The translations under genes and the position numbers were made by a program. The notes under the pieces were generated by a model. It was not told the origin of the DNA and made no database searches. It saw nothing but the letters and a program-made list of their open reading frames with translations. Positions 1 to 64,000 of a stretch of 64,000 nt of DNA are shown here, one piece after another (the stretch's first letter is position 1; each line of letters opens with the position of its first letter). Source of the DNA: Mobula hypostoma. Taxonomy: Eukaryota. Location of the stretch: positions 99,946,001 to 100,010,000 of the forward strand of contig NC_086097.1 in assembly GCF_963921235.1 (NCBI RefSeq). Direction: 5' to 3'.

Positions 1-189
1 TAGCATGTCATCCAGAATGGGAACTTCAAAAACCTTTTACGAAAATAATAACCTCTGATAGATTTCCCTGAATTGTAAAACATTTCAGTCGAGGTTATGC
101 CCACTAGTAACAGTGACTGGGTATTTTGATACCATTAGAGAGGAAAGCAACTCTACTGAATAATCATACTTTCAAAAATTTTTCTTTAG

Positions 190-296
190 GCTTTGAGTGA
201 GCGTTTCTGTGGAGAAATAGCAGATGACCGAATGGCTTATAGCTGCTTCTTCCCTGACGAATATTTTACTTGCTCCTGCACATGTCTCAGCTGTGG
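190..296 (+). CDS. ZFYVE1: ZFYVE1 (DFCP1) internal coding exon, first in window
   Basis: tttag|GCT...TGT GG|gtaagt; translates ALSERFCGEIADDRMAYSCFFPDEYFTCSCTCLSCG, matching vertebrate ZFYVE1 as recalled; phase 0 to 2. Confidence 0.93.
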
Positions 297-440
297 GTAA
301 GTGAATATCTATACATCCTGATGCAGGGCTTTGACTGAAAACATTGACAGTTCCTTTCCTCCAGTAGACTCTGCTCAAACCACTGAGTTCGTCTAACAGA
401 TTGTTTGTTGATAATGATACCAGCATTTGCAGTCTTCAGT

Positions 441-502
441 GTGCATGTGTGCGTGTGTGTGTATGTGTATGTATATGTGCATGTGTGCATATGTGTATGT
501 GT
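441..502. repeat. Imperfect (TG)n/(TGTA)n microsatellite
   Basis: gtgcatgtgtgcgtgtgtgtgtatgtgtatgtatatgtgc... Confidence 0.8.
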
Positions 503-688
503 GATCATTCCATGGTCAAAGTCACTTAGATCACATTTCTTCTCCATTTTGATGTTTGGTCTGAATAACACTGAACCACTTGACCTTGTCTGCATGCTTT
601 TATGCATTGACTTTCTGCCACACATTTGGCTGATTAGATATTTACATTAATGATCTTTATTTGCATTAAAGTGGCCATTGAGTGTATA
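503..688 (+). mobile_element. Tc1/mariner terminal fragment
   Basis: Ends in aaagtggccattgagtg-TA, a Tc1-type terminus; the minus strand translates KCDLSDFDHGMI, a Tc1 transposase N-terminus-like peptide. Confidence 0.55.
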
Positions 689-1313
689 CTATTTTTTAAT
701 TGGCCAAAGGAGATTTATTGTGTTGTACATGTGCAGCATGGATGTAATTATCATGAAACCAGAGCATTTGGGGCATAGATATTCCTATAAAACCACACAA
801 ACTTCAACAGTGCAGTCTCACTTTATGGTTGAGCTCATAAAGCAGTGCTGTTGAATGGGATACATTCATTGAAAGGATTAGTCTAATTTGAGCCCGGGCT
901 TCTCACATCTTCAGTCAATGGAACTGTAAAGAAAGAGATGGATGCCAGATGCAAGGGTAGCTGTGATTCTTGCAAGTTAAAGAAAACTTTATTGCATTTT
1001 TGTTAAACTGATCATTTTTTAACTTTGTGATTCCAAAAAAGAGCCCAGAGATTTCAGCTAGTCGGTAAATCCAGGTTGCTGCCAATGACTTTCAAATAGG
1101 TGGTGGTGGAAAGACATTGAAGAAGAGTATATTTGTCCCTCTCCAGATGTTTGGAAGCACAGAAGATTTAAAAGAAAATATAAATTGTAATGGTCAAAAA
1201 TGATGGGCATTTTCTCTTAGTCTGGCAATTGAAATTTTGTAGTGACAAAAGGAACCACTTTGAACACCCAGATATGGTGCCATGCTCAGAGTTATGTTGT
1301 TGGTCTGGTTTAG

Positions 1314-1422
1314 GGTTGGCTGCAAGAACAGTATGAACCATGCAAAGGATGGCATTCGTCATGAAGCTCAAAGCCGCTGCAGCTACTCACACCAATATGA
1401 TAACAGAGTGTATACTTGCAAG
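1314..1422 (+). CDS. ZFYVE1: ZFYVE1 coding exon
   Basis: ttag|G GTT...AAG|gtgagt; VGCKNSMNHAKDGIRHEAQSRCSYSHQYDNRVYTCK. Confidence 0.95.
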
Positions 1423-1727
1423 GTGAGTTTGTTTTCCATTATACTTCTGTTGTTAAACCTAGCTTGCTGAAGAGATCAGTGGATATGCAGAGAAAAGGCA
1501 ATAATTCTACATTGTAAAACAGTTCAGGACCAGCATATTTTATAAATTGTACTTGATTCATGCCTCATAATTCCCTTCCAGAATTATGATGTAAACTTGT
1601 GTTTTTAAAAATCCTTATTGATATCTGTAGAATACCTATATTTATCAGTTGGTTTTGACCCTTATGACAACTTCTCTGCCTGGAGATGTGCTGGGCCAGG
1701 CCAGGTGGATTGTTGAGGGATGGTTTC

Positions 1728-2144
1728 TGTTGTGTGAATTAGGTCACCGGAGAAAGGTACTTGTAGATATGAAGCAGCCTCTTTATTCGACAAAACAAGA
1801 TACAGCAGGATCATATTGAGACGCTTTCATTGCAAAGCACTGGCTGGCCCATGCTACCTGATATTTTATGTGCTAATCATCACAGGACAATTCCATATTT
1901 GCAATTCTTCCACAATGCTTTCTTTGAAACTACACACAAACTTCACACTTCCCGATTTGCATCCACACCAGACATCTATATGAATTTTAATCAGCATTGT
2001 CTGGTCTATGATTCAAGGCTTTTAGGAACATATTGTTCAGAGCTGCATTTTAAATTAAATCTACAATCTACAGTATATTCAGGTTTGATGATTGGTGGCT
2101 GAAGTCATTTGCTAGATGTGCTAAACCCAAAAATTGCTCTAACA
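1728..2144 (-). repeat. 3' LTR
   Basis: Direct repeat of 6273-6695; preceded on minus by polypurine tract AAGAGGAGGGA (2146-2156). Confidence 0.9.
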
Positions 2145-2480
2145 GTCCCTCCTCTTGGCCTTCCGAGACAAAAATAAATTTGTACCAGGAAAAAACAACT
2201 TTAAAGGAGGATCTGCTCAGATAGGGCAGCAGAAATGCTGCACCTCAGAAATCCCCCCCCCCACCATTACTTTATGTGCATCTACATCTACCCTATTATC
2301 CCTAATCGCTACCTACAAGATTGTTCCATAAATTTGATCAACAGTCTTTAGAAATGCAGCTTCGTTCATATGCCTGTTGGCTCTTCCCCTGCTGGCCGAT
2401 TAATCTCATTCCTTGTCTTCACCCCTTCATTCTCTGGTCGTTAAAACTCTCTCTTCCCAGAGGCAACAGAAAGGTAGGTA

Positions 2481-2569
2481 ACATACATCAAAGTTGCTGG
2501 TGAACGCAGCAGGCCAAGCAGCATCTATAGGAAGAGGCGCAGTCGACGTTTCAGGCCGAGACCCTTCGT
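2481..2569 (-). mobile_element. 89-bp Penelope-end insert with hammerhead core, nested in the ERV
   Basis: 14-bp TSD CAGAAAGGTAGGTA at 2467-2480 and 2570-2583; minus CTGACGA-AGGGTCTCGGCCT-GAAA-CG-TC-GACTG. Confidence 0.8.
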
Positions 2570-3129
2570 CAGAAAGGTAGGTACATCAGATTCACAGGCC
2601 CTCTCATCGATGTACAGGAAGTGGTTGGGGTGATCTCTATTTGAGTGACAGCAAGGACTTCTCCCTGGTGGCAACCCCTTCCGAACTGTCCAATCGATCA
2701 CTGGCCTGACTGCTGAAAGGGGCCGGGTTACTTGTATTCACTCCCTGTTCAGGCTGGGGGTGATCGCCTTCAGATGCTGTGTGCAATCTTTCTCAGTCTG
2801 GCATGTCATCGAAGTTGTGGAACCTGTTGTCTGTGCTTTAACTTAAATCTCTCCCCATCTATTTTCCCCAGTATCTTTTTTATTCTATGCTATTCAACGA
2901 ATCATCTACCTTCTAAACCAGCCTTCATTACAGAGTACTACTGCCATCACACTTAAGCGTGCTATTCACGGGTTTCTGTCATGCTCTGGGTGTCTTCTGT
3001 CTGTTCCATCAACTGTGATCAGCTCTGGTGTGACCGGCTGGTGTTCATTTCTTAGATTCTCTGTAATTACACCCTTACTGGGTGCACTTGAGCACCTGCA
3101 CTGTCTGTGAGAGCAACAAGAAGGTGAAT

Positions 3130-4197
3130 CATACGGTTTAACCTGGGTCTAGTGTTTCTACTGGCTGCCTCGCCGAGTCTGCACACAGACTCAAGAGTTA
3201 CTTGTTAAAAGTATTGTCTCTGGTCCTATCCATCTGGGAGCAACCCTTGCCCCTTCAGGCAGCACCCTCACCATGACCTGGTCACCCGGCTGAGGGAGGA
3301 CTATCTCCTTTCCCTCTGGCTCTCTCTGATCAACAATGCGCTGCTGTAGCTTTGCTCGGTCTTTCAACACCTTAAGTTGGTTACACAGGTCTTTCACACA
3401 CTGTCATTCTATCCCTGTAAGCCCCAGGCTCACCGTACCCTGTAATTACCCCATCAGAGGAATTGCATTGCCCGCACCATCAATAATTCATAGGGGCTGA
3501 AACCCAGCGTGCAATTTGGGGTTGCTCGTAATCTCATCAGGATTCCTGGAAATACATCAACCCATGTCTTTCCCGTCTCAGCTATAGCTTTGGTTGTCGC
3601 TGATTCCTGATTGTTTGGCTCATCCTTTCTACCATCCCTGAACACTAAGGGTGGTAAGGTTGGCGGAACCGTTGTCGAATCCCTAATGGTCGGCACATCA
3701 CTCCCCCTATGAAACGTGCTTCCTGATCAGAATCCACTTGGACTGGGGTTCCCGGCCTTGGCAGGATTTCCTGAACTAGAATCCATGCAGCAGTGCGGGC
3801 GGTGCAGTCCCTTGTTGGGAAAGCCTCTACCCACCGGGTGAAGTGATCCATAATTACTAGACAGTAACTTTTCCCCCTGCTTTTGGGTAGGAGCCTCGTG
3901 AAGTCTATCTGAATGTTGCCAGCTGTAGCTTTCTGCCCTTACCAGGGTTATGCTGGGCACAAATGATACAACACGGCAGAATTTCTCAACATCCCTGCCC
4001 CTCACTGGCCGCCAGCAGCCCTGCTGGAGAATTGTGATTATACTCTGCCTTCCCTGATGCATCACCCTATGATATAACTTCAGTAGTATCTGCCTAATAC
4101 GTGGTGGGGCCACCGTGACTCCTTCCTCCCTGTGTATCCAGCTCCCATCTAGTCCCTCCTTTGCCCCTTTTCTCCTCTTCTGCATCCACCTCTTCAT
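3130..4197 (-). pseudogene. Integrase remnant (frameshifted)
   Basis: HHCC-like (YHRVMHQG...FCR), core DHFTRWVEAFPT/DSDQ, LRATPNCTLGFSPYELL, C-terminal PQPGDQVMVR...PRWIGPETILLT. Confidence 0.85.
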
Positions 4198-4299
4198 ATC
4201 ATTTTACTAAACTGGCTTCAGTAGTTTCTTCGTGGTATGTTCTTCCTGCTCTATTTCCATTTAGCTCTCGTGTGCCTCCCCCACTGTTAGGATGATGAT

Positions 4300-4947
4300 C
4301 GTGGGATTCAATCCGGCGTTCCTAACTATCATTACTGTCTTGTGAACAGCGGTCAGTGCGTCAGTTTTTATAGGGTACTGCTTATGAGGTTTATGCAGGC
4401 CCCGCTCTATTTTAACTGGGTTTATCTTTACTCGACCACAATTTTACTTGAGTCTAGGCCACACTGCTGGGAACTGCTGACAAAGTAACCCATAGACATC
4501 ATCCTGGCTTCAGTCTCTGATCAGAACAACTGCGGCTATGCTGGCTAGGTTGTGTACTCTGATGGTTGTTTGTGTTTGCTGCCCCTGACTTGTCCATATT
4601 ATTTCTCCCTTTCCTGTTCCTGTAATGGCCCCTCCTTCCCTGAAGATGACTATTCCCAGGATAGTACCGTCATTATTTGGGCAGACCCAGAAACACACTG
4701 GAGGCTGTACCTTGTCGATTTCGAGTATTTCCAACTCTGTTCTTTCTGATTTTACTCTTTTCCCTCTGACACCTGTAATATAAATAGCCTGCCCGGTTGT
4801 TGGAAAGGGTAGTTCAATTATCAATACCGATGCCCCTGTGTCCACTAACACATGGCATTGCTGGTCCCCTAACAATTTGTTGTGTACATTTGCGGGACAC
4901 CAGTGCAGTACACAGTGGGGGCCTCCGCCACATCTTTTTCTGCCCAA
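4300..4947 (-). pseudogene. Aspartic protease plus first ~50 aa of RT
   Basis: VLVDTGASVLII...TILG; then FPAVW..*NCGRVKINPVKIERGLHKPHKQYPIKTDA. Confidence 0.8.
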
Positions 4948-5049
4948 GAAGCCATTTTCATCAGCTCTATGGTCTGATCGATAGTCAGATTGGACAAACT
5001 GGGTGCTGACAGGGTGAGCGATTGCCTACCTGCCATGACTTTCGCCTGG

Positions 5050-5866
5050 TTTTCTTTCCTCTGTTTTTGGATACTGCCTCCAACAGGCCACAGCTATAGC
5101 CTCCCACATCTATTCCAGCAGTTCCTTGTTACATGCCCTGGCTGCTGGCACACAAAACACCCTCTGTGAGGTCGCAGCAGCTGCATCCACTATAGCCACT
5201 TTACCATTTCTCTTGTACTTCCTTTGGTCTATCTCACTGGCTCGTGAAGATATCACAGAGTAGGTCGGCTCTACTGCAGTCCCCAAGTCTAAAACTTCCT
5301 GGTGGGCCTTCATTCATCATTTTCAGGAAGACTGGGTCATCGGTCCCTGGATTATCCAACCCTGAATACTCCTCATATGTTCGATATTTATGTTCTGCAT
5401 AATCCATAGCTGTTTCATCAGCTCTTTGAATCAATGCCTTTATCGTTCCCCAGTTATTTTCACCTCCCCCCCCCCGATCATTGCCTCACTTCCCCTTTAA
5501 AAGAGTGATATCTTTCTTCATTGCTGGCGTTCCTGTGTCTCCTGGGCCATACTGTCCCCCATATTCCTCAGGCACTTGGCCAACATTTGTATATCCTTAG
5601 GTTGCATCTGGTGAATTTCAGTCATTTCCTCGAGCCTGTGCCAGAATTCTGAATTCCCACATGTGACTTTAAGTGAGGGCAACTCTGACAAAATGTCGTT
5701 TCTTCCCGGAGGTGAAGGGCTTATGAATGGTCGTAATCAGAGTCACGGGCTGTCTCAGATCATCAGGGTTCTTGACCTGATGTTGCCTGACCTCAATATG
5801 TGCCATCGTGACAGGAATATCTGGGTAAAACCTCTCCCTGAAATACCTCCATACTAATGTCCACAC
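5050..5866 (-). pseudogene. gag remnant
   Basis: Broken ORFs 5669-5866, 5234-5434, 5110-5313; MHR-like motif and degraded Cys knuckle near 5070-5120. Confidence 0.65.
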
Positions 5867-6249
5867 TGCGCAAAATATAAATGATGGGTATCAGATAAAC
5901 AGTGCATACTTAAAACAACGGAGTATGGACTCTGCAATCTGCCACTTCTGAGCACCTGAACTGAAGATGCCTGCTGTATTCCTTTGCATCACACTCGCAA
6001 AACACATATGCTAAAATGCAGCCCCGGGAAAGAGTATACACTTACGTCCCAAACCTTCAATAACTACCCTTCACAACTGGTGGCTCCATCTTACCAAATT
6101 AACACACACAGTTTTGTCTCTTACATAAACATGCATGCACTTGTGCACACTCTCCTTTTATATCTATAGAAATGTGAGTGCTAATTTTAAAAATACTCAC
6201 TTATTCAGACTGCTAAGGTTGCAGGCCACACGATGGGTCACCCAAAGGT

Positions 6250-6268
6250 ATCCCTGTCCTGACACCTA
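6250..6268 (-). promoter_or_regulatory. Primer-binding site, tRNA-Leu-like (degenerate)
   Basis: Minus TAGGTGTCAGGACAGGGAT just inside the 5' LTR; resembles TGGTGTCAGGAGTGGGAT. Confidence 0.55.
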
Positions 6269-6272
6269 ATGT

Positions 6273-6695
6273 TGTTGCATGAATTGGGTCACCAGAGAAA
6301 GGTACTGGTAGGTATGAATCAGCCTCCTTATTCGACAAAACAAAATACAGCAAGAATCATATTGAGACACTTTCAGCGGAAAGCTCTGGCTGGCCCACAC
6401 TACCTGATATTTTATGTGCTAAACAAAAAAAAAGGACAATTCCATATTTGCAATGTTTCCACAATGCTTTCTTTGAAAGTAGACACAAACTTCACACCTT
6501 CCATTTCGCACCCTCACCACAGACGTCTATATAAATCTTAATCAGCATTGTCTGGTCTGTGATTCAAGGCTTTTAGGAACTATTGTTCGGAGCTGCATTT
6601 TAAATTAAATCTACAACCTACAGTATATTCAGATTTGAAGATTAGTGGCTAAAGTCATTTGCTACATGTGCTAAACCCAAATATTACCCTTTACA
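6273..6695 (-). repeat. 5' LTR
   Basis: Direct repeat of 1728-2144 (roughly 85-90% by eye); inner boundary could be 6270. Confidence 0.88.
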
Positions 6696-7469
6696 GCTTC
6701 CACAATGCTCACATCAAGCCTTGAGTAGTGTTGCCCCTGGTTTGGGCCATGGATGGTGAAGAATCCATGTTTTCTCTTGTGCTCTTTCCATCCAAAATCT
6801 GTTCCTGAGGTCACAGCTTCCTGTTGAACTTTGCCCACTGGGTACCTGGAGAGCTATATATTTTCCTTCAAGGCATGAGGGAATGTCCACTCAAGGAAGG
6901 TCAGATGTTTGTGGTTAAGTATCTCCTGGACTTTCAGGTCGTTTCATCAAAGCAGTTCTGGTGTTCGGTGTTGGAGAAGTCTAGAGTCTGTTCACAGGTG
7001 CTAATTATGGTGCAGTCTAGACATGTGGACACTGCAGCTTCCACTGGCAATGGGTCTTTCAGTATCTGTCAGCTCTTTTAACAGTTTCTTGTGGCGATAT
7101 TTCTGACTCAGTACTTTTGATATTTTCATCAGTTAAACCACAGTGTAAATGTATATTTGTGTACAATTTCCACATAGAGTTGCATTTTCGTTTGTTAAAA
7201 ATTAGCTCTTGTGTCACATTCCGTTGTTTATGGCATGGACATAGCTCCATGTTTTATGTAATAAATGCTTGTTGGAACAAGATGAAGTTTGAGTGAGGAA
7301 CAAATTTTGCCAAGCTCTGAATTGTAGATCGGGACACCGTTCGTCCTTTGCCTTTATCTTACTACATCTTAATAATATATTGTTGTGTTCATGTTTGTAT
7401 TAAATCCATTTCCAATAACAAATTAATTGCCATGAAGAATGTTGATTTGGTGAATTCATTCGTTATTGT

Positions 7470-8220
7470 TGAAGCTGAAGTTTATTGTCATGGTCACACC
7501 ACCTATCAAGGGTATAAATGCTATGAAAATGAGCTTTTTGCAGTACATTACAAACATAAATTAACATTCTTTATACATAACATACACAATAAAATAAGCT
7601 AAAACATTATGCCAATAGTGCAAGATGGGGGAAATGTTGTCCAAGGTAGAATTAGGGGTTTTCAACCTGGTTCAAGAGCCTAGTGGCAATGGGAAGAAGC
7701 TGTTGCTGAACATCAGTGTGCATCTTTAGATTCTGGTCTCTCCTGCATGATGGAAACAGTGAGTAGAGGGTATAGTCTGGATAGTTAGTTCCCTGATGGT
7801 GATGAATGTTGCCTTCCTAAGAAATCATTATTGGGAGGAGAGCTGTATCCATGAGAGAACTGGTAAGTCCACTATTCTCTGTAGCCTCTTGTGTTCCTGT
7901 GCATTGTAGTTTCCATACCGGGTGGTGATGCATTGTGCCTATCTAGCAGTTTGACAGAGTCTCTGACATGCCAGATCTTCTGAAACTTCTAAGAAAGTAG
8001 AGATGCTGGTGCATCTGCATGTTGGGTTCAGGATAAATGCACCTATGAACTTGAAGCTGCTCACCCTTTCCACTTCAGGCTCTTCAGTGAGGACCAGTGT
8101 TGGTTCACCTGATTTCCTCTTCATAAAGTCCGCAATCAGTTCCTTTGTTTTCAGATGTTGAGTGCAAGGTTGTTATGACACCACTTACCCTGCTGACCTA
8201 TCTCACTCCTATATGTTGAC
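7470..8220 (-). mobile_element. Rex1/Babar-type LINE 3' fragment, degraded
   Basis: EVERVSSFKFIG motif (ORF 7939-8124); similar to 43170-44190. Confidence 0.6.
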
Positions 8221-8770
8221 AGCAGTAGGATAGTACTGAAGGTGGGCTTGGATTCTTTATTCTATATTTGCACAATTACCATTAGCTTAGTTTGATAATT
8301 TTGCTTTTTTTTTAGAATTTATGCTGTTGAGATTTTCAGTTTTTTTTATGCCACATCATTAGGTAGAGGTTTTCCTCTTGAAGGCCTGTTTCCATGGGGT
8401 TGAGCTACCTACAATCTTACACTAGCAGCAAGTTTCAGCAGGTTATAAAAGCATAAACCTTATTTCAGTTTCACCAGTTTTCCACTTTCCAGGAAGGATC
8501 ACATGATGGTGATTTTAAAAGCCTTGATATGAGCTGCCTTCCCCAATCCAGAAGCCAGTTACGGTGTGCTTGCTGCTCAGGCAGACATCAGCTCAGTGCA
8601 AAATAGTACTTTGCCATGAAGCCAGGCAGCAGCTGAGGGGAAGGACTTTCTTTTTCAATAACCATTATCACTGATGAATAGGTCTAAAATGATAAATAAA
8701 TACTATTCTTTCTGGGCGGTAGGGAATGTTTGAAACTGGAAACCACAATGAAATGATGGTTTTATTACAG

Positions 8771-8868
8771 GCTTGCTATGAGCGTGGAAAAGAAGTCATT
8801 GTGGTGCCAAAAACATCTGCCTCCACAGACTCTCCTTGGTTGGGCCTCGCCATATATGCCTGGTCAGG
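8771..8868 (+). CDS. ZFYVE1: ZFYVE1 coding exon
   Basis: tacag|GCT...TCA GG|gtgagt; ACYERGKEVIVVPKTSASTDSPWLGLAIYAWSG. Confidence 0.95.
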
Positions 8869-9070
8869 GTGAGTTTCTACACCTTCTAACTTAATACCAA
8901 GACCTCAGCCATCCTGACAAGCCCCACTAGAGCAGATGTGTGGTTCAGAACCACCAACAAAATATTGTTGAAATTAAGCTGACAGTGTATAGTCTTACAG
9001 CATTCCAGTTTAACAGTTTTTTTAGATGTGAATATATTGAATAAGTTACTGAGTTTATTGCCCCTTACAG

Positions 9071-9188
9071 GTATGTGATTGAGTGCTCAAACTGTGGGAT
9101 CATTTATCGGAGTCGACAGTATTGGTTTGGTAACCAGGATCCGGTGGACACTGTAGTAAGAACAGAAATTGAACATGTTTGGACAGGA
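9071..9188 (+). CDS. ZFYVE1: ZFYVE1 coding exon
   Basis: tacag|G TAT...GGA|gtgagt; YVIECSNCGIIYRSRQYWFGNQDPVDTVVRTEIEHVWTG. Confidence 0.95.
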
Positions 9189-9779
9189 GTGAGTACAGCT
9201 AATTACATCTCTCCTTGTGCACATGCATGTCTACATTTTGTACTAGACTTGTGATCCAAACTCTGTATGTGGTGTAGCTAGAAGAATTGATGTCTCATAC
9301 TTCGATGATCTCTTTATTCTATTATTTATGATTATTAATCAAAAGTACTCTTCGCTACTTTTCTTCCCCAGTTTTGAAGGGTTTCAGCCTGTGACTTTAG
9401 ATTGTTTCTTTTTCCGAACAGCTGCTTGACCTGCTGTTCCCAGCACTTTGTTTTTACAGCAGGCTCATTAACTTTACAGGTCGTTGTGCAAATGCTGGAA
9501 TTTCCTAACAAAAGGAAAGCTCAAGATGATCAAGTAGACTGAACATGAATTTATTAAGTTGGCTCTTGACCTTCAGTTGACCTTGCCGAGACCTTGCACC
9601 TTATTGTGAGCGTGCACTGCACTATCTCAGTAACTGCAATCATTCATTCTGCATTCTGTTATTGCTTTTACCTCAGCACCGGTGTGCTGAAATTATCTGT
9701 ATGGATGGCAAGTCAACACAAGTTTTTTCACTGTATTTTGGTATATGTAAAAATAAAATAAACCAATTTACCAATTTAA

Positions 9780-10790
9780 AGGGAAATTATCTTTGAAAAT
9801 GTTGAGTTTGAAGATGCAATAAACAGAGTGGATACAGAAAAATCGATAGAATTGCATATTTGGATTTCCAGATGGAATTTAATAAGGTGTTGAATAAAAG
9901 GTTGCTGCACCAGGTGGTCATATATTGGCATGGACAGGGATTGGCCAACTAACAGAAAACAGGTTGGCAGCCAGTAACCAGTGGGGTGCAGAGGAATCAG
10001 TGCTGGGCTTCAGCTTTTAATAAACTTCATTGAAGGCGTGGATGGTGTGACTGCATTTTTTGAGAATGTGAAGACAAGAGTGTGAGTAAGGTGTGAGGAG
10101 GACAGAAGTACAATGGAATATCAGTAGGTTATCTGAGTGAACATGCAGTTGGCAGATGGAGTATAATGTGAACAAATGTTACCTACTCCTTGGAAAAATG
10201 AAAAACAACAGGGTTTTCGACCCATGGATGAGATTATAGAATGTTGTTGTACAGATAGATCTGGGTGTCCTAATCCACAAAACACAGAAGGTTAGCATGC
10301 AGGGACATCAGGTTATTCGGGAGGTGAATGTATATCATTGACTGTAGTTGCAGGGAGATGGTTTTTGCTGCAGCTTTGCAGGGTAGTGCTGAGACTGCAC
10401 CTGAGCAGGCTGCCTGCTCTACCGAAGGAAACACGTACTTGCATAGTCCCAAGATGAAGGAGCTGATAAGTGAAAAAAACTTGAATAGTTTGGACTTGTA
10501 CTCTTTACAGGTGATCTTCTTGAAATATTGACAGGGTGGATGATAATGTTTTCTCTACTGGGATTTCTGCAACTCAGCTATCAAAGTAAAGGTATGTAGA
10601 GGACAAAATAGAGGAATGTCCTCTCTGAAGATGAAGAAGCTTTGGAATTTCATAGTCCAGAGAACTGTTATCAAAGTGGAGATTGAACTATAAGATTCGC
10701 CAGAGATATGGGGGAGCACTTGGTGTTAAGGCTGTTAATATCAATCAATATCTTATTGAATGATGGAGTTGTTCATAATGTTATGTTCTT
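9780..10790 (+). mobile_element. CR1 LINE fragment, highly degraded
   Basis: RT-region and 3' UTR similarity to other CR1 copies here (tcttattgaatgatggag...gttatgttctt). Confidence 0.6.
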
Positions 10791-11532
10791 ATACTGTAGT
10801 GTTATTTATTAAGTTATGTATTGATGAGGTTTATGCATACAATTCTCTAGTTATCAACATTGCGGGAAGAGCTCATATGGTTTCATATATAAAAGTAATT
10901 TATTAATTACATTTTCAGAATCATTCATTCCATCAAATTCCCTTTCCGACCCACTCCACTCACCAGTTCCATTCACCCACTACAAATATGTTTCATACAT
11001 GTGCTTCCTGCTCCCCCCCCCCAATCTGGTTTTGGTTCCAGCCCCCCAAGTGACTTCTGTCATTGACTGTCCTTAGCTTAGCGGTTTCCGTTGTGTTCCT
11101 GCTCACCACTCTCCAGCCTTCACACTCACCCCCTACCTTGCTTACCTGCTTCTCAATTGTCCTCTCTGTCTGCCTTCATCTGTCATTCACCTGTCACTGT
11201 GTATCCCCTCCAATCTCCTATCTGTCATCTCTCATCCCTCCTCAGTCTACCAATCACCCTGGGCTCCTGTCTCACCATTCCTCCTTTTCCGCTTTATATC
11301 GGCCATCTCCCCTCTTCATTCTCAGTCCTGATGCAGTGCTTTGATCCTAAGTGTCAACATTTCCTTTCTCTGCACAGACACTATTCAGTCTGCTGAGTTT
11401 CTCCCTCCAGCAGGTTGTTTGTTGCTTCAGATTCTAGCATCTGCTTTCTCCTGTGTCTGCACTTAGCTGAAGAGGTCCTTCTGGAAGGAAAGAGACCCTT
11501 TGGCCAACCAGTCCATGCCGACCAAGATTCTC

Positions 11533-11661
11533 ATCGATACGAGGAAATCTGCAGATGCTGAAAATTCAAGCAACACACATAAAAAATGCTGGTGAAAGCA
11601 GCAGGCCAGGCAGCATCCATAGGAAGAGGATGGATTCTTCCTATGGATGCTGCCTGGCCTG
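11533..11661. mobile_element. Fold-back Penelope-end mini insert
   Basis: TSD CAAGATTCTC at 11523-11532 and 11662-11671; internal inverted repeat gcaggccaggcagcatccataggaaga / tcttcctatggatgctgcctggcctgc. Confidence 0.75.
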
Positions 11662-11897
11662 CAAGATTCTCGTGGAAGTTAGTCCTCTTGGCCTGCATTT
11701 GGCCCATATCTCTCAACCTTTCATATCTATATACAGTACCTGTTCAGAAAACTTTTTAAATCTTGTTAATATCTTTCAAGACACCAGGATGTAGCCAAGC
11801 ATTTTCAGTGTCCTTGCCAGCTATTACCCTTTTCCTGCTATTTATTTTAACTTGCTGACAGCTTGTTTTAAGTTTTTCCCTCCCTGTATAATTGATC

Positions 11898-12117
11898 TGT
11901 AACACTGTACATTATATATGCCAACACTGTATAACACTATAAATGCTAACACTATATAACACTACGTTATATACACTAACACTATATAACACTGTACATT
12001 ATATATGCCAACACTACATAGCACTGTACATTATATACTCCAACCCTATACAGCACTGTATGGTATATACAGCAACACTATATAACACTGTTATATACAC
12101 TAACAGTATAAACACCG
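11898..12117. repeat. Degenerate AT-rich tandem repeat (acactgta/tatataac units)
   Basis: Repeated acactgtacattatatatgccaacact / tatataacact blocks just upstream of the 12146 acceptor. Confidence 0.7.
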
Positions 12118-12145
12118 TAGCAATGAAATGGCACTTTCTTTTCAG

Positions 12146-12316
12146 ACTGATGGATTTCTAAAGGACAACAACAACGCTGCCCGTCGATTGCTGGATGGAG
12201 TGAATTTTATGGCACAATCAGTTTCAGAATTTAGTGCCAAACCAACAAAGGTAGTGACAGCCTGGCTGACAGATCAGATCGCACCCTCCTACTGGAGGCC
12301 CAACTCTCAGATCATT
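12146..12316 (+). CDS. ZFYVE1: ZFYVE1 coding exon
   Basis: ttcag|ACT...ATT|gtaagt; TDGFLKDNNNAARRLLDGVNFMAQSVSEFSAKPTKVVTAWLTDQIAPSYWRPNSQII. Confidence 0.95.
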
Positions 12317-12799
12317 GTAAGTGCAAAAACCTTTCTATGTAATACTGCTGAAACATGGGCAGATTACTCTTCTGCCAACAGTACAAACTCACTGACCATC
12401 AAAACTCAGTTTTGTTTTGTTCTTTCTAACGGACTTATTGGCTCTGGCTGGCATTTTCTCCAAGCTGTGGCTCTAAAATGAAGATGATCTTGTAGCTGAA
12501 AATTGAAGTTAAATTGTAGGAAAAATTACATGTTTGTTGACTTCTGGATTTAGTAGTTCATTTCTTAAACTAAGATTTAAATAAAATTACCAAATGCGCA
12601 TTTGATTTTGAAGTACTATTGACTTTAAAACATATGGTTAATCTGTATTAACTGGTACCTGTTGGCGTGGCTGCATTTCGCACAGACAAATCCTTGTCTC
12701 CCTCTCAAAATCAGCCTCTTGCACGAGAGGAGTATCACTGTGTGAATTTGCCAGCTTTGATCTATCAGTGTCCTCTGCCCACCAACCACCCATTAGCAC

Positions 12800-12975
12800 T
12801 CATCTGATATTAATTCCATTCTTCCCACATTCCTACCATTCACCTACGTACTGGGGACAATTTCCAGTGGCCAGTTCACCGAGCACAGCATGTCCTTAGG
12901 ACATGGGAGGAAACTCTCACAGACACATGGAGAATATGCTGCCTCCACACAGATTGAACCCACTGTGAGACAGCA
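12800..12975 (-). mobile_element. V-SINE-like (tRNA-derived) fragment
   Basis: Similar to the 44245-44417 SINE body. Confidence 0.5.
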
Positions 12976-13197
12976 GCAGAATGATTCATAATTAAATAAA
13001 TCTGAAGTTAAACTCCATGAAGCTACCAGTCTCTTGTTAATATAACTGTGATTCACCAGTAGGAAATTTTAGCCACCAGCCACCTACCTCAGCTCCTGAG
13101 TCATGGTTATACACTACTGTTAACCAGCTTCTGGCTTCAAGGGATGGAGAATAAATGTCCCAAAAATGACCACATCCTGTGAATGTATACTAGGTAG

Positions 13198-13385
13198 GGA
13201 GAAGCCATTCACCTGTTCTGAATGTCAGATCCACTGATACACAGGAAAATGCATACTAAGCAGAGGCTGTTCATTAGCTGTTAGTGCGGGGAGGGATTTT
13301 TTAAGTCATGCAGGCTGCAAAAAACAACAAATTTGTACTGGGGAAAGGCCATTCACCTGTTCCATGTGTGGAAAGGGATTCATTG
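13198..13385 (+). pseudogene. C2H2 zinc-finger array relic
   Basis: GEKPFTCSEC ... CTGERPFTCSMCGKGFI with TGEKP-type linkers; frameshifted. Confidence 0.6.
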
Positions 13386-14024
13386 GTGCTGTACGTCTCT
13401 GACTAAATGCATTTAAATTCCCCAGCCGCCAGGGTGGGTTGTGGTGAACATGTCTCCAGATCACTTGTGGGTCTTTGGTTTACTCTTGTACCATCCTCCT
13501 CACAATCGCTCAGTACCAGAGCTGCTCCTTCCTGATTTCTTGCTCTTTATCCTTCGACCTTCTGATCTGCTGACAATCAGGAAGGTCATTTCTGTGAACG
13601 TTTGCATAACACCTTCAGAATAGCACGAAACTCTTTGCAACCATTGTAGTTTGGATATGCAGAAATTTTAATTAAATAAATAAGCAGACAATAAACTCCT
13701 GGCAGCAAAGTGATTAATCCCAGACGATCTCTCTTTCTGCTGAACTGGGAGATTTAAAGTTTGACAACTTTCACCCTGTCTTCAAAATAGAGCCTGGATC
13801 GTGTTTATCCTCAGAGCATTTGCAATATTTATTAATGGCTCATGCAAAAGATGACATCTCTGGCCATGAAGCACTCGCTCAGTACCGCATTTCAATGACA
13901 GCAACGATGTATTAGGAATTTCCTGTGCTGTTGGTGCTACATGCAACAAAAAAAACAACATTCAGCACATCAAGAATAAAGAATTATATAATTTTTTATA
14001 CAGTAATTTGCAAAAGTGCACATA

Positions 14025-14475
14025 TATATAGTTAGGGTGCCCAAGACTTTTGCACAGTTCTGTAGTAATTTTATGTATTGTACTGTTTAAATAAAAACAA
14101 ATGTTATGACAGTTGAGTGCTGATAAAACTGATTCTGATATGCGTCACTTTTGTGGACTGAGAGTGGGAAGGGGGCAGGGAGAGGGGAATTGTGGTTGTG
14201 GAGAGGAGAGGGAGCAGGAAGCACTAGAGAGATATTATGTAACAATAAACCAATTGTTTGGAATCAAATGGCCTTGTTTGGTGTCTTAGGGCTGGGTGTG
14301 TCTGCACCTGTACCACTCCTCTGCCACCTGTCCCACGCTCCATCCTCACCAATCCCAACATCCTTTGCTCCCGCCAGATTTACAGACTCGCTCTCCACTC
14401 CACATTGACGGATACAGTACTGTGCAGAAGTCTTAGACACTGTAGCTATATATATGTGCCTAAGACTTCTGTATA
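14025..14475. mobile_element. Tc1-type MITE ends plus LINE 3' fragment
   Basis: aagacttttgcacagttctgTA (~14042-14063) and TAcagtactgtgcagaagtctta (~14412-14434), Tc1-like TIRs. Confidence 0.45.
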
Positions 14476-15114
14476 TATAAAAAGCTAAAAAGAAAAGTTG
14501 AAGGTTGAAAGACGGATATGGAATAAAATGTGCACAAATAAATAAACACCAGCATGTATTTACAATGTAACCAGCTTCATAAAAAGTGGTTTAAACTGTC
14601 TTTTGTGCAGCGCAGAGATGGGTGTAAAAGTTAATGAGGGTGGTGCTGACTTGTATGGTTGATCAGATTAACTGCTGGGAAAAGAAACTTTTAAGATGTC
14701 ATGAAGTTTTTGTTTTCATAGCACTGTAGCACTTTTATATTCATTATATTTGCACTTGTCTTGAGAATGCGTTAGACACCACAGGTTTGGTCCTGAGGCT
14801 GCTAACAGAATGAGTTAGAACACAGAGTGAGTGGCGTTAATTATACTCCCCTTTGGTCTGCTGAGAACTATCCTCCAGGTTCATGTACAATCCTTCCTCT
14901 TCGAGATTAAAGGTGACACGTTTCTAATAAGGCTTTGCTAGCATCAATATTTATTGGTGTTGACATTCTATCAATATTTTGCATATTGATTATTAACTGT
15001 AAACATACTTTCTAGGTTCTGCACAACTATCTTTAAGTTGTGATATGCAGTGGAAGATGCATTCAAATCTCGGAGGTGAACAGACTTGTAATGTGTGTTA
15101 CGTACATTCCACAG

Positions 15115-15295
15115 AACTGTCATAAGTGCAATAAACCTTTTGAAGACCAGGAAGCAAAGCACCACTGTAGAGCCTGTGGCGAAGGCTTCTGTGATGGCTG
15201 CTCATCGAAATCCAAGCCGGTACCAGAGCGTGGCTGGGGATCAGTTCCTGTACGGGTGTGTGATGAGTGTTACGAAAGAGCGGTAGTTGAAACAG
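15115..15295 (+). CDS. ZFYVE1: ZFYVE1 coding exon, FYVE domain 1
   Basis: acag|AAC...ACA G|gtaat; NCHKCNKPFEDQEAKHHCRACGEGFCDGCSSKSKPVPERGWGSVPVRVCDECY (KHHCR and RVC FYVE motifs). Confidence 0.96.
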
Positions 15296-15719
15296 GTAAT
15301 CAGTAATTAAAATGAATGTTGCTGTTCTCTCTGTTCTCCTTGTACTGATGTTCTCCAAGAGTCATTACCTCCTTCCACCTTTCACCAGTGATTGCATTGG
15401 GTGTAAGGAGCAGTACAGTACTGCTGAAGTGTCTTAAGCTGCACTTCAAGACGTAGTTCCAATGCTAGAAAAGGCATTTAATGTTACAAAGCTTGCACCA
15501 TATGACAGAGTGAGATGAAGACTTGTTTGGAAGAATGACAGAGGAGGGAAGGGTTTTGAACTGTGGGGGCCATTGGCAGTGGTTCTGGGAAAATAAGGCC
15601 TGTATTGCAACTCAGAGGGAAGATATTGAGCAGTGTGGGGAAATGAGCTTTGGAGTACATGTGCACTCATATTTCAGGATTACAGAACAGGTCAGTGAGG
15701 AGTGTTGAGGAGTATCCTT

Positions 15720-16730
15720 GGAGATCCCAGACAGAATATGCGGTGTTGCTCCTCCAGCCTGAGAGTGCCCGCTGACACGTTGGTCCAAAGCCTTTTCTTC
15801 TGCCATGATGAGGCCACTCTCAGTTTGGAGAAACAACACCTCATATTCTGTCTAGGTAGACCCCAACCTGAGCATGAACATTGATTTCTCCAACTTCTGG
15901 TCATTTCTTTTCCCCTCCTCCCCTCTTTTTCAATTCCCCTCTCTGGCCTCTTGTGTCCTCTTCTCATCTACTGATCACCTCCCTCTGGTGTCCCTCCTCC
16001 TCCCCTTTCTCCCATGGTCCACTTTCTTCTCCCATCAGATTCCTTCTTCTCCAACCCTTTGACTTTTCCACCTATCACCTTCCAGCTTCTTACTTCATCC
16101 CTCTTCCCCCACCTACCAAACTTCACCTATCACCTTCCAGCTTCTTACTTCATCCCCCTTCCCCCACCTACCAAACTTCACCTATCACCTTCCAGCTTCT
16201 TACTTCATCCCTCTTCCCCCCCTACCAAACTTCACCTATCACCTTCCAGCTTCTTACTTCATCCCTCTTCCCCCACCTACCAAACTTCACCTATCACCTT
16301 CCAGCTTCTTACTTCATCCCTCTTCCCCCCCTACCAAACTTCACCTATCACCTTCCAGCTTCTTACTTCATCCCTCTTCCCCCCCTACCAAACTTCACCT
16401 ATCATCTTCCAGCTTCTTACTTCATCCCTCTTCCCCCCTACCAAACTTCACCTATCATCTTCCAGCTTCTTACTTCATCCCTCTTCCCCCACCTACCAAA
16501 CTTCACCTATCACCTTCCAGCTTCTTACTTCATCCCCCTTCCCCCACCTACCAGACTTCACCTATCACCTTCCAGATTGTCCTCCTTCCCTTTTCTCTAC
16601 TTCTTATTCTGACATTTTTCCCTTTCTTTTCCAGTTCTGATGAAGGGGCTCAGCCCGAAACGCCGACTGTTTATTCATTTCTATAGATGATGCCTGACCC
16701 GCTGAGTTCCTCCAGCATTTTTTTGTGTGA
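15720..16730 (+). mobile_element. Penelope-like element 3' part (GIY-YIG tail, UTR, terminal repeat) with short 5' inversion
   Basis: LSLEKQHLIFCLG tail; 15720-15768 is an inverted copy of ~15812-15862; hammerhead-like motif 16632-16669. Confidence 0.75.
16071..16575. repeat. Minisatellite, ~54-55 bp unit, ~9.3 copies
   Basis: Unit cctatcaccttccagcttcttacttcatccctcttcccccacctaccaaacttca, near-identical head-to-tail copies. Confidence 0.95.
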
Positions 16731-16859
16731 GAATCTGTGGATGTTGAGGCTCCAATTTCAATCCTGGCTCCAGGAGTGCTGCCAGGATTGGAAGACTGTT
16801 GTTTAGAAAGGGATGTAACCACATAATTGTCAGGCAGTAGAGGGTCAGTTACTGGATGT

Positions 16860-17445
16860 TATTGTGAGGATTTGTAATCCCCAGCGTTGAAAGGAACAGC
16901 ATAATTGGCAGCAGTTAGCATGGGTTTGTTCAGAGAAAGAGGTGTCTGATTGTCGATGAGAATGGTGCTTATGATGTAGTTTTTGTGGGTTTTTGTAAGA
17001 ATTTGAACAAAGCCTAACATGGCAGCTTTGTCAAAAACTAAAAGCCTGCATCCAAAGGAGCATGGCAGATTGGCAGAGTGGCGGGAAGCAAAGGGTTTTG
17101 TGACTGGAAGCTGTTACCAATGGTATGTGGCCCATTGCTTGCTGTAATTCGGACTAAATGTGAGGGACGCGATTTTAAAAAGAGATTTATTTAAAACAAT
17201 TGGCCGTATGTTTGAGAGTGAGAAGGAACAGATTGATCACAATGAGAGTTAATCCAGTTAAGTGTGAGGTAACAGATTTGGGGAAATGCAGCAAGGTTAA
17301 GGGGACATACGGTGGTGCGGAGAAACCAGGGGACTTGGAATGCCTATGCACTAATATTTAAAGGCAACGGAGAATGTTTATAAGGTGGTTAAAAAGACAA
17401 TCGGGACACATTCATGTATTATACAAGGTCTGTAAAAGTAGAGAG
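16860..17445 (+). mobile_element. CR1 LINE fragment (appears to resume at ~20865)
   Basis: Degraded CR1 RT region. Confidence 0.5.
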
Positions 17446-17451
17446 GGAACA

Positions 17452-18373
17452 TTCACAAAATACTGGAAGAACCCAGCAGGCCAGGCAGCATCTATGGAAA
17501 AGAATACAGCTGACATTTCGAGCCAAGACCCTTCATCAGGACTAGAGCAATAAAAGGATGAGGAGTCAGTTAGGTTTGGAGAGAGGAAGAAGAAAGACAA
17601 AGTAATAGGTGAAACTGGGAGAGGAGTAGGGGTGAGGTAAAGAGCTGGGAAGTTGATTGGTGAAAGAGATACAAGACTGGAGAAGGGGGAATCTAATTGG
17701 AGAGGACAGAAGGCTGTGGAAGAAGGAAAGAGGGGCAGGGGCACCTGAGGGAGGCAATGGAAACGTAAAGACAGAAGATGAGAGACGGAAATGTGGATGG
17801 GGAATGGTGGGGTGGGGCATTACTGGAAGTTTGAGAAATTGATGTTCATGCCATCGGGTTGGAGGCTGTCCAGATGGGATATAAGGTGTTGGTCCTTCAA
17901 TCTGAGTGTAATCTCACCACGACAGTAGAGGGGGCCGTGTACTGACATGTCGGAATAGGAATGGAAAGTGGAATTAAAATAGGTGGCCACTGGGAGATGG
18001 TGGATGGAGTGTAGATGCTTGGTGAAGCAGTCTCCCAATCTATGTTGGGTTTCACTGATAAACAGGAGGCCACACCGGGAGCACCAGACACAGTATATGA
18101 CCCCAACAGACTCACAGGTGAAGTGTTGCTTCACCTGGAAGGACTGTTTGGGGCCCTGAATGGTAGTGAGGGAGGAAGCGTAGGAGCAGGTGTAGCATTA
18201 GTTCCGTTTTCCAGGATAAATCCCAGGACGGAGATCAGTGGGGAAGGACAAATGGACAAGGGAGTAGTGTAGGGAGTGATCGCTGCGGAAAGCAGAAAGT
18301 GGGGGGGGTGGAGGGAAAGATGTGCTTGGTGGTGGGATCCCGTTGGAGGTGGTGGAAGTTACGGAGAACTATG
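17452..18373 (-). mobile_element. Penelope-like element with GIY-YIG endonuclease fragment
   Basis: ORF 17820-18134 FTCESVGVIYCVWCSRCGLLFISETQHRLGDCF..HL...PDGMN; terminal repeat with hammerhead motif. Confidence 0.85.
17507..17543 (-). ncRNA. Minimal hammerhead ribozyme motif (weak stem I)
   Basis: Minus AGTC-CTGATGA-AGGGTCTTGGCTC-GAAA-TG-TC-AGCTG. Confidence 0.5.
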
Positions 18374-20545
18374 TGCTGACACTGATGCTCTTCACACCCA
18401 CCCTATCTCGTCCTTTCAACATTCGGTAGGTTTCAAGGAGATTCTCCCCCCACCCCCCCAACATTTTCCTAAATTCCAGTGAGTACAGGCCCAAAGCTGC
18501 CAAACACTCCTCATATGTTAACCCCTTCATTCCCAGAATCATCCTCGTGAACCTCCTCTGGACTCTCTCCAATGACAACACATCCTCTCTGAGATATGGG
18601 GCCCAGAACTGTTGACAATACTCCAAGTGCGGCCTGACTAAAGCCTCAGCATTATCTCATCGCTTTTATATTCTATTCCCCTTGAAATAAATGGCAACGT
18701 TTGTTGGTAAATTGTTGGTAAATGTGAGGTCATCCACTTTGGAAGGAAAAGTGAAAGAGCAGATTATTATTTAAATAGTAAAAAATTACAGCATGCTACT
18801 GTGCACAAAGACTTGAGAGTGCATGTGCATGAATCACAAAAGGTTGGTTTGCAGGTGCAGCAGGCTATCAAGAAGGCAAATGGGATGTTGGCCTTCATTG
18901 CTAGAGGGAGGTTATGCTGCAACTGTACAGGGTACTGGTGAGGCTGCACCTGGAGTGCTGTGTGCAGTTCTGGTCTCCTTACTTGAGGAAGGATATACTA
19001 GCTTTGGAGGCAGTGCAGAGGAGGTTCACCAGGTTGATTCCAGAGAATAGGGGATTAGACTACGAGGAGAGATTGAGTTGCCTCGGACTGTACCCGCTGG
19101 AATTCAGAAGAATAAGAGGAGGTCTTATTGAAACATAAAAAATTATGAAATGGATAGGTAAGATAGAGGCAGGAAAGTTGTTTCCACTGGTAGGTGAGTC
19201 TCGAACTAGGGGACATAGCCTCAAGATTCGAGGGAGTAGATTTAGGATGGAGATAAGGGAGGAACTGCTTTTCCCACAGCGTGGTGAATCTGTGGAATTC
19301 TCTCCCCAGTGAAGCAGTGGAGGCTACCTCAGTAAATATATTTAAGACAAGGTTGGATAGATTTTTGCATAGTTGGGGAATTGAGGGTTATGGGGAAAAG
19401 GCAGAGAGGTGGAGATGAGTCCATGGCCAGATCAGCCATGATCTTATTGAATGGCAGAGGTGGCTCAACGAGCTAGATGGCCTACTCCTGCTCCTATTTC
19501 TTATGTTCTTATTTAACATTGCACTTGCTGCCTTTACCACAGACTCAAGTCCCTCTGCACCTTTGATGTTTGAACCTTCTCTCCATATAGATAATAGTCC
19601 GCACTATTGTTCCTTTCTCCAAAATGTATTATCATACGTTTCCCAGCATGGTATTCCATCTGCCAGTTTTTGCCCATTCTTTCAATTTGGTTAAGTCCTG
19701 CTGCAATCGCATTGCTTCCTCAGCACTACCTACCCCTCCACCTATCTTTGTATCATCTGCCAACTTTGCAACAAAGCCATCAATTCAGTTATCGACAACA
19801 ATGTGAAAAGTAGCGGTCCCAATACTGACCCCTGAGGAACACCACTAGTCGCTGGCAGCCAGAAAAGACCCCTTTTATTCCCACTCACTGCCTCTTGCCT
19901 GTCAGCCATTCCACTATCCATTCCAGTATCTTTCCTGTAACATCATGGGATTTTATCTTATTAAGCAGCCTTGTGTGTGGCACCTTATTAAACACCTTCT
20001 GATGTGAGTTAGAAGCATGTGAGTTATGTTTCTCCCTCTCAAATTGCAGTATGAATTCAATCATAATGTGATCACAGCCTCCTAAGGATTCCTTTGCGTT
20101 AATCTCCCGAATGAGATCTGGGTTATTACTCAACACCCAATCTAAGACAGCCATTCCCTGAGAAGGCTCAAGCACAAGCTGCTCTAAAAAGCCATCTTAC
20201 AGCCATTCATTGAATTCCCTTTCTTGCGTTCTGACACCAACCTGATTTTCTAAATCCACTTGCATATTTAAGTTCCCCATTACAATAGTGTCATTACATA
20301 TCTTTTCCAGCTCTTTTTGCAATCTCAACCCCACATCTTGGCTACTGTTTGGAGGCCTATATATGATTTCCATAATAGTTTTTTACACTTTCAGTTTCTT
20401 AACTCCACCCACAAAGATTCAACATTCTCTGACCCTATGTCAGCTCTTTTAAAGATGTAATTCCATCTCTTACCAACAGAGCCACACCACTGTCAATGGC
20501 TTTCTGCCTGTCCTTTTGATACAAAGTATATCCTGTGATGTGAAG
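18374..20545. mobile_element. Cluster of CR1 LINE fragments in both orientations
   Basis: ORFs 18369-18626(-) and 18914-19138(+) [26 protein letters not shown]; 19885-20175(-) AVLDWVLSN...FNKVPH. Confidence 0.85.
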
Positions 20546-20549
20546 CTCC

Positions 20550-20864
20550 CGACTATGGCCTTCTGTCTTCTATCAAATTGCTTCTTCTTCAGCCCTGTAT
20601 CTCTTTCACCAATCAACTTCCCAGCTCTTTACTTCACCCCTACCCCAACCCCCCCCCGCCCCCGGTTTCACCTATCACCTTTTATTTCTGCCTCCCCACA
20701 CCTTCTAACTCTGACTCGTCATCTTTTTTTCCCTCCAGTCCTGATGAAGGGTCTTGGCCCGAAAGGTTGACTGTACTCTTCTGTAGATGCTGCCTAGTCT
20801 GAGTTCCTCCAGCATTTTGTGTGTGTTGCTTGGATTTCAGCATCTGCAGATTTTCACTTGTTTG
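20550..20864 (+). mobile_element. Penelope-like 3' terminal fragment
   Basis: Reverse-complement homolog of ~17452-17720. Confidence 0.8.
20736..20773 (+). ncRNA. Minimal type-I hammerhead ribozyme motif
   Basis: CAGTC-CTGATGA-A-GGGTCTTGGCCC-GAAA-GG-TT-GACTG; stem I CAGTC/GACTG perfect; sense to ZFYVE1 pre-mRNA. Confidence 0.6.
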
Positions 20865-21004
20865 AGATTGTGCTGGAGTTGGATTGTACTGCAGCTCCAG
20901 CAACCAGGGCACAGCACGCAAACTGTGTACAGACCTGGCTACTGCTACCAGCAAGGTGTCTTTGCCCTGTGGAGGGCTGTTGAGAAGTTTTAGAAGGATG
21001 TTGC

Positions 21005-21525
21005 AAGACCATAAGACATAGAAGCAGAATTAGGCCATTTGCCCCACCGAGTCTGCTTTGTCATTTCGTCATTTCCCTCTCAACCCTATTCTGCTTTCTT
21101 CCGTAACCTTTCATACCCTGATTAATCAAGAAGCTATCAATCTTTGCCTTAGATACAGGCAATGATTTGCCCTCCACAGATTCACCAACCTCTGGCTAAA
21201 GAAATTCCTCCTCATCTCTGCCCTAAATGGACGTCCTTCTATTCTGAGACTGTGCCCTCTGGTCCTAGACTCGCCCACCATAGGAAACATCCTCTCCACA
21301 TCCACTCTATCTGAATTTTAACGTTCAATAAGTTTCAAGAAGATCCCCCTCAGTTTTTTCAATTCCAGCAAATAAAGGTTCAGAGCCATCAATTTCTCTT
21401 CATACGACAAGCCTTTCATTCCCATGTTCATCCTTGTGAATCTGCTCTGAATCCTCTCCAATGTCAGCACGTCCTTTGTTAAATACGGGGCCCAGAACTG
21501 CTCATAATATTCTAAGTGAGCTGTT
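21005..21525 (-). mobile_element. CR1 LINE 3' end
   Basis: aagaccataagacatagaagcagaattaggcc tail, then reverse CR1 RT C-terminus. Confidence 0.75.
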
Positions 21526-22231
21526 TATAACAGAAGGGCCTAGGTAGGGTAAGTACGAAGGGACAATTTCTTCGCAGAAGGCATAGATCTGGTAGAAGAT
21601 TTTGAGGAGAAGATGAAGATAAATTTTTTGATTCTGCAGATGGTGGATATAGGGAATTCACTGAGGCAGGAGTCCTCACTACAGTTAAACGAGAGGGATT
21701 TGGAACTGCGACTCATTGGGGCTATAGAACCAGTGTTGGAAGGTGGGATTTAACTGGGTAGTTCTTTATGTCTGGCATAGACATGATGGGCCAAATAGCC
21801 GCCTCTGTTGTGAATTTTGGGTAATAACTTCAGAGTACAATTTCAGGAAATTAAATAACTCCCAACTCTACAATACAGTGCCTCTATATTTTGGAGAAAG
21901 TAAAAGATAAGTAAAAATTCTTTAGAATTGAATGGATGGTGTTTTGACCAGTCTAGAAGTATTTGTCTCTCCTCTATAATGGAGGGGGGGTGGGGTTCAT
22001 GAGACTTTGAGGGAGTGGATTGCTACTGTTCAAGAGAATGGGCGAAGACTTCTGAATCCTAATCTGTTGGTATTTCCCAATTGTCTTGGATGGAGAGGTC
22101 ACAAAGAAACATAGTTAATCAGAGTCTGATCATGATTAAACAGGACGTGTGTGAAAACTCCAGAAATAAACAGTGCTTGAAAACTATTCCAATAACTGGG
22201 GAAACTATGGCTGACCTTAACCCTTTAGCAG

Positions 22232-23066
22232 TGTTACGTACCCCATAACTGGGTTGCCAAACCAGCAGAAATGGACAACTAGTTGGAGTCTGGATTACTA
22301 GAAACTAATAAAGTTTTATTAAAGAAATAAGTAACACAGTACTCTAATCGTAAGGATATAAATGCAACAGGTTACCAATGATAAAACACACATGTACACA
22401 GAACTAGGGTAACAGGAATCAACCAAGCTCTCTCGCAGTCTAGGGGTAAAATGATCAGTCTTAAGTGACGCAGAGTTCAGTTCAGCTTAGTGCAGTTCGC
22501 AGTCATCGCTGTTGTGCCGTTGGAGAGAGAGAGAGATGCAAATTTGATTCAGACAGACCTTTGATGTTCACAGGTGGTTTCGGGTGGACCCTTTTATGTC
22601 TTCTATCCCGCTGTGGTCACCGACTGTGACCCCTCCGTTCCGAATATAACCGTTCTTCTGCGGTGAACCCGGCACCCAGGCAAGGGCGGACACACACACC
22701 AGGTTCCCACGGATCATACCTTTACACCCTGTGAGCCTATGGTCGGTTCCCGCGAACCGGACCTCCAAACTCCCACCACTTGTGGGGGCACACCGCTCTT
22801 TCCAGGGGTCTTGTTATCTCGTGATCTCGTGGTGTGACTGGTGCCTTAGCGAACCTGTTCTTTTTATCCCCCTGCTGGGGTATTGCCTGTCCATCAAACT
22901 TCAAACAGTTCAGGTTCAAAGCAACCGGTCTGTCAATATTCTGAATTGTGTTTCTTTTCCGTTATCTCTCTCTCTTCTCTCATTAACATTTTGAACGTTT
23001 CTCCATTGTCTCCCTTATCTCTCTCTCATAAGCATCAATCGCCTGATAACTTGGTTTGTCGTCACA
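22232..23066 (-). mobile_element. Solo LTR (Gypsy-type), 835 bp
   Basis: TGTTACG...CGTCACA termini; perfect 4-bp TSD GCAG; no internal ORF; orientation tentative, from TTTATT near the left end. Confidence 0.8.
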
Positions 23067-24185
23067 GCAGCAACTCCTTTACTTCCCTTAATCCTTTAAT
23101 TCTCTTGGATTCCAAAAACTTTATTGGTGGCAAACTTGAATGTATTCAATAACTGCACCTGTACCCTAAGATTTGCAGTTTACTAAGTTGCAAAATTCTT
23201 TTCTCACCCCCAATTCTAAAGAATCAACCTACTAAATCTAGACTCTGTATCATCGGAGGGAATATTCAGCAATTCAAATCTAAATTCCATAAATGTGGAC
23301 ATGGCCAATTTAATTTCTCCTCCTGAGGCAATCACTGATCCCAGAAAACATTTAAGAGGTTGCAACTATATTTTGTATATTTTTAAGCCTTGAAGTGTAT
23401 ATGTGCTGGGCCGTTGCAGGTGAAGGAATATCAGAAGGACTACGTCTCTGTAGTTGGAACGACCGTACTCTCTCTCTTTCGATGGTGGGGAGAGTTTGCT
23501 GCCGATTCTTGAGTCAGAGAATTTCAAATAAAAAGTGAGGTGGCAGACAGTAACATCGTATTACTGCCTGTTTGTTGGTCTCCCCATTCACTGTGGAGTG
23601 TGTGACATCTCTCTGTCCCTTGTTAGTGAGAGAGAGAGCCTGTGGCATGTCAAACTGCTGGGTTAACAATAGTTTTTGTTGACTGCAGATCATGGTCTCT
23701 CTTTGGGTGCTTTGCTGTTGCTTGGTGGGTGGTGGGTGCTGATGCATTTTGCTGAAATGGGTGGAGGAGGGTTGATGTTTTGCTGCTCCTTAGGGAGGGG
23801 GGAGAGTGGGGCTTTGGGGTTCTAATATTTTTCTGTTCATTCTTTTGGGGTTCTTTTTTGTGGATGTCTGTGAAGACTAAGAAATTCAGGTTGTATGCTG
23901 TATACATTAAACCATGTAACGGTATATGTTCAATCTGGATATTGCACTGGGGAATCTAATCTCAAATTTGTATTCACCCTGTCATCCTGTCACCAATGGC
24001 TAAAGTACTTCATTGATTTGAACACCATCCCAAAACTCTGACCTTCTTATAAATCCACAACTTAAATCTTCACTGTTTGGTTACTACAGCTCAGTCCTTA
24101 CCTTGTACTAATACTTACATTGCATAACATAGTTGAAACAGCCTGTTGCTATCACATGGTTAACCTGCTTGATATTATTTTGAAG

Positions 24186-24293
24186 AAGCTGCAAATGAAG
24201 ATGATGAACGTGGTACAATAATAGCACGGAAAGTCGGGGAAGCTGTGCAGAACACCTTTGGAGCTGTAGCTACAGCAATAGATTTTCCATTAG
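24186..24293 (+). CDS. ZFYVE1: ZFYVE1 coding exon, inter-FYVE linker
   Basis: ttttgaag|AA GCT...TTA G|gtaag; EAANEDDERGTIIARKVGEAVQNTFGAVATAIDFPLG; start could be 24189 (tandem AAG-AAG acceptor). Confidence 0.9.
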
Positions 24294-27200
24294 GTAAGAG
24301 TTTCTTAATGGACAAATATCTCATTGTCTCATTGTGGAATCAGAAAGTCAATTTTCTTTTTTTTAAATTTTATTTTTATTTGGATAACGTTTTCACAAGT
24401 AATACACAAACTTTTTTTTACATATATAACCTTTACCATTTTTTATGTGAGTAAATCTATATTTGTTTGTATATTCACAGGTGCAAATTGAGATAATTTA
24501 GAAGATAATTAGGCACTCAAATAGATGTTTATGTGTAATTGTAATTCCACTCTTTTAAATTAAATAATGATAATAGTTGTTATAAAAATATTAATAATAG
24601 TGGTTGAATACTAATTTCCATGTATCTCTTCTGGTTCATTTCTTTCTGGTCCAAAATTTCCCCAGATCTTTACTTGTGTTAATTCCACATTTTCCCAAAA
24701 AAAAGAACAGTAAACATTCGAGCCAAAGGTGCTTACATTAACACTATTACTATGTTGGTGAGACAAACAGTATAAACCATTAGGAGAGTCATCTAAAGTC
24801 TGCTCGCTCTGGGGTTATAAATTCAATCCATTTATTCCAAACTTGATAAAATTTTTCCTTTTGAATTCTCAGAGAGTAGGTCATCTTTTCCATTTTAAAT
24901 ATTTCCAAAATGATTTCATGCCAGTCTTCTAATGTAGGTGATGTTAGATTTAACCACTTTCTGGTGATTGATTTCTTACTTGCCACTAAAAGGGCCTGCA
25001 GCAGCTTTATATCTATCTTCTGTTCCAAAAACAATACATGCCCCAAGTAGAGAGTCTCAAAGTTCAGAGGTATCTGAGTCTTAAATACATTAATTAATGT
25101 TCTATGAATACCTTCCCAATATAAACTTAATTTGGGGCAATCCCAAAAAATATGGAAATGATTTGCCTCCTTGGAGCTGCACCTTCTCCAACACGTCACG
25201 TCTTTATGTCTTTCCTGGTATGGGGTCTTGAAGTATCTTATAATATTTTTCCAACAATGTTCTCTCCAAGTCAAAGAGTTAGTCGAAGACCACTGAAAGC
25301 TGCATATTTTCCCTCAAGCCGGCTGTGAAAGTATCAACTCCTCTTCTTTCTCCCACTTCTCTTTAATATACAATGTGTTTTCATTTCTGGCATGAGAGAG
25401 GGCATTATATAATCGAGAAATTGATTTACTTGGTATTGAACTGTAAGCCGATTTCAGAATCTTGAAAAATTCTAATTCTGTTGTTGATAAGTCTGTATAT
25501 CTACAATTCTGGTTAACATAATGTCGTACTTGAAAGTACCTAAAAAAAAAAGTCATTGTGTTCTAGGCCATGTTTGTCCTGTAGGGATTGAAAACTTTGT
25601 AATACTCTTTTATGTATAAATGAGAGATAGGTTGTAAGACCTTTCTTTATTCACAGTTCAGATCTTTTATCTCCTCTGTTGGGAAGGAATTTGGTATCAT
25701 AAGCGCACCATCTGAAAAGTTTTAACATGTTATTGATTCCACATGAATTAGCCACCTTCTGCCGTACTTTTAATGTGAGATTTATCCAGCTGTTTTTAAT
25801 TTTTTCCAATTGGGCCATCAATCCTTTGTCCGCTATTGAGGCCTGTAGAGGGAACGCTGTCAATCAATCCAAATTCTATTTCCTTCTATCTAGCCTTATA
25901 TTCCCTATTGCACCGATATAACAGAGCAGTTATCTGTGAAACATAAAAATAATTTCTCAAACAAGGAAGTGCCATACCTCCTCCTTCCTTTCCTAACTGT
26001 AAAGTGTTAAATTGGATTCTAGGTTTCTTTCCTTTCCAGATAAAGTGGGAAATCCATTTGTCCCATTCCCTAAATTGATTATCGTTCACTTCCACAGTTT
26101 AAGTCCGGAAAAGGTAAAGTAACCGAGGGAGAATATTCATTTTTATGGTATTTACCCTTGAATTTAGACTTAAAAAGGGGATAAGATTCCACCTATGTAT
26201 ATCTGCTTTTATCTCTGAAATTAATGGCCCATAATTTACCTGTGACGATGTTGAAAGATCTTTTGGCAGGGTTATTCCTAAATATTTTAATGATTTAGCT
26301 TCCCACTTAGGATCATATGTATCCTGCAGTTTTTTGGGTGCTGTATAATTTAAGGACAAAACCTGCATTTTCTTTACATTAATTTTATAACCTGATATTT
26401 TCCCTAACTCATCCAACAGTATAAACAATCCTATAAATGATTTTTCTGGTTCACTCAAATAGACTAAAACGTCATCTGTGAATAGCACCACCTTCTGTTC
26501 AATCCCTGCCACCTTGATACCTTTTACAATTTTGCTCTGTCTTATTAGTTGGGCAAGAGGTTTAATATATTGTGCAAAAAGGAGAGGAGAAATTGGGCAT
26601 CCCTGTCTAGTTCCTCTCTCTAAAATAAAAGAGTCAGAGAGGTCCCCATTTATCTTAATTTGAGCTGTAGGGCTGTCATATAAAGTCTGGATTACTTTAA
26701 TAAACTTTTCTTGAAACCCGAATCTTCCTAACACTCTATATAGGAACACCCAACTAACTGAATCAAAAGATTTCTCAGCTTCTTATCCCACTACCATTGT
26801 CTCTGTCCCGTTCTTAATAACCTGTTCTAGTATGTGTAAAGTTCTCCTTATGTTGTCCTGGGTTTGTCTTTGCTGAATGAATCCAGTCTGGTCTAAGTGG
26901 ATGAGGCCAGGTAGAAGCTTTTCCAGTCTATAAGCTAATATAGATGTAAATAATTTGTCCAAATTAAGAACACTGATTGGCCGGTAATTGCCACATTCTA
27001 GTTTATCTTTAGCCTCTTTAGGAATAACTGAGATAATCGCCTCTCTTCAGGAAGGTGGAATTTCTCCTGTCTGTAAGATCCAATTAAGGGTGTTAAGTAG
27101 TAATGGGGCTAACTGTGACTTCAGCCATTTGTATCACTCTGAGGTAAACCCACAGAACCTGGAGACTTTCCGGCCTTTGATCTAGAGATGGCCGCGTTCA

Positions 27201-27764
27201 GTTCTTTGGCAGTTACTGGTTCTAATAGGCATTCATTTTGTAAATCTGTGAGCTTGGGTAGATCTAAAGAATTCAGGAAGGTGTCTATATAGGGCTCATT
27301 GGAGGCCCGGGGTTGAGAGTACAGCTTTAGATAATATGTTTCAAAACTCTCTTGAATTTTCCCTATTGCTTGCTCCACAAGCTTTGTTTTTGGATTCTCT
27401 ATTTTATGAATTGTATTGTCTGCTTGTTGTTTTCGTAACTTATATGCTAATAATCTAGCTGATTTTCCTCCTACTTCATAATTCTTTTGTCTCAGGTAAA
27501 GAAAGATTCTTTGAGTTTCCAATGTGTATATATCATCAATTTCACTTTGCACTTCCTTAATTTCCTGTTTTAAATTAGAATTAATTTTGTTGCTATCTAC
27601 AACTTGAAGTTGTTTTAATTTTCCTTGAAGGTCTGCTAATTTTTGTGCATTGAATTTTTTCATGTGAGTAGTAACGGAAATAATTTTTCCTCTCAGTACA
27701 GCTTTCAATGTATCCCATAAGATCACTGGTGATGTTTCTCCCCTGTCATTAAGGTCTAGGTATT

Positions 27765-27968
27765 GGTGAACGCAGCAGGCCAGGCAGCATCTGTAGGAAG
27801 AGGTGCAGTCGACGTTTCAGGTCGAGACCCTTCGTCAGGTCCTGATGAAGGGTCTTGGCCTGAAACGTCGACTGCACCTCTTCCTACAGATGCTGCCTGG
27901 CCTGCTGCGTTCACCAGCAACTTTGATGTGTGTTGCTTGAATTTCCAGCATCTGCAGAATTCCTGTTG
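27765..27968. mobile_element. Fold-back Penelope-end insert with two inverted hammerhead motifs, in L1 ORF2
   Basis: 16-bp TSD TTAAGGTCTAGGTATT (27749-27764, 27969-27984); 76-bp inverted arms 27764-27839 and 27841-27916. Confidence 0.88.
27838..27874 (+). ncRNA. Minimal type-I hammerhead ribozyme motif (core intact)
   Basis: GGTC-CTGATGA-A-GGGTCTTGGCCT-GAAA-CG-TC-GACTG; palindromic ACGT stem III; predicted cleavage after C27869. Confidence 0.65.
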
Positions 27969-29146
27969 TTAAGGTCTAGGTATTCTTTGATTTCTCCCCT
28001 TAATCTCTCCATTACTTTCGGGTTATTGAGTATATGTGAGTTTAACCTCCATAGTGTTTTCCTCATTTTCCTTTCCAGAATTAGAGACATAGAGACTGGG
28101 CTATGATCTGACCGATCAATTGTTGCAATATTACAGTCTTTTATCCTGAGTCTATCTGTATTAAATATAAAGAAATAGTCTATCCTTGAATAGGCTGAAT
28201 GAGGGAAAGAGTAATGTGTATAATCTTTACTAATGGGGTGTAATTCCCTCCGCACATCTATAATTCCCAACTCCTCCATCAATAAATTCACTTTCCTAGT
28301 CAGGTTTATTCTGAATAACTGTTCTTGAAGAATCTAATGCAGGGTTTAACCTAATATTAAAATCCCCTCCACAGATTACTACCCCTTGAGAACTGACCAT
28401 TAGGTCAAAAATGTGTCTATAGAATGACCATTCACAACCTGGTGGAGCATGAACATTCAGCAGTGTTATTTCTGTACCTTCTATTCTTCCTGTAATTTTT
28501 ACAAATCGTCCATCTTTGTCTTTAGTCTCTGAAATATGTTCATAATTAAGAGTACTTGATATTAAAGTAGCTACTCCTCTTTTGTGGCCCAATTTATATG
28601 ATGAATAAAATACATGCTTAAAGCCCATTCTTTTTAATTTTCCATGTTCGGATTGGCTCATATGTGTTTCCTGGAGGAAAGCTATTTCTGCCCTCTCTTT
28701 TTTCAATTTAGACATAATCTTATTTCTCTTAATTGGATTCAAAACCCCATTAACATTATAGGAAATTATTTTTACCAGTTCAATTTGCATTTTTCTCCAA
28801 TAGAAAAAAAACACTCTCCTTTTCTAACCAAACAGTAAGCAATCCCTCCTCAACAGTAAACCAAAACATAACCACACCCTAGACATTTTTGAATGTATAA
28901 CATTTGAAAATTTTCCCCAACTTCCAACAGTGAGGCCTGAGCACCAACCCGCCTCAGTTCAGAGGGATAACCTCTATCTTCACCCTGTGTTAGAGGGCCC
29001 TCAGCAGTGTGAATAATCATAGAGAATTATCTCCTATTTGTCTCGACCATATTGCTGTCATTCAAGTTATTCCATCTAGTTTATTTTCAGTTACCAGCTT
29101 TCATTTTACCTTTGAGTCCGATTTAGTCTTTTTAGACATTTCCCAA

Positions 29147-30133
29147 TTATTCTACACTCTCTGTACGTTTGCGTCTGAATACTTGCAGCTTTTCCTTGTA
29201 GTTTGACACTCCGGTTCGAGTGGAGCTTCCTTGCCCCACTGGCTGCCATGTCCACCGCTGAATCCTCTCCAGTAACGACTCCGGTTGGGTGATAACTTCA
29301 ATAGGTAGTCCCCGGTCCTCCAGGTCCAACGTTGCCTCCTCCACTGTAGCATAGGTTTTTGTCCCTTCGTCGTAAAAGACTCTCAGCCGAGCTGGATACA
29401 GGGTCTGAAATCTGATGTTGATTTCTTTCAGGACCCTCCGTGTTTCCGCATATTCCTTGCATCTGGCAAGGATCCCTGGTGCGTAATTGTGGTCTAAACT
29501 GATTTTACAGTTGTTCCACATAAAGCCTTTCTTTTGCCATGCCCGTTTAAGCACCTCTTCCTTTGTTCTGTAACTGAGAAATCTGACTAAAATCGATCTG
29601 GGCTGGGCGCCTGCCGGAGGCTGTGGTGCCAACGCGCGGTGAGCCCTTTCTATCTGTAGGTGTTTTGTGTCTGGTATATCAAGGTTCTCTCTAAGCAGCT
29701 TCTCCACGAAGGGAATCATCAATCCGGGTTTACCTTCAGTTCCTTCGGGAACTCCGTAGATCCTCAGATTTTCCCTTCTTGAGCGGCCTTCTTGGTCTAT
29801 TAGTTTCAACTGGAGCTGCTCTTGTAGCTTCAGCATTTCTGCTATCACTTCCTCTGCGTTTTGCAACCTCTCCTCAATTCCTACAATCCTCGCTTCGGCT
29901 TCGTCTAACCTCAGATTAGTTTTTACTATTTCTCCTTTAATATCTTCCAGCTGTTTGTTGATATCTTGTTGGATCTCGCGAATCTCTCTGAGAATCAAAG
30001 TTAGATTCATCGATTCTTCCACATTATCTCCATCCTGGCTAGCCGCGGGGGAGCTAGGCCCCTCATCTTGCTGCGTCTTTTTATATTTATCAGCCTTTTG
30101 AGTGGACTTTTTATTCTTGTACTTGGACTCCAT
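29147..30133 (-). CDS. L1 ORF1p (coiled coil, RRM, CTD), open 328 aa
   Basis: DQEGRSRRENLRIYGVPEG, IERAHRAL, PRSILVRFL, LYPARLRV motifs. Confidence 0.9.
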   Translation of the reverse strand: MESKYKNKKSTQKADKYKKTQQDEGPSSPAASQDGDNVEESMNLTLILREIREIQQDINKQLEDIKGEIVKTNLRLDEAEARIVGIEERLQNAEEVIAEMLKLQEQLQLKLIDQEGRSRRENLRIYGVPEGTEGKPGLMIPFVEKLLRENLDIPDTKHLQIERAHRALAPQPPAGAQPRSILVRFLSYRTKEEVLKRAWQKKGFMWNNCKISLDHNYAPGILARCKEYAETRRVLKEINIRFQTLYPARLRVFYDEGTKTYATVEEATLDLEDRGLPIEVITQPESLLERIQRWTWQPVGQGSSTRTGVSNYKEKLQVFRRKRTESVE

Positions 30134-30170
30134 CCTTGTCCCTTTTATTGATATAGTTATACAATACTAA

Positions 30171-30509
30171 AAAAATGATTCAAAGACATCTTAAAAGGCA
30201 ACATGAAGAAATGTAACATTGACATCAATAATTGGGAAACCAATGCCAAGGACAGGAGACTCTGGCAAGCCATCATCTGAGAAGGAACAGCAACTTTCGA
30301 AGCCAACAGATGTACAGAATTAGAAGAAAAGAGAAGAAAATGGAAAGAGAGGCAGTAACAACCAAAACCCGATCTGCCATCTGGAACTACCTGTCCTGGA
30401 TGCGGAAGAACTTTCAAAGCCAAGATTGGACTCATAAGCCATTTGAGAGCCCATAAGTAGATCAACAGAATGAAGGCCACCATCGTCGACCTCGAGGGAT
30501 AGCCACGAT
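30171..30509 (+). mobile_element. RTE-clade LINE 3' fragment nested in the L1 5' UTR
   Basis: FKDILKGNMKKCNIDINNWETNAKDRRLWQ...TCPGCGRTFKAKIGLISHLRAHK*; short TSD A(A/G)TACTAA. Confidence 0.75.
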
Positions 30510-30580
30510 AGTACTAAGTATTTGTCTAATTTCGATTTAGGGGCAGCTTACGTTCTTTTTTGTCAAGAGACCTTTTCCTA

Positions 30581-30613
30581 CGCTGCCATTCTCTTGGTGA
30601 CCCGGAAGTCCTC
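30581..30613 (-). promoter_or_regulatory. L1 5' internal promoter motifs (ETS-like, YY1-like)
   Basis: Element begins GAGGACTTCCGGGTCACCAAGAGAATGGCAGCG. Confidence 0.4.
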
Positions 30614-31284
30614 GAAAGTAGATTTTCAATTCTGCAGTTTTAAAAATCTCACTTGTTTGGATGGAAACTTCTAAAGTGGGTATTTATTAATGTAGAACGT
30701 GCCCCTGAAATCGATAGCCAATCCTGTGGAAATTGGCATCGTTGGCTCATTCATCTGCATTTTACTAGTTGAGGTGGTTATTACCCTACTTAAGCACATC
30801 AGTTGAGCTGTTATACAGCTTGTTCTGAGCACTTCCAACACGTATACAGGCTGAGAAATAGGCAACTGCAGATGTTGGATGAAGACAGGATGTTGGGACT
30901 GATCAGCTGGTCAGACAACATCGATGAGAGAGAAAGAGTCAACAGGTCAGGTTTCAAGTTCATCAGCCCATAATGTTGAGTGTGTTTCTCTCTCCACAGA
31001 TCCCGTCTGACCTGCTAAGTATCTCCAGTACTGTTTTCCTCCAACAGACAATGTTCACTGCATGTGATAGTGACATTTTGAAACAAGAATAAGTAGAATA
31101 TGTAGAGCTTTATTAGATATAGACCTGCTGCCTTGGGTACAATTATCACCATCTCGTTGCATTTCATTGTGCTGGTAGCCATTCCGTCACCTGAAGTTCA
31201 GTTCATCCTAAACCTTGCCTATAACCCTATCCCATCTGCCCTTCTCTCATGTGGACCCAGGCTTAAAGTTTAAAATTCTCAGAT

Positions 31285-31868
31285 TCATAGAATACTACAG
31301 CAGAGAAACAGGCAACCGTCTAGTCTGTGCCGATGTGCCTCTTTACTTAGTCCCATCTATTTTCAGTGAATAGTCCTCCATTCCCCTCTCATCCATATAC
31401 CTATTAAACTTCTCTTTAACCTGTATCCACCACTTCTGCTTGTCTGCATTGTGTAATTTTTTGGCCTATTTCTCCAGCTGGTCCAAAACCCATTGCAAGC
31501 TTTGATAGCCTTCCTCGGTGTCCACTAAGCCCCCAACCTTGGTGTCATCCACAAATCTGCTGGTCCAATTTACCACATTATCATCTAAGTCATTACTATG
31601 GATGACAAACAACAAAGGATCCATCACTGATCCTTGCAGCACAGCGCTAGTCACAGGCTTCCAGTCAGAGAGACGACCATTTACCATCATTCTGTTTATC
31701 CCCTATGCCAGTGCTGAATCCAATTTACTACTTTATCCTGAATGCCCAGTGACGTAACCTCCTAGACCAGCTTACTATGTGGGAGTTGTCAAAGGCTTTG
31801 CTAAAGTCCATGTAAACAACGTTCACTGCTTTTCCTTCTTCAACCTTCTTGGTAACCCCCTCAAAAAA
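31285..31868 (-). mobile_element. CR1 LINE fragment
   Basis: SDWKPVTSAVLQGSVMDPLLFVIHSNDLDD...FVDDTKVGG. Confidence 0.8.
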
Positions 31869-31884
31869 ACTAACACTTAGCTTC

Positions 31885-32440
31885 CATCAGAGTTGCTGGT
31901 GAACTCAGCAGGCCAGGCAGCATCACTAGGAAGAGGTACAGTGATGTTTCGGGCTGAGACCCTTCGTCAGGACTAACTGAAGGAAGAGCTAGTAAGAGAT
32001 TTGAAAATGGGAGGGGGAGGGGGAGGGGGAGATCCAAAATGATAGGAGAAGACAGGAGGGGGAGGGATGGAGCCAAGAGCTGGACGGGTGATAGGCAAAA
32101 GGGATATGAGAGGATCATGGGACAGGAGGCCTAGGGAGAAGGAAAAGGGGGGGGGGAGAAAAACCCAGAGGATGGGCAAGGGGTATAGTGAGAGGGACAG
32201 AGGAAGAAAAAGGAGAGAGAGAGAATGTGTATATGAGATGGGGTACGAGGGGGAGGTGGGGCATTAGCGGAAGTTAGAGAAGTCAATGTTCATGCCGTCA
32301 GGTTGGAGGCTACGCAGATGGAATATAAGGTGTTGTTCCTCCAACCTGAGTGTGGCTTCATCTTTACAATAGAGGAGGCCGTGGAAAGACATATCAGAAT
32401 GGGAATGGGGTGTGGAATTAAAATATGTGACCACTGGGAG
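31885..32440 (-). mobile_element. Penelope-like 3' fragment with hammerhead motif (31939-31974)
   Basis: Close reverse complement of 50229-50887. Confidence 0.8.
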
Positions 32441-34092
32441 ATGGCCCCTCCTGTAAACTTCCTTCAGGATTGTATCTGTCCCTATCTCGATGTTCTACAG
32501 CTACCTTCTCTTTATGCCCTTGTGAACTGTCTATTCTAGTGATTCTGCTTTCTTGCGCATCCTCATTCCCTCCTTTCCAGCATGTAAGTTCTTGGGGTTT
32601 ACATCCAGGCGTTCTTTGTAGTGCTTCCTACCATACAAGCAAAATTCAGCCATTCCAACAAATCAGCATACTTTGCCATGTGCTTCTGAATTGCAGTGCA
32701 TGTTGAAATGTTGAGATTTAAATTACAGAGTTGGTCTTCCATCAGTCTCATTTTCTCCTTCGAAATACTTGTCTCTATTTTAGGATTGTAGTCACTTGTA
32801 TACAAATGCATTTACATTGGATAGCCATACTGTATTTGGGCACCAGATGACTGATAACTTGAGCTATCTTTTTATTTCATAATCCCTATATTTTTATGGA
32901 TAACCAAATGAATAGTTGTTCACAATCTGAGTAACACAGTACATTTGGGCAAATAAAACAAATTGTCCGTGGCTGCCAGCTGCAGGTGAGATGAGATGTG
33001 ATATCACATTGGCAACTACATCTTCGAGAAGCAAAGAATTTGTGGGAGGCAGGAGGACCAGGGATAGAGTTGTGCTTGTTCATTTCAAATAAGTAAATTT
33101 AAAACAATAATGAGACTCCTCATGCACACTTTCCCAATGGTGGCTTGGGAAAGTCCCTATCAACCAAAGAGTTTCAAATATCTTTGGTTATGAATTGGAT
33201 TATTGTGGGGCACTGGTAAATATCAGGCAATTTAATGTGATAGTCATTCGTGCAAATATTGGAGCCCACCCGTTGTTCCAGGCTTTGGACCAGTGATGTG
33301 GTGGATCTGTCCTTTGCTAATGAGGGGTAGCGAATGCATTGGTTTATGGCTAATGTGTCTAGTCAATTATGCTACATGAAAATGAGTCCTTTAGCCCAAC
33401 TCGTCCTGACCAACCAAGTTGTCCATCTGAGCAAATAATCTCTTTTGACTTCATTTGGTCTAATATTCTCTTAAGCTATTCATAGACAGAGTTGGATATG
33501 GCCCTTGTGGCTACGGGGGTCAGGGAGTATGGAGGGAAGGCTGGGGCGGGGTTCTGAGTTGGATGATCAGCCATGATCATAATAAATGGCGGTGCAGGCT
33601 CGAAGGGCTGAATGGCCTACTCCTGCCCCTATTTTCTATGTTTCTACATCCTTGTACCTGACCAAATATCCTTTTAATGTCATGATTGGTGCATCACAGC
33701 CTGCTATCTTTTTAAGTGTAGTAATTATACTTCCAGAGCCTGCTATCTTTTTTAATGTAGTAATTGTACTTCCACAGCCTGCTCTGGCAGCTCATTGTAC
33801 ATATCCAACACCATTTGCGTGGGAAAACTTGCCCTTTCAGTTCCTTTTAAATCCTCCCTCTCTCACTTTGCTGGGCTAGTTTTTGATCAGGACAGGCAAA
33901 CCCCAGGTTCATTTGCTGGTAGTTAATAGATTTTGTTGACTATTATTCTTGTCTCTAAACTGCAGAGCAAGAAATTGGTGTAAATGCAATTTCTGAGAGT
34001 TCTATGCCTATTGGGTGGTTGGGTTAAATGACTTAGAGTGTTGAATGTTGAAATTTTAATTTTATTTAACAAATCCATGGTGTGTTTATTAG

Positions 34093-34325
34093 GACTAGTG
34101 AAAGATGCTGCCAGACCTTCTTATTGGGTGCCTGACCACGAGATCACTGACTGCTTCCATTGTCGGAAAGAGTTTACCCCAAAAATGTCCAAGCATCACT
34201 GCCGAGCCTGTGGACAAGGATTCTGCAATGAGTGCTCCCAGAACAGGCGCTCAGTCTCCTCCCGTGGATGGGATCATCCTGTGCGAGTGTGCATAAACTG
34301 TTACCAAAAGGCAGGCGATCTTTGA
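34093..34325 (+). CDS. ZFYVE1: ZFYVE1 last coding exon, FYVE domain 2 and stop
   Basis: ttag|GA CTA...TGA; LVKDAARPSYWVPDHEITDCFHCRKEFTPKMSKHHCRACGQGFCNECSQNRRSVSSRGWDHPVRVCINCYQKAGDL*. Confidence 0.96.
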
Positions 34326-37310
34326 GCAGCAGTTAGAAAGAACATTCAAATAGTGAATTTTAACCTGAACTATTTATTACATACACATTTAAAGTGGAAT
34401 TTAGTTGTTAATACAGTTCCTAATCTTGCTTATTAAAAATGTTTACCTTGCAAGGCTTCTGGAGAACAATCAGACAACAATAGAAAATTGGTCAAATCCT
34501 TTTCTCCATTAGAAGACTGAATATCGAGGTAACTGGTGGAATGGTAGGTAAAGACAATTTCACAAAGTGTGAAGTGGCATACTTAAAAAATGGAGGAGTG
34601 AAAAGGGAGTTTATACATATTTGAAAGCGGTAGATGTGGAGAAGGTACTTGGAAAAACACAGGATCCTTTAGAAATTTGAAGTAGAAAAGTTGGAAGTCA
34701 CCCTTGACTGTCATCCCGATTCTGCTTTAGCTGGTAGTGTGGCTGTGAAGGTCTTGAAGCAAATTGATGTGATGGACAATTTATGCATTATGACCTGCAA
34801 TAAATTAGCAAGGAGTGAATAATTTGTAGTGTGTGGAGAAAGCAAGAAGTGGGATAATTGCTGTTTCATCAGTCCCTCCTCCATAGAGGTTTCTGAGGGA
34901 ATGTTCAGAAAAGGATGCTGATGGGAACAACTTGTAATGTGGAAACCATTACTGAAGAATCCGTGTGAGGCTGAAAACTCTTAACTTGATCACTCCTCAT
35001 CTCTGTTTAAATGAAAACAAATAAATTGCCGGAAGCACTCAGAGGCAGTGGTAGGAGAAGCAATCAAACAATGCATTTCAGACCCGAACTGTGAACAACC
35101 TCTCCTTCCATAGATGCTGCTTGACCTGTTGAAGATTTCCAGCATCTGCAACTTCTCTTTTTATCTAAAAGTTTGTTGGTTTGCCCAGCAGGACTGAGTG
35201 AAAACTACCGGGAAGAGTGTGTGGAGAGCCTAGTGCTTCAGAAGGAATATCACTTCTAGTAGCTACAATGAACTACGCCCACAAATAAAAAACAAACTCT
35301 GTTGGGGTGCCAATCTTGAGTTCAAAGGTATCAACTAGAATTGTCTGCTTTGGTCTGAGACAGTCAAAGAATCAGAATCAGGTTTGTTATCATTCACATA
35401 TGCCATGAAAGAGTTAATCAAAATCCATTCCAAACAACTGAAAATAACCTCTTCACTTGACAGAGTCTCCTTGTGCAGACCATGCAAGTCCATGCTCCTC
35501 TCCCACACCAAATACAACATTAAGGAGCTGGTTGCAGGTGTAATGCGGGGGGAACAGTAATGTGTCTTCCTGTCTGTATCTCTCTGCTGCAGCCACTTTA
35601 CAGACACGTGTAAGTGAACAAGTCCCAGCTGCTCTGATATATTCCCACATACCTTGATAAGCCACTGAGCTTTTGCTTGAAGTGTGTACCTACCTTTTCC
35701 TTAAAAGTATTTTAAAGCTCTGCTTCCATCACCTTTAGGAAAAGCCATTTAAAAAGCACTTAAAAAAACAATTGCCTCATTTGTTTTAAATGGGTGAGCC
35801 CTAGTTCTAAATCCTCCCATGAGAAACTCTGTATTCATACAGTCACGACCCCTCAGGATGTATTTCAATCATGCCTCTCACTCTTCAGCATTCCAAGAGA
35901 TACAAGCACAGCCTTTCCTTAAGGCAACCTATCCTTCTAAGTATCAGCCTAGTGAACCGTCTCAGAACAATTAATGCATTTAATGGTACATGGAGCTTAG
36001 AAAAATAGAGGGCTTTGGGTAAGCCTAGGCAGTTCTAAGGTAAGGACATGTTCGGCACAGATTTGTGGGCCGAAGGGCCTGTATTGTGCTGTAGGTTTTC
36101 TATGTTCTATTTACCATCCTTAATTTCAGAAACCTGCAGTAGTCTAGATGTGATTTCATCAATGTCGTATGTAACTTGAAGCATGATCTCTCTATTTTTG
36201 TGTTCAATTCACTAGCAGCAAACAATTTCTGTTCTTCCTAACTATAAAATGTTGATAATCTGGCATGTGCTCAGCCAGGACTTTGGCAACACTGGATTGG
36301 CAGATTTTCTGAATTACTGGATGCTCTCTCAGTGGATGTCCACTTAATTCTTTTTTTTAAAAAACAAAGTGTTAAACAATTTTCCAGTGAACCTAGTCTG
36401 TTTGAAAAACGCTGGAAAACCGGGACTTTGGAAGGTTTAAAGGGGTTGCAGGAAACAACACTGGGTGAGCCAAATGTTGAATTGCCGAATAGCCTGACAG
36501 CAGATTATTGGAGTGTTATTGAACTTGCATGCCATCTTTGTGAATCTTGCACTCTGCAATCTACACTTAAGTAACAACATCCAGTGTAGGCACTTTCCCA
36601 TATTATATGCCATTTGCCAGAACTTAATCTAACCTCATTTTCTTTTCACAGTTTACCTTCCTCCGCTGAGGTATCAATAAATTCAATAAACATACCATAG
36701 ATTCCTTAGTTTATTATTTACAGAAGTTGTCACTTCAGCATCAACATCGAGTCTCTTGTTCCACCATGTCTTCACTTGTTTGTCAGCCAATTTTCCATCC
36801 ACACAGCTGACTTGCATATATTTTCTACAATAGCCTTTGATATGGCATCTTATCAAGAGTCTTTGGAAATACTAGTTTAGTACATCTACCAGTTCCCCAT
36901 TTTGCATGCCCTGTGTTATTTCTTCTGTTTCAGTAACACGGCTAAATATCCATGGGTTAGCGTTTTACTTCTAACACAGCAAGGGGCATGACCATACAGA
37001 TGCAGATTAATGCTCACCTCATTGAGCACGTAAAGAATTTTACAACAGCATATCTAATATCAACTTTTAATAAATGATTCATAAAAATACAGCAAGAACA
37101 ATAATTTTTTTTACAATTCTTAAATAGGAACTTGATGTTTAATATGAATGATCAGATAAGAGAGTGATGTGAAACTTTGTGTAACTCACCAAGTAAATAG
37201 AGTAAATTCTTCCTTAGTAAGTTCCATGTACAATTCTAAGTAGAATATAATGTTCCATTAAGAAGATATGAACTGAGAGTTCTGGTTGTAAACTTGACAT
37301 GCATTTTTCT

Positions 37311-37372
37311 TTTATTTTGAAAATGAAACCACTCCTGGCTGAGGGGTAAAAACACAAACTTATAAATTTATT
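37311..37372 (-). promoter_or_regulatory. Candidate DCAF4 polyadenylation signals
   Basis: Minus-strand AATAAA (plus TTTATT) at 37311-37316 and 37367-37372, about 85-145 bp past the stop. Confidence 0.4.
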
Positions 37373-37456
37373 TATATTATTTTCTGTATTTCACATTATT
37401 AAAAATCCCCCCAGGAGAAGCTACACAGTGGTCTTGGAACGCTTCCTTCAAGCTAG

Positions 37457-37659
37457 TTAGAGATCGGTGTTATATGTATAGTGATAGAGATCTTGTTTGA
37501 CAGCCATTATCAGTCCAGGTACCCCTCTGCTCCCACCCAGTTGTGAAGAAAAGGCTATACTGGGAATCGAGTCACTGGAACCAGGGTGAGGAGATGGAAT
37601 AGTTCGAAGGAGGCAACCATCCTTCAGACTCCAGATCCGTGTATAGTGATCCTGGCCAA
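37457..37659 (-). CDS. DCAF4: DCAF4 (WDR21) last coding exon
   Basis: Minus strand ttttccag|TT GGC CAG...[70 protein letters not shown]; not in the ORF track. Confidence 0.92.
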
Positions 37660-38339
37660 CTGGAAAAAAAAAAAGTGATTTTTTTCTTTATTCTTTCTAT
37701 TTAAAATACTCATTCTCATGAAAGAAAATAATAAAATGCTTCCCCTCATTGAGTGTGCAGAAGTATTATTGTAACTAAGTCTTTTTACTACAGTTTTCTC
37801 CTTACGGAGTCAGGGGCAGTGGTTTTTTTTGGGTCCTTTCCACAAGATTCCTTGAAAGTAAATTATTTGGAGGTGAAAAGCAGTACACACTAGAAAAGTA
37901 TCTGCAAAGGTTCACTGAATTTAGCTCATTTTGTGTCTAATTCTTTCAGGAAAATTAAGTTTTAAGCTGTTAGAACTTTGGTACATCCAGTGAACGTTCT
38001 GATTTTGAGTTTCCTGGGGATGTTAGTATGCTCAAGACTTGGTTACAACTGTATTTATGTGCACTTTTATCTATTTATTTACACACTGTATCAATATTTG
38101 GATCTTCAAAAAAATTAAATACTAATTTTTAAACAGTCATCATATTTGTCTAAAATTGTTTTATTCCCAAGGAAAATTGAAGTGAAGTTTGTTAACCTCT
38201 TGGATAAAGAATTGACTCTGCCTGATCAATTTGGCTTTTAGCTTCCAATTTAATCTTTCAAGCTCTCTGAAGACCATGCTCTCCTTTACACAATCTTTTA
38301 CCTACTCGGTACATATCTCAGATGACACATCCACTCAGA

Positions 38340-41285
38340 ATTATAAATGACTTGGCTAAAGAAGTGGAAGGGTGAGTTAGTGATTTTGCAGACGACACAA
38401 AGTCTGGGGCACCGTGGATAGTGTGGAGGTTGCAGTGAGACATCGACAGGATTCAGAGCTGGGCTCAAGTGACAGAGTTCAACCCGGAAAAGTGAAGTGA
38501 TTTACTTTGGAAGGTCGAATTTGAAGGCAGGAGATGGTTAATGGCAGGATTCTTAGCAGTGTGTAGGAACAGTGCAATCTTGGGGTACATGTCCACAGAT
38601 CCCTCAAAGTTGCTGTGCAAATTGTTTGGGTTATTAAGGCATATGGTGTGTTGGTCTTCATTAGTTGGGGAACTGAATACAAGAGCTGTCAGGTAATGTT
38701 GCAGCTCTGTAAAACCCTGGTTATACCACATTGAGTACATAGTGCTGGAGAGGGATAGGAGCAGACAATTTGGGAAAATATTTAATTGGGGTAGGGGGAA
38801 ATATGATTCTATTAGACAGGAACTTGGGAGCAGACGTTCTCAGGAAAGCCCACAGCAGAAATGTGGCATATGTTCAGGGAACATTTGCATGGAGTTCTGC
38901 ATATTTGTGTTCCATTGAGGCAGGGAAAGGATGGTAGGGTTAAAGAACCATGGTGTAGAAAATCTAGTTAAAGAAAAGCTTACAAAAGGTTCAAGAAACT
39001 AGGTACTGTTAGAGCTCTAGAAAATTACAAGGTTGCTAGGAAGGAGCTTATGGAATTAGGAAAGCCAGAAAGGGCCATGAGAAGGTCTTGGTCAGCAGGC
39101 TTGAGGAAGACATCAAGGCATTCTACAAGTATGTGAAGAGCAAGAGGATGAGCTGTTTAAGAATAGGACTGATCAAATGTGATAGTGGAAATGTGCATAG
39201 AGTCGGAGGAGGCAGCAGAGGTACTTAATGAATACTTTGCTTCAGTATTCACCAGGGTAAAGGATCTTGGCAATTGTGGGGATGATTTATAGCGGACTGA
39301 AACACTTGAGCATATAGACATTAAGAAAAAGGATGTGCTGGAGCTTTTGAAAAGCATTAAGTTAGATAAGTCACTGGGACTGGATGAAATATACTCCAGC
39401 TTACTGTGGGAAGCCAGGGAGGAGATTACTGAGCCTCTTGCGATGATCTTTGTGTCATCAATAGGGATGGGAGAAGTACTGAAGGGTTGCAGATGATGTT
39501 CCCTTGTTCAAGAAAGGGAGTAGAGATAACCCAGGAAATTATAGACCAGTGAGTCTGACTTCAGTGGTGGGCAAATTGTTGAAGATCCTGAGAGGGATTA
39601 TGAGAGTTTGGAGAGACATAATCTGATTAGGAATAGTCAGCATGGCTTTGTCAAAGACAGATTTTGCGTTACAAGTCTGATTGAATTCTTTAAGGATGTA
39701 ACAAAACACATTGATGAAGGTACAGCAGTGGATGTAGTGTATATAGATTTCAGTAAGGCATTTGATAAGGTTCCTCATGCAATGCCCATTCAGAAAGTAA
39801 AGAGGCATGGGATCCAAGGAGACCTTGCTTTGTGGATCCAGAATTAGTTTGCCCACAGAAGGCAAAGAGTGGTTGTAGATTGTTTGTATACTGCATGGAG
39901 GTTGGTGACCAGTGGTGGTCTGCAGGGATCTGTTCTGGGACCCTTCCTCTTTGTGATTTTTATAAGTGACCTGGATGAGGAAATAGAAGGGTAGGTTAGT
40001 AAGTTTGCTGATGACACAAAAGTTGGGGGGTAGAGTGGACGGCTGTCAGAGGTTACAGTGGAACATCGATAGGATGCAGAACCGGGCTGAGAAGTGGCAA
40101 TTGGACCCAGGTAAGTGTGAAGTGGTTCATTTTGGTAACACAATATATATTGGCAGTGTGGAGGATCAGAGAGATCTTGAGGTCCATATCCATAGACAAC
40201 TCAAAGCTGCTGTGCAGGTTGACTGTATTGTTAAGGCAGCATATGGTGTGTTGTCATTCACCAACTGTGGGATTGACTTCAAAAGCCGTGAAGTAATGTT
40301 ACAGATATACAAGACCTTGGTCAGACCTCATGTGTTTCTGGTCACCTCACTACAGAAAGGATATGAATACTATAGAGACTGTGCAGAGGAGATTTATAAA
40401 GATGTTGCCTGGATTGGGGTGCATGTCTTATGAGAATAGGTTGAGTGAACTTGGCCTTTTCTCCTTGGAGCGATGGAGCATGAGAGGTGACCTGATAGAG
40501 GTGTATAAGATGATGAGGAGCGTTGATCATATGGATAGCCAGAGGCTTTTTTCCAGGGCTGAAATGGCAAACATGAGGGGGCATATTTTTAAGGAGCTTG
40601 GAAATAGGTACTGAGGGGATGTCAGGGGTAAGTTTTTCTCTCAGTGATGGGTGCATGGAATGCACTGCTGGTGGTGGAAGCAGATACAATAGGGTTTTTT
40701 AACAGCCTCTTAGATAGGTACATGGAGCTTAGAAAAATATAGGGCTATGTGGTAGGGAAATTCTAGGCAGTTTCTAGAGTAGGTTACATGGTCGGCACAA
40801 CATTGTGGGCCAAAGGGCTGTAGATTTATTCTGTGTTGTACGTTCAGTTCTGATTGCGACATTACAGTAGGAAGGATGTGGAGGCTTTAGAGAGGGTGCA
40901 GATGGGATTTAGGATGCTGCCTGGACTACAGGTTGAGCAGGTTTGAACTTTTCTCTTTGGAGCGGAGGATGATGAGAGATGACTTGATGGAGGTGTACCG
41001 TATGATTGAGTGGATAGCTAGAGGCTTCTTCCCAGGGCAAAATTACTAATATGAGTGGGCATAATTTTACAGTGATTGGAGGAAAGTATGAATGAGTGGC
41101 GAATGTAAGTTCTTTTCACACAGGGAATGATGGATTTGGAACACCTCGCCAGGGTGGTGGTAGAGGGAGATAAGCATATGAATTATTGGAAAACAGAGGG
41201 CTATGTAGGAGGGGAAGGGTTAGATTGATCTTAGTTTAGGTTAAAAGGTCGGCACAACATTGTACCTCTGCTGTGTTATTATGTT
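38340..41285 (+). mobile_element. CR1 nested within CR1 (inner copy ~38741-40838)
   Basis: NYRPVSLTSVVGKLL, QHGFVK, DVVYIDFSKAFDKVPH, FADDTK; outer copy breaks at ~38740 and resumes at ~40840. Confidence 0.85.
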
Positions 41286-41358
41286 CTAAAACAACCCCTC
41301 TGACAGCTCTACTCCCAATTTCTTTAGAGAGTGGGTAATAATTTACTACCACTAAAGG

Positions 41359-42090
41359 TGTAACACCCCGGTTAAGAATTTTGCTGCTATGCTGTAGGTA
41401 TTTTAGCAGTTCTGTAAGAGCGGTTTGTTCTGCTTTCAGCCTGTTTGGGTTTGAGCTGAGAAAAGGGGTTTTATTGTTCATCTTTGGAATGTGGTGTCAG
41501 CCGATCAGGATGGTGGAATTGGGAGAAGGTTGTGGAGAATGCTGAGCAGAGAACATTGGTGTAGTGTGAGGTCCTTGTTGGTGGGAGTTGGGAGCAGATG
41601 GGAGGGAAGATGGCTGAGAATGCCATCCCTGTTGCACAAGGTACTTTGTGCAGATGAATGCCTTCAAGGAGGAAGGACCAACATCACTGTGAACGAGACC
41701 GTTTATTCAAGATGGATTTCGAGCGACTTTCAAAAGGTGCAGTGTGTACATCAAAAACAATGGCTTCTGGAAGATTTAAGCTCCACTTTGCACCTCTGAC
41801 TGTTTCAGTATAATGGCCCCCTTTTGTTTTTTCTTTCTTTCCTTTAATAACTGGTTGCTTAAATTAACATTCTTAAATATACTTTATAATTGTATGCAGT
41901 GTACGTGCTGTCATTTCTTGCCAACGGGCAATTGCCGGGAGCAGTAAATCACACAGCATTCACAAACTGGGGTTTGGGTGGGCGAGACATCCAACCTCAT
42001 GGATTTGGTGGGACCAAAGTCGTATATACTCAAGGAGTACGAAGTGGGTTTCTCGCCATGGAGTCCCGTGGCTGTTAGCGAGGGGTTACG
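41359..42090 (+). mobile_element. Probable solo LTR
   Basis: TGTAACACCCC...GGGGTTACG inverted termini; TSD not clear. Confidence 0.45.
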
Positions 42091-43169
42091 AGCTGCATTT
42101 CCAGAGAAGCCCAGTAAAAGGGAGTTTCAAAGGAAAACCACAAGACCCTATGAATTATAATAATGAACCACCTTAGGCCAAAGTCAGAAAATGGGAAGCT
42201 TATTTGTGTGAGCTTATGAATTACTTCCACCGTTTCCAGGCTAAACTCCAATACTTGCTCATAATTAGCTGGGGCAGGAGGTTCACAGTGATAGTTGAAA
42301 GACCTGTGCACAAACACCACATGTTACAGTGCACGCCCCTCACCTGGCAGGAATATTTCAGCTGCAAACATCACTGAAAATGCAATTTCCAACTCTGCCA
42401 CTGTGAGGATGAAATATTTGGTGTATCAATTGAATTCTAATCAAGTTTGTAGTTTTAACTAATATTAGACAGGCCAGACTGTCCTATGGTGCTTTATAGC
42501 TGATAAAATATATTTGAAAGCAGGAACACAGCAGTCACTTGCACACAACCAGCAATGTACTAATCATCAGTTAGTGAGGTTATCAGAACATCAGTGTTCC
42601 CTACTGCTCATGGAATAGTTCGTAATGGATTGAAAGAGCAGTTCACATCTGTACAGCAAAATCTCTGATAATTCCTCAGTATTGTGTATTACATTAGCCT
42701 AGTCATAGTCATACTTTATTGATCCCGGGGGAAATGCTTTTCGTTATAGTTGCACCATAATTAAATAGTAATAAAACCATAAATAGTTAAATAGTAATAT
42801 GTAGCTCTGTGCTTGTCTCTGAACTCAGAACTATTGGGTTTGGGGCAATTTTGCTAACAACTATAACAGTATGAACACAAACCCTTACAAGACACACTCC
42901 ATATCCCCTTATACCAGTTCTTACCAATTCTCCTGTGATACGTAACATTCCCAGCACTGGCCGCGAGACCAGTATTGGGGTCACCTACTTCTTTTTGTTG
43001 CTGTTTGAGTTTTATGGAGAGCCTTTACAGAATCATGGACTAGTTACAGTACAAGAGGCCATTCATACTTCCTGCCCTACACAAGGTGAAAGGAAAATAT
43101 TCAAAGTGCAGAACAATTTTTTTAAATTTGTGGGTACCTGGAATGGGTTGCCAGAGATGATAGTGAATT

Positions 43170-44170
43170 GAACTGAATTGAATTGACTTATATTTCTTAC
43201 ATCCTTCATATCCATGAGGAGCAAAAATCTTTATGTTACGTCTCTGTCTAAATGAGCAATGTGCAATTTATAGTAATTTATAATCAATAGTATGTACAAC
43301 AGGACAGTCAATATAATATAGAAATACAATTGTACCAGCATGAATTAAGCAGTCTAATGGCCTGGTAGAAGAAGCTGTCCTGGAGCCTGTTGGTCCTGGC
43401 TTTTATGTTGCGGTACCATTTCCCAGATGGTAGCAGCTGGAACAATTTGTGGTTGGGGTGACTTGGGTCCCCAGTGATCCTTTGGGCCCTTTTTACACAC
43501 CTGTGTTTGTAAATATCCTGACTAGTGGGAAGTTCACATCTACAGATGCGCTGGGCTGTTTGTACCACTCTCTGTAGAGTCCCGCGATTGAGGGGAGTTC
43601 CCATACCAGGCAGTGATGCAGCCAGTCAGGATGCTCTCAATTGTGCCCCTGTAGAAAGTTCTTAGAATTTGGGAGCCCATACCAAACTTCCTCAACCGTC
43701 TGAGGTGAAAGAGGTACTGTTGTGCTTTTTTCACCACACAGCAGGTACGTACAGACCACGTGAGGTCCTCGGTGATGTGTATACCGAGGAGCTTAAAACT
43801 GTTTACCCTCTCAACCCCAGATCCATTGATGTCAATAGGGGTTAGCCTGTCTCCGTTCCTCCTGTAGTCCACAATCGGCTCCTTTGTTTTTACGACATTG
43901 AGGTAGAGGTTGTTTTCTTGACACTACTGTGTTAATCTCAAATAATAATGACTTCCTCATTATTATTTGAGATTAGACCAATCAATGTAGTATCGTCAGC
44001 AAATTTAATTGGCAGAGTGGAGCTGTGGGTGGTGACACGGTCATGGGTATACAGAGAGTAAAGGAGGGGGCTGAGGGGCACCTGTGTTGAGGGTCAGAGG
44101 GGCAGAGGTGAGAGATCTGACAGGAAGTCCAGGTTTTAGATACACAAGGCAGGGTGTTTAATAAGCTCAT
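43170..44170 (-). mobile_element. Rex1/Babar LINE 3' portion
   Basis: KFADDT, VERVNSFKLLGIHITEDLTWS, FYRGTIESILTGCITAWYG, RTNRLQDSFF; (TTCAA)n-like tail. Confidence 0.85.
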
Positions 44171-44244
44171 AGGTAAGCACATGTGTAGGGAATGGAGGGA
44201 TAGGGACATTGTGTAGTTTCATAAGACATGTAATTACTGGTTTA

Positions 44245-44417
44245 ATTAGTTTGGCCAATGACCAATTAACCTACCAACTGGTACATCTTTGGTCCGTGGG
44301 AGGAAACCCATGTGGTCACGGGGAGAAGGTACGAACTCCTGACAGGCAGCGGTGGGAATTGAACCCGGGTCTCCTGCACTGTGAAGCATTGTGCTAACCA
44401 CTACACTACCCTGCCGC
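44245..44417 (-). mobile_element. tRNA-derived V-SINE
   Basis: Minus A box-like gtagtgtagtggttagc and B box GGTTCAATTCC, then ttctccccgtgaccacatgggtttcctcc V-domain-like core. Confidence 0.7.
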
Positions 44418-44949
44418 CCTGTATGTGTACAGGCAGAATCCACTTCAACTTGGCAGTATGTGCAGCGCACGTTGTGGGCTGAAGAATGTTTGTTTGCTGA
44501 ACTATCTGCCCATTTGTACCTGTGTAGCAGTGCTTCCTTGGCACTGCCTTCCAGACCATAGAAGGGAGTTCTCTTGCATCATTTATGGTTCTTCTGTCAA
44601 TCACCTTCATTCTATACCCTTGCCTCTTGACCCCCTCTGTCACTTGGAAGAGTTTCTATCTACTGGGTAAGTAATCCTCACGATTTTAAATAAAGTCCCT
44701 TCACAGTCTCCTCTGTGTGTATCCACCTAACTAGTCCCTTCTGCCTGGGATCATTTGGGTAAATCTCTTTTCAACTCTCTGTAAAACCTTAACATCCTTC
44801 CTAAAGTTTGGTTCCAAGAAATGGACACAACACTTGTCCTTGCTTACACTCCTTACAAAGCTTAGAGTCCCATTTGCTTTTAACCAGTTTCTCAACTTGC
44901 CACGCCACTTTCAACAAACTCTACTCCAATCTTGTTGTTCCTGTGGTCC

Positions 44950-45430
44950 TTTTAGAATTGTCTGTTGGGATTTTGAGGAGAAATTTGGTATGTCACCAAA
45001 GACTCATGGAAGTTTCTGTAGATGTACGATGGCGAGCTTTTGGCTGGTTTTATCACAGCCAGTCTTGATGGATCACAAGAGACTGCAGAGGGTAGCAGGC
45101 TCAACGAGCTCCACCATGGGCACAGCCCTCTTCACCATTAATAATATCCTCAAGATGGCAGCATCCATCATTAAGGATCCTCCTCATTCAGGAAATGGCA
45201 TCTTCTTCTTACTCTCATTGGGGAGAAGGTGCAGGAGCCTAAAGACCCACAATCAATGATTCAGAAAGATCTTCCTGCGCACTATCGCATTTCTGAACTG
45301 TCCATGATCATTACCTCATCATTCCTGTTTTTGACACAATTTACATTGTAATTTTTAGTAATTTTATGTCTTAACACTGTACTGCTATGGCAAAACAACT
45401 AATTTTGCATCATATAAGCTAATAAATCAG
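44950..45430 (+). mobile_element. Rex1/Babar 3' fragment
   Basis: KRLQRVAG...AASIIKDPPHSG...GRRCRSLKT. Confidence 0.7.
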
Positions 45431-45499
45431 ATTATTTTTTTCTTTTATATTTTCCCTACCAAGATGTTGGCATTTTGTAATGTTTAATTTCATCAACAC

Positions 45500-46220
45500 T
45501 TACTCCCTGGTCCTCAGCCTTCTCACCGCCAGCCCCTGCATTCTACAGATCATTCTCCGCAATTTCTGCCATCTTAAAGGAGATTCCAGTACAGACACAT
45601 CCTCCCCTCTCTTCAGCTTTTCAGATACCAGATCCTCCGTGACTCCCTGGCCCACTCTTCTGTTCCCACCAAACACCCCACATCTTACAACATTTCCCCT
45701 TTAAACAGAGGCAACACAGTGCTTGATCTCCACCCTTTCACCACCGTCCGGGGACACAAAATGTCTCTCCAGAAGGAGCAGTGATTCACTGACACTTTCT
45801 AGTCTAGTATTCTGTGTTCAGTTCACAATGTGGTCTCCTCTACCCTGGGGAAACAGAACACATTCTGGCTGATTGTTGTGTAGAGTGCCTTCCTCTCCAC
45901 CATCTTCTTACTCTGGTTTCTTCCCCCTTCCTTTCCAGTCCTGATGAAGGGTCTCAGCCCAAAACGTTGACTGTTTGTTCCTCTCCATAGCTGCTGTTGA
46001 CGTACTGGGTTTCCAGCATTGTGTTCATGTTGAAGAGTGCCTGTCTTCTATCCACAGGACGTGACCCTGAGCTCCTTGTTATTTGCCACTTTAATTCTAC
46101 GTCCCACTCTGATCCATCCTGCACCGTCACAGTGAGGTCCAGCGTGAGTTTGTGGAACAACACTTCCTCTTCCATCTGCACACACAGCAGTTTTCTGGAC
46201 TCAGTAATGAATTCTACAAC
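45500..46220 (+). mobile_element. Degraded Penelope-like pieces with mutated hammerhead (45936-45973)
   Basis: CAGTC-CTGATGA-AGGGTCTCAGCCC-AAAA (G12 lost)-CG-TT-GACTG; GIY-YIG-like remnants. Confidence 0.55.
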
Positions 46221-46566
46221 TTTGTGAGCTTGATTTTTTAGCTATATCCATCACTCATCTGTGATACTGGTTCAGCTTGTTTGTTCATGGCCAGCCTGGT
46301 CTGCTGGGCAAGCCTCCTTCACATCCCGGAGGCTTACTCTCTAACTGCTCCCAGTCACTCACTCTCCAGATGAGTTTATTCACAGCTTATCCCCATGGTC
46401 ACCCTGGTTCCACTCCATCAGGGACAACCCCTCCCCAGCACTCCCTGCAGTTTAACAAGCTATTTGCCTTTCCTTCCCAATTAACCAGTTCTCTTCCCAC
46501 AGATGCAACCTGACCTGTTGAGGTTTCCAGCATGTTGTAATTTTATTATAAAAAGGTTAAACTTAC

Positions 46567-46681
46567 CAGCTAAAAGAACCCCTACTTCTTCATTGATGTG
46601 TATGGGGAGCTGAGCGTGCTTGTTGTAATGGCCTTCATACTGCTTGACACATCTTGCAGTCCTCAAGTCCCAAAGCTTAAT
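46567..46681 (-). CDS. DCAF4: DCAF4 coding exon (WD40, WDxR motif)
   Basis: cacag|ATT...GCT G|gtaagt; IKLWDLRTARCVKQYEGHYNKHAQLPIHINEEVGVLLA. Confidence 0.93.
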
Positions 46682-47742
46682 CTGTGGATTAGGAGAGGAA
46701 AGAAAGCCATGACTGGTATTAATTTCATCACATTTTCCAGAATTTTGATAGTTTATCACTCTCTTACCGGAGGCTGCTCAATGTGTAGGATAACCCCTCA
46801 TCATCCAACACAGTTACAGCACAGAAACAGACTCTTCTGCCCATCGAGTCAGTACCAACCATCAACCGCCTTTTTAATCGCACACACTCTCCCATCAACT
46901 CATTCCAGATTCCACCCTTCACCTGCACACGGGGTAACTTACAGCAACCCGCACCACTTCGGGATATGGGAGGAAGCTGGATCATCTGGAGGAAGCCCAT
47001 TCAGTCAAACAAGGTGCAAGGGCCATGACAAAGTAGATCGGGAGATCAAGAGTTGATCTTTAGGGACAGAGGTGGTGGATTTGCAGCTGTTGTGGGACTG
47101 TAGGCATCCTCCGCCAGATGGGAACAGAACATTTCCTCTCTCCTACACCGAGCCGCATTTGGGGGTATGGGTGGAGCCAAGTAGAGTTAGGAAAAGAACA
47201 GACTCACTCCCTTACGGAGTCAGCAAGCGGCCTCTCTTCCCGTGCCTGCTCACTCTCTGTCAGAGCGTTAGTGTGATCCTCTCCTACACACTGCTTCTGT
47301 TCATTTCCAACTTACAAACAGTTCCCAGGAATGGAACCCTGTTGTGATCCTGGGAACTCCTGGACCACAACCACCTTCCTTTCTCATCAGCAGCCAATAA
47401 AGGGATTCTTCCCCCCATAACCCCCAATGATTCCTGTTGACTATACTTGGGCTTCTTGTTTCCACATTTGAACAATTGCTGCGTTGGTGTCAAGGGCAGC
47501 TCCTCTCAGCTCACCTCTACAAACCTTCGGCCATTCTTGGACCAAGACCACGCACCGGTGAACAGGTTAGGTGCCACGAAGTAGCACTGAGGGTAATCAC
47601 TCCTATGACTCAGTAAACCCAATAAACATATCTAACACAGACAGAAGCAAATGACAGAAACCATGCAAAGGAAGCACACACCACAGGTAACACAACCTCG
47701 CACCTTCTACCTCTGCAGAAAAGAATACAATTGGAAGCATAC

Positions 47743-47919
47743 CTCCCCAATCATGTCTGCAGCCATGAGATAGTTTTCATCTTGCAGGAGTCGGATGCAG
47801 GTCACAGCAGAGTTATGGACGAAATTAGTACATTTCCAGCTTTGTCCTTTCCTTCTTTGTTGTCTGATGTCTATGCTGAAAATCTCACCAGACCGACAGC
47901 CATTGTACAATACTGGGAC
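47743..47919 (-). CDS. DCAF4: DCAF4 coding exon
   Basis: tgcag|GTC...GAG|gtatgc; VPVLYNGCRSGEIFSIDIRQQRRKGQSWKCTNFVHNSAVTCIRLLQDENYLMAADMIGE. Confidence 0.93.
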
Positions 47920-48088
47920 CTGCAGAGAGACTGCAGGTTGTGATTTGTCACAGTACAAAGGCAGAATACGTTGGGATATCCAAGGAAGCTACTTGTTATT
48001 TGACTGTTAGTTTATGAGTTACAGAAATGTGTTTACTAGGAGTCCCTCTGCAGCGGGACTAGAATGGTTGATTTCAATCTCCCATTAC

Positions 48089-48417
48089 TGTAGAGAGGGG
48101 TTCCACCAGGCCTGCATGAGCAGGCTCCTCCCAGTCTCCATCCAACTAACAGGAGTCACCTGCTTCTCATTTCCCACTCATCACCTGCAGCCAATTTAAA
48201 CCCAGCTCTCATCCACAGTCCTTGTTCACTCATATGAACCAGGCAACCTCAACCACTTGCTTCTAGACTTCAAGTTGCCTCGTTGCCTGTGAGTTTAGTA
48301 TCTGTTCTGTTGTTTTGTGGCCTTGAATGGCTGGTTATTTTGCAGTTTATTATTAAAGTTACTGCACACTGCTAAATTGCCTCTGTAGCTCTGTGTTTGG
48401 GTCAAGCCTTGTCTACA
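48089..48417 (+). mobile_element. Short solo LTR
   Basis: TGTAG...CTACA termini; TSD-like TTAC/TTTC; internal TTTAAA and ATTAAA. Confidence 0.55.
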
Positions 48418-48499
48418 TTTCCAGATGGGTTCCCACCTGCTTCAAATGGACATCAATCATCTGGTGCTGAAAAAGAGCAGGGTGACTGTTGCATGATAG

Positions 48500-49295
48500 C
48501 ACTCACATCCACTATGAGAAGCTGGTCATGGCCAGAGCAAGGACCTGGATCCACTCCAATTTGCCTACCACTACAGTGGACACAATCTTAGTGGTTCTCC
48601 ACTTAGCTTTGGAGCACCTAGACAACAGCAATACCTTTGCCAGGCTGCTGTTTATTGCTGTTAGCTTCAATTGCAATCACCCCTTCAGTACTAATTAACA
48701 AGCAACAACCTTCAAAACCTGAACCATTGTATCTCCATTTGCAGATATGCCATTAATCCTCGATTTCTTTAACAGCAGATCACAGAGTACAGCTCAGAAA
48801 TAACATCTCCTGCTTGCTGATAATCACGGATGCGTGCTTAGCCCACTGTCCTACCTGCTCTACACACTTGGCTAAACACGGCTCAAGTGCCATCTATAAA
48901 TCTGTCGATGACCCAACTATTTTTGGCAGAATCTCAGGTAGTGACAAGGTACACACGTATATACACACACACACACAAAGGGTGAGAAAGGACTGGTTGA
49001 GTGTCATCACAACCTCACCTGATCAAAGACCCTCACCATCCAAGACATGCCCTCTTCTCATTACTACCATTAGGGAAGAGGTACGGGAGCCTGAAGACCA
49101 ACACTCAATGTTTTAAAAAAGCTTCTCATCCGTCATCGGATTTCCGAACAGTCCATATACACTACCTCACTATTCATCATTTGTACTATTTATTTTGTAA
49201 CTTCCAGTGATTTTATCCTTTGGAATGGCCAGCTACAGCAAAAAAAAACACATTTCATGACATATGTCAATGACAATAAACGTGATTCTGATCCT
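48500..49295 (+). mobile_element. Rex1/Babar fragment
   Basis: LEHLDNSNTFARLLFI; IKDPHHPRHALFSLLPLGKRYGSLKT. Confidence 0.7.
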
Positions 49296-50386
49296 TGTCC
49301 ATTACATTCCAGCATCTGCATCAAAAGGTAAATAAGTATGCTCATCATACGGAACAAGCAGCTCCGAAACTGGAATTTCAAGAAGACACCTTCCTACAAG
49401 GCATTTCTGTATGCTTACCTTCGATGAACCTTTGCTTTATAAAAACACTGGAAATACTCAACAGGTCAAGCCATAGCAGTGAGAGGAGAAACAGAACTGA
49501 AGTTTTAGAGCAAAGCCCTTTAGTCAAAAATCTCAGCATTATTGTTACTGATACACAAACAGCAACTCATTTGTCATTGGCAAGATCTCACAAATAATAA
49601 TTTTTTTGGTGATACTGAAGGACACAATAAAATTTATGAACTTCTGTTGATAAATGAGCCATTCAAGTTCACATCCATAGCTTGGAAGTCAGAAAATGCA
49701 GACGTCCTAAAGATTCGCTGCATAGTCAAGTGCTGGAGAAGACCGTCAACCAACAGCTATGACTCAGCACTTTCATCTCACTTGGCCCTACCTCATCATC
49801 CCAGCCAGTAGTTTGGCTGCAAACAAACATGTGCAAATGTAGCATGGTCATATCAGTTGCTCTTTAACTGCTTCCTCCCCATGAATAAACCTGGAGGTTC
49901 CCAAGGAAGTTAACACATCCCCAGAAATCCATTATCCTAATCAACTCATGGACAATAGCACATACCAGAAGTGTGCTGATTGCTGAAAAATAATTAGCAA
50001 TCATCGACAAAAAATATATGCTAATATGTCAGCAGAAATTTCACGACTAGAAGTGTTTTCTTCAGGCCTAAGTCTGATCACTCAGGACTGTGTACAATGA
50101 TCAAAATGACCATTATGAACTTTTCAGGAAAGGCCTGGCCAATAATGTGCCACTACCAGTGTTGGCCACAGACCAGTATGACATTAATGCTCGGTGTAAG
50201 CACTGAATAGGAAACAGTCTGGTTCCACGGCCTCCTCCACTGTAAAGATGAAGCCACACTCAGGTTGGAGGAACAACACCTTATATTCCGTCTGGGTAGC
50301 CTCCAACCTGATGGCACAAACACTGACTTCTCTAACTTCCATTAATGCCCCTCCTCCCCCTCGTACCCCATCCGTTATTTATTAAT

Positions 50387-50427
50387 TATACACACACACA
50401 CACACATATATATACACATACATGCAT

Positions 50428-50496
<69 letters not shown>

Positions 50497-50515
50497 TTAT
50501 ATATATATATTTATA
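50387..50515. repeat. Compound (CA)n/(TA)n microsatellite
   Basis: Direct inspection. Confidence 0.95.
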
Positions 50516-50754
50516 TTCTTTTTCTCTCTCTCCCTTTTCTCCCTCTGTCCCTCTCACTATACTCCTTGCCCATCCTCTGGGCTTCACCCCTCCCCCCTTT
50601 ATTCCCCCTAGGCCTCCCATCCCATGATCCTCTCGTATCCCTTTTGCCAATCACCTGTCCAGCTCTTGGCTCCATCCCTCCCCCCCTGTCTTCTCCTATC
50701 ATTTGGATCTCCTCCCCCCCACTTTTAAATCTCTTACTAGCTCTTCTTTCAGTT

Positions 50755-50790
50755 AGTCCTGACGAAGGGTCTCGGCCCGAAATGTCGACT
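50755..50790 (+). ncRNA. Minimal type-I hammerhead ribozyme motif
   Basis: AGTC-CTGACGA-A-GGGTCTCGGCCC-GAAA-TG-TC-GACT; antisense to DCAF4. Confidence 0.6.
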
Positions 50791-51051
50791 GTACCTCTTC
50801 CTAGAGATGCTGCCTGGCCTGCTGCGTTCACCAGCAACTTTAATGTGTGTTGCTTGAAATTCCAGCATCTGCAGATTTCCTCGTGTTTGGTTCCACAACT
50901 CATCTGAAATGCTCGATAGCCAGCAAATTCACTCATAGTTTACAGAGTTTGCTTCATGTAATTGCATCCAGAAGACAACCTGTCCCTTCGTTTGTGAGTG
51001 CAGTGTGCTTTCTGGTAAAGGAAAAGCTCAGGATTTTAAATTCTGACTTAC

Positions 51052-51149
51052 CCTGTGAGCAAATTGCTGAGCAAGAACGTCGCTGCTTGTGCTGAATATC
51101 TGCTTTTGTCCTGTCACAGCGTCAGTCACAAAAACGCAATGCAACAAAC
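51052..51149 (-). CDS. DCAF4: DCAF4 coding exon
   Basis: cctag|GT TTG...AGG|gtaagt; GLLHCVFVTDAVTGQKQIFSTSSDVLAQQFAHR. Confidence 0.9.
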
Positions 51150-52229
51150 CTAGGGAAAGATAATGGAGGCTGAGTATTCATGTACGCCTCTCTTCCACAG
51201 AACCACATCAGAGTAATTGATATAAAATGTGTGATATTCACAAGGATCTGCTCAGACTTCTTACCATGAATTACCAACACAAAATTCGTTAAAACGGTAA
51301 CTAGCAGGGATCAGACAAGGTGGCCTGAGGGGCCTGTATCTGTGTGGTATTACTCCACAACTGGAACAGGAAATTTGTAGGAAGTCTGTGGATAATCTCC
51401 TTCCCCACCAGCTGGTAGGGCTACAGAGACACACCACCAGAAACCTGGATTCAATCCTGCACATGGTCAGAGTTTGCACATTCTCCCGATGAGCATGTGG
51501 GTCGCCTCAGGATGCAGCAGTTGCTTTACAAGGATGTTGCCAGGACTTGAGGGCCTGAGCTTTAGGGAGAGTTCGGGCAGGGAATCTCATAGAGATGTGT
51601 AAGGTCATGACGGCCATAGATAGGGTTAACGCACTGTCTTTTTCCCAGGGTTGGGGAATCAAGAACTAAAGGGCATAGTTTTAGATGAGAGGGTAAAGTT
51701 GTAATAGGGACTGGGGGAGCAACTTTCAAGGATGGTATGTACCTGAAAACAGCTGCCACAGGAAGTAGTTGAGACAGATTTAATAACAACATTTAAAAGT
51801 CAGTTGGAGAGGTACATGGATAGTAAAGTTTTAGACTCTAAACACAGGCTAAACATGGGCACATGGGTCTAGCTTCGATAGCCATCGTGGTTGGCACAGG
51901 CCCGTTTCCATGCTGTATGACTCTATGATGAACTCTCTGTGATCCTTGTGCAGAGTTTCAACCCCAAGCATTGATGGTTTCTCACTCCTCCACAGATACA
52001 GTATTTCATAGATTGTGTGTTACTCCATCAGATTATAGGCAGTAGAGTTTCACTGCACAACTTTCTGACTTTGAAAACAATGTATTATTGATAAAGCCTA
52101 AATATTAAGAAAAAAAAACTGGTATGGATGGCAGTTAGACTCGCTAGCAAGAAGCAAGCTTAGCATACAGCATTAATAAAAAAACAGATAATCATTTTCT
52201 CTGTTATTAACTGTATTAAAACTCTTCAT

Positions 52230-54607
52230 AAGGGTCGCTATTCCTTTTCAAATGTTCGGAGACTATTTAACACTATATATTCATCCTCTTCTAAAACTCC
52301 ACAATGTGTTGTATCTTTGGATGCTGAAAAAGCATTCGACCGAGTCGAATGGAAATATTTATTCAATGTTTTCGAGAAATTTGGCTTTGCTGTTAATTGT
52401 AATAATTGGATTAAAATGATATATAAAGCCCCTGTTGCTACTGTTGTCACTAACAATCGTAGGTCTCCTTTTTATCAGCTTTCACGGGGGACAAGGCAAG
52501 GTTGTCCATTAAGTCCTTTGTTGTTTAATTTTATATTAGACCCCCTTGCTATTGCTCTTCGTGAGGCTAAAAATATCCATGGGATCTTTGTGAATGAGAC
52601 CATGCACAAGGTCTCTCTTTATGCTGATGATTTATTGGTTTATATATCTAACCCTGATGAATCCATTCCTGCCTTGCTAAGATTATTTAATTAATTTGGA
52701 GGTTTTTCAGGATATAAAATAAACTTTAGTAAAAGTGAATTGTTTCCTTTAAATGATTCTGTCTCTATATATGATAATACTCCTTTTAAAGTTTCAGACT
52801 ATTTTAGATATTTAGGTATTATAATTACTAAAAAAGATAAGGATCTTTATAAAGCTAATTTTGTTCCCTTAGTAGACTCTATGAAGTATTTATTTAGTAG
52901 ATGGAGTCCACTTACATTTTCACTTGTTGGTCGTATTCATATAGTTAAAATGATAATTTTACCGAAATTTTTATATTTATTTCAGAATATTCCTGTTTTT
53001 TTGACTAGGAAGTTTTTTTGATCCGATTGATTCTATTATTTTATCTTTTATTCGGAATAATAAAAGACCAAGAATTAGTAAATGTCATTTACGAAATTGA
53101 AAAAGGATGGAGGTCTTGCTTTGCCTAATTTTAGAATGTATTATTGGGCTGTTAATCTGCGATATATGTCTTTTTGGTTATACTGGGTTGATAAGAGTGA
53201 TTGGCCAATTTGGGTAGACCTGGAACTGAAAGTTGTAAAACAGTTTTATTCAACCTCGTTACTGGGAGCTCCTTTACCTATGCAATTAGGAAAAGTTGTT
53301 AATTTAAACCTATATCCTGTGATTAAGTATTCTTTACAAATTTGGTTCCAGTTCCGCAATTTTTTTAATCTTAAAAGATTTAAACTTTGTAGTTTAATTT
53401 ACCAAAATTACTTTTTTAAGTCTTCTTTGAGTGATCCAATCTTTTTACTTTGGAAAAATAAAGGTATTAATTCTTTTTTGGATTTATTTAAAGAAGATAG
53501 ATTGATGTCCTTTGAACAATTAATTGATAAATATTCTCTTTCATACTCACACTTCCTGCAATACCTTCGAGTTAGACATTTTTTACAAAAATATTTAAGT
53601 AATTTCCCGTACATATTGGAGGCTGACCTGTTAGATATATTATGAGTATGAATCCTTTGAATTCTTCTATTGGAAGAATTTATAATTTATTTTTACAATG
53701 GGATAAGCGTCCTTTATCTAAGATTAAACAGGATTGGGAAAAGGAACTTAATTTGACTTTTATGACAGAGGATTGGATGCGGATTTTGAAGTTCGTTTAC
53801 TCTTCAATTTGTGCTAGCCATTCATTGATTCAATTTAAAATTGTACATCGTTATCATTTGACAAAGGAGAGACTTTCTAAAATCTTTCCTAATGTTGATA
53901 GTCATTGTGATAGATGTAAAACTGAGACAGCTACACTGACACATATGTTTTGGTCTTGTTCTATATTGGAACAGTTCTGGAAATCGGTTTTCTCAACAAC
54001 TTCTAAAGCACTTAAAATTAATTTGCAACCTAATAAATCAACTGTGCTCTTTGGAATAGTTCCTCAAAATATTCATGGTATTTCTGTGTCTGACCAACAT
54101 GTTATTGCATTTGTTACACTGATAGCTAGGAGGGCCATTTTGTTGAAGTGGAAGGATATGTCAGCTCCCACTTTGTCACAATGGTTCTCTCAAGTGATGC
54201 TATGTCTTAGTTTGGAGAAAATTAGAAGTCGAACCTTTGAACCTTTATTTGATTTTGAGAGAAGATGGGGCTCATTTGCTCGTTATTATCATTTGAGTTA
54301 ATTGATATAATTTTTCCATGATCTAATTGTAAATTTTTTTTTAGTATATTTTCTTTTCTTGCTGGCGGTTTGATGTTTATTTTTAGAAGCTTTTTGTATG
54401 ATGCATGGCTCTGGGGTTGTACACCTAATGGGTTCTCCTTTTTTTCCTCACTTTTCTGCTCAGTAGGTTTTTTTTGTTATCACAAAATTTTGTTTTCAAT
54501 CTTTAAGATAATGGTTTTTTTTTGAGGCATTGTAAGTGTTGTCACTTCGATGTACTCATGTTATTTTTCCTATATATACAATAAAAAAGATTTGAAAAGA
54601 AGGAAAG
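52230..54607 (+). mobile_element. 5'-truncated L1 (RT to 3' end), antisense to DCAF4
   Basis: 12-bp TSD AAAACTCTTCAT (52218-52229, 54608-54619); LDAEKAFDRVEW, GTRQGCPLSPLLF, YADD, CDRC...HMFWSC; AATAAA and GAAA-rich tail. Confidence 0.92.
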
Positions 54608-54879
54608 AAAACTCTTCATTTCTCCCACCACCTAATATTTTTACTCAGTAATTCTTTTCCATTGCATCCCCATTTGTTTGGGATACCAACTAATACTTGG
54701 GCACACGACAACACTTGGGCAGCCTTCCTGCATACGTTATTAGTTCACAAGCACCAAAGCCAAACCCAATCCTGCTTTCCTTTGGCAGAGAGATACTTAA
54801 AGGAACTGGCAGCAAACTGGGAGTACTGACAATACAAACATAGTAGCCAGGAAAGACTCAGAACACACCTCAGCACGGA

Positions 54880-56815
54880 ACTGGGCATCCAGGAGGACAG
54901 TAGACCATCAGCAACAGCAGAAATGTACACTGCCACAATCTGTTACTTCAAGGCCTGACATTTCCTCGCTCTGCCATCATCATCAAAGCAAGGAATCTAC
55001 CCTGTTTCAGTGAGAGGAGGAGGGCATGCCATACCATGCAGATGTACAGACGAGCAGCCAGCCTGGTGAAAATGCAACACAGGACTATAGGAAAGCTAAA
55101 CAACAGACACCACACAGTAGACGGAGCCAAGCAATGCGACAGCCAATGTATCAGATCTGCAGCGTTACTAAATCTGATATTTAAATAACTAATGGCACAG
55201 GCTCAATGGCAGTGAGGTTACCCCTATGAGAGCTGAAGGCAAGGCTGAAGGATTTGCAACTATGTTCAGTCAGAAATGTCCAGTGGAACACAGAACAGCA
55301 CAGCACAGGGACAAGATCAAGATCGTCAGCCCATGACACTATGCGGAACTAATTAAATCTGTGGTGACCAAGATCTTCACTGTCACAGGAGTCAGAATAC
55401 AGCCAATTCAATCCACTCCTTGCGACATAAAGAAATGGTTAAGAGCAGAGGATACGGTAAAGGTTATGGGAACAGATGTCACCCCAGCTGCGGAAATGAA
55501 AATCTGCAAAGCTATCCATTGTTACAGACTGGCACTTGCCCAACAATGAGGAAAACCAACCAGATTCTTGTCCTCAGAAAAAAGCACGACAAATCCAAAC
55601 CCGTATTTCTGTTGGGATTACATATCACTGATTTGAAATGCTAATTCTGCTTTTCTTTCACAGCTGTGTTGGCCTTGCTGAGTATCTTCAGCATTTTCTG
55701 CTTGTATTCAGATTCAACACACAAATGCTGAAGGAACTCAGTTACTCACTGATGCCTTATCTGGCTTTCACCAGAACCACTTGGTTCACAGCCCGGGTCC
55801 AAACATAGACCAAAGAGCTGACTCTAGCAATGATCAGTCAGTGTCCTGAACATGAAGGCTGCATTTGGCCAAGGGTGGTAAAACTAAAGTCACAAAACAT
55901 TAATGAGAAAGCATTCCAGTGGTTGGAGACAGACCTCACACATCACCCATCATCCAGACATTTCCGAGGTCCAACCTGGCACTTCTATGGAGTAAACATT
56001 ATTTGCCACTTCAGCCCGTACCTGAATGCTACCCACAACGTTCTGCATGCAGTCATGGGCTATGTCATTTGTTGAGGAGGTGTAAAAGTATTAAACTTGG
56101 GACAGTATGGAGAGAGCATCCCCACTTTGACTTCCAATTCCATTGTCACCTCCTCAACAAATAATACAGGGCATGTCTGCATGTGGAAAAGCCTGGGCAA
56201 CATTCAGATATAGGCTGACAAGTTGCAAGTAATGTTCACGCCACAAAAGTTTCAGGTAAAAGCCATCTCCAGTTAAGAGAGAGACAAAGCACCTTCCCGT
56301 GACACTCAACAGTATTATGGTCACTGAGTACCCCGTCAGCAACACCTTAAGGAGACAAGTGGACCGGCCACATAAATAACACGGCTATAAGAGGAGGTCA
56401 GAGGTCAGATGCTGGGTATCTTGCAAGTTACTTACCTCCTGCAGCCCAAAGTCTTTCCACTATTGACAAGTCAGGAGCACAAATGAACATTCAACTTGGC
56501 TGGATAAGCACAGCTCCAAAATCTCTTAAGTTCAACAGCACCCTGAACAAAGCAGTCTGCCACCTTAAGCAATCACTACCAACGCACAGTGGCTACAATG
56601 TTCAGAGGCACAGCAGTTACTCACCTACCCACAGCAACTTTCTAACCTGTGACCTCTACCCACCAAGGACATGGGTGGCAGGTAGATAGGAACACCACCA
56701 TCTGCAGGTTCACCTCCATTCCAAAGTCACCAGGACCGCAGCAGTTTAAAAAGTCTCATCAGCCTTCCCAAAGGGCATTTAAGGAAGAACAATAAATGCC
56801 AGTGATGCCCATATC
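54880..56815 (+). mobile_element. Old CR1/L2-group LINE, heavily degraded
   Basis: IQPIQSTPCDIKKWLRAEDTVKVMG linker and RT remnants; ends aataaatgccagtgatgcccatatcc. Confidence 0.45.
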
Positions 56816-57319
56816 CCAAACTAAATAAAATAAAAATTTCTAGTACTGTACTGCTATAAGTCTGTAGGGACTTAAATAGCTTTCCAGTAATTTTGGCTCA
56901 GTTACCTTGTTGTTAGGAAATCAGGCAAACATGTACTAGTCCTCATAGAAAGGTTTGCAGAGGATCTATCCTGGGACCAGCATGTAGATGCAACCATGAA
57001 GAAGGCAAACCCACATCTCTAACTTCTCATAAGTTTAAAGAGATTTAACATGTCGTTGAAGCTTGACAAATTTCTACAGATGTACATTGGAAGGTATTCT
57101 GACTGGTTGTGTGATGACCTGGAATGGGAACTCCTATGCACAGGAATGCAAGAAGCTACAGAGTGTGGTGGACTCAGACTGCCCCATCCCAGGTACAGCT
57201 CCCCCACCACCTGCAAAGGTGATGTCTCAGGAACGCAATATCCATCATTGTGGACAGGTCACGACTCCTTCTCGATGCTGCCATCATGAAGAAGGTAGAG
57301 ACTCTTGAAGAGCCACACC

Positions 57320-58021
57320 CAATGCTCCCTCTGCGCACACATCTTTTGCTACTAGCACACAAGGGAATTTAAATTGCACAGAAAAGGCTGTCACCCTCTA
57401 CCTCATTGGCATGTTAAATATGTTTCACGATTGTACACAATCACATTTCCTTTTCCAGTTTCTGATGCAGATGGTCTTGACAACGTGGAGTATGCAATGA
57501 TTTGTCTGCAGATTTTAGAACTAGTTTATTTATACTGTTTCTATTGAAGAAATTGTTGACTCATTATGTCAGATTCCAAAGAAACAAAGGGCGTGAAGCA
57601 CAAAAGAACTGCTAGTTCATTTAAAGCAGAATGGCTAAATGAAACAGTAGAAATTGGTGTTACCTGTGTATATTGTTCCAATTAAAAAGTTGCTGGAGAA
57701 TTTGCAAGTGGGAAAAAGTGAAGTGACATTTGGAAACTTGACTTTTCAAAGTGTCATTCAGCAAGCAAGTCACATTTGGATGGTGTGCAAAAGCTCCAGT
57801 GAGAAAATCCTTCATACCCCCGCTACAGACGTTTTGTGAGAGTGCAGATGAATGAGAGTGAGAACAATTAAACCCAGAGGAGATCAAAGTTCTTATTGAG
57901 TGTTTTGCTAGCTGTTAAAATGAATACCTCTATACATAAAATTCAGCATGCACATGTTGTTGTCACTGGGCAAAAAATTGCAGAGCACATGATTTTTGCG
58001 TACACTGGTCATTACAAATTG
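57320..58021 (+). mobile_element. hAT-type non-autonomous DNA transposon inside a Rex1 fragment
   Basis: Starts caatgctccctct; approximate 8-bp TSD GCCACACC/CCCACACT; peptide SSFKAEWLNE...WKLDFSKCHSASKSH. Confidence 0.45.
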
Positions 58022-58184
58022 CCCACACTTCAGGTTCAACAACATTTCCCCACAGCTGTTAGGTTCTTGCACCAACCTGAAAACGCTAACAGCACTTTAG
58101 ACTATGTTTCTTTTTTCCCCTCTCTACCTCTCTCTCAACATGTACTAGTGTCATTACGTCTCTTTGTTTTTGCTGTGTAAATTA

Positions 58185-60602
58185 CAGTGCTTTGAAAAGG
58201 TATTCAGCCCCCACAACTATTTTCTCATTTTCTAAATTTAAAATATTTAGGATTTTTTGAGTTAATACAGTTTCTACAGGGTCAATAAAAGGTGCTACTG
58301 TCCTATTTAAATGTATATTTTATGGTTGCAAGTCCCTGCTATACATTAAGAGCTTGAAGTCCTGCAGGTCTCCACCACCAGCGAGTTGCTCGTTGGGGAG
58401 AAAATGAGGGAGCTGCACATCATGGTGCTGCTGCCTGAGTTGAAGGAGGTGTACAGTCTAATAGCCAGTGACCGTCTTGGTCGCTTTTCTTGTGAATGTA
58501 AGACCCTTTTGGACATTGTTAATGAGGAATGCCAAATGTCTGGCTCACTGATTTATTGGCGGTGGGCAGAAGCGAATGGCGGGGGAGCTGTGTGACCCTG
58601 TTTGAAGCGAGGAATAAGCCTCAAGCTGCGTTGATGCCTGATTATAGCCACTGGGAGAGAGGTGCCGGAGCTGGTCTGCTTCACCAGAGGCAGTGTGGTG
58701 CAGTGTCCACGCTGGAGTCATTTCTGCCCTCCCTGCTGTCCTCTCTGCAGAAGACAAGCTCTATTGTGGCTGACTGAAGATTTTTGCGGCAATCAATGGA
58801 TTCAGGGCCTCAAGCTGCAGTGTCGCCTGTACACAGCGGCCAGGTGAGAGGCATTGGAGCCAGTGCACTCCACCAGGGGCAGTGTGGTGCAGCTTCCAGT
58901 TTGAAGTCTGTGCTAGCCTCCCGGTGTTCACTCGGTAGGAGACAAGCTCTATCCTGGTTCGAGTCTGAGCTTTTTTTTTAAAATTACCGTTTGGGTGTAT
59001 CTTCCTGTTACCTTTACATGCTTGCTATCTTGTACGTACGTGCTATGTGTGCTTTTGCTGTGTGACTTTGTACTGTCTTTTGCACTTTGGCCTCTGAGTA
59101 ACACTGTCTCACTTGTCTGTGTTAATTATTGTTCATGTATGGCTGAATGACAATTAATGAATTGAAAAATGTCAAATCAAAAGAAAAATTCCAAAACCTG
59201 TCAATAATTTTCTAAAACTTATAAACCAAAATTGTGAGGCTGAAAAAGTATTCATCCCCTTTGTAATTACTACACTAATTTTTCTCGGGTGCAATACTGT
59301 TTATTACCTTACCAACTCACCCAATTTGTTGATGTAGAAAATTGGAGGATCACCTGAATCACCCACTTTTCTCTGTAAGGTCCAATATATGGTAGATTTT
59401 GAACAGACCAAATCAAAATGAAGACAAAAGTGCATTCAAGACAAGTCAGGGAAGTGATAACAGAGAAACACAAATCTGGGGATGGGTACAACACTATCTC
59501 AAAGACACTGAACATGGTTTGGAGCTCAGTTCAGTCCATCGTGAAAAGTGGGAAAAAATATGAATACACAACGACACTGCCTAGGTCAGGCTGCCCCTCT
59601 AAACTCAGTCGCCAGAGAAGGATGGCTCTTGTAAGAGAGGCTACTGTGATGCCAACAGTCACTCTGAGTGATCTGCAATAGTCAGTAGCTGCAACTGGAG
59701 ATGAAGTTCATGGCTCCACAATCTCTAAGGTCTTGTACAAAAAAGATATTTATGGAAGAGTGGCAAGGAAGAAGCCCTGGCATATCCTTGCCTGTAAAGA
59801 CTTTGCAAAGTGTCACTTAGGAGATACTGTAAAGATGTGGAAGATGGGTTAGTGGTTGGATGAGGCTGAAGTTGAACTTTTGGGCCTCAACACTAAGCAT
59901 AAATTAATACTCCACATCAACCATCCTTAATGGAAAGTACAGCGGAGGTAGCTTCATGCTATGGGGATGCTTTTCAGCAGCAGGGTCTGGAAATCTGGTC
60001 AGGATTGATGGGAAGGTGAATGCTGCTAAATACAGAGAGAACCTGGATAAAAATCTGTGAGACTCTGCCGGAAAGCTTAATCTGGGGAGAAAGATTGTAT
60101 TTCAGCAGGACAACCTAAAGCTCAGTGCCAGAGCAACTATGGGGTGGCTTCAAAAGAAGAAAATTGATGTCTTTGAGTGGCCCAGTCGGAGTCCTGACTC
60201 TAACCTGATCGAACATCTCCGGCAAGACCAAAGATTGCTGTCCACCACTGCTCCCCAACTAACCTGGCACAGCTTGAGCAATTTTGTAAGGAGGAATGGG
60301 CAAATCTTGTGCAAAGCTAATAAAGATTTATCCAAAATAACTATTGGCTGTAAAAATTGCGAGAGGTTGTTCAATTAAGTACTGAGCAAAGAGGAATGAA
60401 TACTTTTGAACTGCTGACATTTCAGTTTTTGATGTTTTTAGTTTCTCATACTTTACAATTGTCCCTGGTTTTGGGCTCTACTGTGAAAAAAACCAGCATG
60501 TGATTCACAAATAAAAATTCTCTGTGAAATCGATCAAAATTCCTGGTTGTAATACTCATTTGTGTATGTGAACCAAGGGCTGAATACTTTTACAAGAGAC
60601 TG
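58185..60602 (+). mobile_element. Tc1-family (IR/DR type) DNA transposon, decayed
   Basis: TA flanks; TIR cagtgctttgaaaaggtattcagccc vs reverse-complement cagtctcttgtaaaagtattcagccc; inner DRs near 59243 and 60390; transposase pieces HKSGDGYNTISKTL, LPRSGCPSKL, WGCFS, FQQDN, WPSRSPDSNLIEHL. Confidence 0.88.
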
Positions 60603-60962
60603 TATGTATAATTTTGGTTAATTCAGATTGATGTAATTTATGTTTGTCATGTTTCTACTGTATTGTGCTGCTGCTAAAGGCAACTTCTCGTGGCATTTAT
60701 ACACTGGGTATGTATACCCATGGCAATCAACTTGAACTTGAAATGGAATATAAACATTAGACTGTAACAGTCACATTTTTTTCAATGTTGAATACAACAC
60801 TTACAATATAACATCTTAAATGTTTCAAATGATATCAAAATGATCACAAATGAAAACAATACATATTCGGGCCATTATGTGGTGTTACTCTCATACCAAA
60901 GACACATGCTTATTCCCAGATGCTGAGAAAAAGCTGGTTCTCTAACGATCTGTTAATTCTAC

Positions 60963-61058
60963 CTGTACTGAAGCACTTGTCAGCTTGTGGGTTAAGGCAC
61001 CAGCTGCAGGTCCAGACAGTTGAGCTCTTAAAGTTGCACAACATTCTTGGCTGTTCCT
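60963..61058 (-). CDS. DCAF4: DCAF4 coding exon, most 5' one seen in window
   Basis: tgcag|AG GAA...ACA G|gtagaa; EQPRMLCNFKSSTVWTCSWCLNPQADKCFST. Confidence 0.88.
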
Positions 61059-61985
61059 CTGCAGATGAAATAAAATTGGCATTGTATGAATTACGCTGGA
61101 AGGTTTTCCTGGTATTCTCAAACACTTATATTCATTAAAAATTTGCCTGCTGTTTGATTTAATTAAAGTGCAACTCCCTACAATGAATCCTTAAGGTGAG
61201 GGCGCAACTACAATATTTCCCTATTCATCCAAAACATATTCTCAGCTAGGTTTATCCATTCTTAGTATTTACATGGACTGCAAAATCTATGTAATGTAGA
61301 TACCAAGGCCTCCAAATATACCCCAGGCCGATAGAAAGGATGCATTCCAAGCCATTTTGGAGATGGAATTTAGCCAATGAACTTAATCCTTTTTCTCACA
61401 TTTCACACACAGTATTTGGAGGAATCACATTCCACAGCCTGCAGTGTTTATTTAACAAGGCTAATAACATCTACAAAATAAATGAAGAAAAGTTTAATTT
61501 GAAACAAATGCTAATAATAAACTTGAACTAAATCCAGAAGCCAGGTATGCACTGGTAGCAGACTCTAGACCAGTTCAGATTAGGTTGTGCCTCTAATAAC
61601 TTTCTGAAAATATCCAAGTTTAGTAAAGAAAAACTCTGAAATTCAAATCTATTTGACTTTGAATATATCAAAATGATTCATTTAGTCCTTTTAAAATATG
61701 GCCAAGTGGTTAACGGTGAAAAGCAGAAATTTAGGTGGTCTGATCAGTTGTACAGAGAAATAAAAACCAGAACTGAATCCAGAGAAATGTGAGGTAATGT
61801 ATGTGGGAAGGTGCAACAAGATGAGGGAAACATGGGAGGATATCAAGAGGTTTAATGGAGCAGACGGACTTTGCAGAGCATGTCCACAGATAGCAGGACA
61901 GGTCAACAGGTGGCTAAAAAGGTATTGGAATGCTTTTATTTAACAGCTGAGACACCAAATTTAAAAACATGGAAGTTAGGCTGGA

Positions 61986-62935
61986 CACACAAAACGTGCT
62001 GGAGGGACTCAGCAGGCCAGGCATCTACAGAAAAAAGTATAGTTGACATTTTGGGCAGGACTGGAGTAAATAAGGTGAGGAGTAGATTTGAAAGATGGGG
62101 GGAAGGGAAGGAGAAATACAGGGTGATAGGTGAAGCCCAGAGGGGGAGGGGTGAAGTAAAGAGCTGGAAGTTGATTGGCGAAAGAGATATGGGGCTGGAG
62201 AAGGGGGAATCTGATAGGAGAGAATAGAAGGCCATGGAAGAAAGAAAAGGGGGGAGCAGCACTACGGGGAGTCGATGGGCAGGCAAGGAGATAAGGAAAA
62301 GGGGATGGGGGATGGGGGATGGGGAATGGTGAATGGTCCATTACCGTAAGTTGGAGAAATCGATGTTCATGTCATCAGGTTGGAGGCTATCCCCCCTCTC
62401 CCACTTCACCATTCCCCATCCCCTTTCCTTCTCACACCTTATCTCCTTGCCTGCCCATCACCTCCCTCTGGTGCTCCTACCCCCTTTTCTTTCTTCCATG
62501 GCTTTCTGTCCTCTCCTATCAGATTGACAGGTGTCTAATTAGTCAGGGTATCAAGGGATATGGGGAAAAAGCCGGAAATTGGAACTAGATAGGTGAATAG
62601 TTTAGCTCGATGGGCCGAATGGCCTACTTCTGCTCCTTTGTCTTGTGAATTGTGAATTCCCCCTTCTCCAGCTCTGTATCTCTCTCTCACCAATCAACCT
62701 CCCAGCTCTTTACTTCATCCCTTCCCCTTCTGGTTTCACCTATCACCTTATGTTTCTCTCTTCCCTTCCTCACGTTTAAAATCTACTCAGCCTTTTTTCT
62801 CCAGTCCTGCCGAAGGGTCTCTGCCTGAAATGTCAATGGTATATTTTTCCCCATAGATGCTGCCTGGCCTGCTGAGTTCCTCCAGCATTTTGTGTGTTGC
62901 TTGGATTTCCAGCATCTGAAGATTCTCTCTTGTTT
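61986..62935. mobile_element. Inverted-arm Penelope-like insertion with small CR1 tail inside
   Basis: 14-bp TSD GAAGTTAGGCTGGA (61972-61985, 62936-62949); left arm minus to ~62390, right arm plus; CR1 3' piece ~62524-62655. Confidence 0.82.
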
Positions 62936-64000
62936 GAAGTTAGGCTGGAACTGTTTACAACACTTGTGAGATTACAGCTTCACTATCTGAAGTACCAGTT
63001 GCCGTATTACAAGGAGAGTGCTGGAGAGAGTGAAAATTGGATTTGAGGCTATTGGCAGAAACAGAATTTTGTTCTGATTTCAATGTGGGTATTGTGGGCA
63101 AGACCAGCATTTATAGCTCATCCTGGAGAAGGTGCTGTTGGGGAGGGAGTTTCAATCAGGTATCCCCTTACTCTACTAAATTCAATCATCTTCATCTCTG
63201 TTCACAAAAGTGCCATCCAAGGAATCAGCCTGCTGAACCTTCTCTAAACTATCTCCATGGCAAGAACATTCTTTCATAGAAAAGGAGACCTAAACTGCAC
63301 ATAGTACTCACAGTGAAATCACACCAAGGGCCTGAACAATATCCAAGATCCTTTCACTGACAGCCAACACACCGGCTGCATCTGTGTAGTTACTCACTTG
63401 GACACACAGGTCTTATTGCATCCCCTCCTTTTCCCCAAACATCACACAATGATCTGTTTCCTTGCCTTTGGCACTCAGCGATACCCCACTAATCATCACC
63501 TGGCAACTGGAAACACAACCCATTTATTCCTACCTTTTGTTACCCATCTGCCAATCAGCCCACTCTCCATGTTGGTACATCACTGCAAATCCACAAGCAT
63601 ACTAATTCTGCAAATGGGACCTGGTCAAAACCCTTCTGAGGATCCAAATACACCACATTATAACTTACATCCTCATTTTACATCTTTAAAATGTACTCCA
63701 GCATTATTCCCCCATGGTAACATCAGACTAGCCGGTCTATAGTTCACCCCTTTCTCTCCATTTCCTGCTTAGATAGGAGGTTACGTTCGTTGCCTCCCAA
63801 TTTGTGGGTGTTCACCTGACCCATCCATTCGACACTCCTGCAGTCTACAACTTCCTCCCACACTACCACTTTTGTTTCATATCAAGCAACCAAATTAAAC
63901 ACTCTGCAATATTCTTCAAATGCAACAAGTCTGGCATGATTTCATTGCAAACAGCATTGGAACGACCATCGGCTGTTACCTTCCCTTTTGATGTCATGGG

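What the first reader, a model, noticed from the sequence alone, without database searches (positions are those of the whole stretch)
2540..62838. Dispersed family of minimal hammerhead ribozyme motifs in Penelope-like element ends across two host genes' introns
Seen: the motif (C)AGTC-CTGA[T/C]GA-A-GGGTCTCGGCCC-GAAA-CG-TC-GACTG recurs at ~2540(-), 16632(+), 17507(-), 20736(+), 27806(-), 27838(+), 31939(-), 45936(+), 50755(+) and 62802(+). Stem I (CAGTC/GACTG), stem II (GGGT/GCCC) and a palindromic ACGT stem III are visible. Established: CUGANGA/GAAA/UH is the hammerhead core, and Penelope-like elements carry minimal type-I hammerheads thought to cleave as dimers. Inference: about 10 copies in 64 kb implies a very large genomic ribozyme load. 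Copies at 20736 and 27838 are sense in ZFYVE1 pre-mRNA with intact cores, while others have core mutations (16632 U16.1, 45936 G12, 62802).
Basis: partly seen in the sequence, partly recalled or inferred. Interest (0 to 1): 0.72.

Follow-up and report, generated by a model that had tools for sequence, protein, structure and literature searches.

The report
Ray Penelope ends carrying minimal hammerheads
These motifs are leftover ends of a very abundant Penelope-type jumping gene in a ray, each carrying the small self-cutting RNA motif already known from such elements; the scattered copies are decaying, show no shortage on the transcribed strand of host introns, and are likely harmless.

Summary
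All ten motifs are real (nine insertions). They are the known minimal type-I hammerhead in the terminal repeat of a Neptune-type Penelope-like element (PLE) of a mobulid ray; a whole element (998-codon RT + GIY-YIG frame, one hammerhead per repeat) exists elsewhere in the genome. The load is large: 52,249 exact matches, roughly 170,000 intact cores by extrapolation. Host impact is not supported. In 1.71 Mb of introns, sense:antisense was 137:116 (intact cores 48:36), cores decay almost as fast as flanks (0.106 vs 0.127), and there is no covariation. Added detail: insertion 5' ends pile up at the hammerhead's 5' edge (27 of 58 young copies; genome counts fall 31% there, 1% across the cut site). 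Copies therefore likely come from uncut RNA that starts at the hammerhead. Cleavage was not tested. The scan reported the same family and the same 5' pile-up before in other shark/ray genomes.

The parts
2540..2577 (-). minimal hammerhead, core intact, 5' strand of stem I lost; whole insertion about 2480-2572, begins at C3, 14-nt target-site duplication; antisense in ZFYVE1 intron
16632..16669 (+). hammerhead with U16.1C; end of a PLE fragment about 15772-16744; sense in ZFYVE1 intron
16069..16575 (+). 55-bp x 9.3 tandem expansion inside the terminal repeat upstream of the 16637 hammerhead
17507..17544 (-). hammerhead, core intact, stem I and III weakened; end of PLE fragment about 17448-18368; antisense
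17820..18197 (-). degenerate C-terminal GIY-YIG endonuclease part of the PLE frame, ending about 280 nt upstream of the 17539 hammerhead
20736..20773 (+). hammerhead, nominal core intact but stem III reads AGGU (not self-complementary); older subfamily; sense in ZFYVE1 intron
27806..27843 (-). hammerhead in the inverted arm of a single insertion (27765-27969; 15-nt duplications at 27750-27764 and 27970-27984) inside an L1-type LINE
27837..27874 (+). hammerhead, core and ACGU intact, sense in ZFYVE1 intron, but predicted fully paired in a 76-bp hairpin with the inverted arm
31939..31975 (-). hammerhead, core intact, G16.2A and G1.1 deleted; end of PLE fragment 31885-32442; antisense
45936..45973 (+). 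hammerhead with G12A; antisense in DCAF4 intron
50754..50791 (+). hammerhead, core intact, C15.2U; end of young PLE fragment 50224-50889 with full 3' tail; antisense in DCAF4 intron
62802..62839 (+). hammerhead with A6C and broken stem I; PLE end 62690-62936, with an inverted partial copy at about 61985-62392; antisense in DCAF4 intron
184..34322 (+). host gene ZFYVE1, last eight coding exons (184-297, 1315-1425, about 8770-8869, 9072-9191, 12146-12316, 15115-15294, 24185-24295, 34089-34322)
37460..64000 (-). host gene DCAF4/WDR21, coding exons near 61068-60949, 51159-51049, 47922-47740, 46684-46568, 37669-37460; continues past the window

Best explanation
The motifs are the minimal hammerhead in the terminal repeat of a Neptune-type Penelope-like retrotransposon, scattered as 5'-truncated ends that decay like ordinary transposon debris and likely cut nothing in host RNA. 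Shown: the parent element has one RT + GIY-YIG frame with a hammerhead about 220 nt before it and 300 nt after it; insertions end at two fixed points about 95 and 131 nt past the core; many begin within a few bases of the hammerhead's 5' edge, not at its cut site. Inferred: transcription of the element starts at about the first base of stem I; the element's RT primes internally at the two fixed points on uncut RNA and runs off the 5' end after 100-135 nt, which mass-produces 'hammerhead + tail' insertions. Inferred from the literature: the hammerhead cuts only weakly, as a dimer through the ACGU palindrome or helped by the element's protein, so it matters only in the parent element's RNA.
For: Whole element L044: 998-codon frame with RT motifs, CX4CXXC linker and GIY-YIG/CCHH; sense hammerheads at -218 and +300, 3.5 kb apart, plus an upstream inverted copy; 9 of 10 long-frame loci have a hammerhead 295-307 nt after the stop. 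Relatives carry RVT_1 and GIY-YIG. Motif matches Cervera's consensus: extra base between 9 and 10.1, G10.1-C11.1, palindromic 15.2-16.2. Decay: non-CpG core mutation 242/2277 (0.106) vs flank 976/7707 (0.127); G12 kept in only 69% because it sits in a CpG. Sense:antisense 137:116, p=0.21; intact core 48:36; fully paired 24:22; core mutation 0.105 vs 0.107. 5' ends: 27 of 58 young copies start at -18..+6 from C3, 4 of 58 at +26..+30. Genome counts 107,089 (+29), 105,640 (+21), 92,871 (+7), 63,667 (-10). 18 of 59 short copies have target-site duplications against 1 of 175 control pairings. Four subfamilies keep a T/A-rich box starting 27-35 nt before the A of stem I in most copies that show it. 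The anole PLE primes internally and inserts uncut RNA (PMC11167929).
Against: No cleavage, start-site or strand-specific RNA data: the runs were contigs of uncertain kind. The same upstream sequence also reads as branch point + pyrimidine tract + AG, and in the young subfamily folds a hairpin over the CUGA box, so the pile-up need not be a start site. 16 of the 27 piled-up ends are arms of inverted pairs and are not independent; 11 are simple insertions. After calibration on 69 long copies the +29 to +21 ratio is 0.93, so up to about 7% could start at the cut site. The core is slightly better kept than the flank (p=0.009); mixed subfamilies inflate the flank figure, but weak selection is not excluded. 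Pfam found nothing on the L044 protein itself.
Confidence: 0.8

Rival explanations
1. The dispersed copies are a working ribozyme load: sense copies cut host pre-mRNAs as dimers, or with element protein, and affect genes such as ZFYVE1.
For: 52,249 exact matches with intact core; an estimated 9 x 10^4 copies keep core, stems and palindrome; a PLE hammerhead is protein-assisted in vitro; core a little better kept than flank.
Against: No sense depletion and no extra core mutation in sense copies across 16 genes. In ZFYVE1 the three sense copies in the window are U16.1C, AGGU (self-duplex +3.8 kcal/mol) and hairpin-locked (-173.8 kcal/mol). Single minimal hammerheads showed no cleavage and dimers little; 8 of 9 Xenopus dimers did not cut.
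Confidence: 0.06
2. Same element, but the 5' pile-up is a reverse-transcriptase stall or template switch at a hairpin that pairs the CUGA box with the bases just upstream, or at a spliceosome-bound 3' splice site abutting stem I, not a transcription start.
For: Predicted hairpin over -18..+10 in the young subfamily; many ends are inverted junctions there (41 of 182 copies classed inverted); CTGAC/TACTAAC + pyrimidine tract + CAG/TAG precede stem I; in D. virilis Penelope the intron ends at helix I and the start lies 46 nt before the intron.
Against: Short simple copies lose identity sharply between -3 and -5 across subfamilies (G-3 34/48, A-4 26/48, then near background), including subfamilies whose upstream sequence differs; no recurring first exon was seen in front of short copies (by eye); the T/A box keeps its distance to stem I.
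Confidence: 0.35
3. The short units are an independent non-autonomous family (retrozyme or SINE) that copies itself through ribozyme-cut circles.
For: Fixed ends, target-site duplications and huge numbers; retrozymes derive from PLE repeats; one local tandem cluster exists at G000:C2:122689656-122690188.
Against: Units are solo or inverted, not head-to-tail; they begin at the hammerhead's 5' edge, whereas cut monomers would begin at +28; their sequence is that of the autonomous subfamilies with a continuum of lengths.
Confidence: 0.08

Closest known systems
Minimal type-I hammerheads in pLTRs of metazoan Penelope-like elements (Cervera and De la Pena 2014, PMC4209133)
   Same: CUGANGA + one extra base + G10.1-C11.1 stem II + GAAA + palindromic CG + UH + short stem I; one per terminal repeat; mostly solo, some opposite-strand pairs.
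   Different: Stem II is 4 bp, not 7-8; one family gives at least 52,249 exact matches in 3.5 Gb against about 2,000-9,000 reported for Schistosoma, Latimeria and Xenopus. 'Shark', 'skate' and 'Callorhinchus' do not occur in the two supplement files searched.
Neptune-clade EN+ PLEs (Craig et al. 2021, PMC8557442)
   Same: RT then C-terminal GIY-YIG with CCHH, CX2-5CXXC linker, 5' truncation, inverted upstream copy, optional 30-40 nt tail.
   Different: Clade assigned from the linker motif only; no tree with reference elements.
PAc, Poseidon of Anolis (Frangieh et al. 2024, PMC11167929)
   Same: Two fixed 3' ends downstream of the hammerhead; no excess of ends at the cut site.
   Different: Other clade; in PAc the frame starts inside the hammerhead, here the long open frame of L044 begins about 220 nt after the core; that paper's main text, as read, reports no 5'-end pile-up.
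Animal non-LTR retrozymes (PMC7229834; bioRxiv 10.64898/2026.07.22.740005)
   Same: Type-I hammerheads, PLE-derived, up to 126,247 motifs in axolotl.
   Different: Those are tandem units, mostly with canonical hammerheads and under-represented in Xenopus introns; these are solo truncated PLE ends.

Membership tests
minimal type-I hammerhead of PLEs | core C3-U4-G5-A6-N7-G8-A9, G12-A13-A14, A15.1/U16.1, H17 | tested here: met
   family majority at every core position; intact in 7 of 10 window copies and 84 of 253 sampled
minimal type-I hammerhead of PLEs | extra base between 9 and 10.1, G10.1-C11.1 pair, palindromic 15.2-16.2 | tested here: met
   extra A 92%, G10.1 89%, 11.1 C or U 92%, CG commonest at 15.2/16.2; C11.1 is often U in the youngest subfamily
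minimal type-I hammerhead of PLEs | covariation in stems I and II | tested here: not met
   two-sided changes close to expectation from independence in 232 copies; expected for neutral copies of near-identical masters, so it counts against selection on copies, not against the fold
minimal type-I hammerhead of PLEs | self-cleavage as dimer or with protein | not testable with these tools
   needs in vitro assay; ACGU self-duplex only -1.7 kcal/mol
EN+ Penelope-like element | single frame with RT and C-terminal GIY-YIG | tested here: met
   L044 998 codons, L045 973 codons; relatives with PF00078 and PF01541; direct Pfam and PDB scans blank
EN+ Penelope-like element | pLTRs each with a hammerhead; inverted 5'-truncated copy upstream | tested here: met
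   L044; inverted pairs at 27765-27969 and near 62 kb
EN+ Penelope-like element | optional 30-40 nt 3' tail | tested here: met
   3' ends cluster at +93..+100 (20 of 58) and +131 (17 of 58)
Neptune clade | CX2-5CXXC linker between RT and endonuclease | tested here: met
   CKRNKCYTC in most long frames; definition
Neptune clade | RT phylogeny with Neptune references | not tested
   no named reference elements in hand
non-LTR retrozyme | head-to-tail tandem units each with a hammerhead | tested here: not met
   no hammerhead-bearing tandem array in the window; copies are solo or inverted
domesticated intronic hammerheads of amniotes (RECK type) | single conserved sense copy under selection | tested here: not met
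   high-copy repeat, near-neutral decay, no sense bias; orthologous retention in other rays not tested

The most novel reading that the evidence does not exclude
In rays the Penelope transcript starts at the first base of its hammerhead, and internal priming 100-135 nt downstream on uncut RNA mass-produces 'ribozyme + tail' insertions, giving the densest hammerhead load among the genomes in the papers I read (about 50 intact cores per Mb) with no visible cost in introns; the genome itself then records where the RNA starts, where RT primes, and that the ribozyme is not used before insertion.
Probability: 0.5. Interest if true: 0.5.

Novelty: new member of a known kind. Interest (0 to 1): 0.3.

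Why it matters
The kind is known. What this genome adds is scale and a natural experiment. With more than 10^5 young copies one can read the transposition cycle from insertion ends: starts at the hammerhead's 5' edge, two fixed 3' ends, no peak at the cut site. That backs, from genomic insertions, the in vitro result that PLEs insert uncut RNA, and it bears on the open question of what the PLE hammerhead is for. The lack of strand bias in introns says these minimal ribozymes are close to silent outside their element.

Tried and rejected
Rfam scan of the window (E<=1): no hammerhead family among 15 matches; the minimal motif lacks helix III, so this is no evidence against it. Monomer folding: no copy beats its shuffles. 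Pfam on the window's GIY-YIG piece and on the L044 protein and PDB sequence search: blank. RNA: no RNA holder listed; four contig runs of guessed kind laid on L044 and on the 20741 copy showed no usable start, end, strand or splice joint, and none is used as evidence. Extra untemplated G before the element start (lead from e1-10284073): 2 clear and 1 ambiguous among 18 duplication-flanked short copies, inconclusive. Orientation control with other repeat families was not run because no bias appeared. The CUGAUGCAG variant has 270 exact matches and is old and decayed; not pursued as a new core. Literature: 'Penelope + shark + hammerhead ribozyme' gave one review whose 'shark' is the shape simile; 'Mobula + Penelope + genome' gave none; searches listed nothing on this family or on a 5' pile-up. 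The library lacks most subscription papers and repeat databases, so 'not in print' holds only for these searches.
Full report
Observation. All ten motifs are present at the stated places and strands. A strict descriptor hits 7 of them against 0.01 per Markov control window (100 controls). The named core changes are correct. The ACGT palindrome survives in 4 of 10. The pair at 27838-/27842+ is one inverted insertion with 15-nt target-site duplications inside an L1-type LINE. A profile finds 23 related pieces in the window. Positions below are counted from C3 of the core; the predicted cut lies between +27 and +28.

Host. An exon at 12146-12316 is identical over the aligned stretch to ZFYVE1 of Mobula hypostoma and one at 47740-47922 is 97% identical to its DCAF4, so the host is a mobulid ray. 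ZFYVE1 runs on + to 34322 and DCAF4 on - from beyond the window to 37460. Three of the ten motifs are sense (16637, 20741, 27842), seven antisense.

Parent element. The fragment at 17820-18197 is a GIY-YIG endonuclease end, with 177,869 first-look candidates in the genome. Of 10 long-frame loci fetched, 9 have a sense hammerhead 295-307 nt after the stop. L044 is whole: 998 open codons with RT motifs, a CX4CXXC linker and GIY-YIG/CCHH, hammerheads at -218 and +300, and an inverted copy upstream. Relatives carry RVT_1 and GIY-YIG; direct Pfam and PDB scans were blank. The linker is described as absent from Penelope/Poseidon and reduced in Nematis (PMC8557442, passages), hence Neptune-type; no tree was built. 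3' ends cluster at +93..+100 (20 of 58) and +131 (17 of 58), the PLE tail.

Load. One 34-letter pattern with an intact core has 52,249 exact matches, control 0. I sampled 1,714,865 bases inside 16 genes: ZFYVE1, DCAF4 and 14 intervals between same-strand spectrin or Sushi exons; those 14 are inferred genes, not annotated ones. The sample holds 408 hits, 253 spanning the hammerhead, 84 with an intact core and 46 also with stems and palindrome. Extrapolated: about 5 x 10^5, 1.7 x 10^5 and 9 x 10^4. The sample is fair for the exact pattern (24 seen, 25.8 expected). Published figures: about 2,000-9,000 minimal motifs in Schistosoma, Latimeria and Xenopus and 126,247 type-I motifs in axolotl.

Sense:antisense is 137:116 (p=0.21), 209:199 for all hits, 48:36 for intact cores (95% interval of the sense share 0.46-0.68) and 24:22 for fully paired copies. 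Core mutation is 0.105 in sense and 0.107 in antisense copies. Non-CpG core positions are mutated at 0.106 and 32 flank positions at 0.127 (p=0.009); the flank is scored against one consensus over several subfamilies, so part of this gap is artefact, but weak constraint is not excluded. G12, the general base, is the worst-kept core base (69%) because it lies in a CpG. Two-sided changes in stems are near independence (232 copies). Locally, 16637 has U16.1C, 20741 has AGGU, which cannot self-pair, and 27842 is predicted fully paired in a 76-bp hairpin. Host-RNA cleavage is therefore unsupported, though not directly tested.

What the ends show. Among 58 young-subfamily copies, 27 start at -18..+6, 4 at +26..+30 (one exactly at +28), 5 elsewhere in +15..+43, 11 over the next 312 nt upstream and 11 beyond. 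Sixteen of the 27 are arms of inverted pairs and 11 are simple insertions, by my reading of the flanks. Genome-wide, a fixed anchor plus four bases at +29, +21, +7 and -10 gives 107,089, 105,640, 92,871 and 63,667 matches: ratios 0.99, 0.88, 0.69, or 0.93, 0.95, 0.66 after calibration on 69 long copies. The main drop is at the 5' edge of the hammerhead; a class of up to about 7% at the cut site remains possible. Target-site duplications flank 18 of 59 short copies (control 1 of 175), so these are separate insertion events.

Mechanism. Shown: fixed 3' ends, a 5' pile-up at stem I, uncut hammerheads in the inserted copies. From the literature: the anole PLE primes RT at two internal sites that define the tail, inserts uncut RNA, and its hammerhead cuts only with protein (PMC11167929); single minimal hammerheads do not cut and dimers cut weakly. 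Inferred: the element's RNA starts near the A at -4, and RT priming at +95 or +131 runs off its 5' end, yielding 100-135 nt insertions. Four subfamilies with different upstream sequence keep YAGTC at this point and a T/A-rich box about 30 nt before it; reading these as initiator and TATA-like box rests on recalled consensus. The same bases also fit a recalled branch point, pyrimidine tract and AG, as at the D. virilis intron that ends at helix I, and the young subfamily folds a hairpin over the CUGA box. I put a start site at about 55%, a stall or splice site at 35%. RNA contigs could not decide.

Comparison and verdict. This is a member of the PLE minimal hammerheads on every sequence feature but covariation, which neutral copies are not expected to show; cleavage is untested. 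It is not a tandem retrozyme and not a domesticated intronic ribozyme. My searches found no paper on this family in rays or on the 5' pile-up; repeat databases were not available. The scan's own notes hold 20 similar findings in at least 10 genomes, several with the same pile-up. New member of a known kind, interest 0.3.

Papers seen: PMC4209133 parts 1-2 of 4 plus supplement passages (file 1 not searched); bioRxiv 10.64898/2026.07.22.740005 parts 1-3 of 5 (supplements not seen; they may list PLE or retrozyme counts for its one cartilaginous fish); PMC11167929 parts 1-2 of 4; PMC8557442, PMC2377424, PMC6155905 and PMC7229834 as passages only; all others as search listings.

Noticed in passing
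window 1728-6690: Two direct repeats 4.5 kb apart (1728-2140 and 6273-6690, 84-91% alike) flank protease-like and integrase-zinc-finger frames on the - strand: a decayed LTR retroelement. The 2572 hammerhead insertion sits inside it.
   Followed up: no
window 24789-30166 (-): Nearly whole L1-type LINE (ORF1, endonuclease, RT pieces) antisense in a ZFYVE1 intron, interrupted by the inverted hammerhead insertion.
   Followed up: partly
window 314-445, 11299-11454; L061-L080: Older subfamily with CUGAUGCAG in place of CUGAUGAAG (A9 changed, or the extra base moved before A9) and U-A at 10.4/11.4; 270 exact matches genome-wide.
   Followed up: partly
G000:C2:122689656-122690188: Five same-strand hammerhead matches within 530 bp, two pairs 39 nt apart: a small tandem cluster that could fold as a dimer.
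   Followed up: no
window 16069-16575: 55-bp unit repeated 9.3 times at 97% identity inside a PLE terminal repeat, a minisatellite born from the repeat.
   Followed up: no
window 62208-62525: Long hairpin (89-nt arms, 89%) from inverted PLE repeat pieces; gives sub-threshold plant miRNA hits in Rfam. 41 of 182 sampled copies are in inverted arrangements, a large source of intronic double-stranded RNA.
   Followed up: no
window 44344-44415 (-): tRNA-like match just under the Rfam threshold (28.6 vs 29 bits), probably a SINE head.
   Followed up: no
L044:1995-4283 (-): The PLE protein is 44-55% identical to many unnamed records and to coral, snail and echinoderm proteins; PLE pieces also appear inside annotated ray proteins such as chitinase-domain protein 1 and DIPK1C isoforms, either exonisation or annotation error.
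   Followed up: no
window 52164-54301 (+): Second L1-type LINE RT region, antisense in a DCAF4 intron.
   Followed up: no

What the first reader, a model, noticed from the sequence alone, without database searches (positions are those of the whole stretch)
27749..27984. Head-to-head double-hammerhead hairpin inserted as a 204-bp unit with a 16-bp TSD
Seen: a non-coding insert in L1 ORF2 with 76-bp inverted arms (about 3 mismatches) around a single base (27840). The symmetry centre sits 2 nt upstream of the CTGA[T/C]GA core, so each strand encodes a hammerhead. It has a perfect TSD, TTAAGGTCTAGGTATT. Inference: either a one-off fold-back product of Penelope retrotransposition or a distinct non-autonomous retrozyme-like family. 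The hairpin would sequester the ribozyme and give long dsRNA in ZFYVE1 pre-mRNA.
Basis: partly seen in the sequence, partly recalled or inferred. Interest (0 to 1): 0.7.

Follow-up and report, generated by a model that had tools for sequence, protein, structure and literature searches.

The report
Head-to-head Penelope retrotransposon insertion stub
This 204-base hairpin is a real, recent insertion of two back-to-back end-pieces of a very common Penelope-type jumping gene, one of thousands in this genome that were likely each built anew when both cut DNA strands copied the element's RNA, so it is not a self-spreading ribozyme element and its ribozyme is predicted to be locked shut.

Summary
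The insert is real: 204 bp, an exact 16-bp TSD, 76-bp arms, with empty L1 sites in 14 of 14 sister copies. It is neither a one-off nor a replicating unit. At least 3,701 head-to-head pairs of this Penelope end exist, with 71 different junctions in 98 loci. The 30-40-nt PLE 'tail' is on exactly one arm in 94 of 98 and on both arms in none. The two arms share subfamily variants, and either arm reaches further at the centre (43:44). This window's junction occurs in both orientations (5:5) and four haplotypes. A full-length parent (RT + GIY-YIG) was found. In 800 kb of evenly spaced DNA, junctions lie from -1,600 to +79, so the hairpin is the short extreme of the published inverted-pLTR + tail + TSD layout. 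Likely mechanism: both target strands prime reverse transcription, and the cDNA ends are joined. Only the + strand keeps helix I, and the hairpin costs it about 52 kcal/mol. The scan found this before, many times, in this and other genomes. Low interest.

The parts
27749..27764 (.). left copy of the 16-bp target-site duplication (L1 ORF2 sequence)
   Evidence: single copy in 14 of 14 sister L1s
27765..27839 (-). tail-less (short) arm: Penelope pLTR end read on the minus strand, from core -1 to +74; shorter than the family mode of +93 to +97
   Evidence: 3 differences from the parent in 74 nt
27840..27840 (.). centre base of the head-to-head junction (spacer GTC in tailed-arm sense)
27841..27968 (+). 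tailed (long) arm: Penelope pLTR end through the tail, to about core +127 (the next two T are shared with the TSD)
   Evidence: 5 differences from the parent in 129 nt
27838..27873 (+). minimal type I hammerhead motif, + strand: 4-bp helix I, core from 27842, helix II of 4 bp with a G-U first pair, no stable helix III; predicted cut after 27869
   Evidence: motif class from PMC4209133; no Rfam hit
27807..27842 (-). minimal hammerhead core, - strand, with helix I broken by an A-A mismatch
27939..27970 (+). PLE 'tail', present on this arm only; in the parent it runs on into the ORF leader
27969..27984 (.). right copy of the 16-bp target-site duplication
24789..30166 (-). host L1-type retrotransposon copy (approximate span of its ORF pieces); endonuclease domain 28299-28823, RT domain 26102-26782; the insert lies between them

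Best explanation
The hairpin is a dead-end, extremely 5'-truncated insertion of an endonuclease-bearing Penelope-like retrotransposon: two pLTR ends, one with the tail and one without, sit head to head inside one target-site duplication, likely because both strands of a staggered cut primed reverse transcription and the two short cDNAs were then joined. Shown here: the anatomy, the parent element, the one-sided tail, arms that share their source haplotype, symmetric and varied junctions, a continuum of arm lengths, and a pile-up of arm starts at the 5' edge of the hammerhead (mode -4). Inferred: a staggered nick of about 13-16 nt. Inferred: one strand primes at the downstream (tail) start site and the other at the upstream site about 35 nt earlier. 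Inferred: both cDNAs often stop near a defined RNA 5' end or stall at the first base of helix I. Inferred: host end joining with microhomology or short templated inserts closes the centre. Inferred: the product lacks the RNA downstream of the start sites and is not copied again as a unit.
For: Parent pLTR-ORF-pLTR at L099 4298..543, whose tail continues into the ORF leader; GIY-YIG at E 4e-5 and a weak RVT_1 hit on its parts. Tail on exactly one arm in 94 of 98 loci, on both in 0, on neither in 4. Long arms end at +123 to +135 in 56 of 58, short arms at +88 to +103 in 41 of 58. At six non-CpG subfamily sites the two arms agree in 49/52, 40/42, 46/48, 39/42, 41/42 and 23/24 loci (shuffled means 41.3, 23.3, 24.0, 16.6, 21.6, 14.5), while three CpG-decay sites (5, 25, 67) behave independently. 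Tailed arm reaches further in 43, tail-less in 44, tie in 11. 71 distinct spacers in 98 loci: 39 with microhomology, 9 blunt, 50 with inserted bases. 19 head-to-head pairs in 800 kb, with arm starts from about -1,600 to +79; 12 of 19 have an exact TSD of 10-16 nt. In vitro, a lizard PLE nicks and extends both strands, starts at two sites that bound the tail, and needs RNA beyond them (PMC11167929).
Against: No intermediate was observed; the mechanism is read from genomic scars. The in vitro model is a Poseidon element, whereas this parent has the linker zinc finger of Neptune/Nematis. 14 of 58 short arms end well before the second start site, including this window's (+74), so priming of that arm is looser than a fixed site. 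The 5' ends of the two arms are correlated (Spearman 0.73, p 0.0014, 16 of 19 pairs); this fits one shared template but also fits self-primed fold-back. Some junctions recur identically (12 of 98 and twice 5 of 98), which is what a few replicated masters would also give. The -4 peak is weaker when only junctions with inserted bases are counted (17 of 100 arm ends, against 9-13 at each of 0 to -3).
Confidence: 0.72

Rival explanations
1. Same origin, built anew at each insertion, but by self-priming: one cDNA folds back on itself or switches to its own strand, and is copied back to form the second arm (self-priming was proposed for head-to-head PLE palindromes in PMC3846280).
For: Arms share their haplotype and their 5' ends are correlated; 39 of 98 junctions show microhomology.
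Against: A fold-back from the first-primed arm predicts that the same arm always reaches further at the centre; observed 43:44. It does not explain why the second arm stops at the tail boundary in most copies and never carries the tail. Several junctions would need loops of 0-2 nt.
Confidence: 0.18
2. A distinct non-autonomous, retrozyme-like hairpin element is transcribed and retrotransposed as a unit by Penelope proteins.
For: The exact 25-nt junction is at 20 places. The 40 best-scored of 600 candidates match nearly the whole 204 bp at 93-100%, with different TSDs among the 30 fetched. Short arms often end at one place.
Against: Those 40 were selected by likeness to the query. Among the first ten exact-junction loci the junction is GTC in 5 and GAC in 5 relative to the tail, in four haplotypes, and two haplotypes carry both orientations. 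A spacer of this window's type is 1 of the first 50 short-spacer loci. There are no tandem repeats. The two hammerheads are on opposite strands and cannot form the cis dimer that minimal motifs need (PMC4209133). The fold penalty is about 52 kcal/mol.
Confidence: 0.07
3. A sporadic, post-insertion inversion or a unique accident at this locus.
For: This copy's short arm is about 20 nt shorter than the family mode.
Against: 3,701 exact-pattern pairs; 19 pairs in 800 kb; one TSD encloses both arms.
Confidence: 0.01

Closest known systems
Inverted-pLTR insertions of EN+ Penelope-like elements with a one-sided 30-40-bp tail (Adineta Pen2a_Av, PMC3846280, passages read; bioRxiv 10.1101/2021.04.23.441226 Fig. 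2 legend, passages read; D. virilis form C, PMC2377424, passages read)
   Same: An inverted 5'-truncated copy adjoins the 5' end, head to head; the tail is at one end only; one TSD surrounds the whole unit.
   Different: Both copies are cut down to pLTR ends of 75 and 128 nt with no ORF left; the TSD is longer (16 bp against 8-10 bp in Adineta); arm starts pile up at the hammerhead's 5' edge.
Minimal type I hammerheads of metazoan PLE pLTRs (PMC4209133, parts 1-2 of 4 read)
   Same: Short helix I, an extra base before helix II, a palindromic stub in place of helix III; that paper also notes dual motifs 100-700 bp apart on opposite strands, attributed to truncated PLEs.
   Different: The cores are only 3 nt apart; the first pair of helix II is G-U and not the conserved G-C; helix I is broken on the minus strand.
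Anolis Poseidon PAc in vitro (PMC11167929, parts 1-2 of 4 read)
   Same: Two RT start sites bounding the tail, about 100-130 nt past the hammerhead; both target strands nicked and extended; hammerhead cleavage not needed.
   Different: Different PLE clade (linker zinc finger here); the parts read do not address how inverted ends or their junctions form.
Non-LTR retrozymes (PMC7229834, abstract and outline only; bioRxiv 10.64898/2026.07.22.740005, parts 1-3 of 5 read)
   Same: Small, non-coding, PLE-derived, carrying a type I hammerhead.
   Different: Retrozymes are head-to-tail tandem repeats with two or more same-strand ribozymes that give linear and circular RNAs; here the copies are head to head and on opposite strands.
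L1 twin priming (recalled, from no call)
   Same: Both target strands prime, giving an inverted 5' piece within one TSD.
   Different: In L1 the two pieces cover different parts of the RNA; here they cover the same part twice.

Membership tests
EN+ Penelope-like element insertion | [quoted passage not shown] | tested here: met
   Arms differ from the L099 parent at 3 of 74 and 5 of 129 nt. GIY-YIG above its Pfam cut-off, RVT_1 below cut-off at E 7.5e-4; the whole ORF gave no hit at E 0.001. DKG motif and two Cys between GIY and YIG are seen in the translation.
EN+ Penelope-like element insertion | Inverted 5'-truncated partner, head to head | tested here: met
EN+ Penelope-like element insertion | 30-40-bp tail at one end only, continuous with the ORF start in the parent | tested here: met
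   (94 of 98)
EN+ Penelope-like element insertion | Variable-length TSD | tested here: met
   16 bp here; best match of 13-16 nt in 41 of 58 loci, a few of them off the boundary
Neptune clade | Zinc-finger linker between RT and EN, and RT phylogeny | tested here: inconclusive
   A CX4CX2C linker is present, which fits Neptune or Nematis; no tree was built
Minimal type I hammerhead | Conserved core with helices I and II | tested here: met
   + strand met; - strand helix I broken; Rfam no hit
Minimal type I hammerhead | Self-cleavage (as a dimer or with protein help) | not testable with these tools
   predicted to be blocked by the hairpin
Non-LTR retrozyme | Head-to-tail tandem units, each with a same-strand hammerhead | tested here: not met
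   one inverted pair, no tandem unit
Non-LTR retrozyme | Copies descend from a unit of fixed structure | tested here: not met
   71 spacers in 98 loci; own junction 5:5 in orientation, four haplotypes
Non-LTR retrozyme | Abundant linear or circular monomer RNA | not testable with these tools
   only contig-form runs were offered

The most novel reading that the evidence does not exclude
These tens of thousands of hairpins are an in vivo record of double target-primed reverse transcription by a dimeric Penelope protein on one RNA. That RNA's 5' end is set at the first base of hammerhead helix I (position -4), at a motif that reads both as an initiator and as a 3' splice acceptor and is kept in all seven long pLTR copies of this window, young and old alike. 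The hammerhead's edge, not its cut site, would then define the template, and a second stop at -19 might mark a branch point or an upstream start.
Probability: 0.4. Interest if true: 0.5.

Novelty: new member of a known kind. Interest (0 to 1): 0.24.

Why it matters
This copy is an ordinary intronic scar. The family has some value because how Penelope-like elements make their inverted ends is still described as undefined (10.1101/2021.04.23.441226, passages read). The strict one-sided tail, the shared haplotype of the arms and the symmetric junction give a genomic test that favours priming of both target strands over fold-back. For annotation: such hairpins should be filed as truncated PLEs, not as MITEs, miRNA precursors or retrozymes.

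Tried and rejected
Rfam: two miRNA-precursor matches far below their gathering scores, taken as generic hairpin hits; no hammerhead family matched. PDB sequence search with the parent ORF gave nothing meaningful. Expression: no RNA holder listed. Six coded runs held only as contigs were laid on the parent and on the window; no listed piece bridges this insert's own junctions and no start sites can be read, so editing, small RNAs, circles and the RNA 5' end are untested. One joint with GT..AG ends across the hairpin (27835 to 27946, 3 of 4 runs) is more simply a head-to-head junction from another locus with a 3-nt microhomology, and I did not count it as splicing. No GT..AG joint ending at the pLTR acceptor-like motif was among the 15 joints shown of 295 on the parent. 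Hinge at the ribozyme cut site (+28): only one arm in the 19 sample pairs (L162) and one in L099 start there, so it is not the main hot spot; the pattern counts cannot see such copies. The forced hammerhead fold had helix II one base out of register and is replaced. A whole-genome count of contiguous parent-type ends was not obtained, so the share of all insertions that are hairpins rests on the 800-kb sample. Literature searches for a printed twin-priming model of PLE inverted ends and for these hairpins in cartilaginous fish found none; most subscription papers are not in the library, and no supplements were read.

Full report
Observation. The inverted arms are at 27764-27839 and 27841-27916 (76 nt, 96% complementary, one base between them), and the 16-mer is repeated exactly at 27749-27764 and 27969-27984. 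The RNA fold is far beyond chance (z -23.19, 0 of 200 shuffles). The flanks are an L1-type ORF2 on the minus strand, with the endonuclease domain to the right and the RT domain to the left. A reference search with the left flank scored 40 of 885 candidates. Of these I read the 14 best non-self loci, and all 14 carry the 16-mer once, followed by the right flank (13 by ungapped count, one with a 1-nt deletion). So 27765-27968 (204 bp) is a true insertion with a 16-bp TSD. Two FYVE-encoding exons on the + strand lie at about 15.1 and 34.1 kb. That the gene is ZFYVE1, and that the host is a cartilaginous fish, are recalled resemblances and not tool results.

Source element. The window holds 11 matches to the core motif against 1.96 expected, most of them single pLTR ends. 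A long copy next to locus L054 proved to be a full element: pLTR, an ORF of 1,043 aa stop to stop, and a pLTR (L099 4298..543). The whole ORF gave no Pfam hit at E 0.001. Its parts gave GIY-YIG (E 4e-5, above cut-off) and RVT_1 (E 7.5e-4, below cut-off). The translation shows the DKG motif, a CX4CX2C linker and two cysteines between GIY and YIG; the RT catalytic motif lies out of frame in this copy. The linker points to Neptune or Nematis and not to Penelope/Poseidon (10.1101/2021.04.23.441226, passages); no tree was built. In the parent, the sequence that forms the long arm's last 30-35 nt runs on into the ORF leader, and the 3' pLTR stops before it. That is the PLE tail. The window's arms differ from the parent at 5 of 129 and 3 of 74 positions, and two of the differences are shared by both arms.

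Is it a family of one unit? At first sight, yes. The exact 25-nt junction occurs at 20 places (control 0), and the 40 best-scored of 600 candidates match nearly all 204 bp at 93-100%, with different TSDs among the 30 fetched. Those hits were selected by likeness to the query. Anchoring on the arms and leaving the centre free gives 1,589 loci with spacers of 0-12 nt and 2,112 with 13-42 nt (controls 0). I fetched the 50 listed loci of the first class and 48 of the 50 listed of the second, all from contig C1. They have 71 distinct spacers: 39 junctions show microhomology, 9 are blunt and 50 have inserted bases. A spacer of this window's type is 1 of the first 50. Among the first ten of the 20 exact-junction loci it reads GTC in five and GAC in five relative to the tail, in four source haplotypes, and two haplotypes carry both orientations. 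A unit copied from a master would keep one orientation. Against this reading, three junctions recur (12, 5 and 5 of 98), so a few replicated masters are not excluded; microhomology at a hot spot explains them as well.

Anatomy of the class. The tail is on exactly one arm in 94 of 98 loci, on both in none and on neither in 4. In the first 58 loci, long arms end at +123 to +135 from the core in 56. Short arms end at +88 to +103 in 41, earlier in 14 and apparently later in 3; the best TSD match is 13-16 nt in 41, a few of them off the boundary. The window's short arm ends at +74. At six subfamily-diagnostic sites the two arms of a locus carry the same base far more often than shuffled pairs (49/52, 40/42, 46/48, 39/42, 41/42, 23/24; p 0.0002 each). 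Three CpG-decay sites are independent, and a fourth is marginal (p 0.03). So both arms come from the same source and aged separately afterwards. Which arm reaches further at the centre is even: 43 tailed, 44 tail-less, 11 ties.

Unbiased sample. Eighty evenly spaced 10-kb stretches hold 91 arms with a pLTR end and 19 head-to-head pairs. Arm starts range from about -1,600 to +79, and 12 of the 19 have an exact TSD of 10-16 nt. One pair (L112) has a wrong 5' coordinate from my merging, and one (L157) is doubtful. Scaled to 3.48 Gb, this is roughly 75,000-80,000 pairs, and 11 of 19 are hairpin-short; this is a rough estimate. The hairpin is therefore the short end of a continuum. There is also a real hot spot. 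Counting by hand, among the 48 arms of at least 85% identity that are not at a stretch edge, 14 start within -17 to +7 and 4 within -150 to -18. In the 98 junction loci the weighted mode is -4 (23% of arm ends), with lesser peaks at -16 and -19; the -4 peak is weaker among junctions with inserted bases (17 of 100 ends, against 9-13 at each of 0 to -3). The 5' starts of the two arms are correlated (Spearman 0.73, p 0.0014; 16 pairs, with L104, L112 and L157 left out).

Ribozyme. The motif fits the minimal type I hammerhead of PLE pLTRs: an extra base before helix II, a short helix I and no stable helix III (PMC4209133, parts 1-2 read). That paper says such motifs need a dimer, and it notes dual motifs on opposite strands in truncated PLEs. 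On the + strand helix I has four pairs; on the - strand its second pair is A-A; the first pair of helix II is G-U in this subfamily. The two cores are on opposite strands, so no single RNA holds both. Forcing the hammerhead costs 51.6 and 51.7 kcal/mol in the insert, against 8.7 in the parent pLTR. The hinge lies 30 nt upstream of the predicted cut, so cleavage does not define it. Rfam found no hammerhead.

Mechanism. In vitro, the Anolis element PAc nicks and extends both target strands, is predicted to be a dimer, starts reverse transcription at two sites that bound the tail, needs RNA beyond them, and does not need hammerhead cleavage (PMC11167929, parts 1-2 read). Applied here by inference: a staggered cut is primed on both strands, one at the tail end and one at the upstream site; both cDNAs stop early, often at the 5' edge of helix I; end joining closes the centre. 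This accounts for the one-sided tail, the single TSD, the shared haplotype and the even junction. Self-primed fold-back, suggested for head-to-head palindromes in PMC3846280 (passages), fits the correlated starts, but it predicts a one-sided junction and does not explain the tail boundary. What sets the -4 stop is open. In all seven long pLTR copies of the window and in the parent, the core is preceded by a pyrimidine tract and YAG, often with a branch-like motif. This reads as a 3' splice acceptor, as in D. virilis, where the intron ends at helix I (PMC4209133; intron described in PMC2377424, passages). The same letters fit an initiator with its A at -4 (consensus recalled). The available runs were contigs only and could not decide.

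Comparison and novelty. An inverted truncated partner, a one-sided tail and a TSD are described as the typical PLE layout. Retrozymes are head-to-tail tandems with same-strand ribozymes (10.64898/2026.07.22.740005, parts 1-3 read; PMC7229834, abstract), a test that fails here. I found no printed twin-priming model for PLE inverted ends, within a library that lacks most subscription papers. The scan itself has noted these hairpins often: 507 findings in at least 40 genomes, and 1,803 notes fit the look-up in this genome. I wrote down the double-priming idea before looking these up, and they are not independent support. Verdict: a real feature, a new member of a known kind, interest 0.24.

Noticed in passing
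window 16637, 17539, 20741, 31970, 45941, 50759, 62807; L099 4149-4184: Every long pLTR copy in the window, young and old, has a pyrimidine tract and YAG ending 2 nt before the hammerhead core, often with a branch-like motif: it looks like a conserved 3' splice acceptor, and the same letters fit an initiator.
   Followed up: partly
L099 350-4330: The full-length parent sits inside the short arm of an older-looking hairpin: one 16-nt duplication appears to enclose both, so the element either inserted into a pLTR of its own family or both came from one complex event.
   Followed up: no
window 2480-2572 (-); L132 6875-6969; L170 68-175: Single tail-less arms that start at the core (0 to -4) with their own TSD: the same 5' stop occurs without an inverted partner.
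   Followed up: partly
window 11542-11662: A second, smaller head-to-head insertion whose centre lies downstream of the hammerhead, so that it has no core.
   Followed up: partly
L099 9085-9901: A tailed arm that starts at about the predicted ribozyme cut (+28), joined head to head through a short templated insert to a long 5'-truncated copy.
   Followed up: no
L215 (G000:C1:52912173-52912236): The junction insert contains two telomere-like hexamers.
   Followed up: no
young subfamily, e.g. window 27850-27861: The first pair of helix II is G-U, where PMC4209133 calls G-C highly conserved; older copies in the window have G-C.
   Followed up: no
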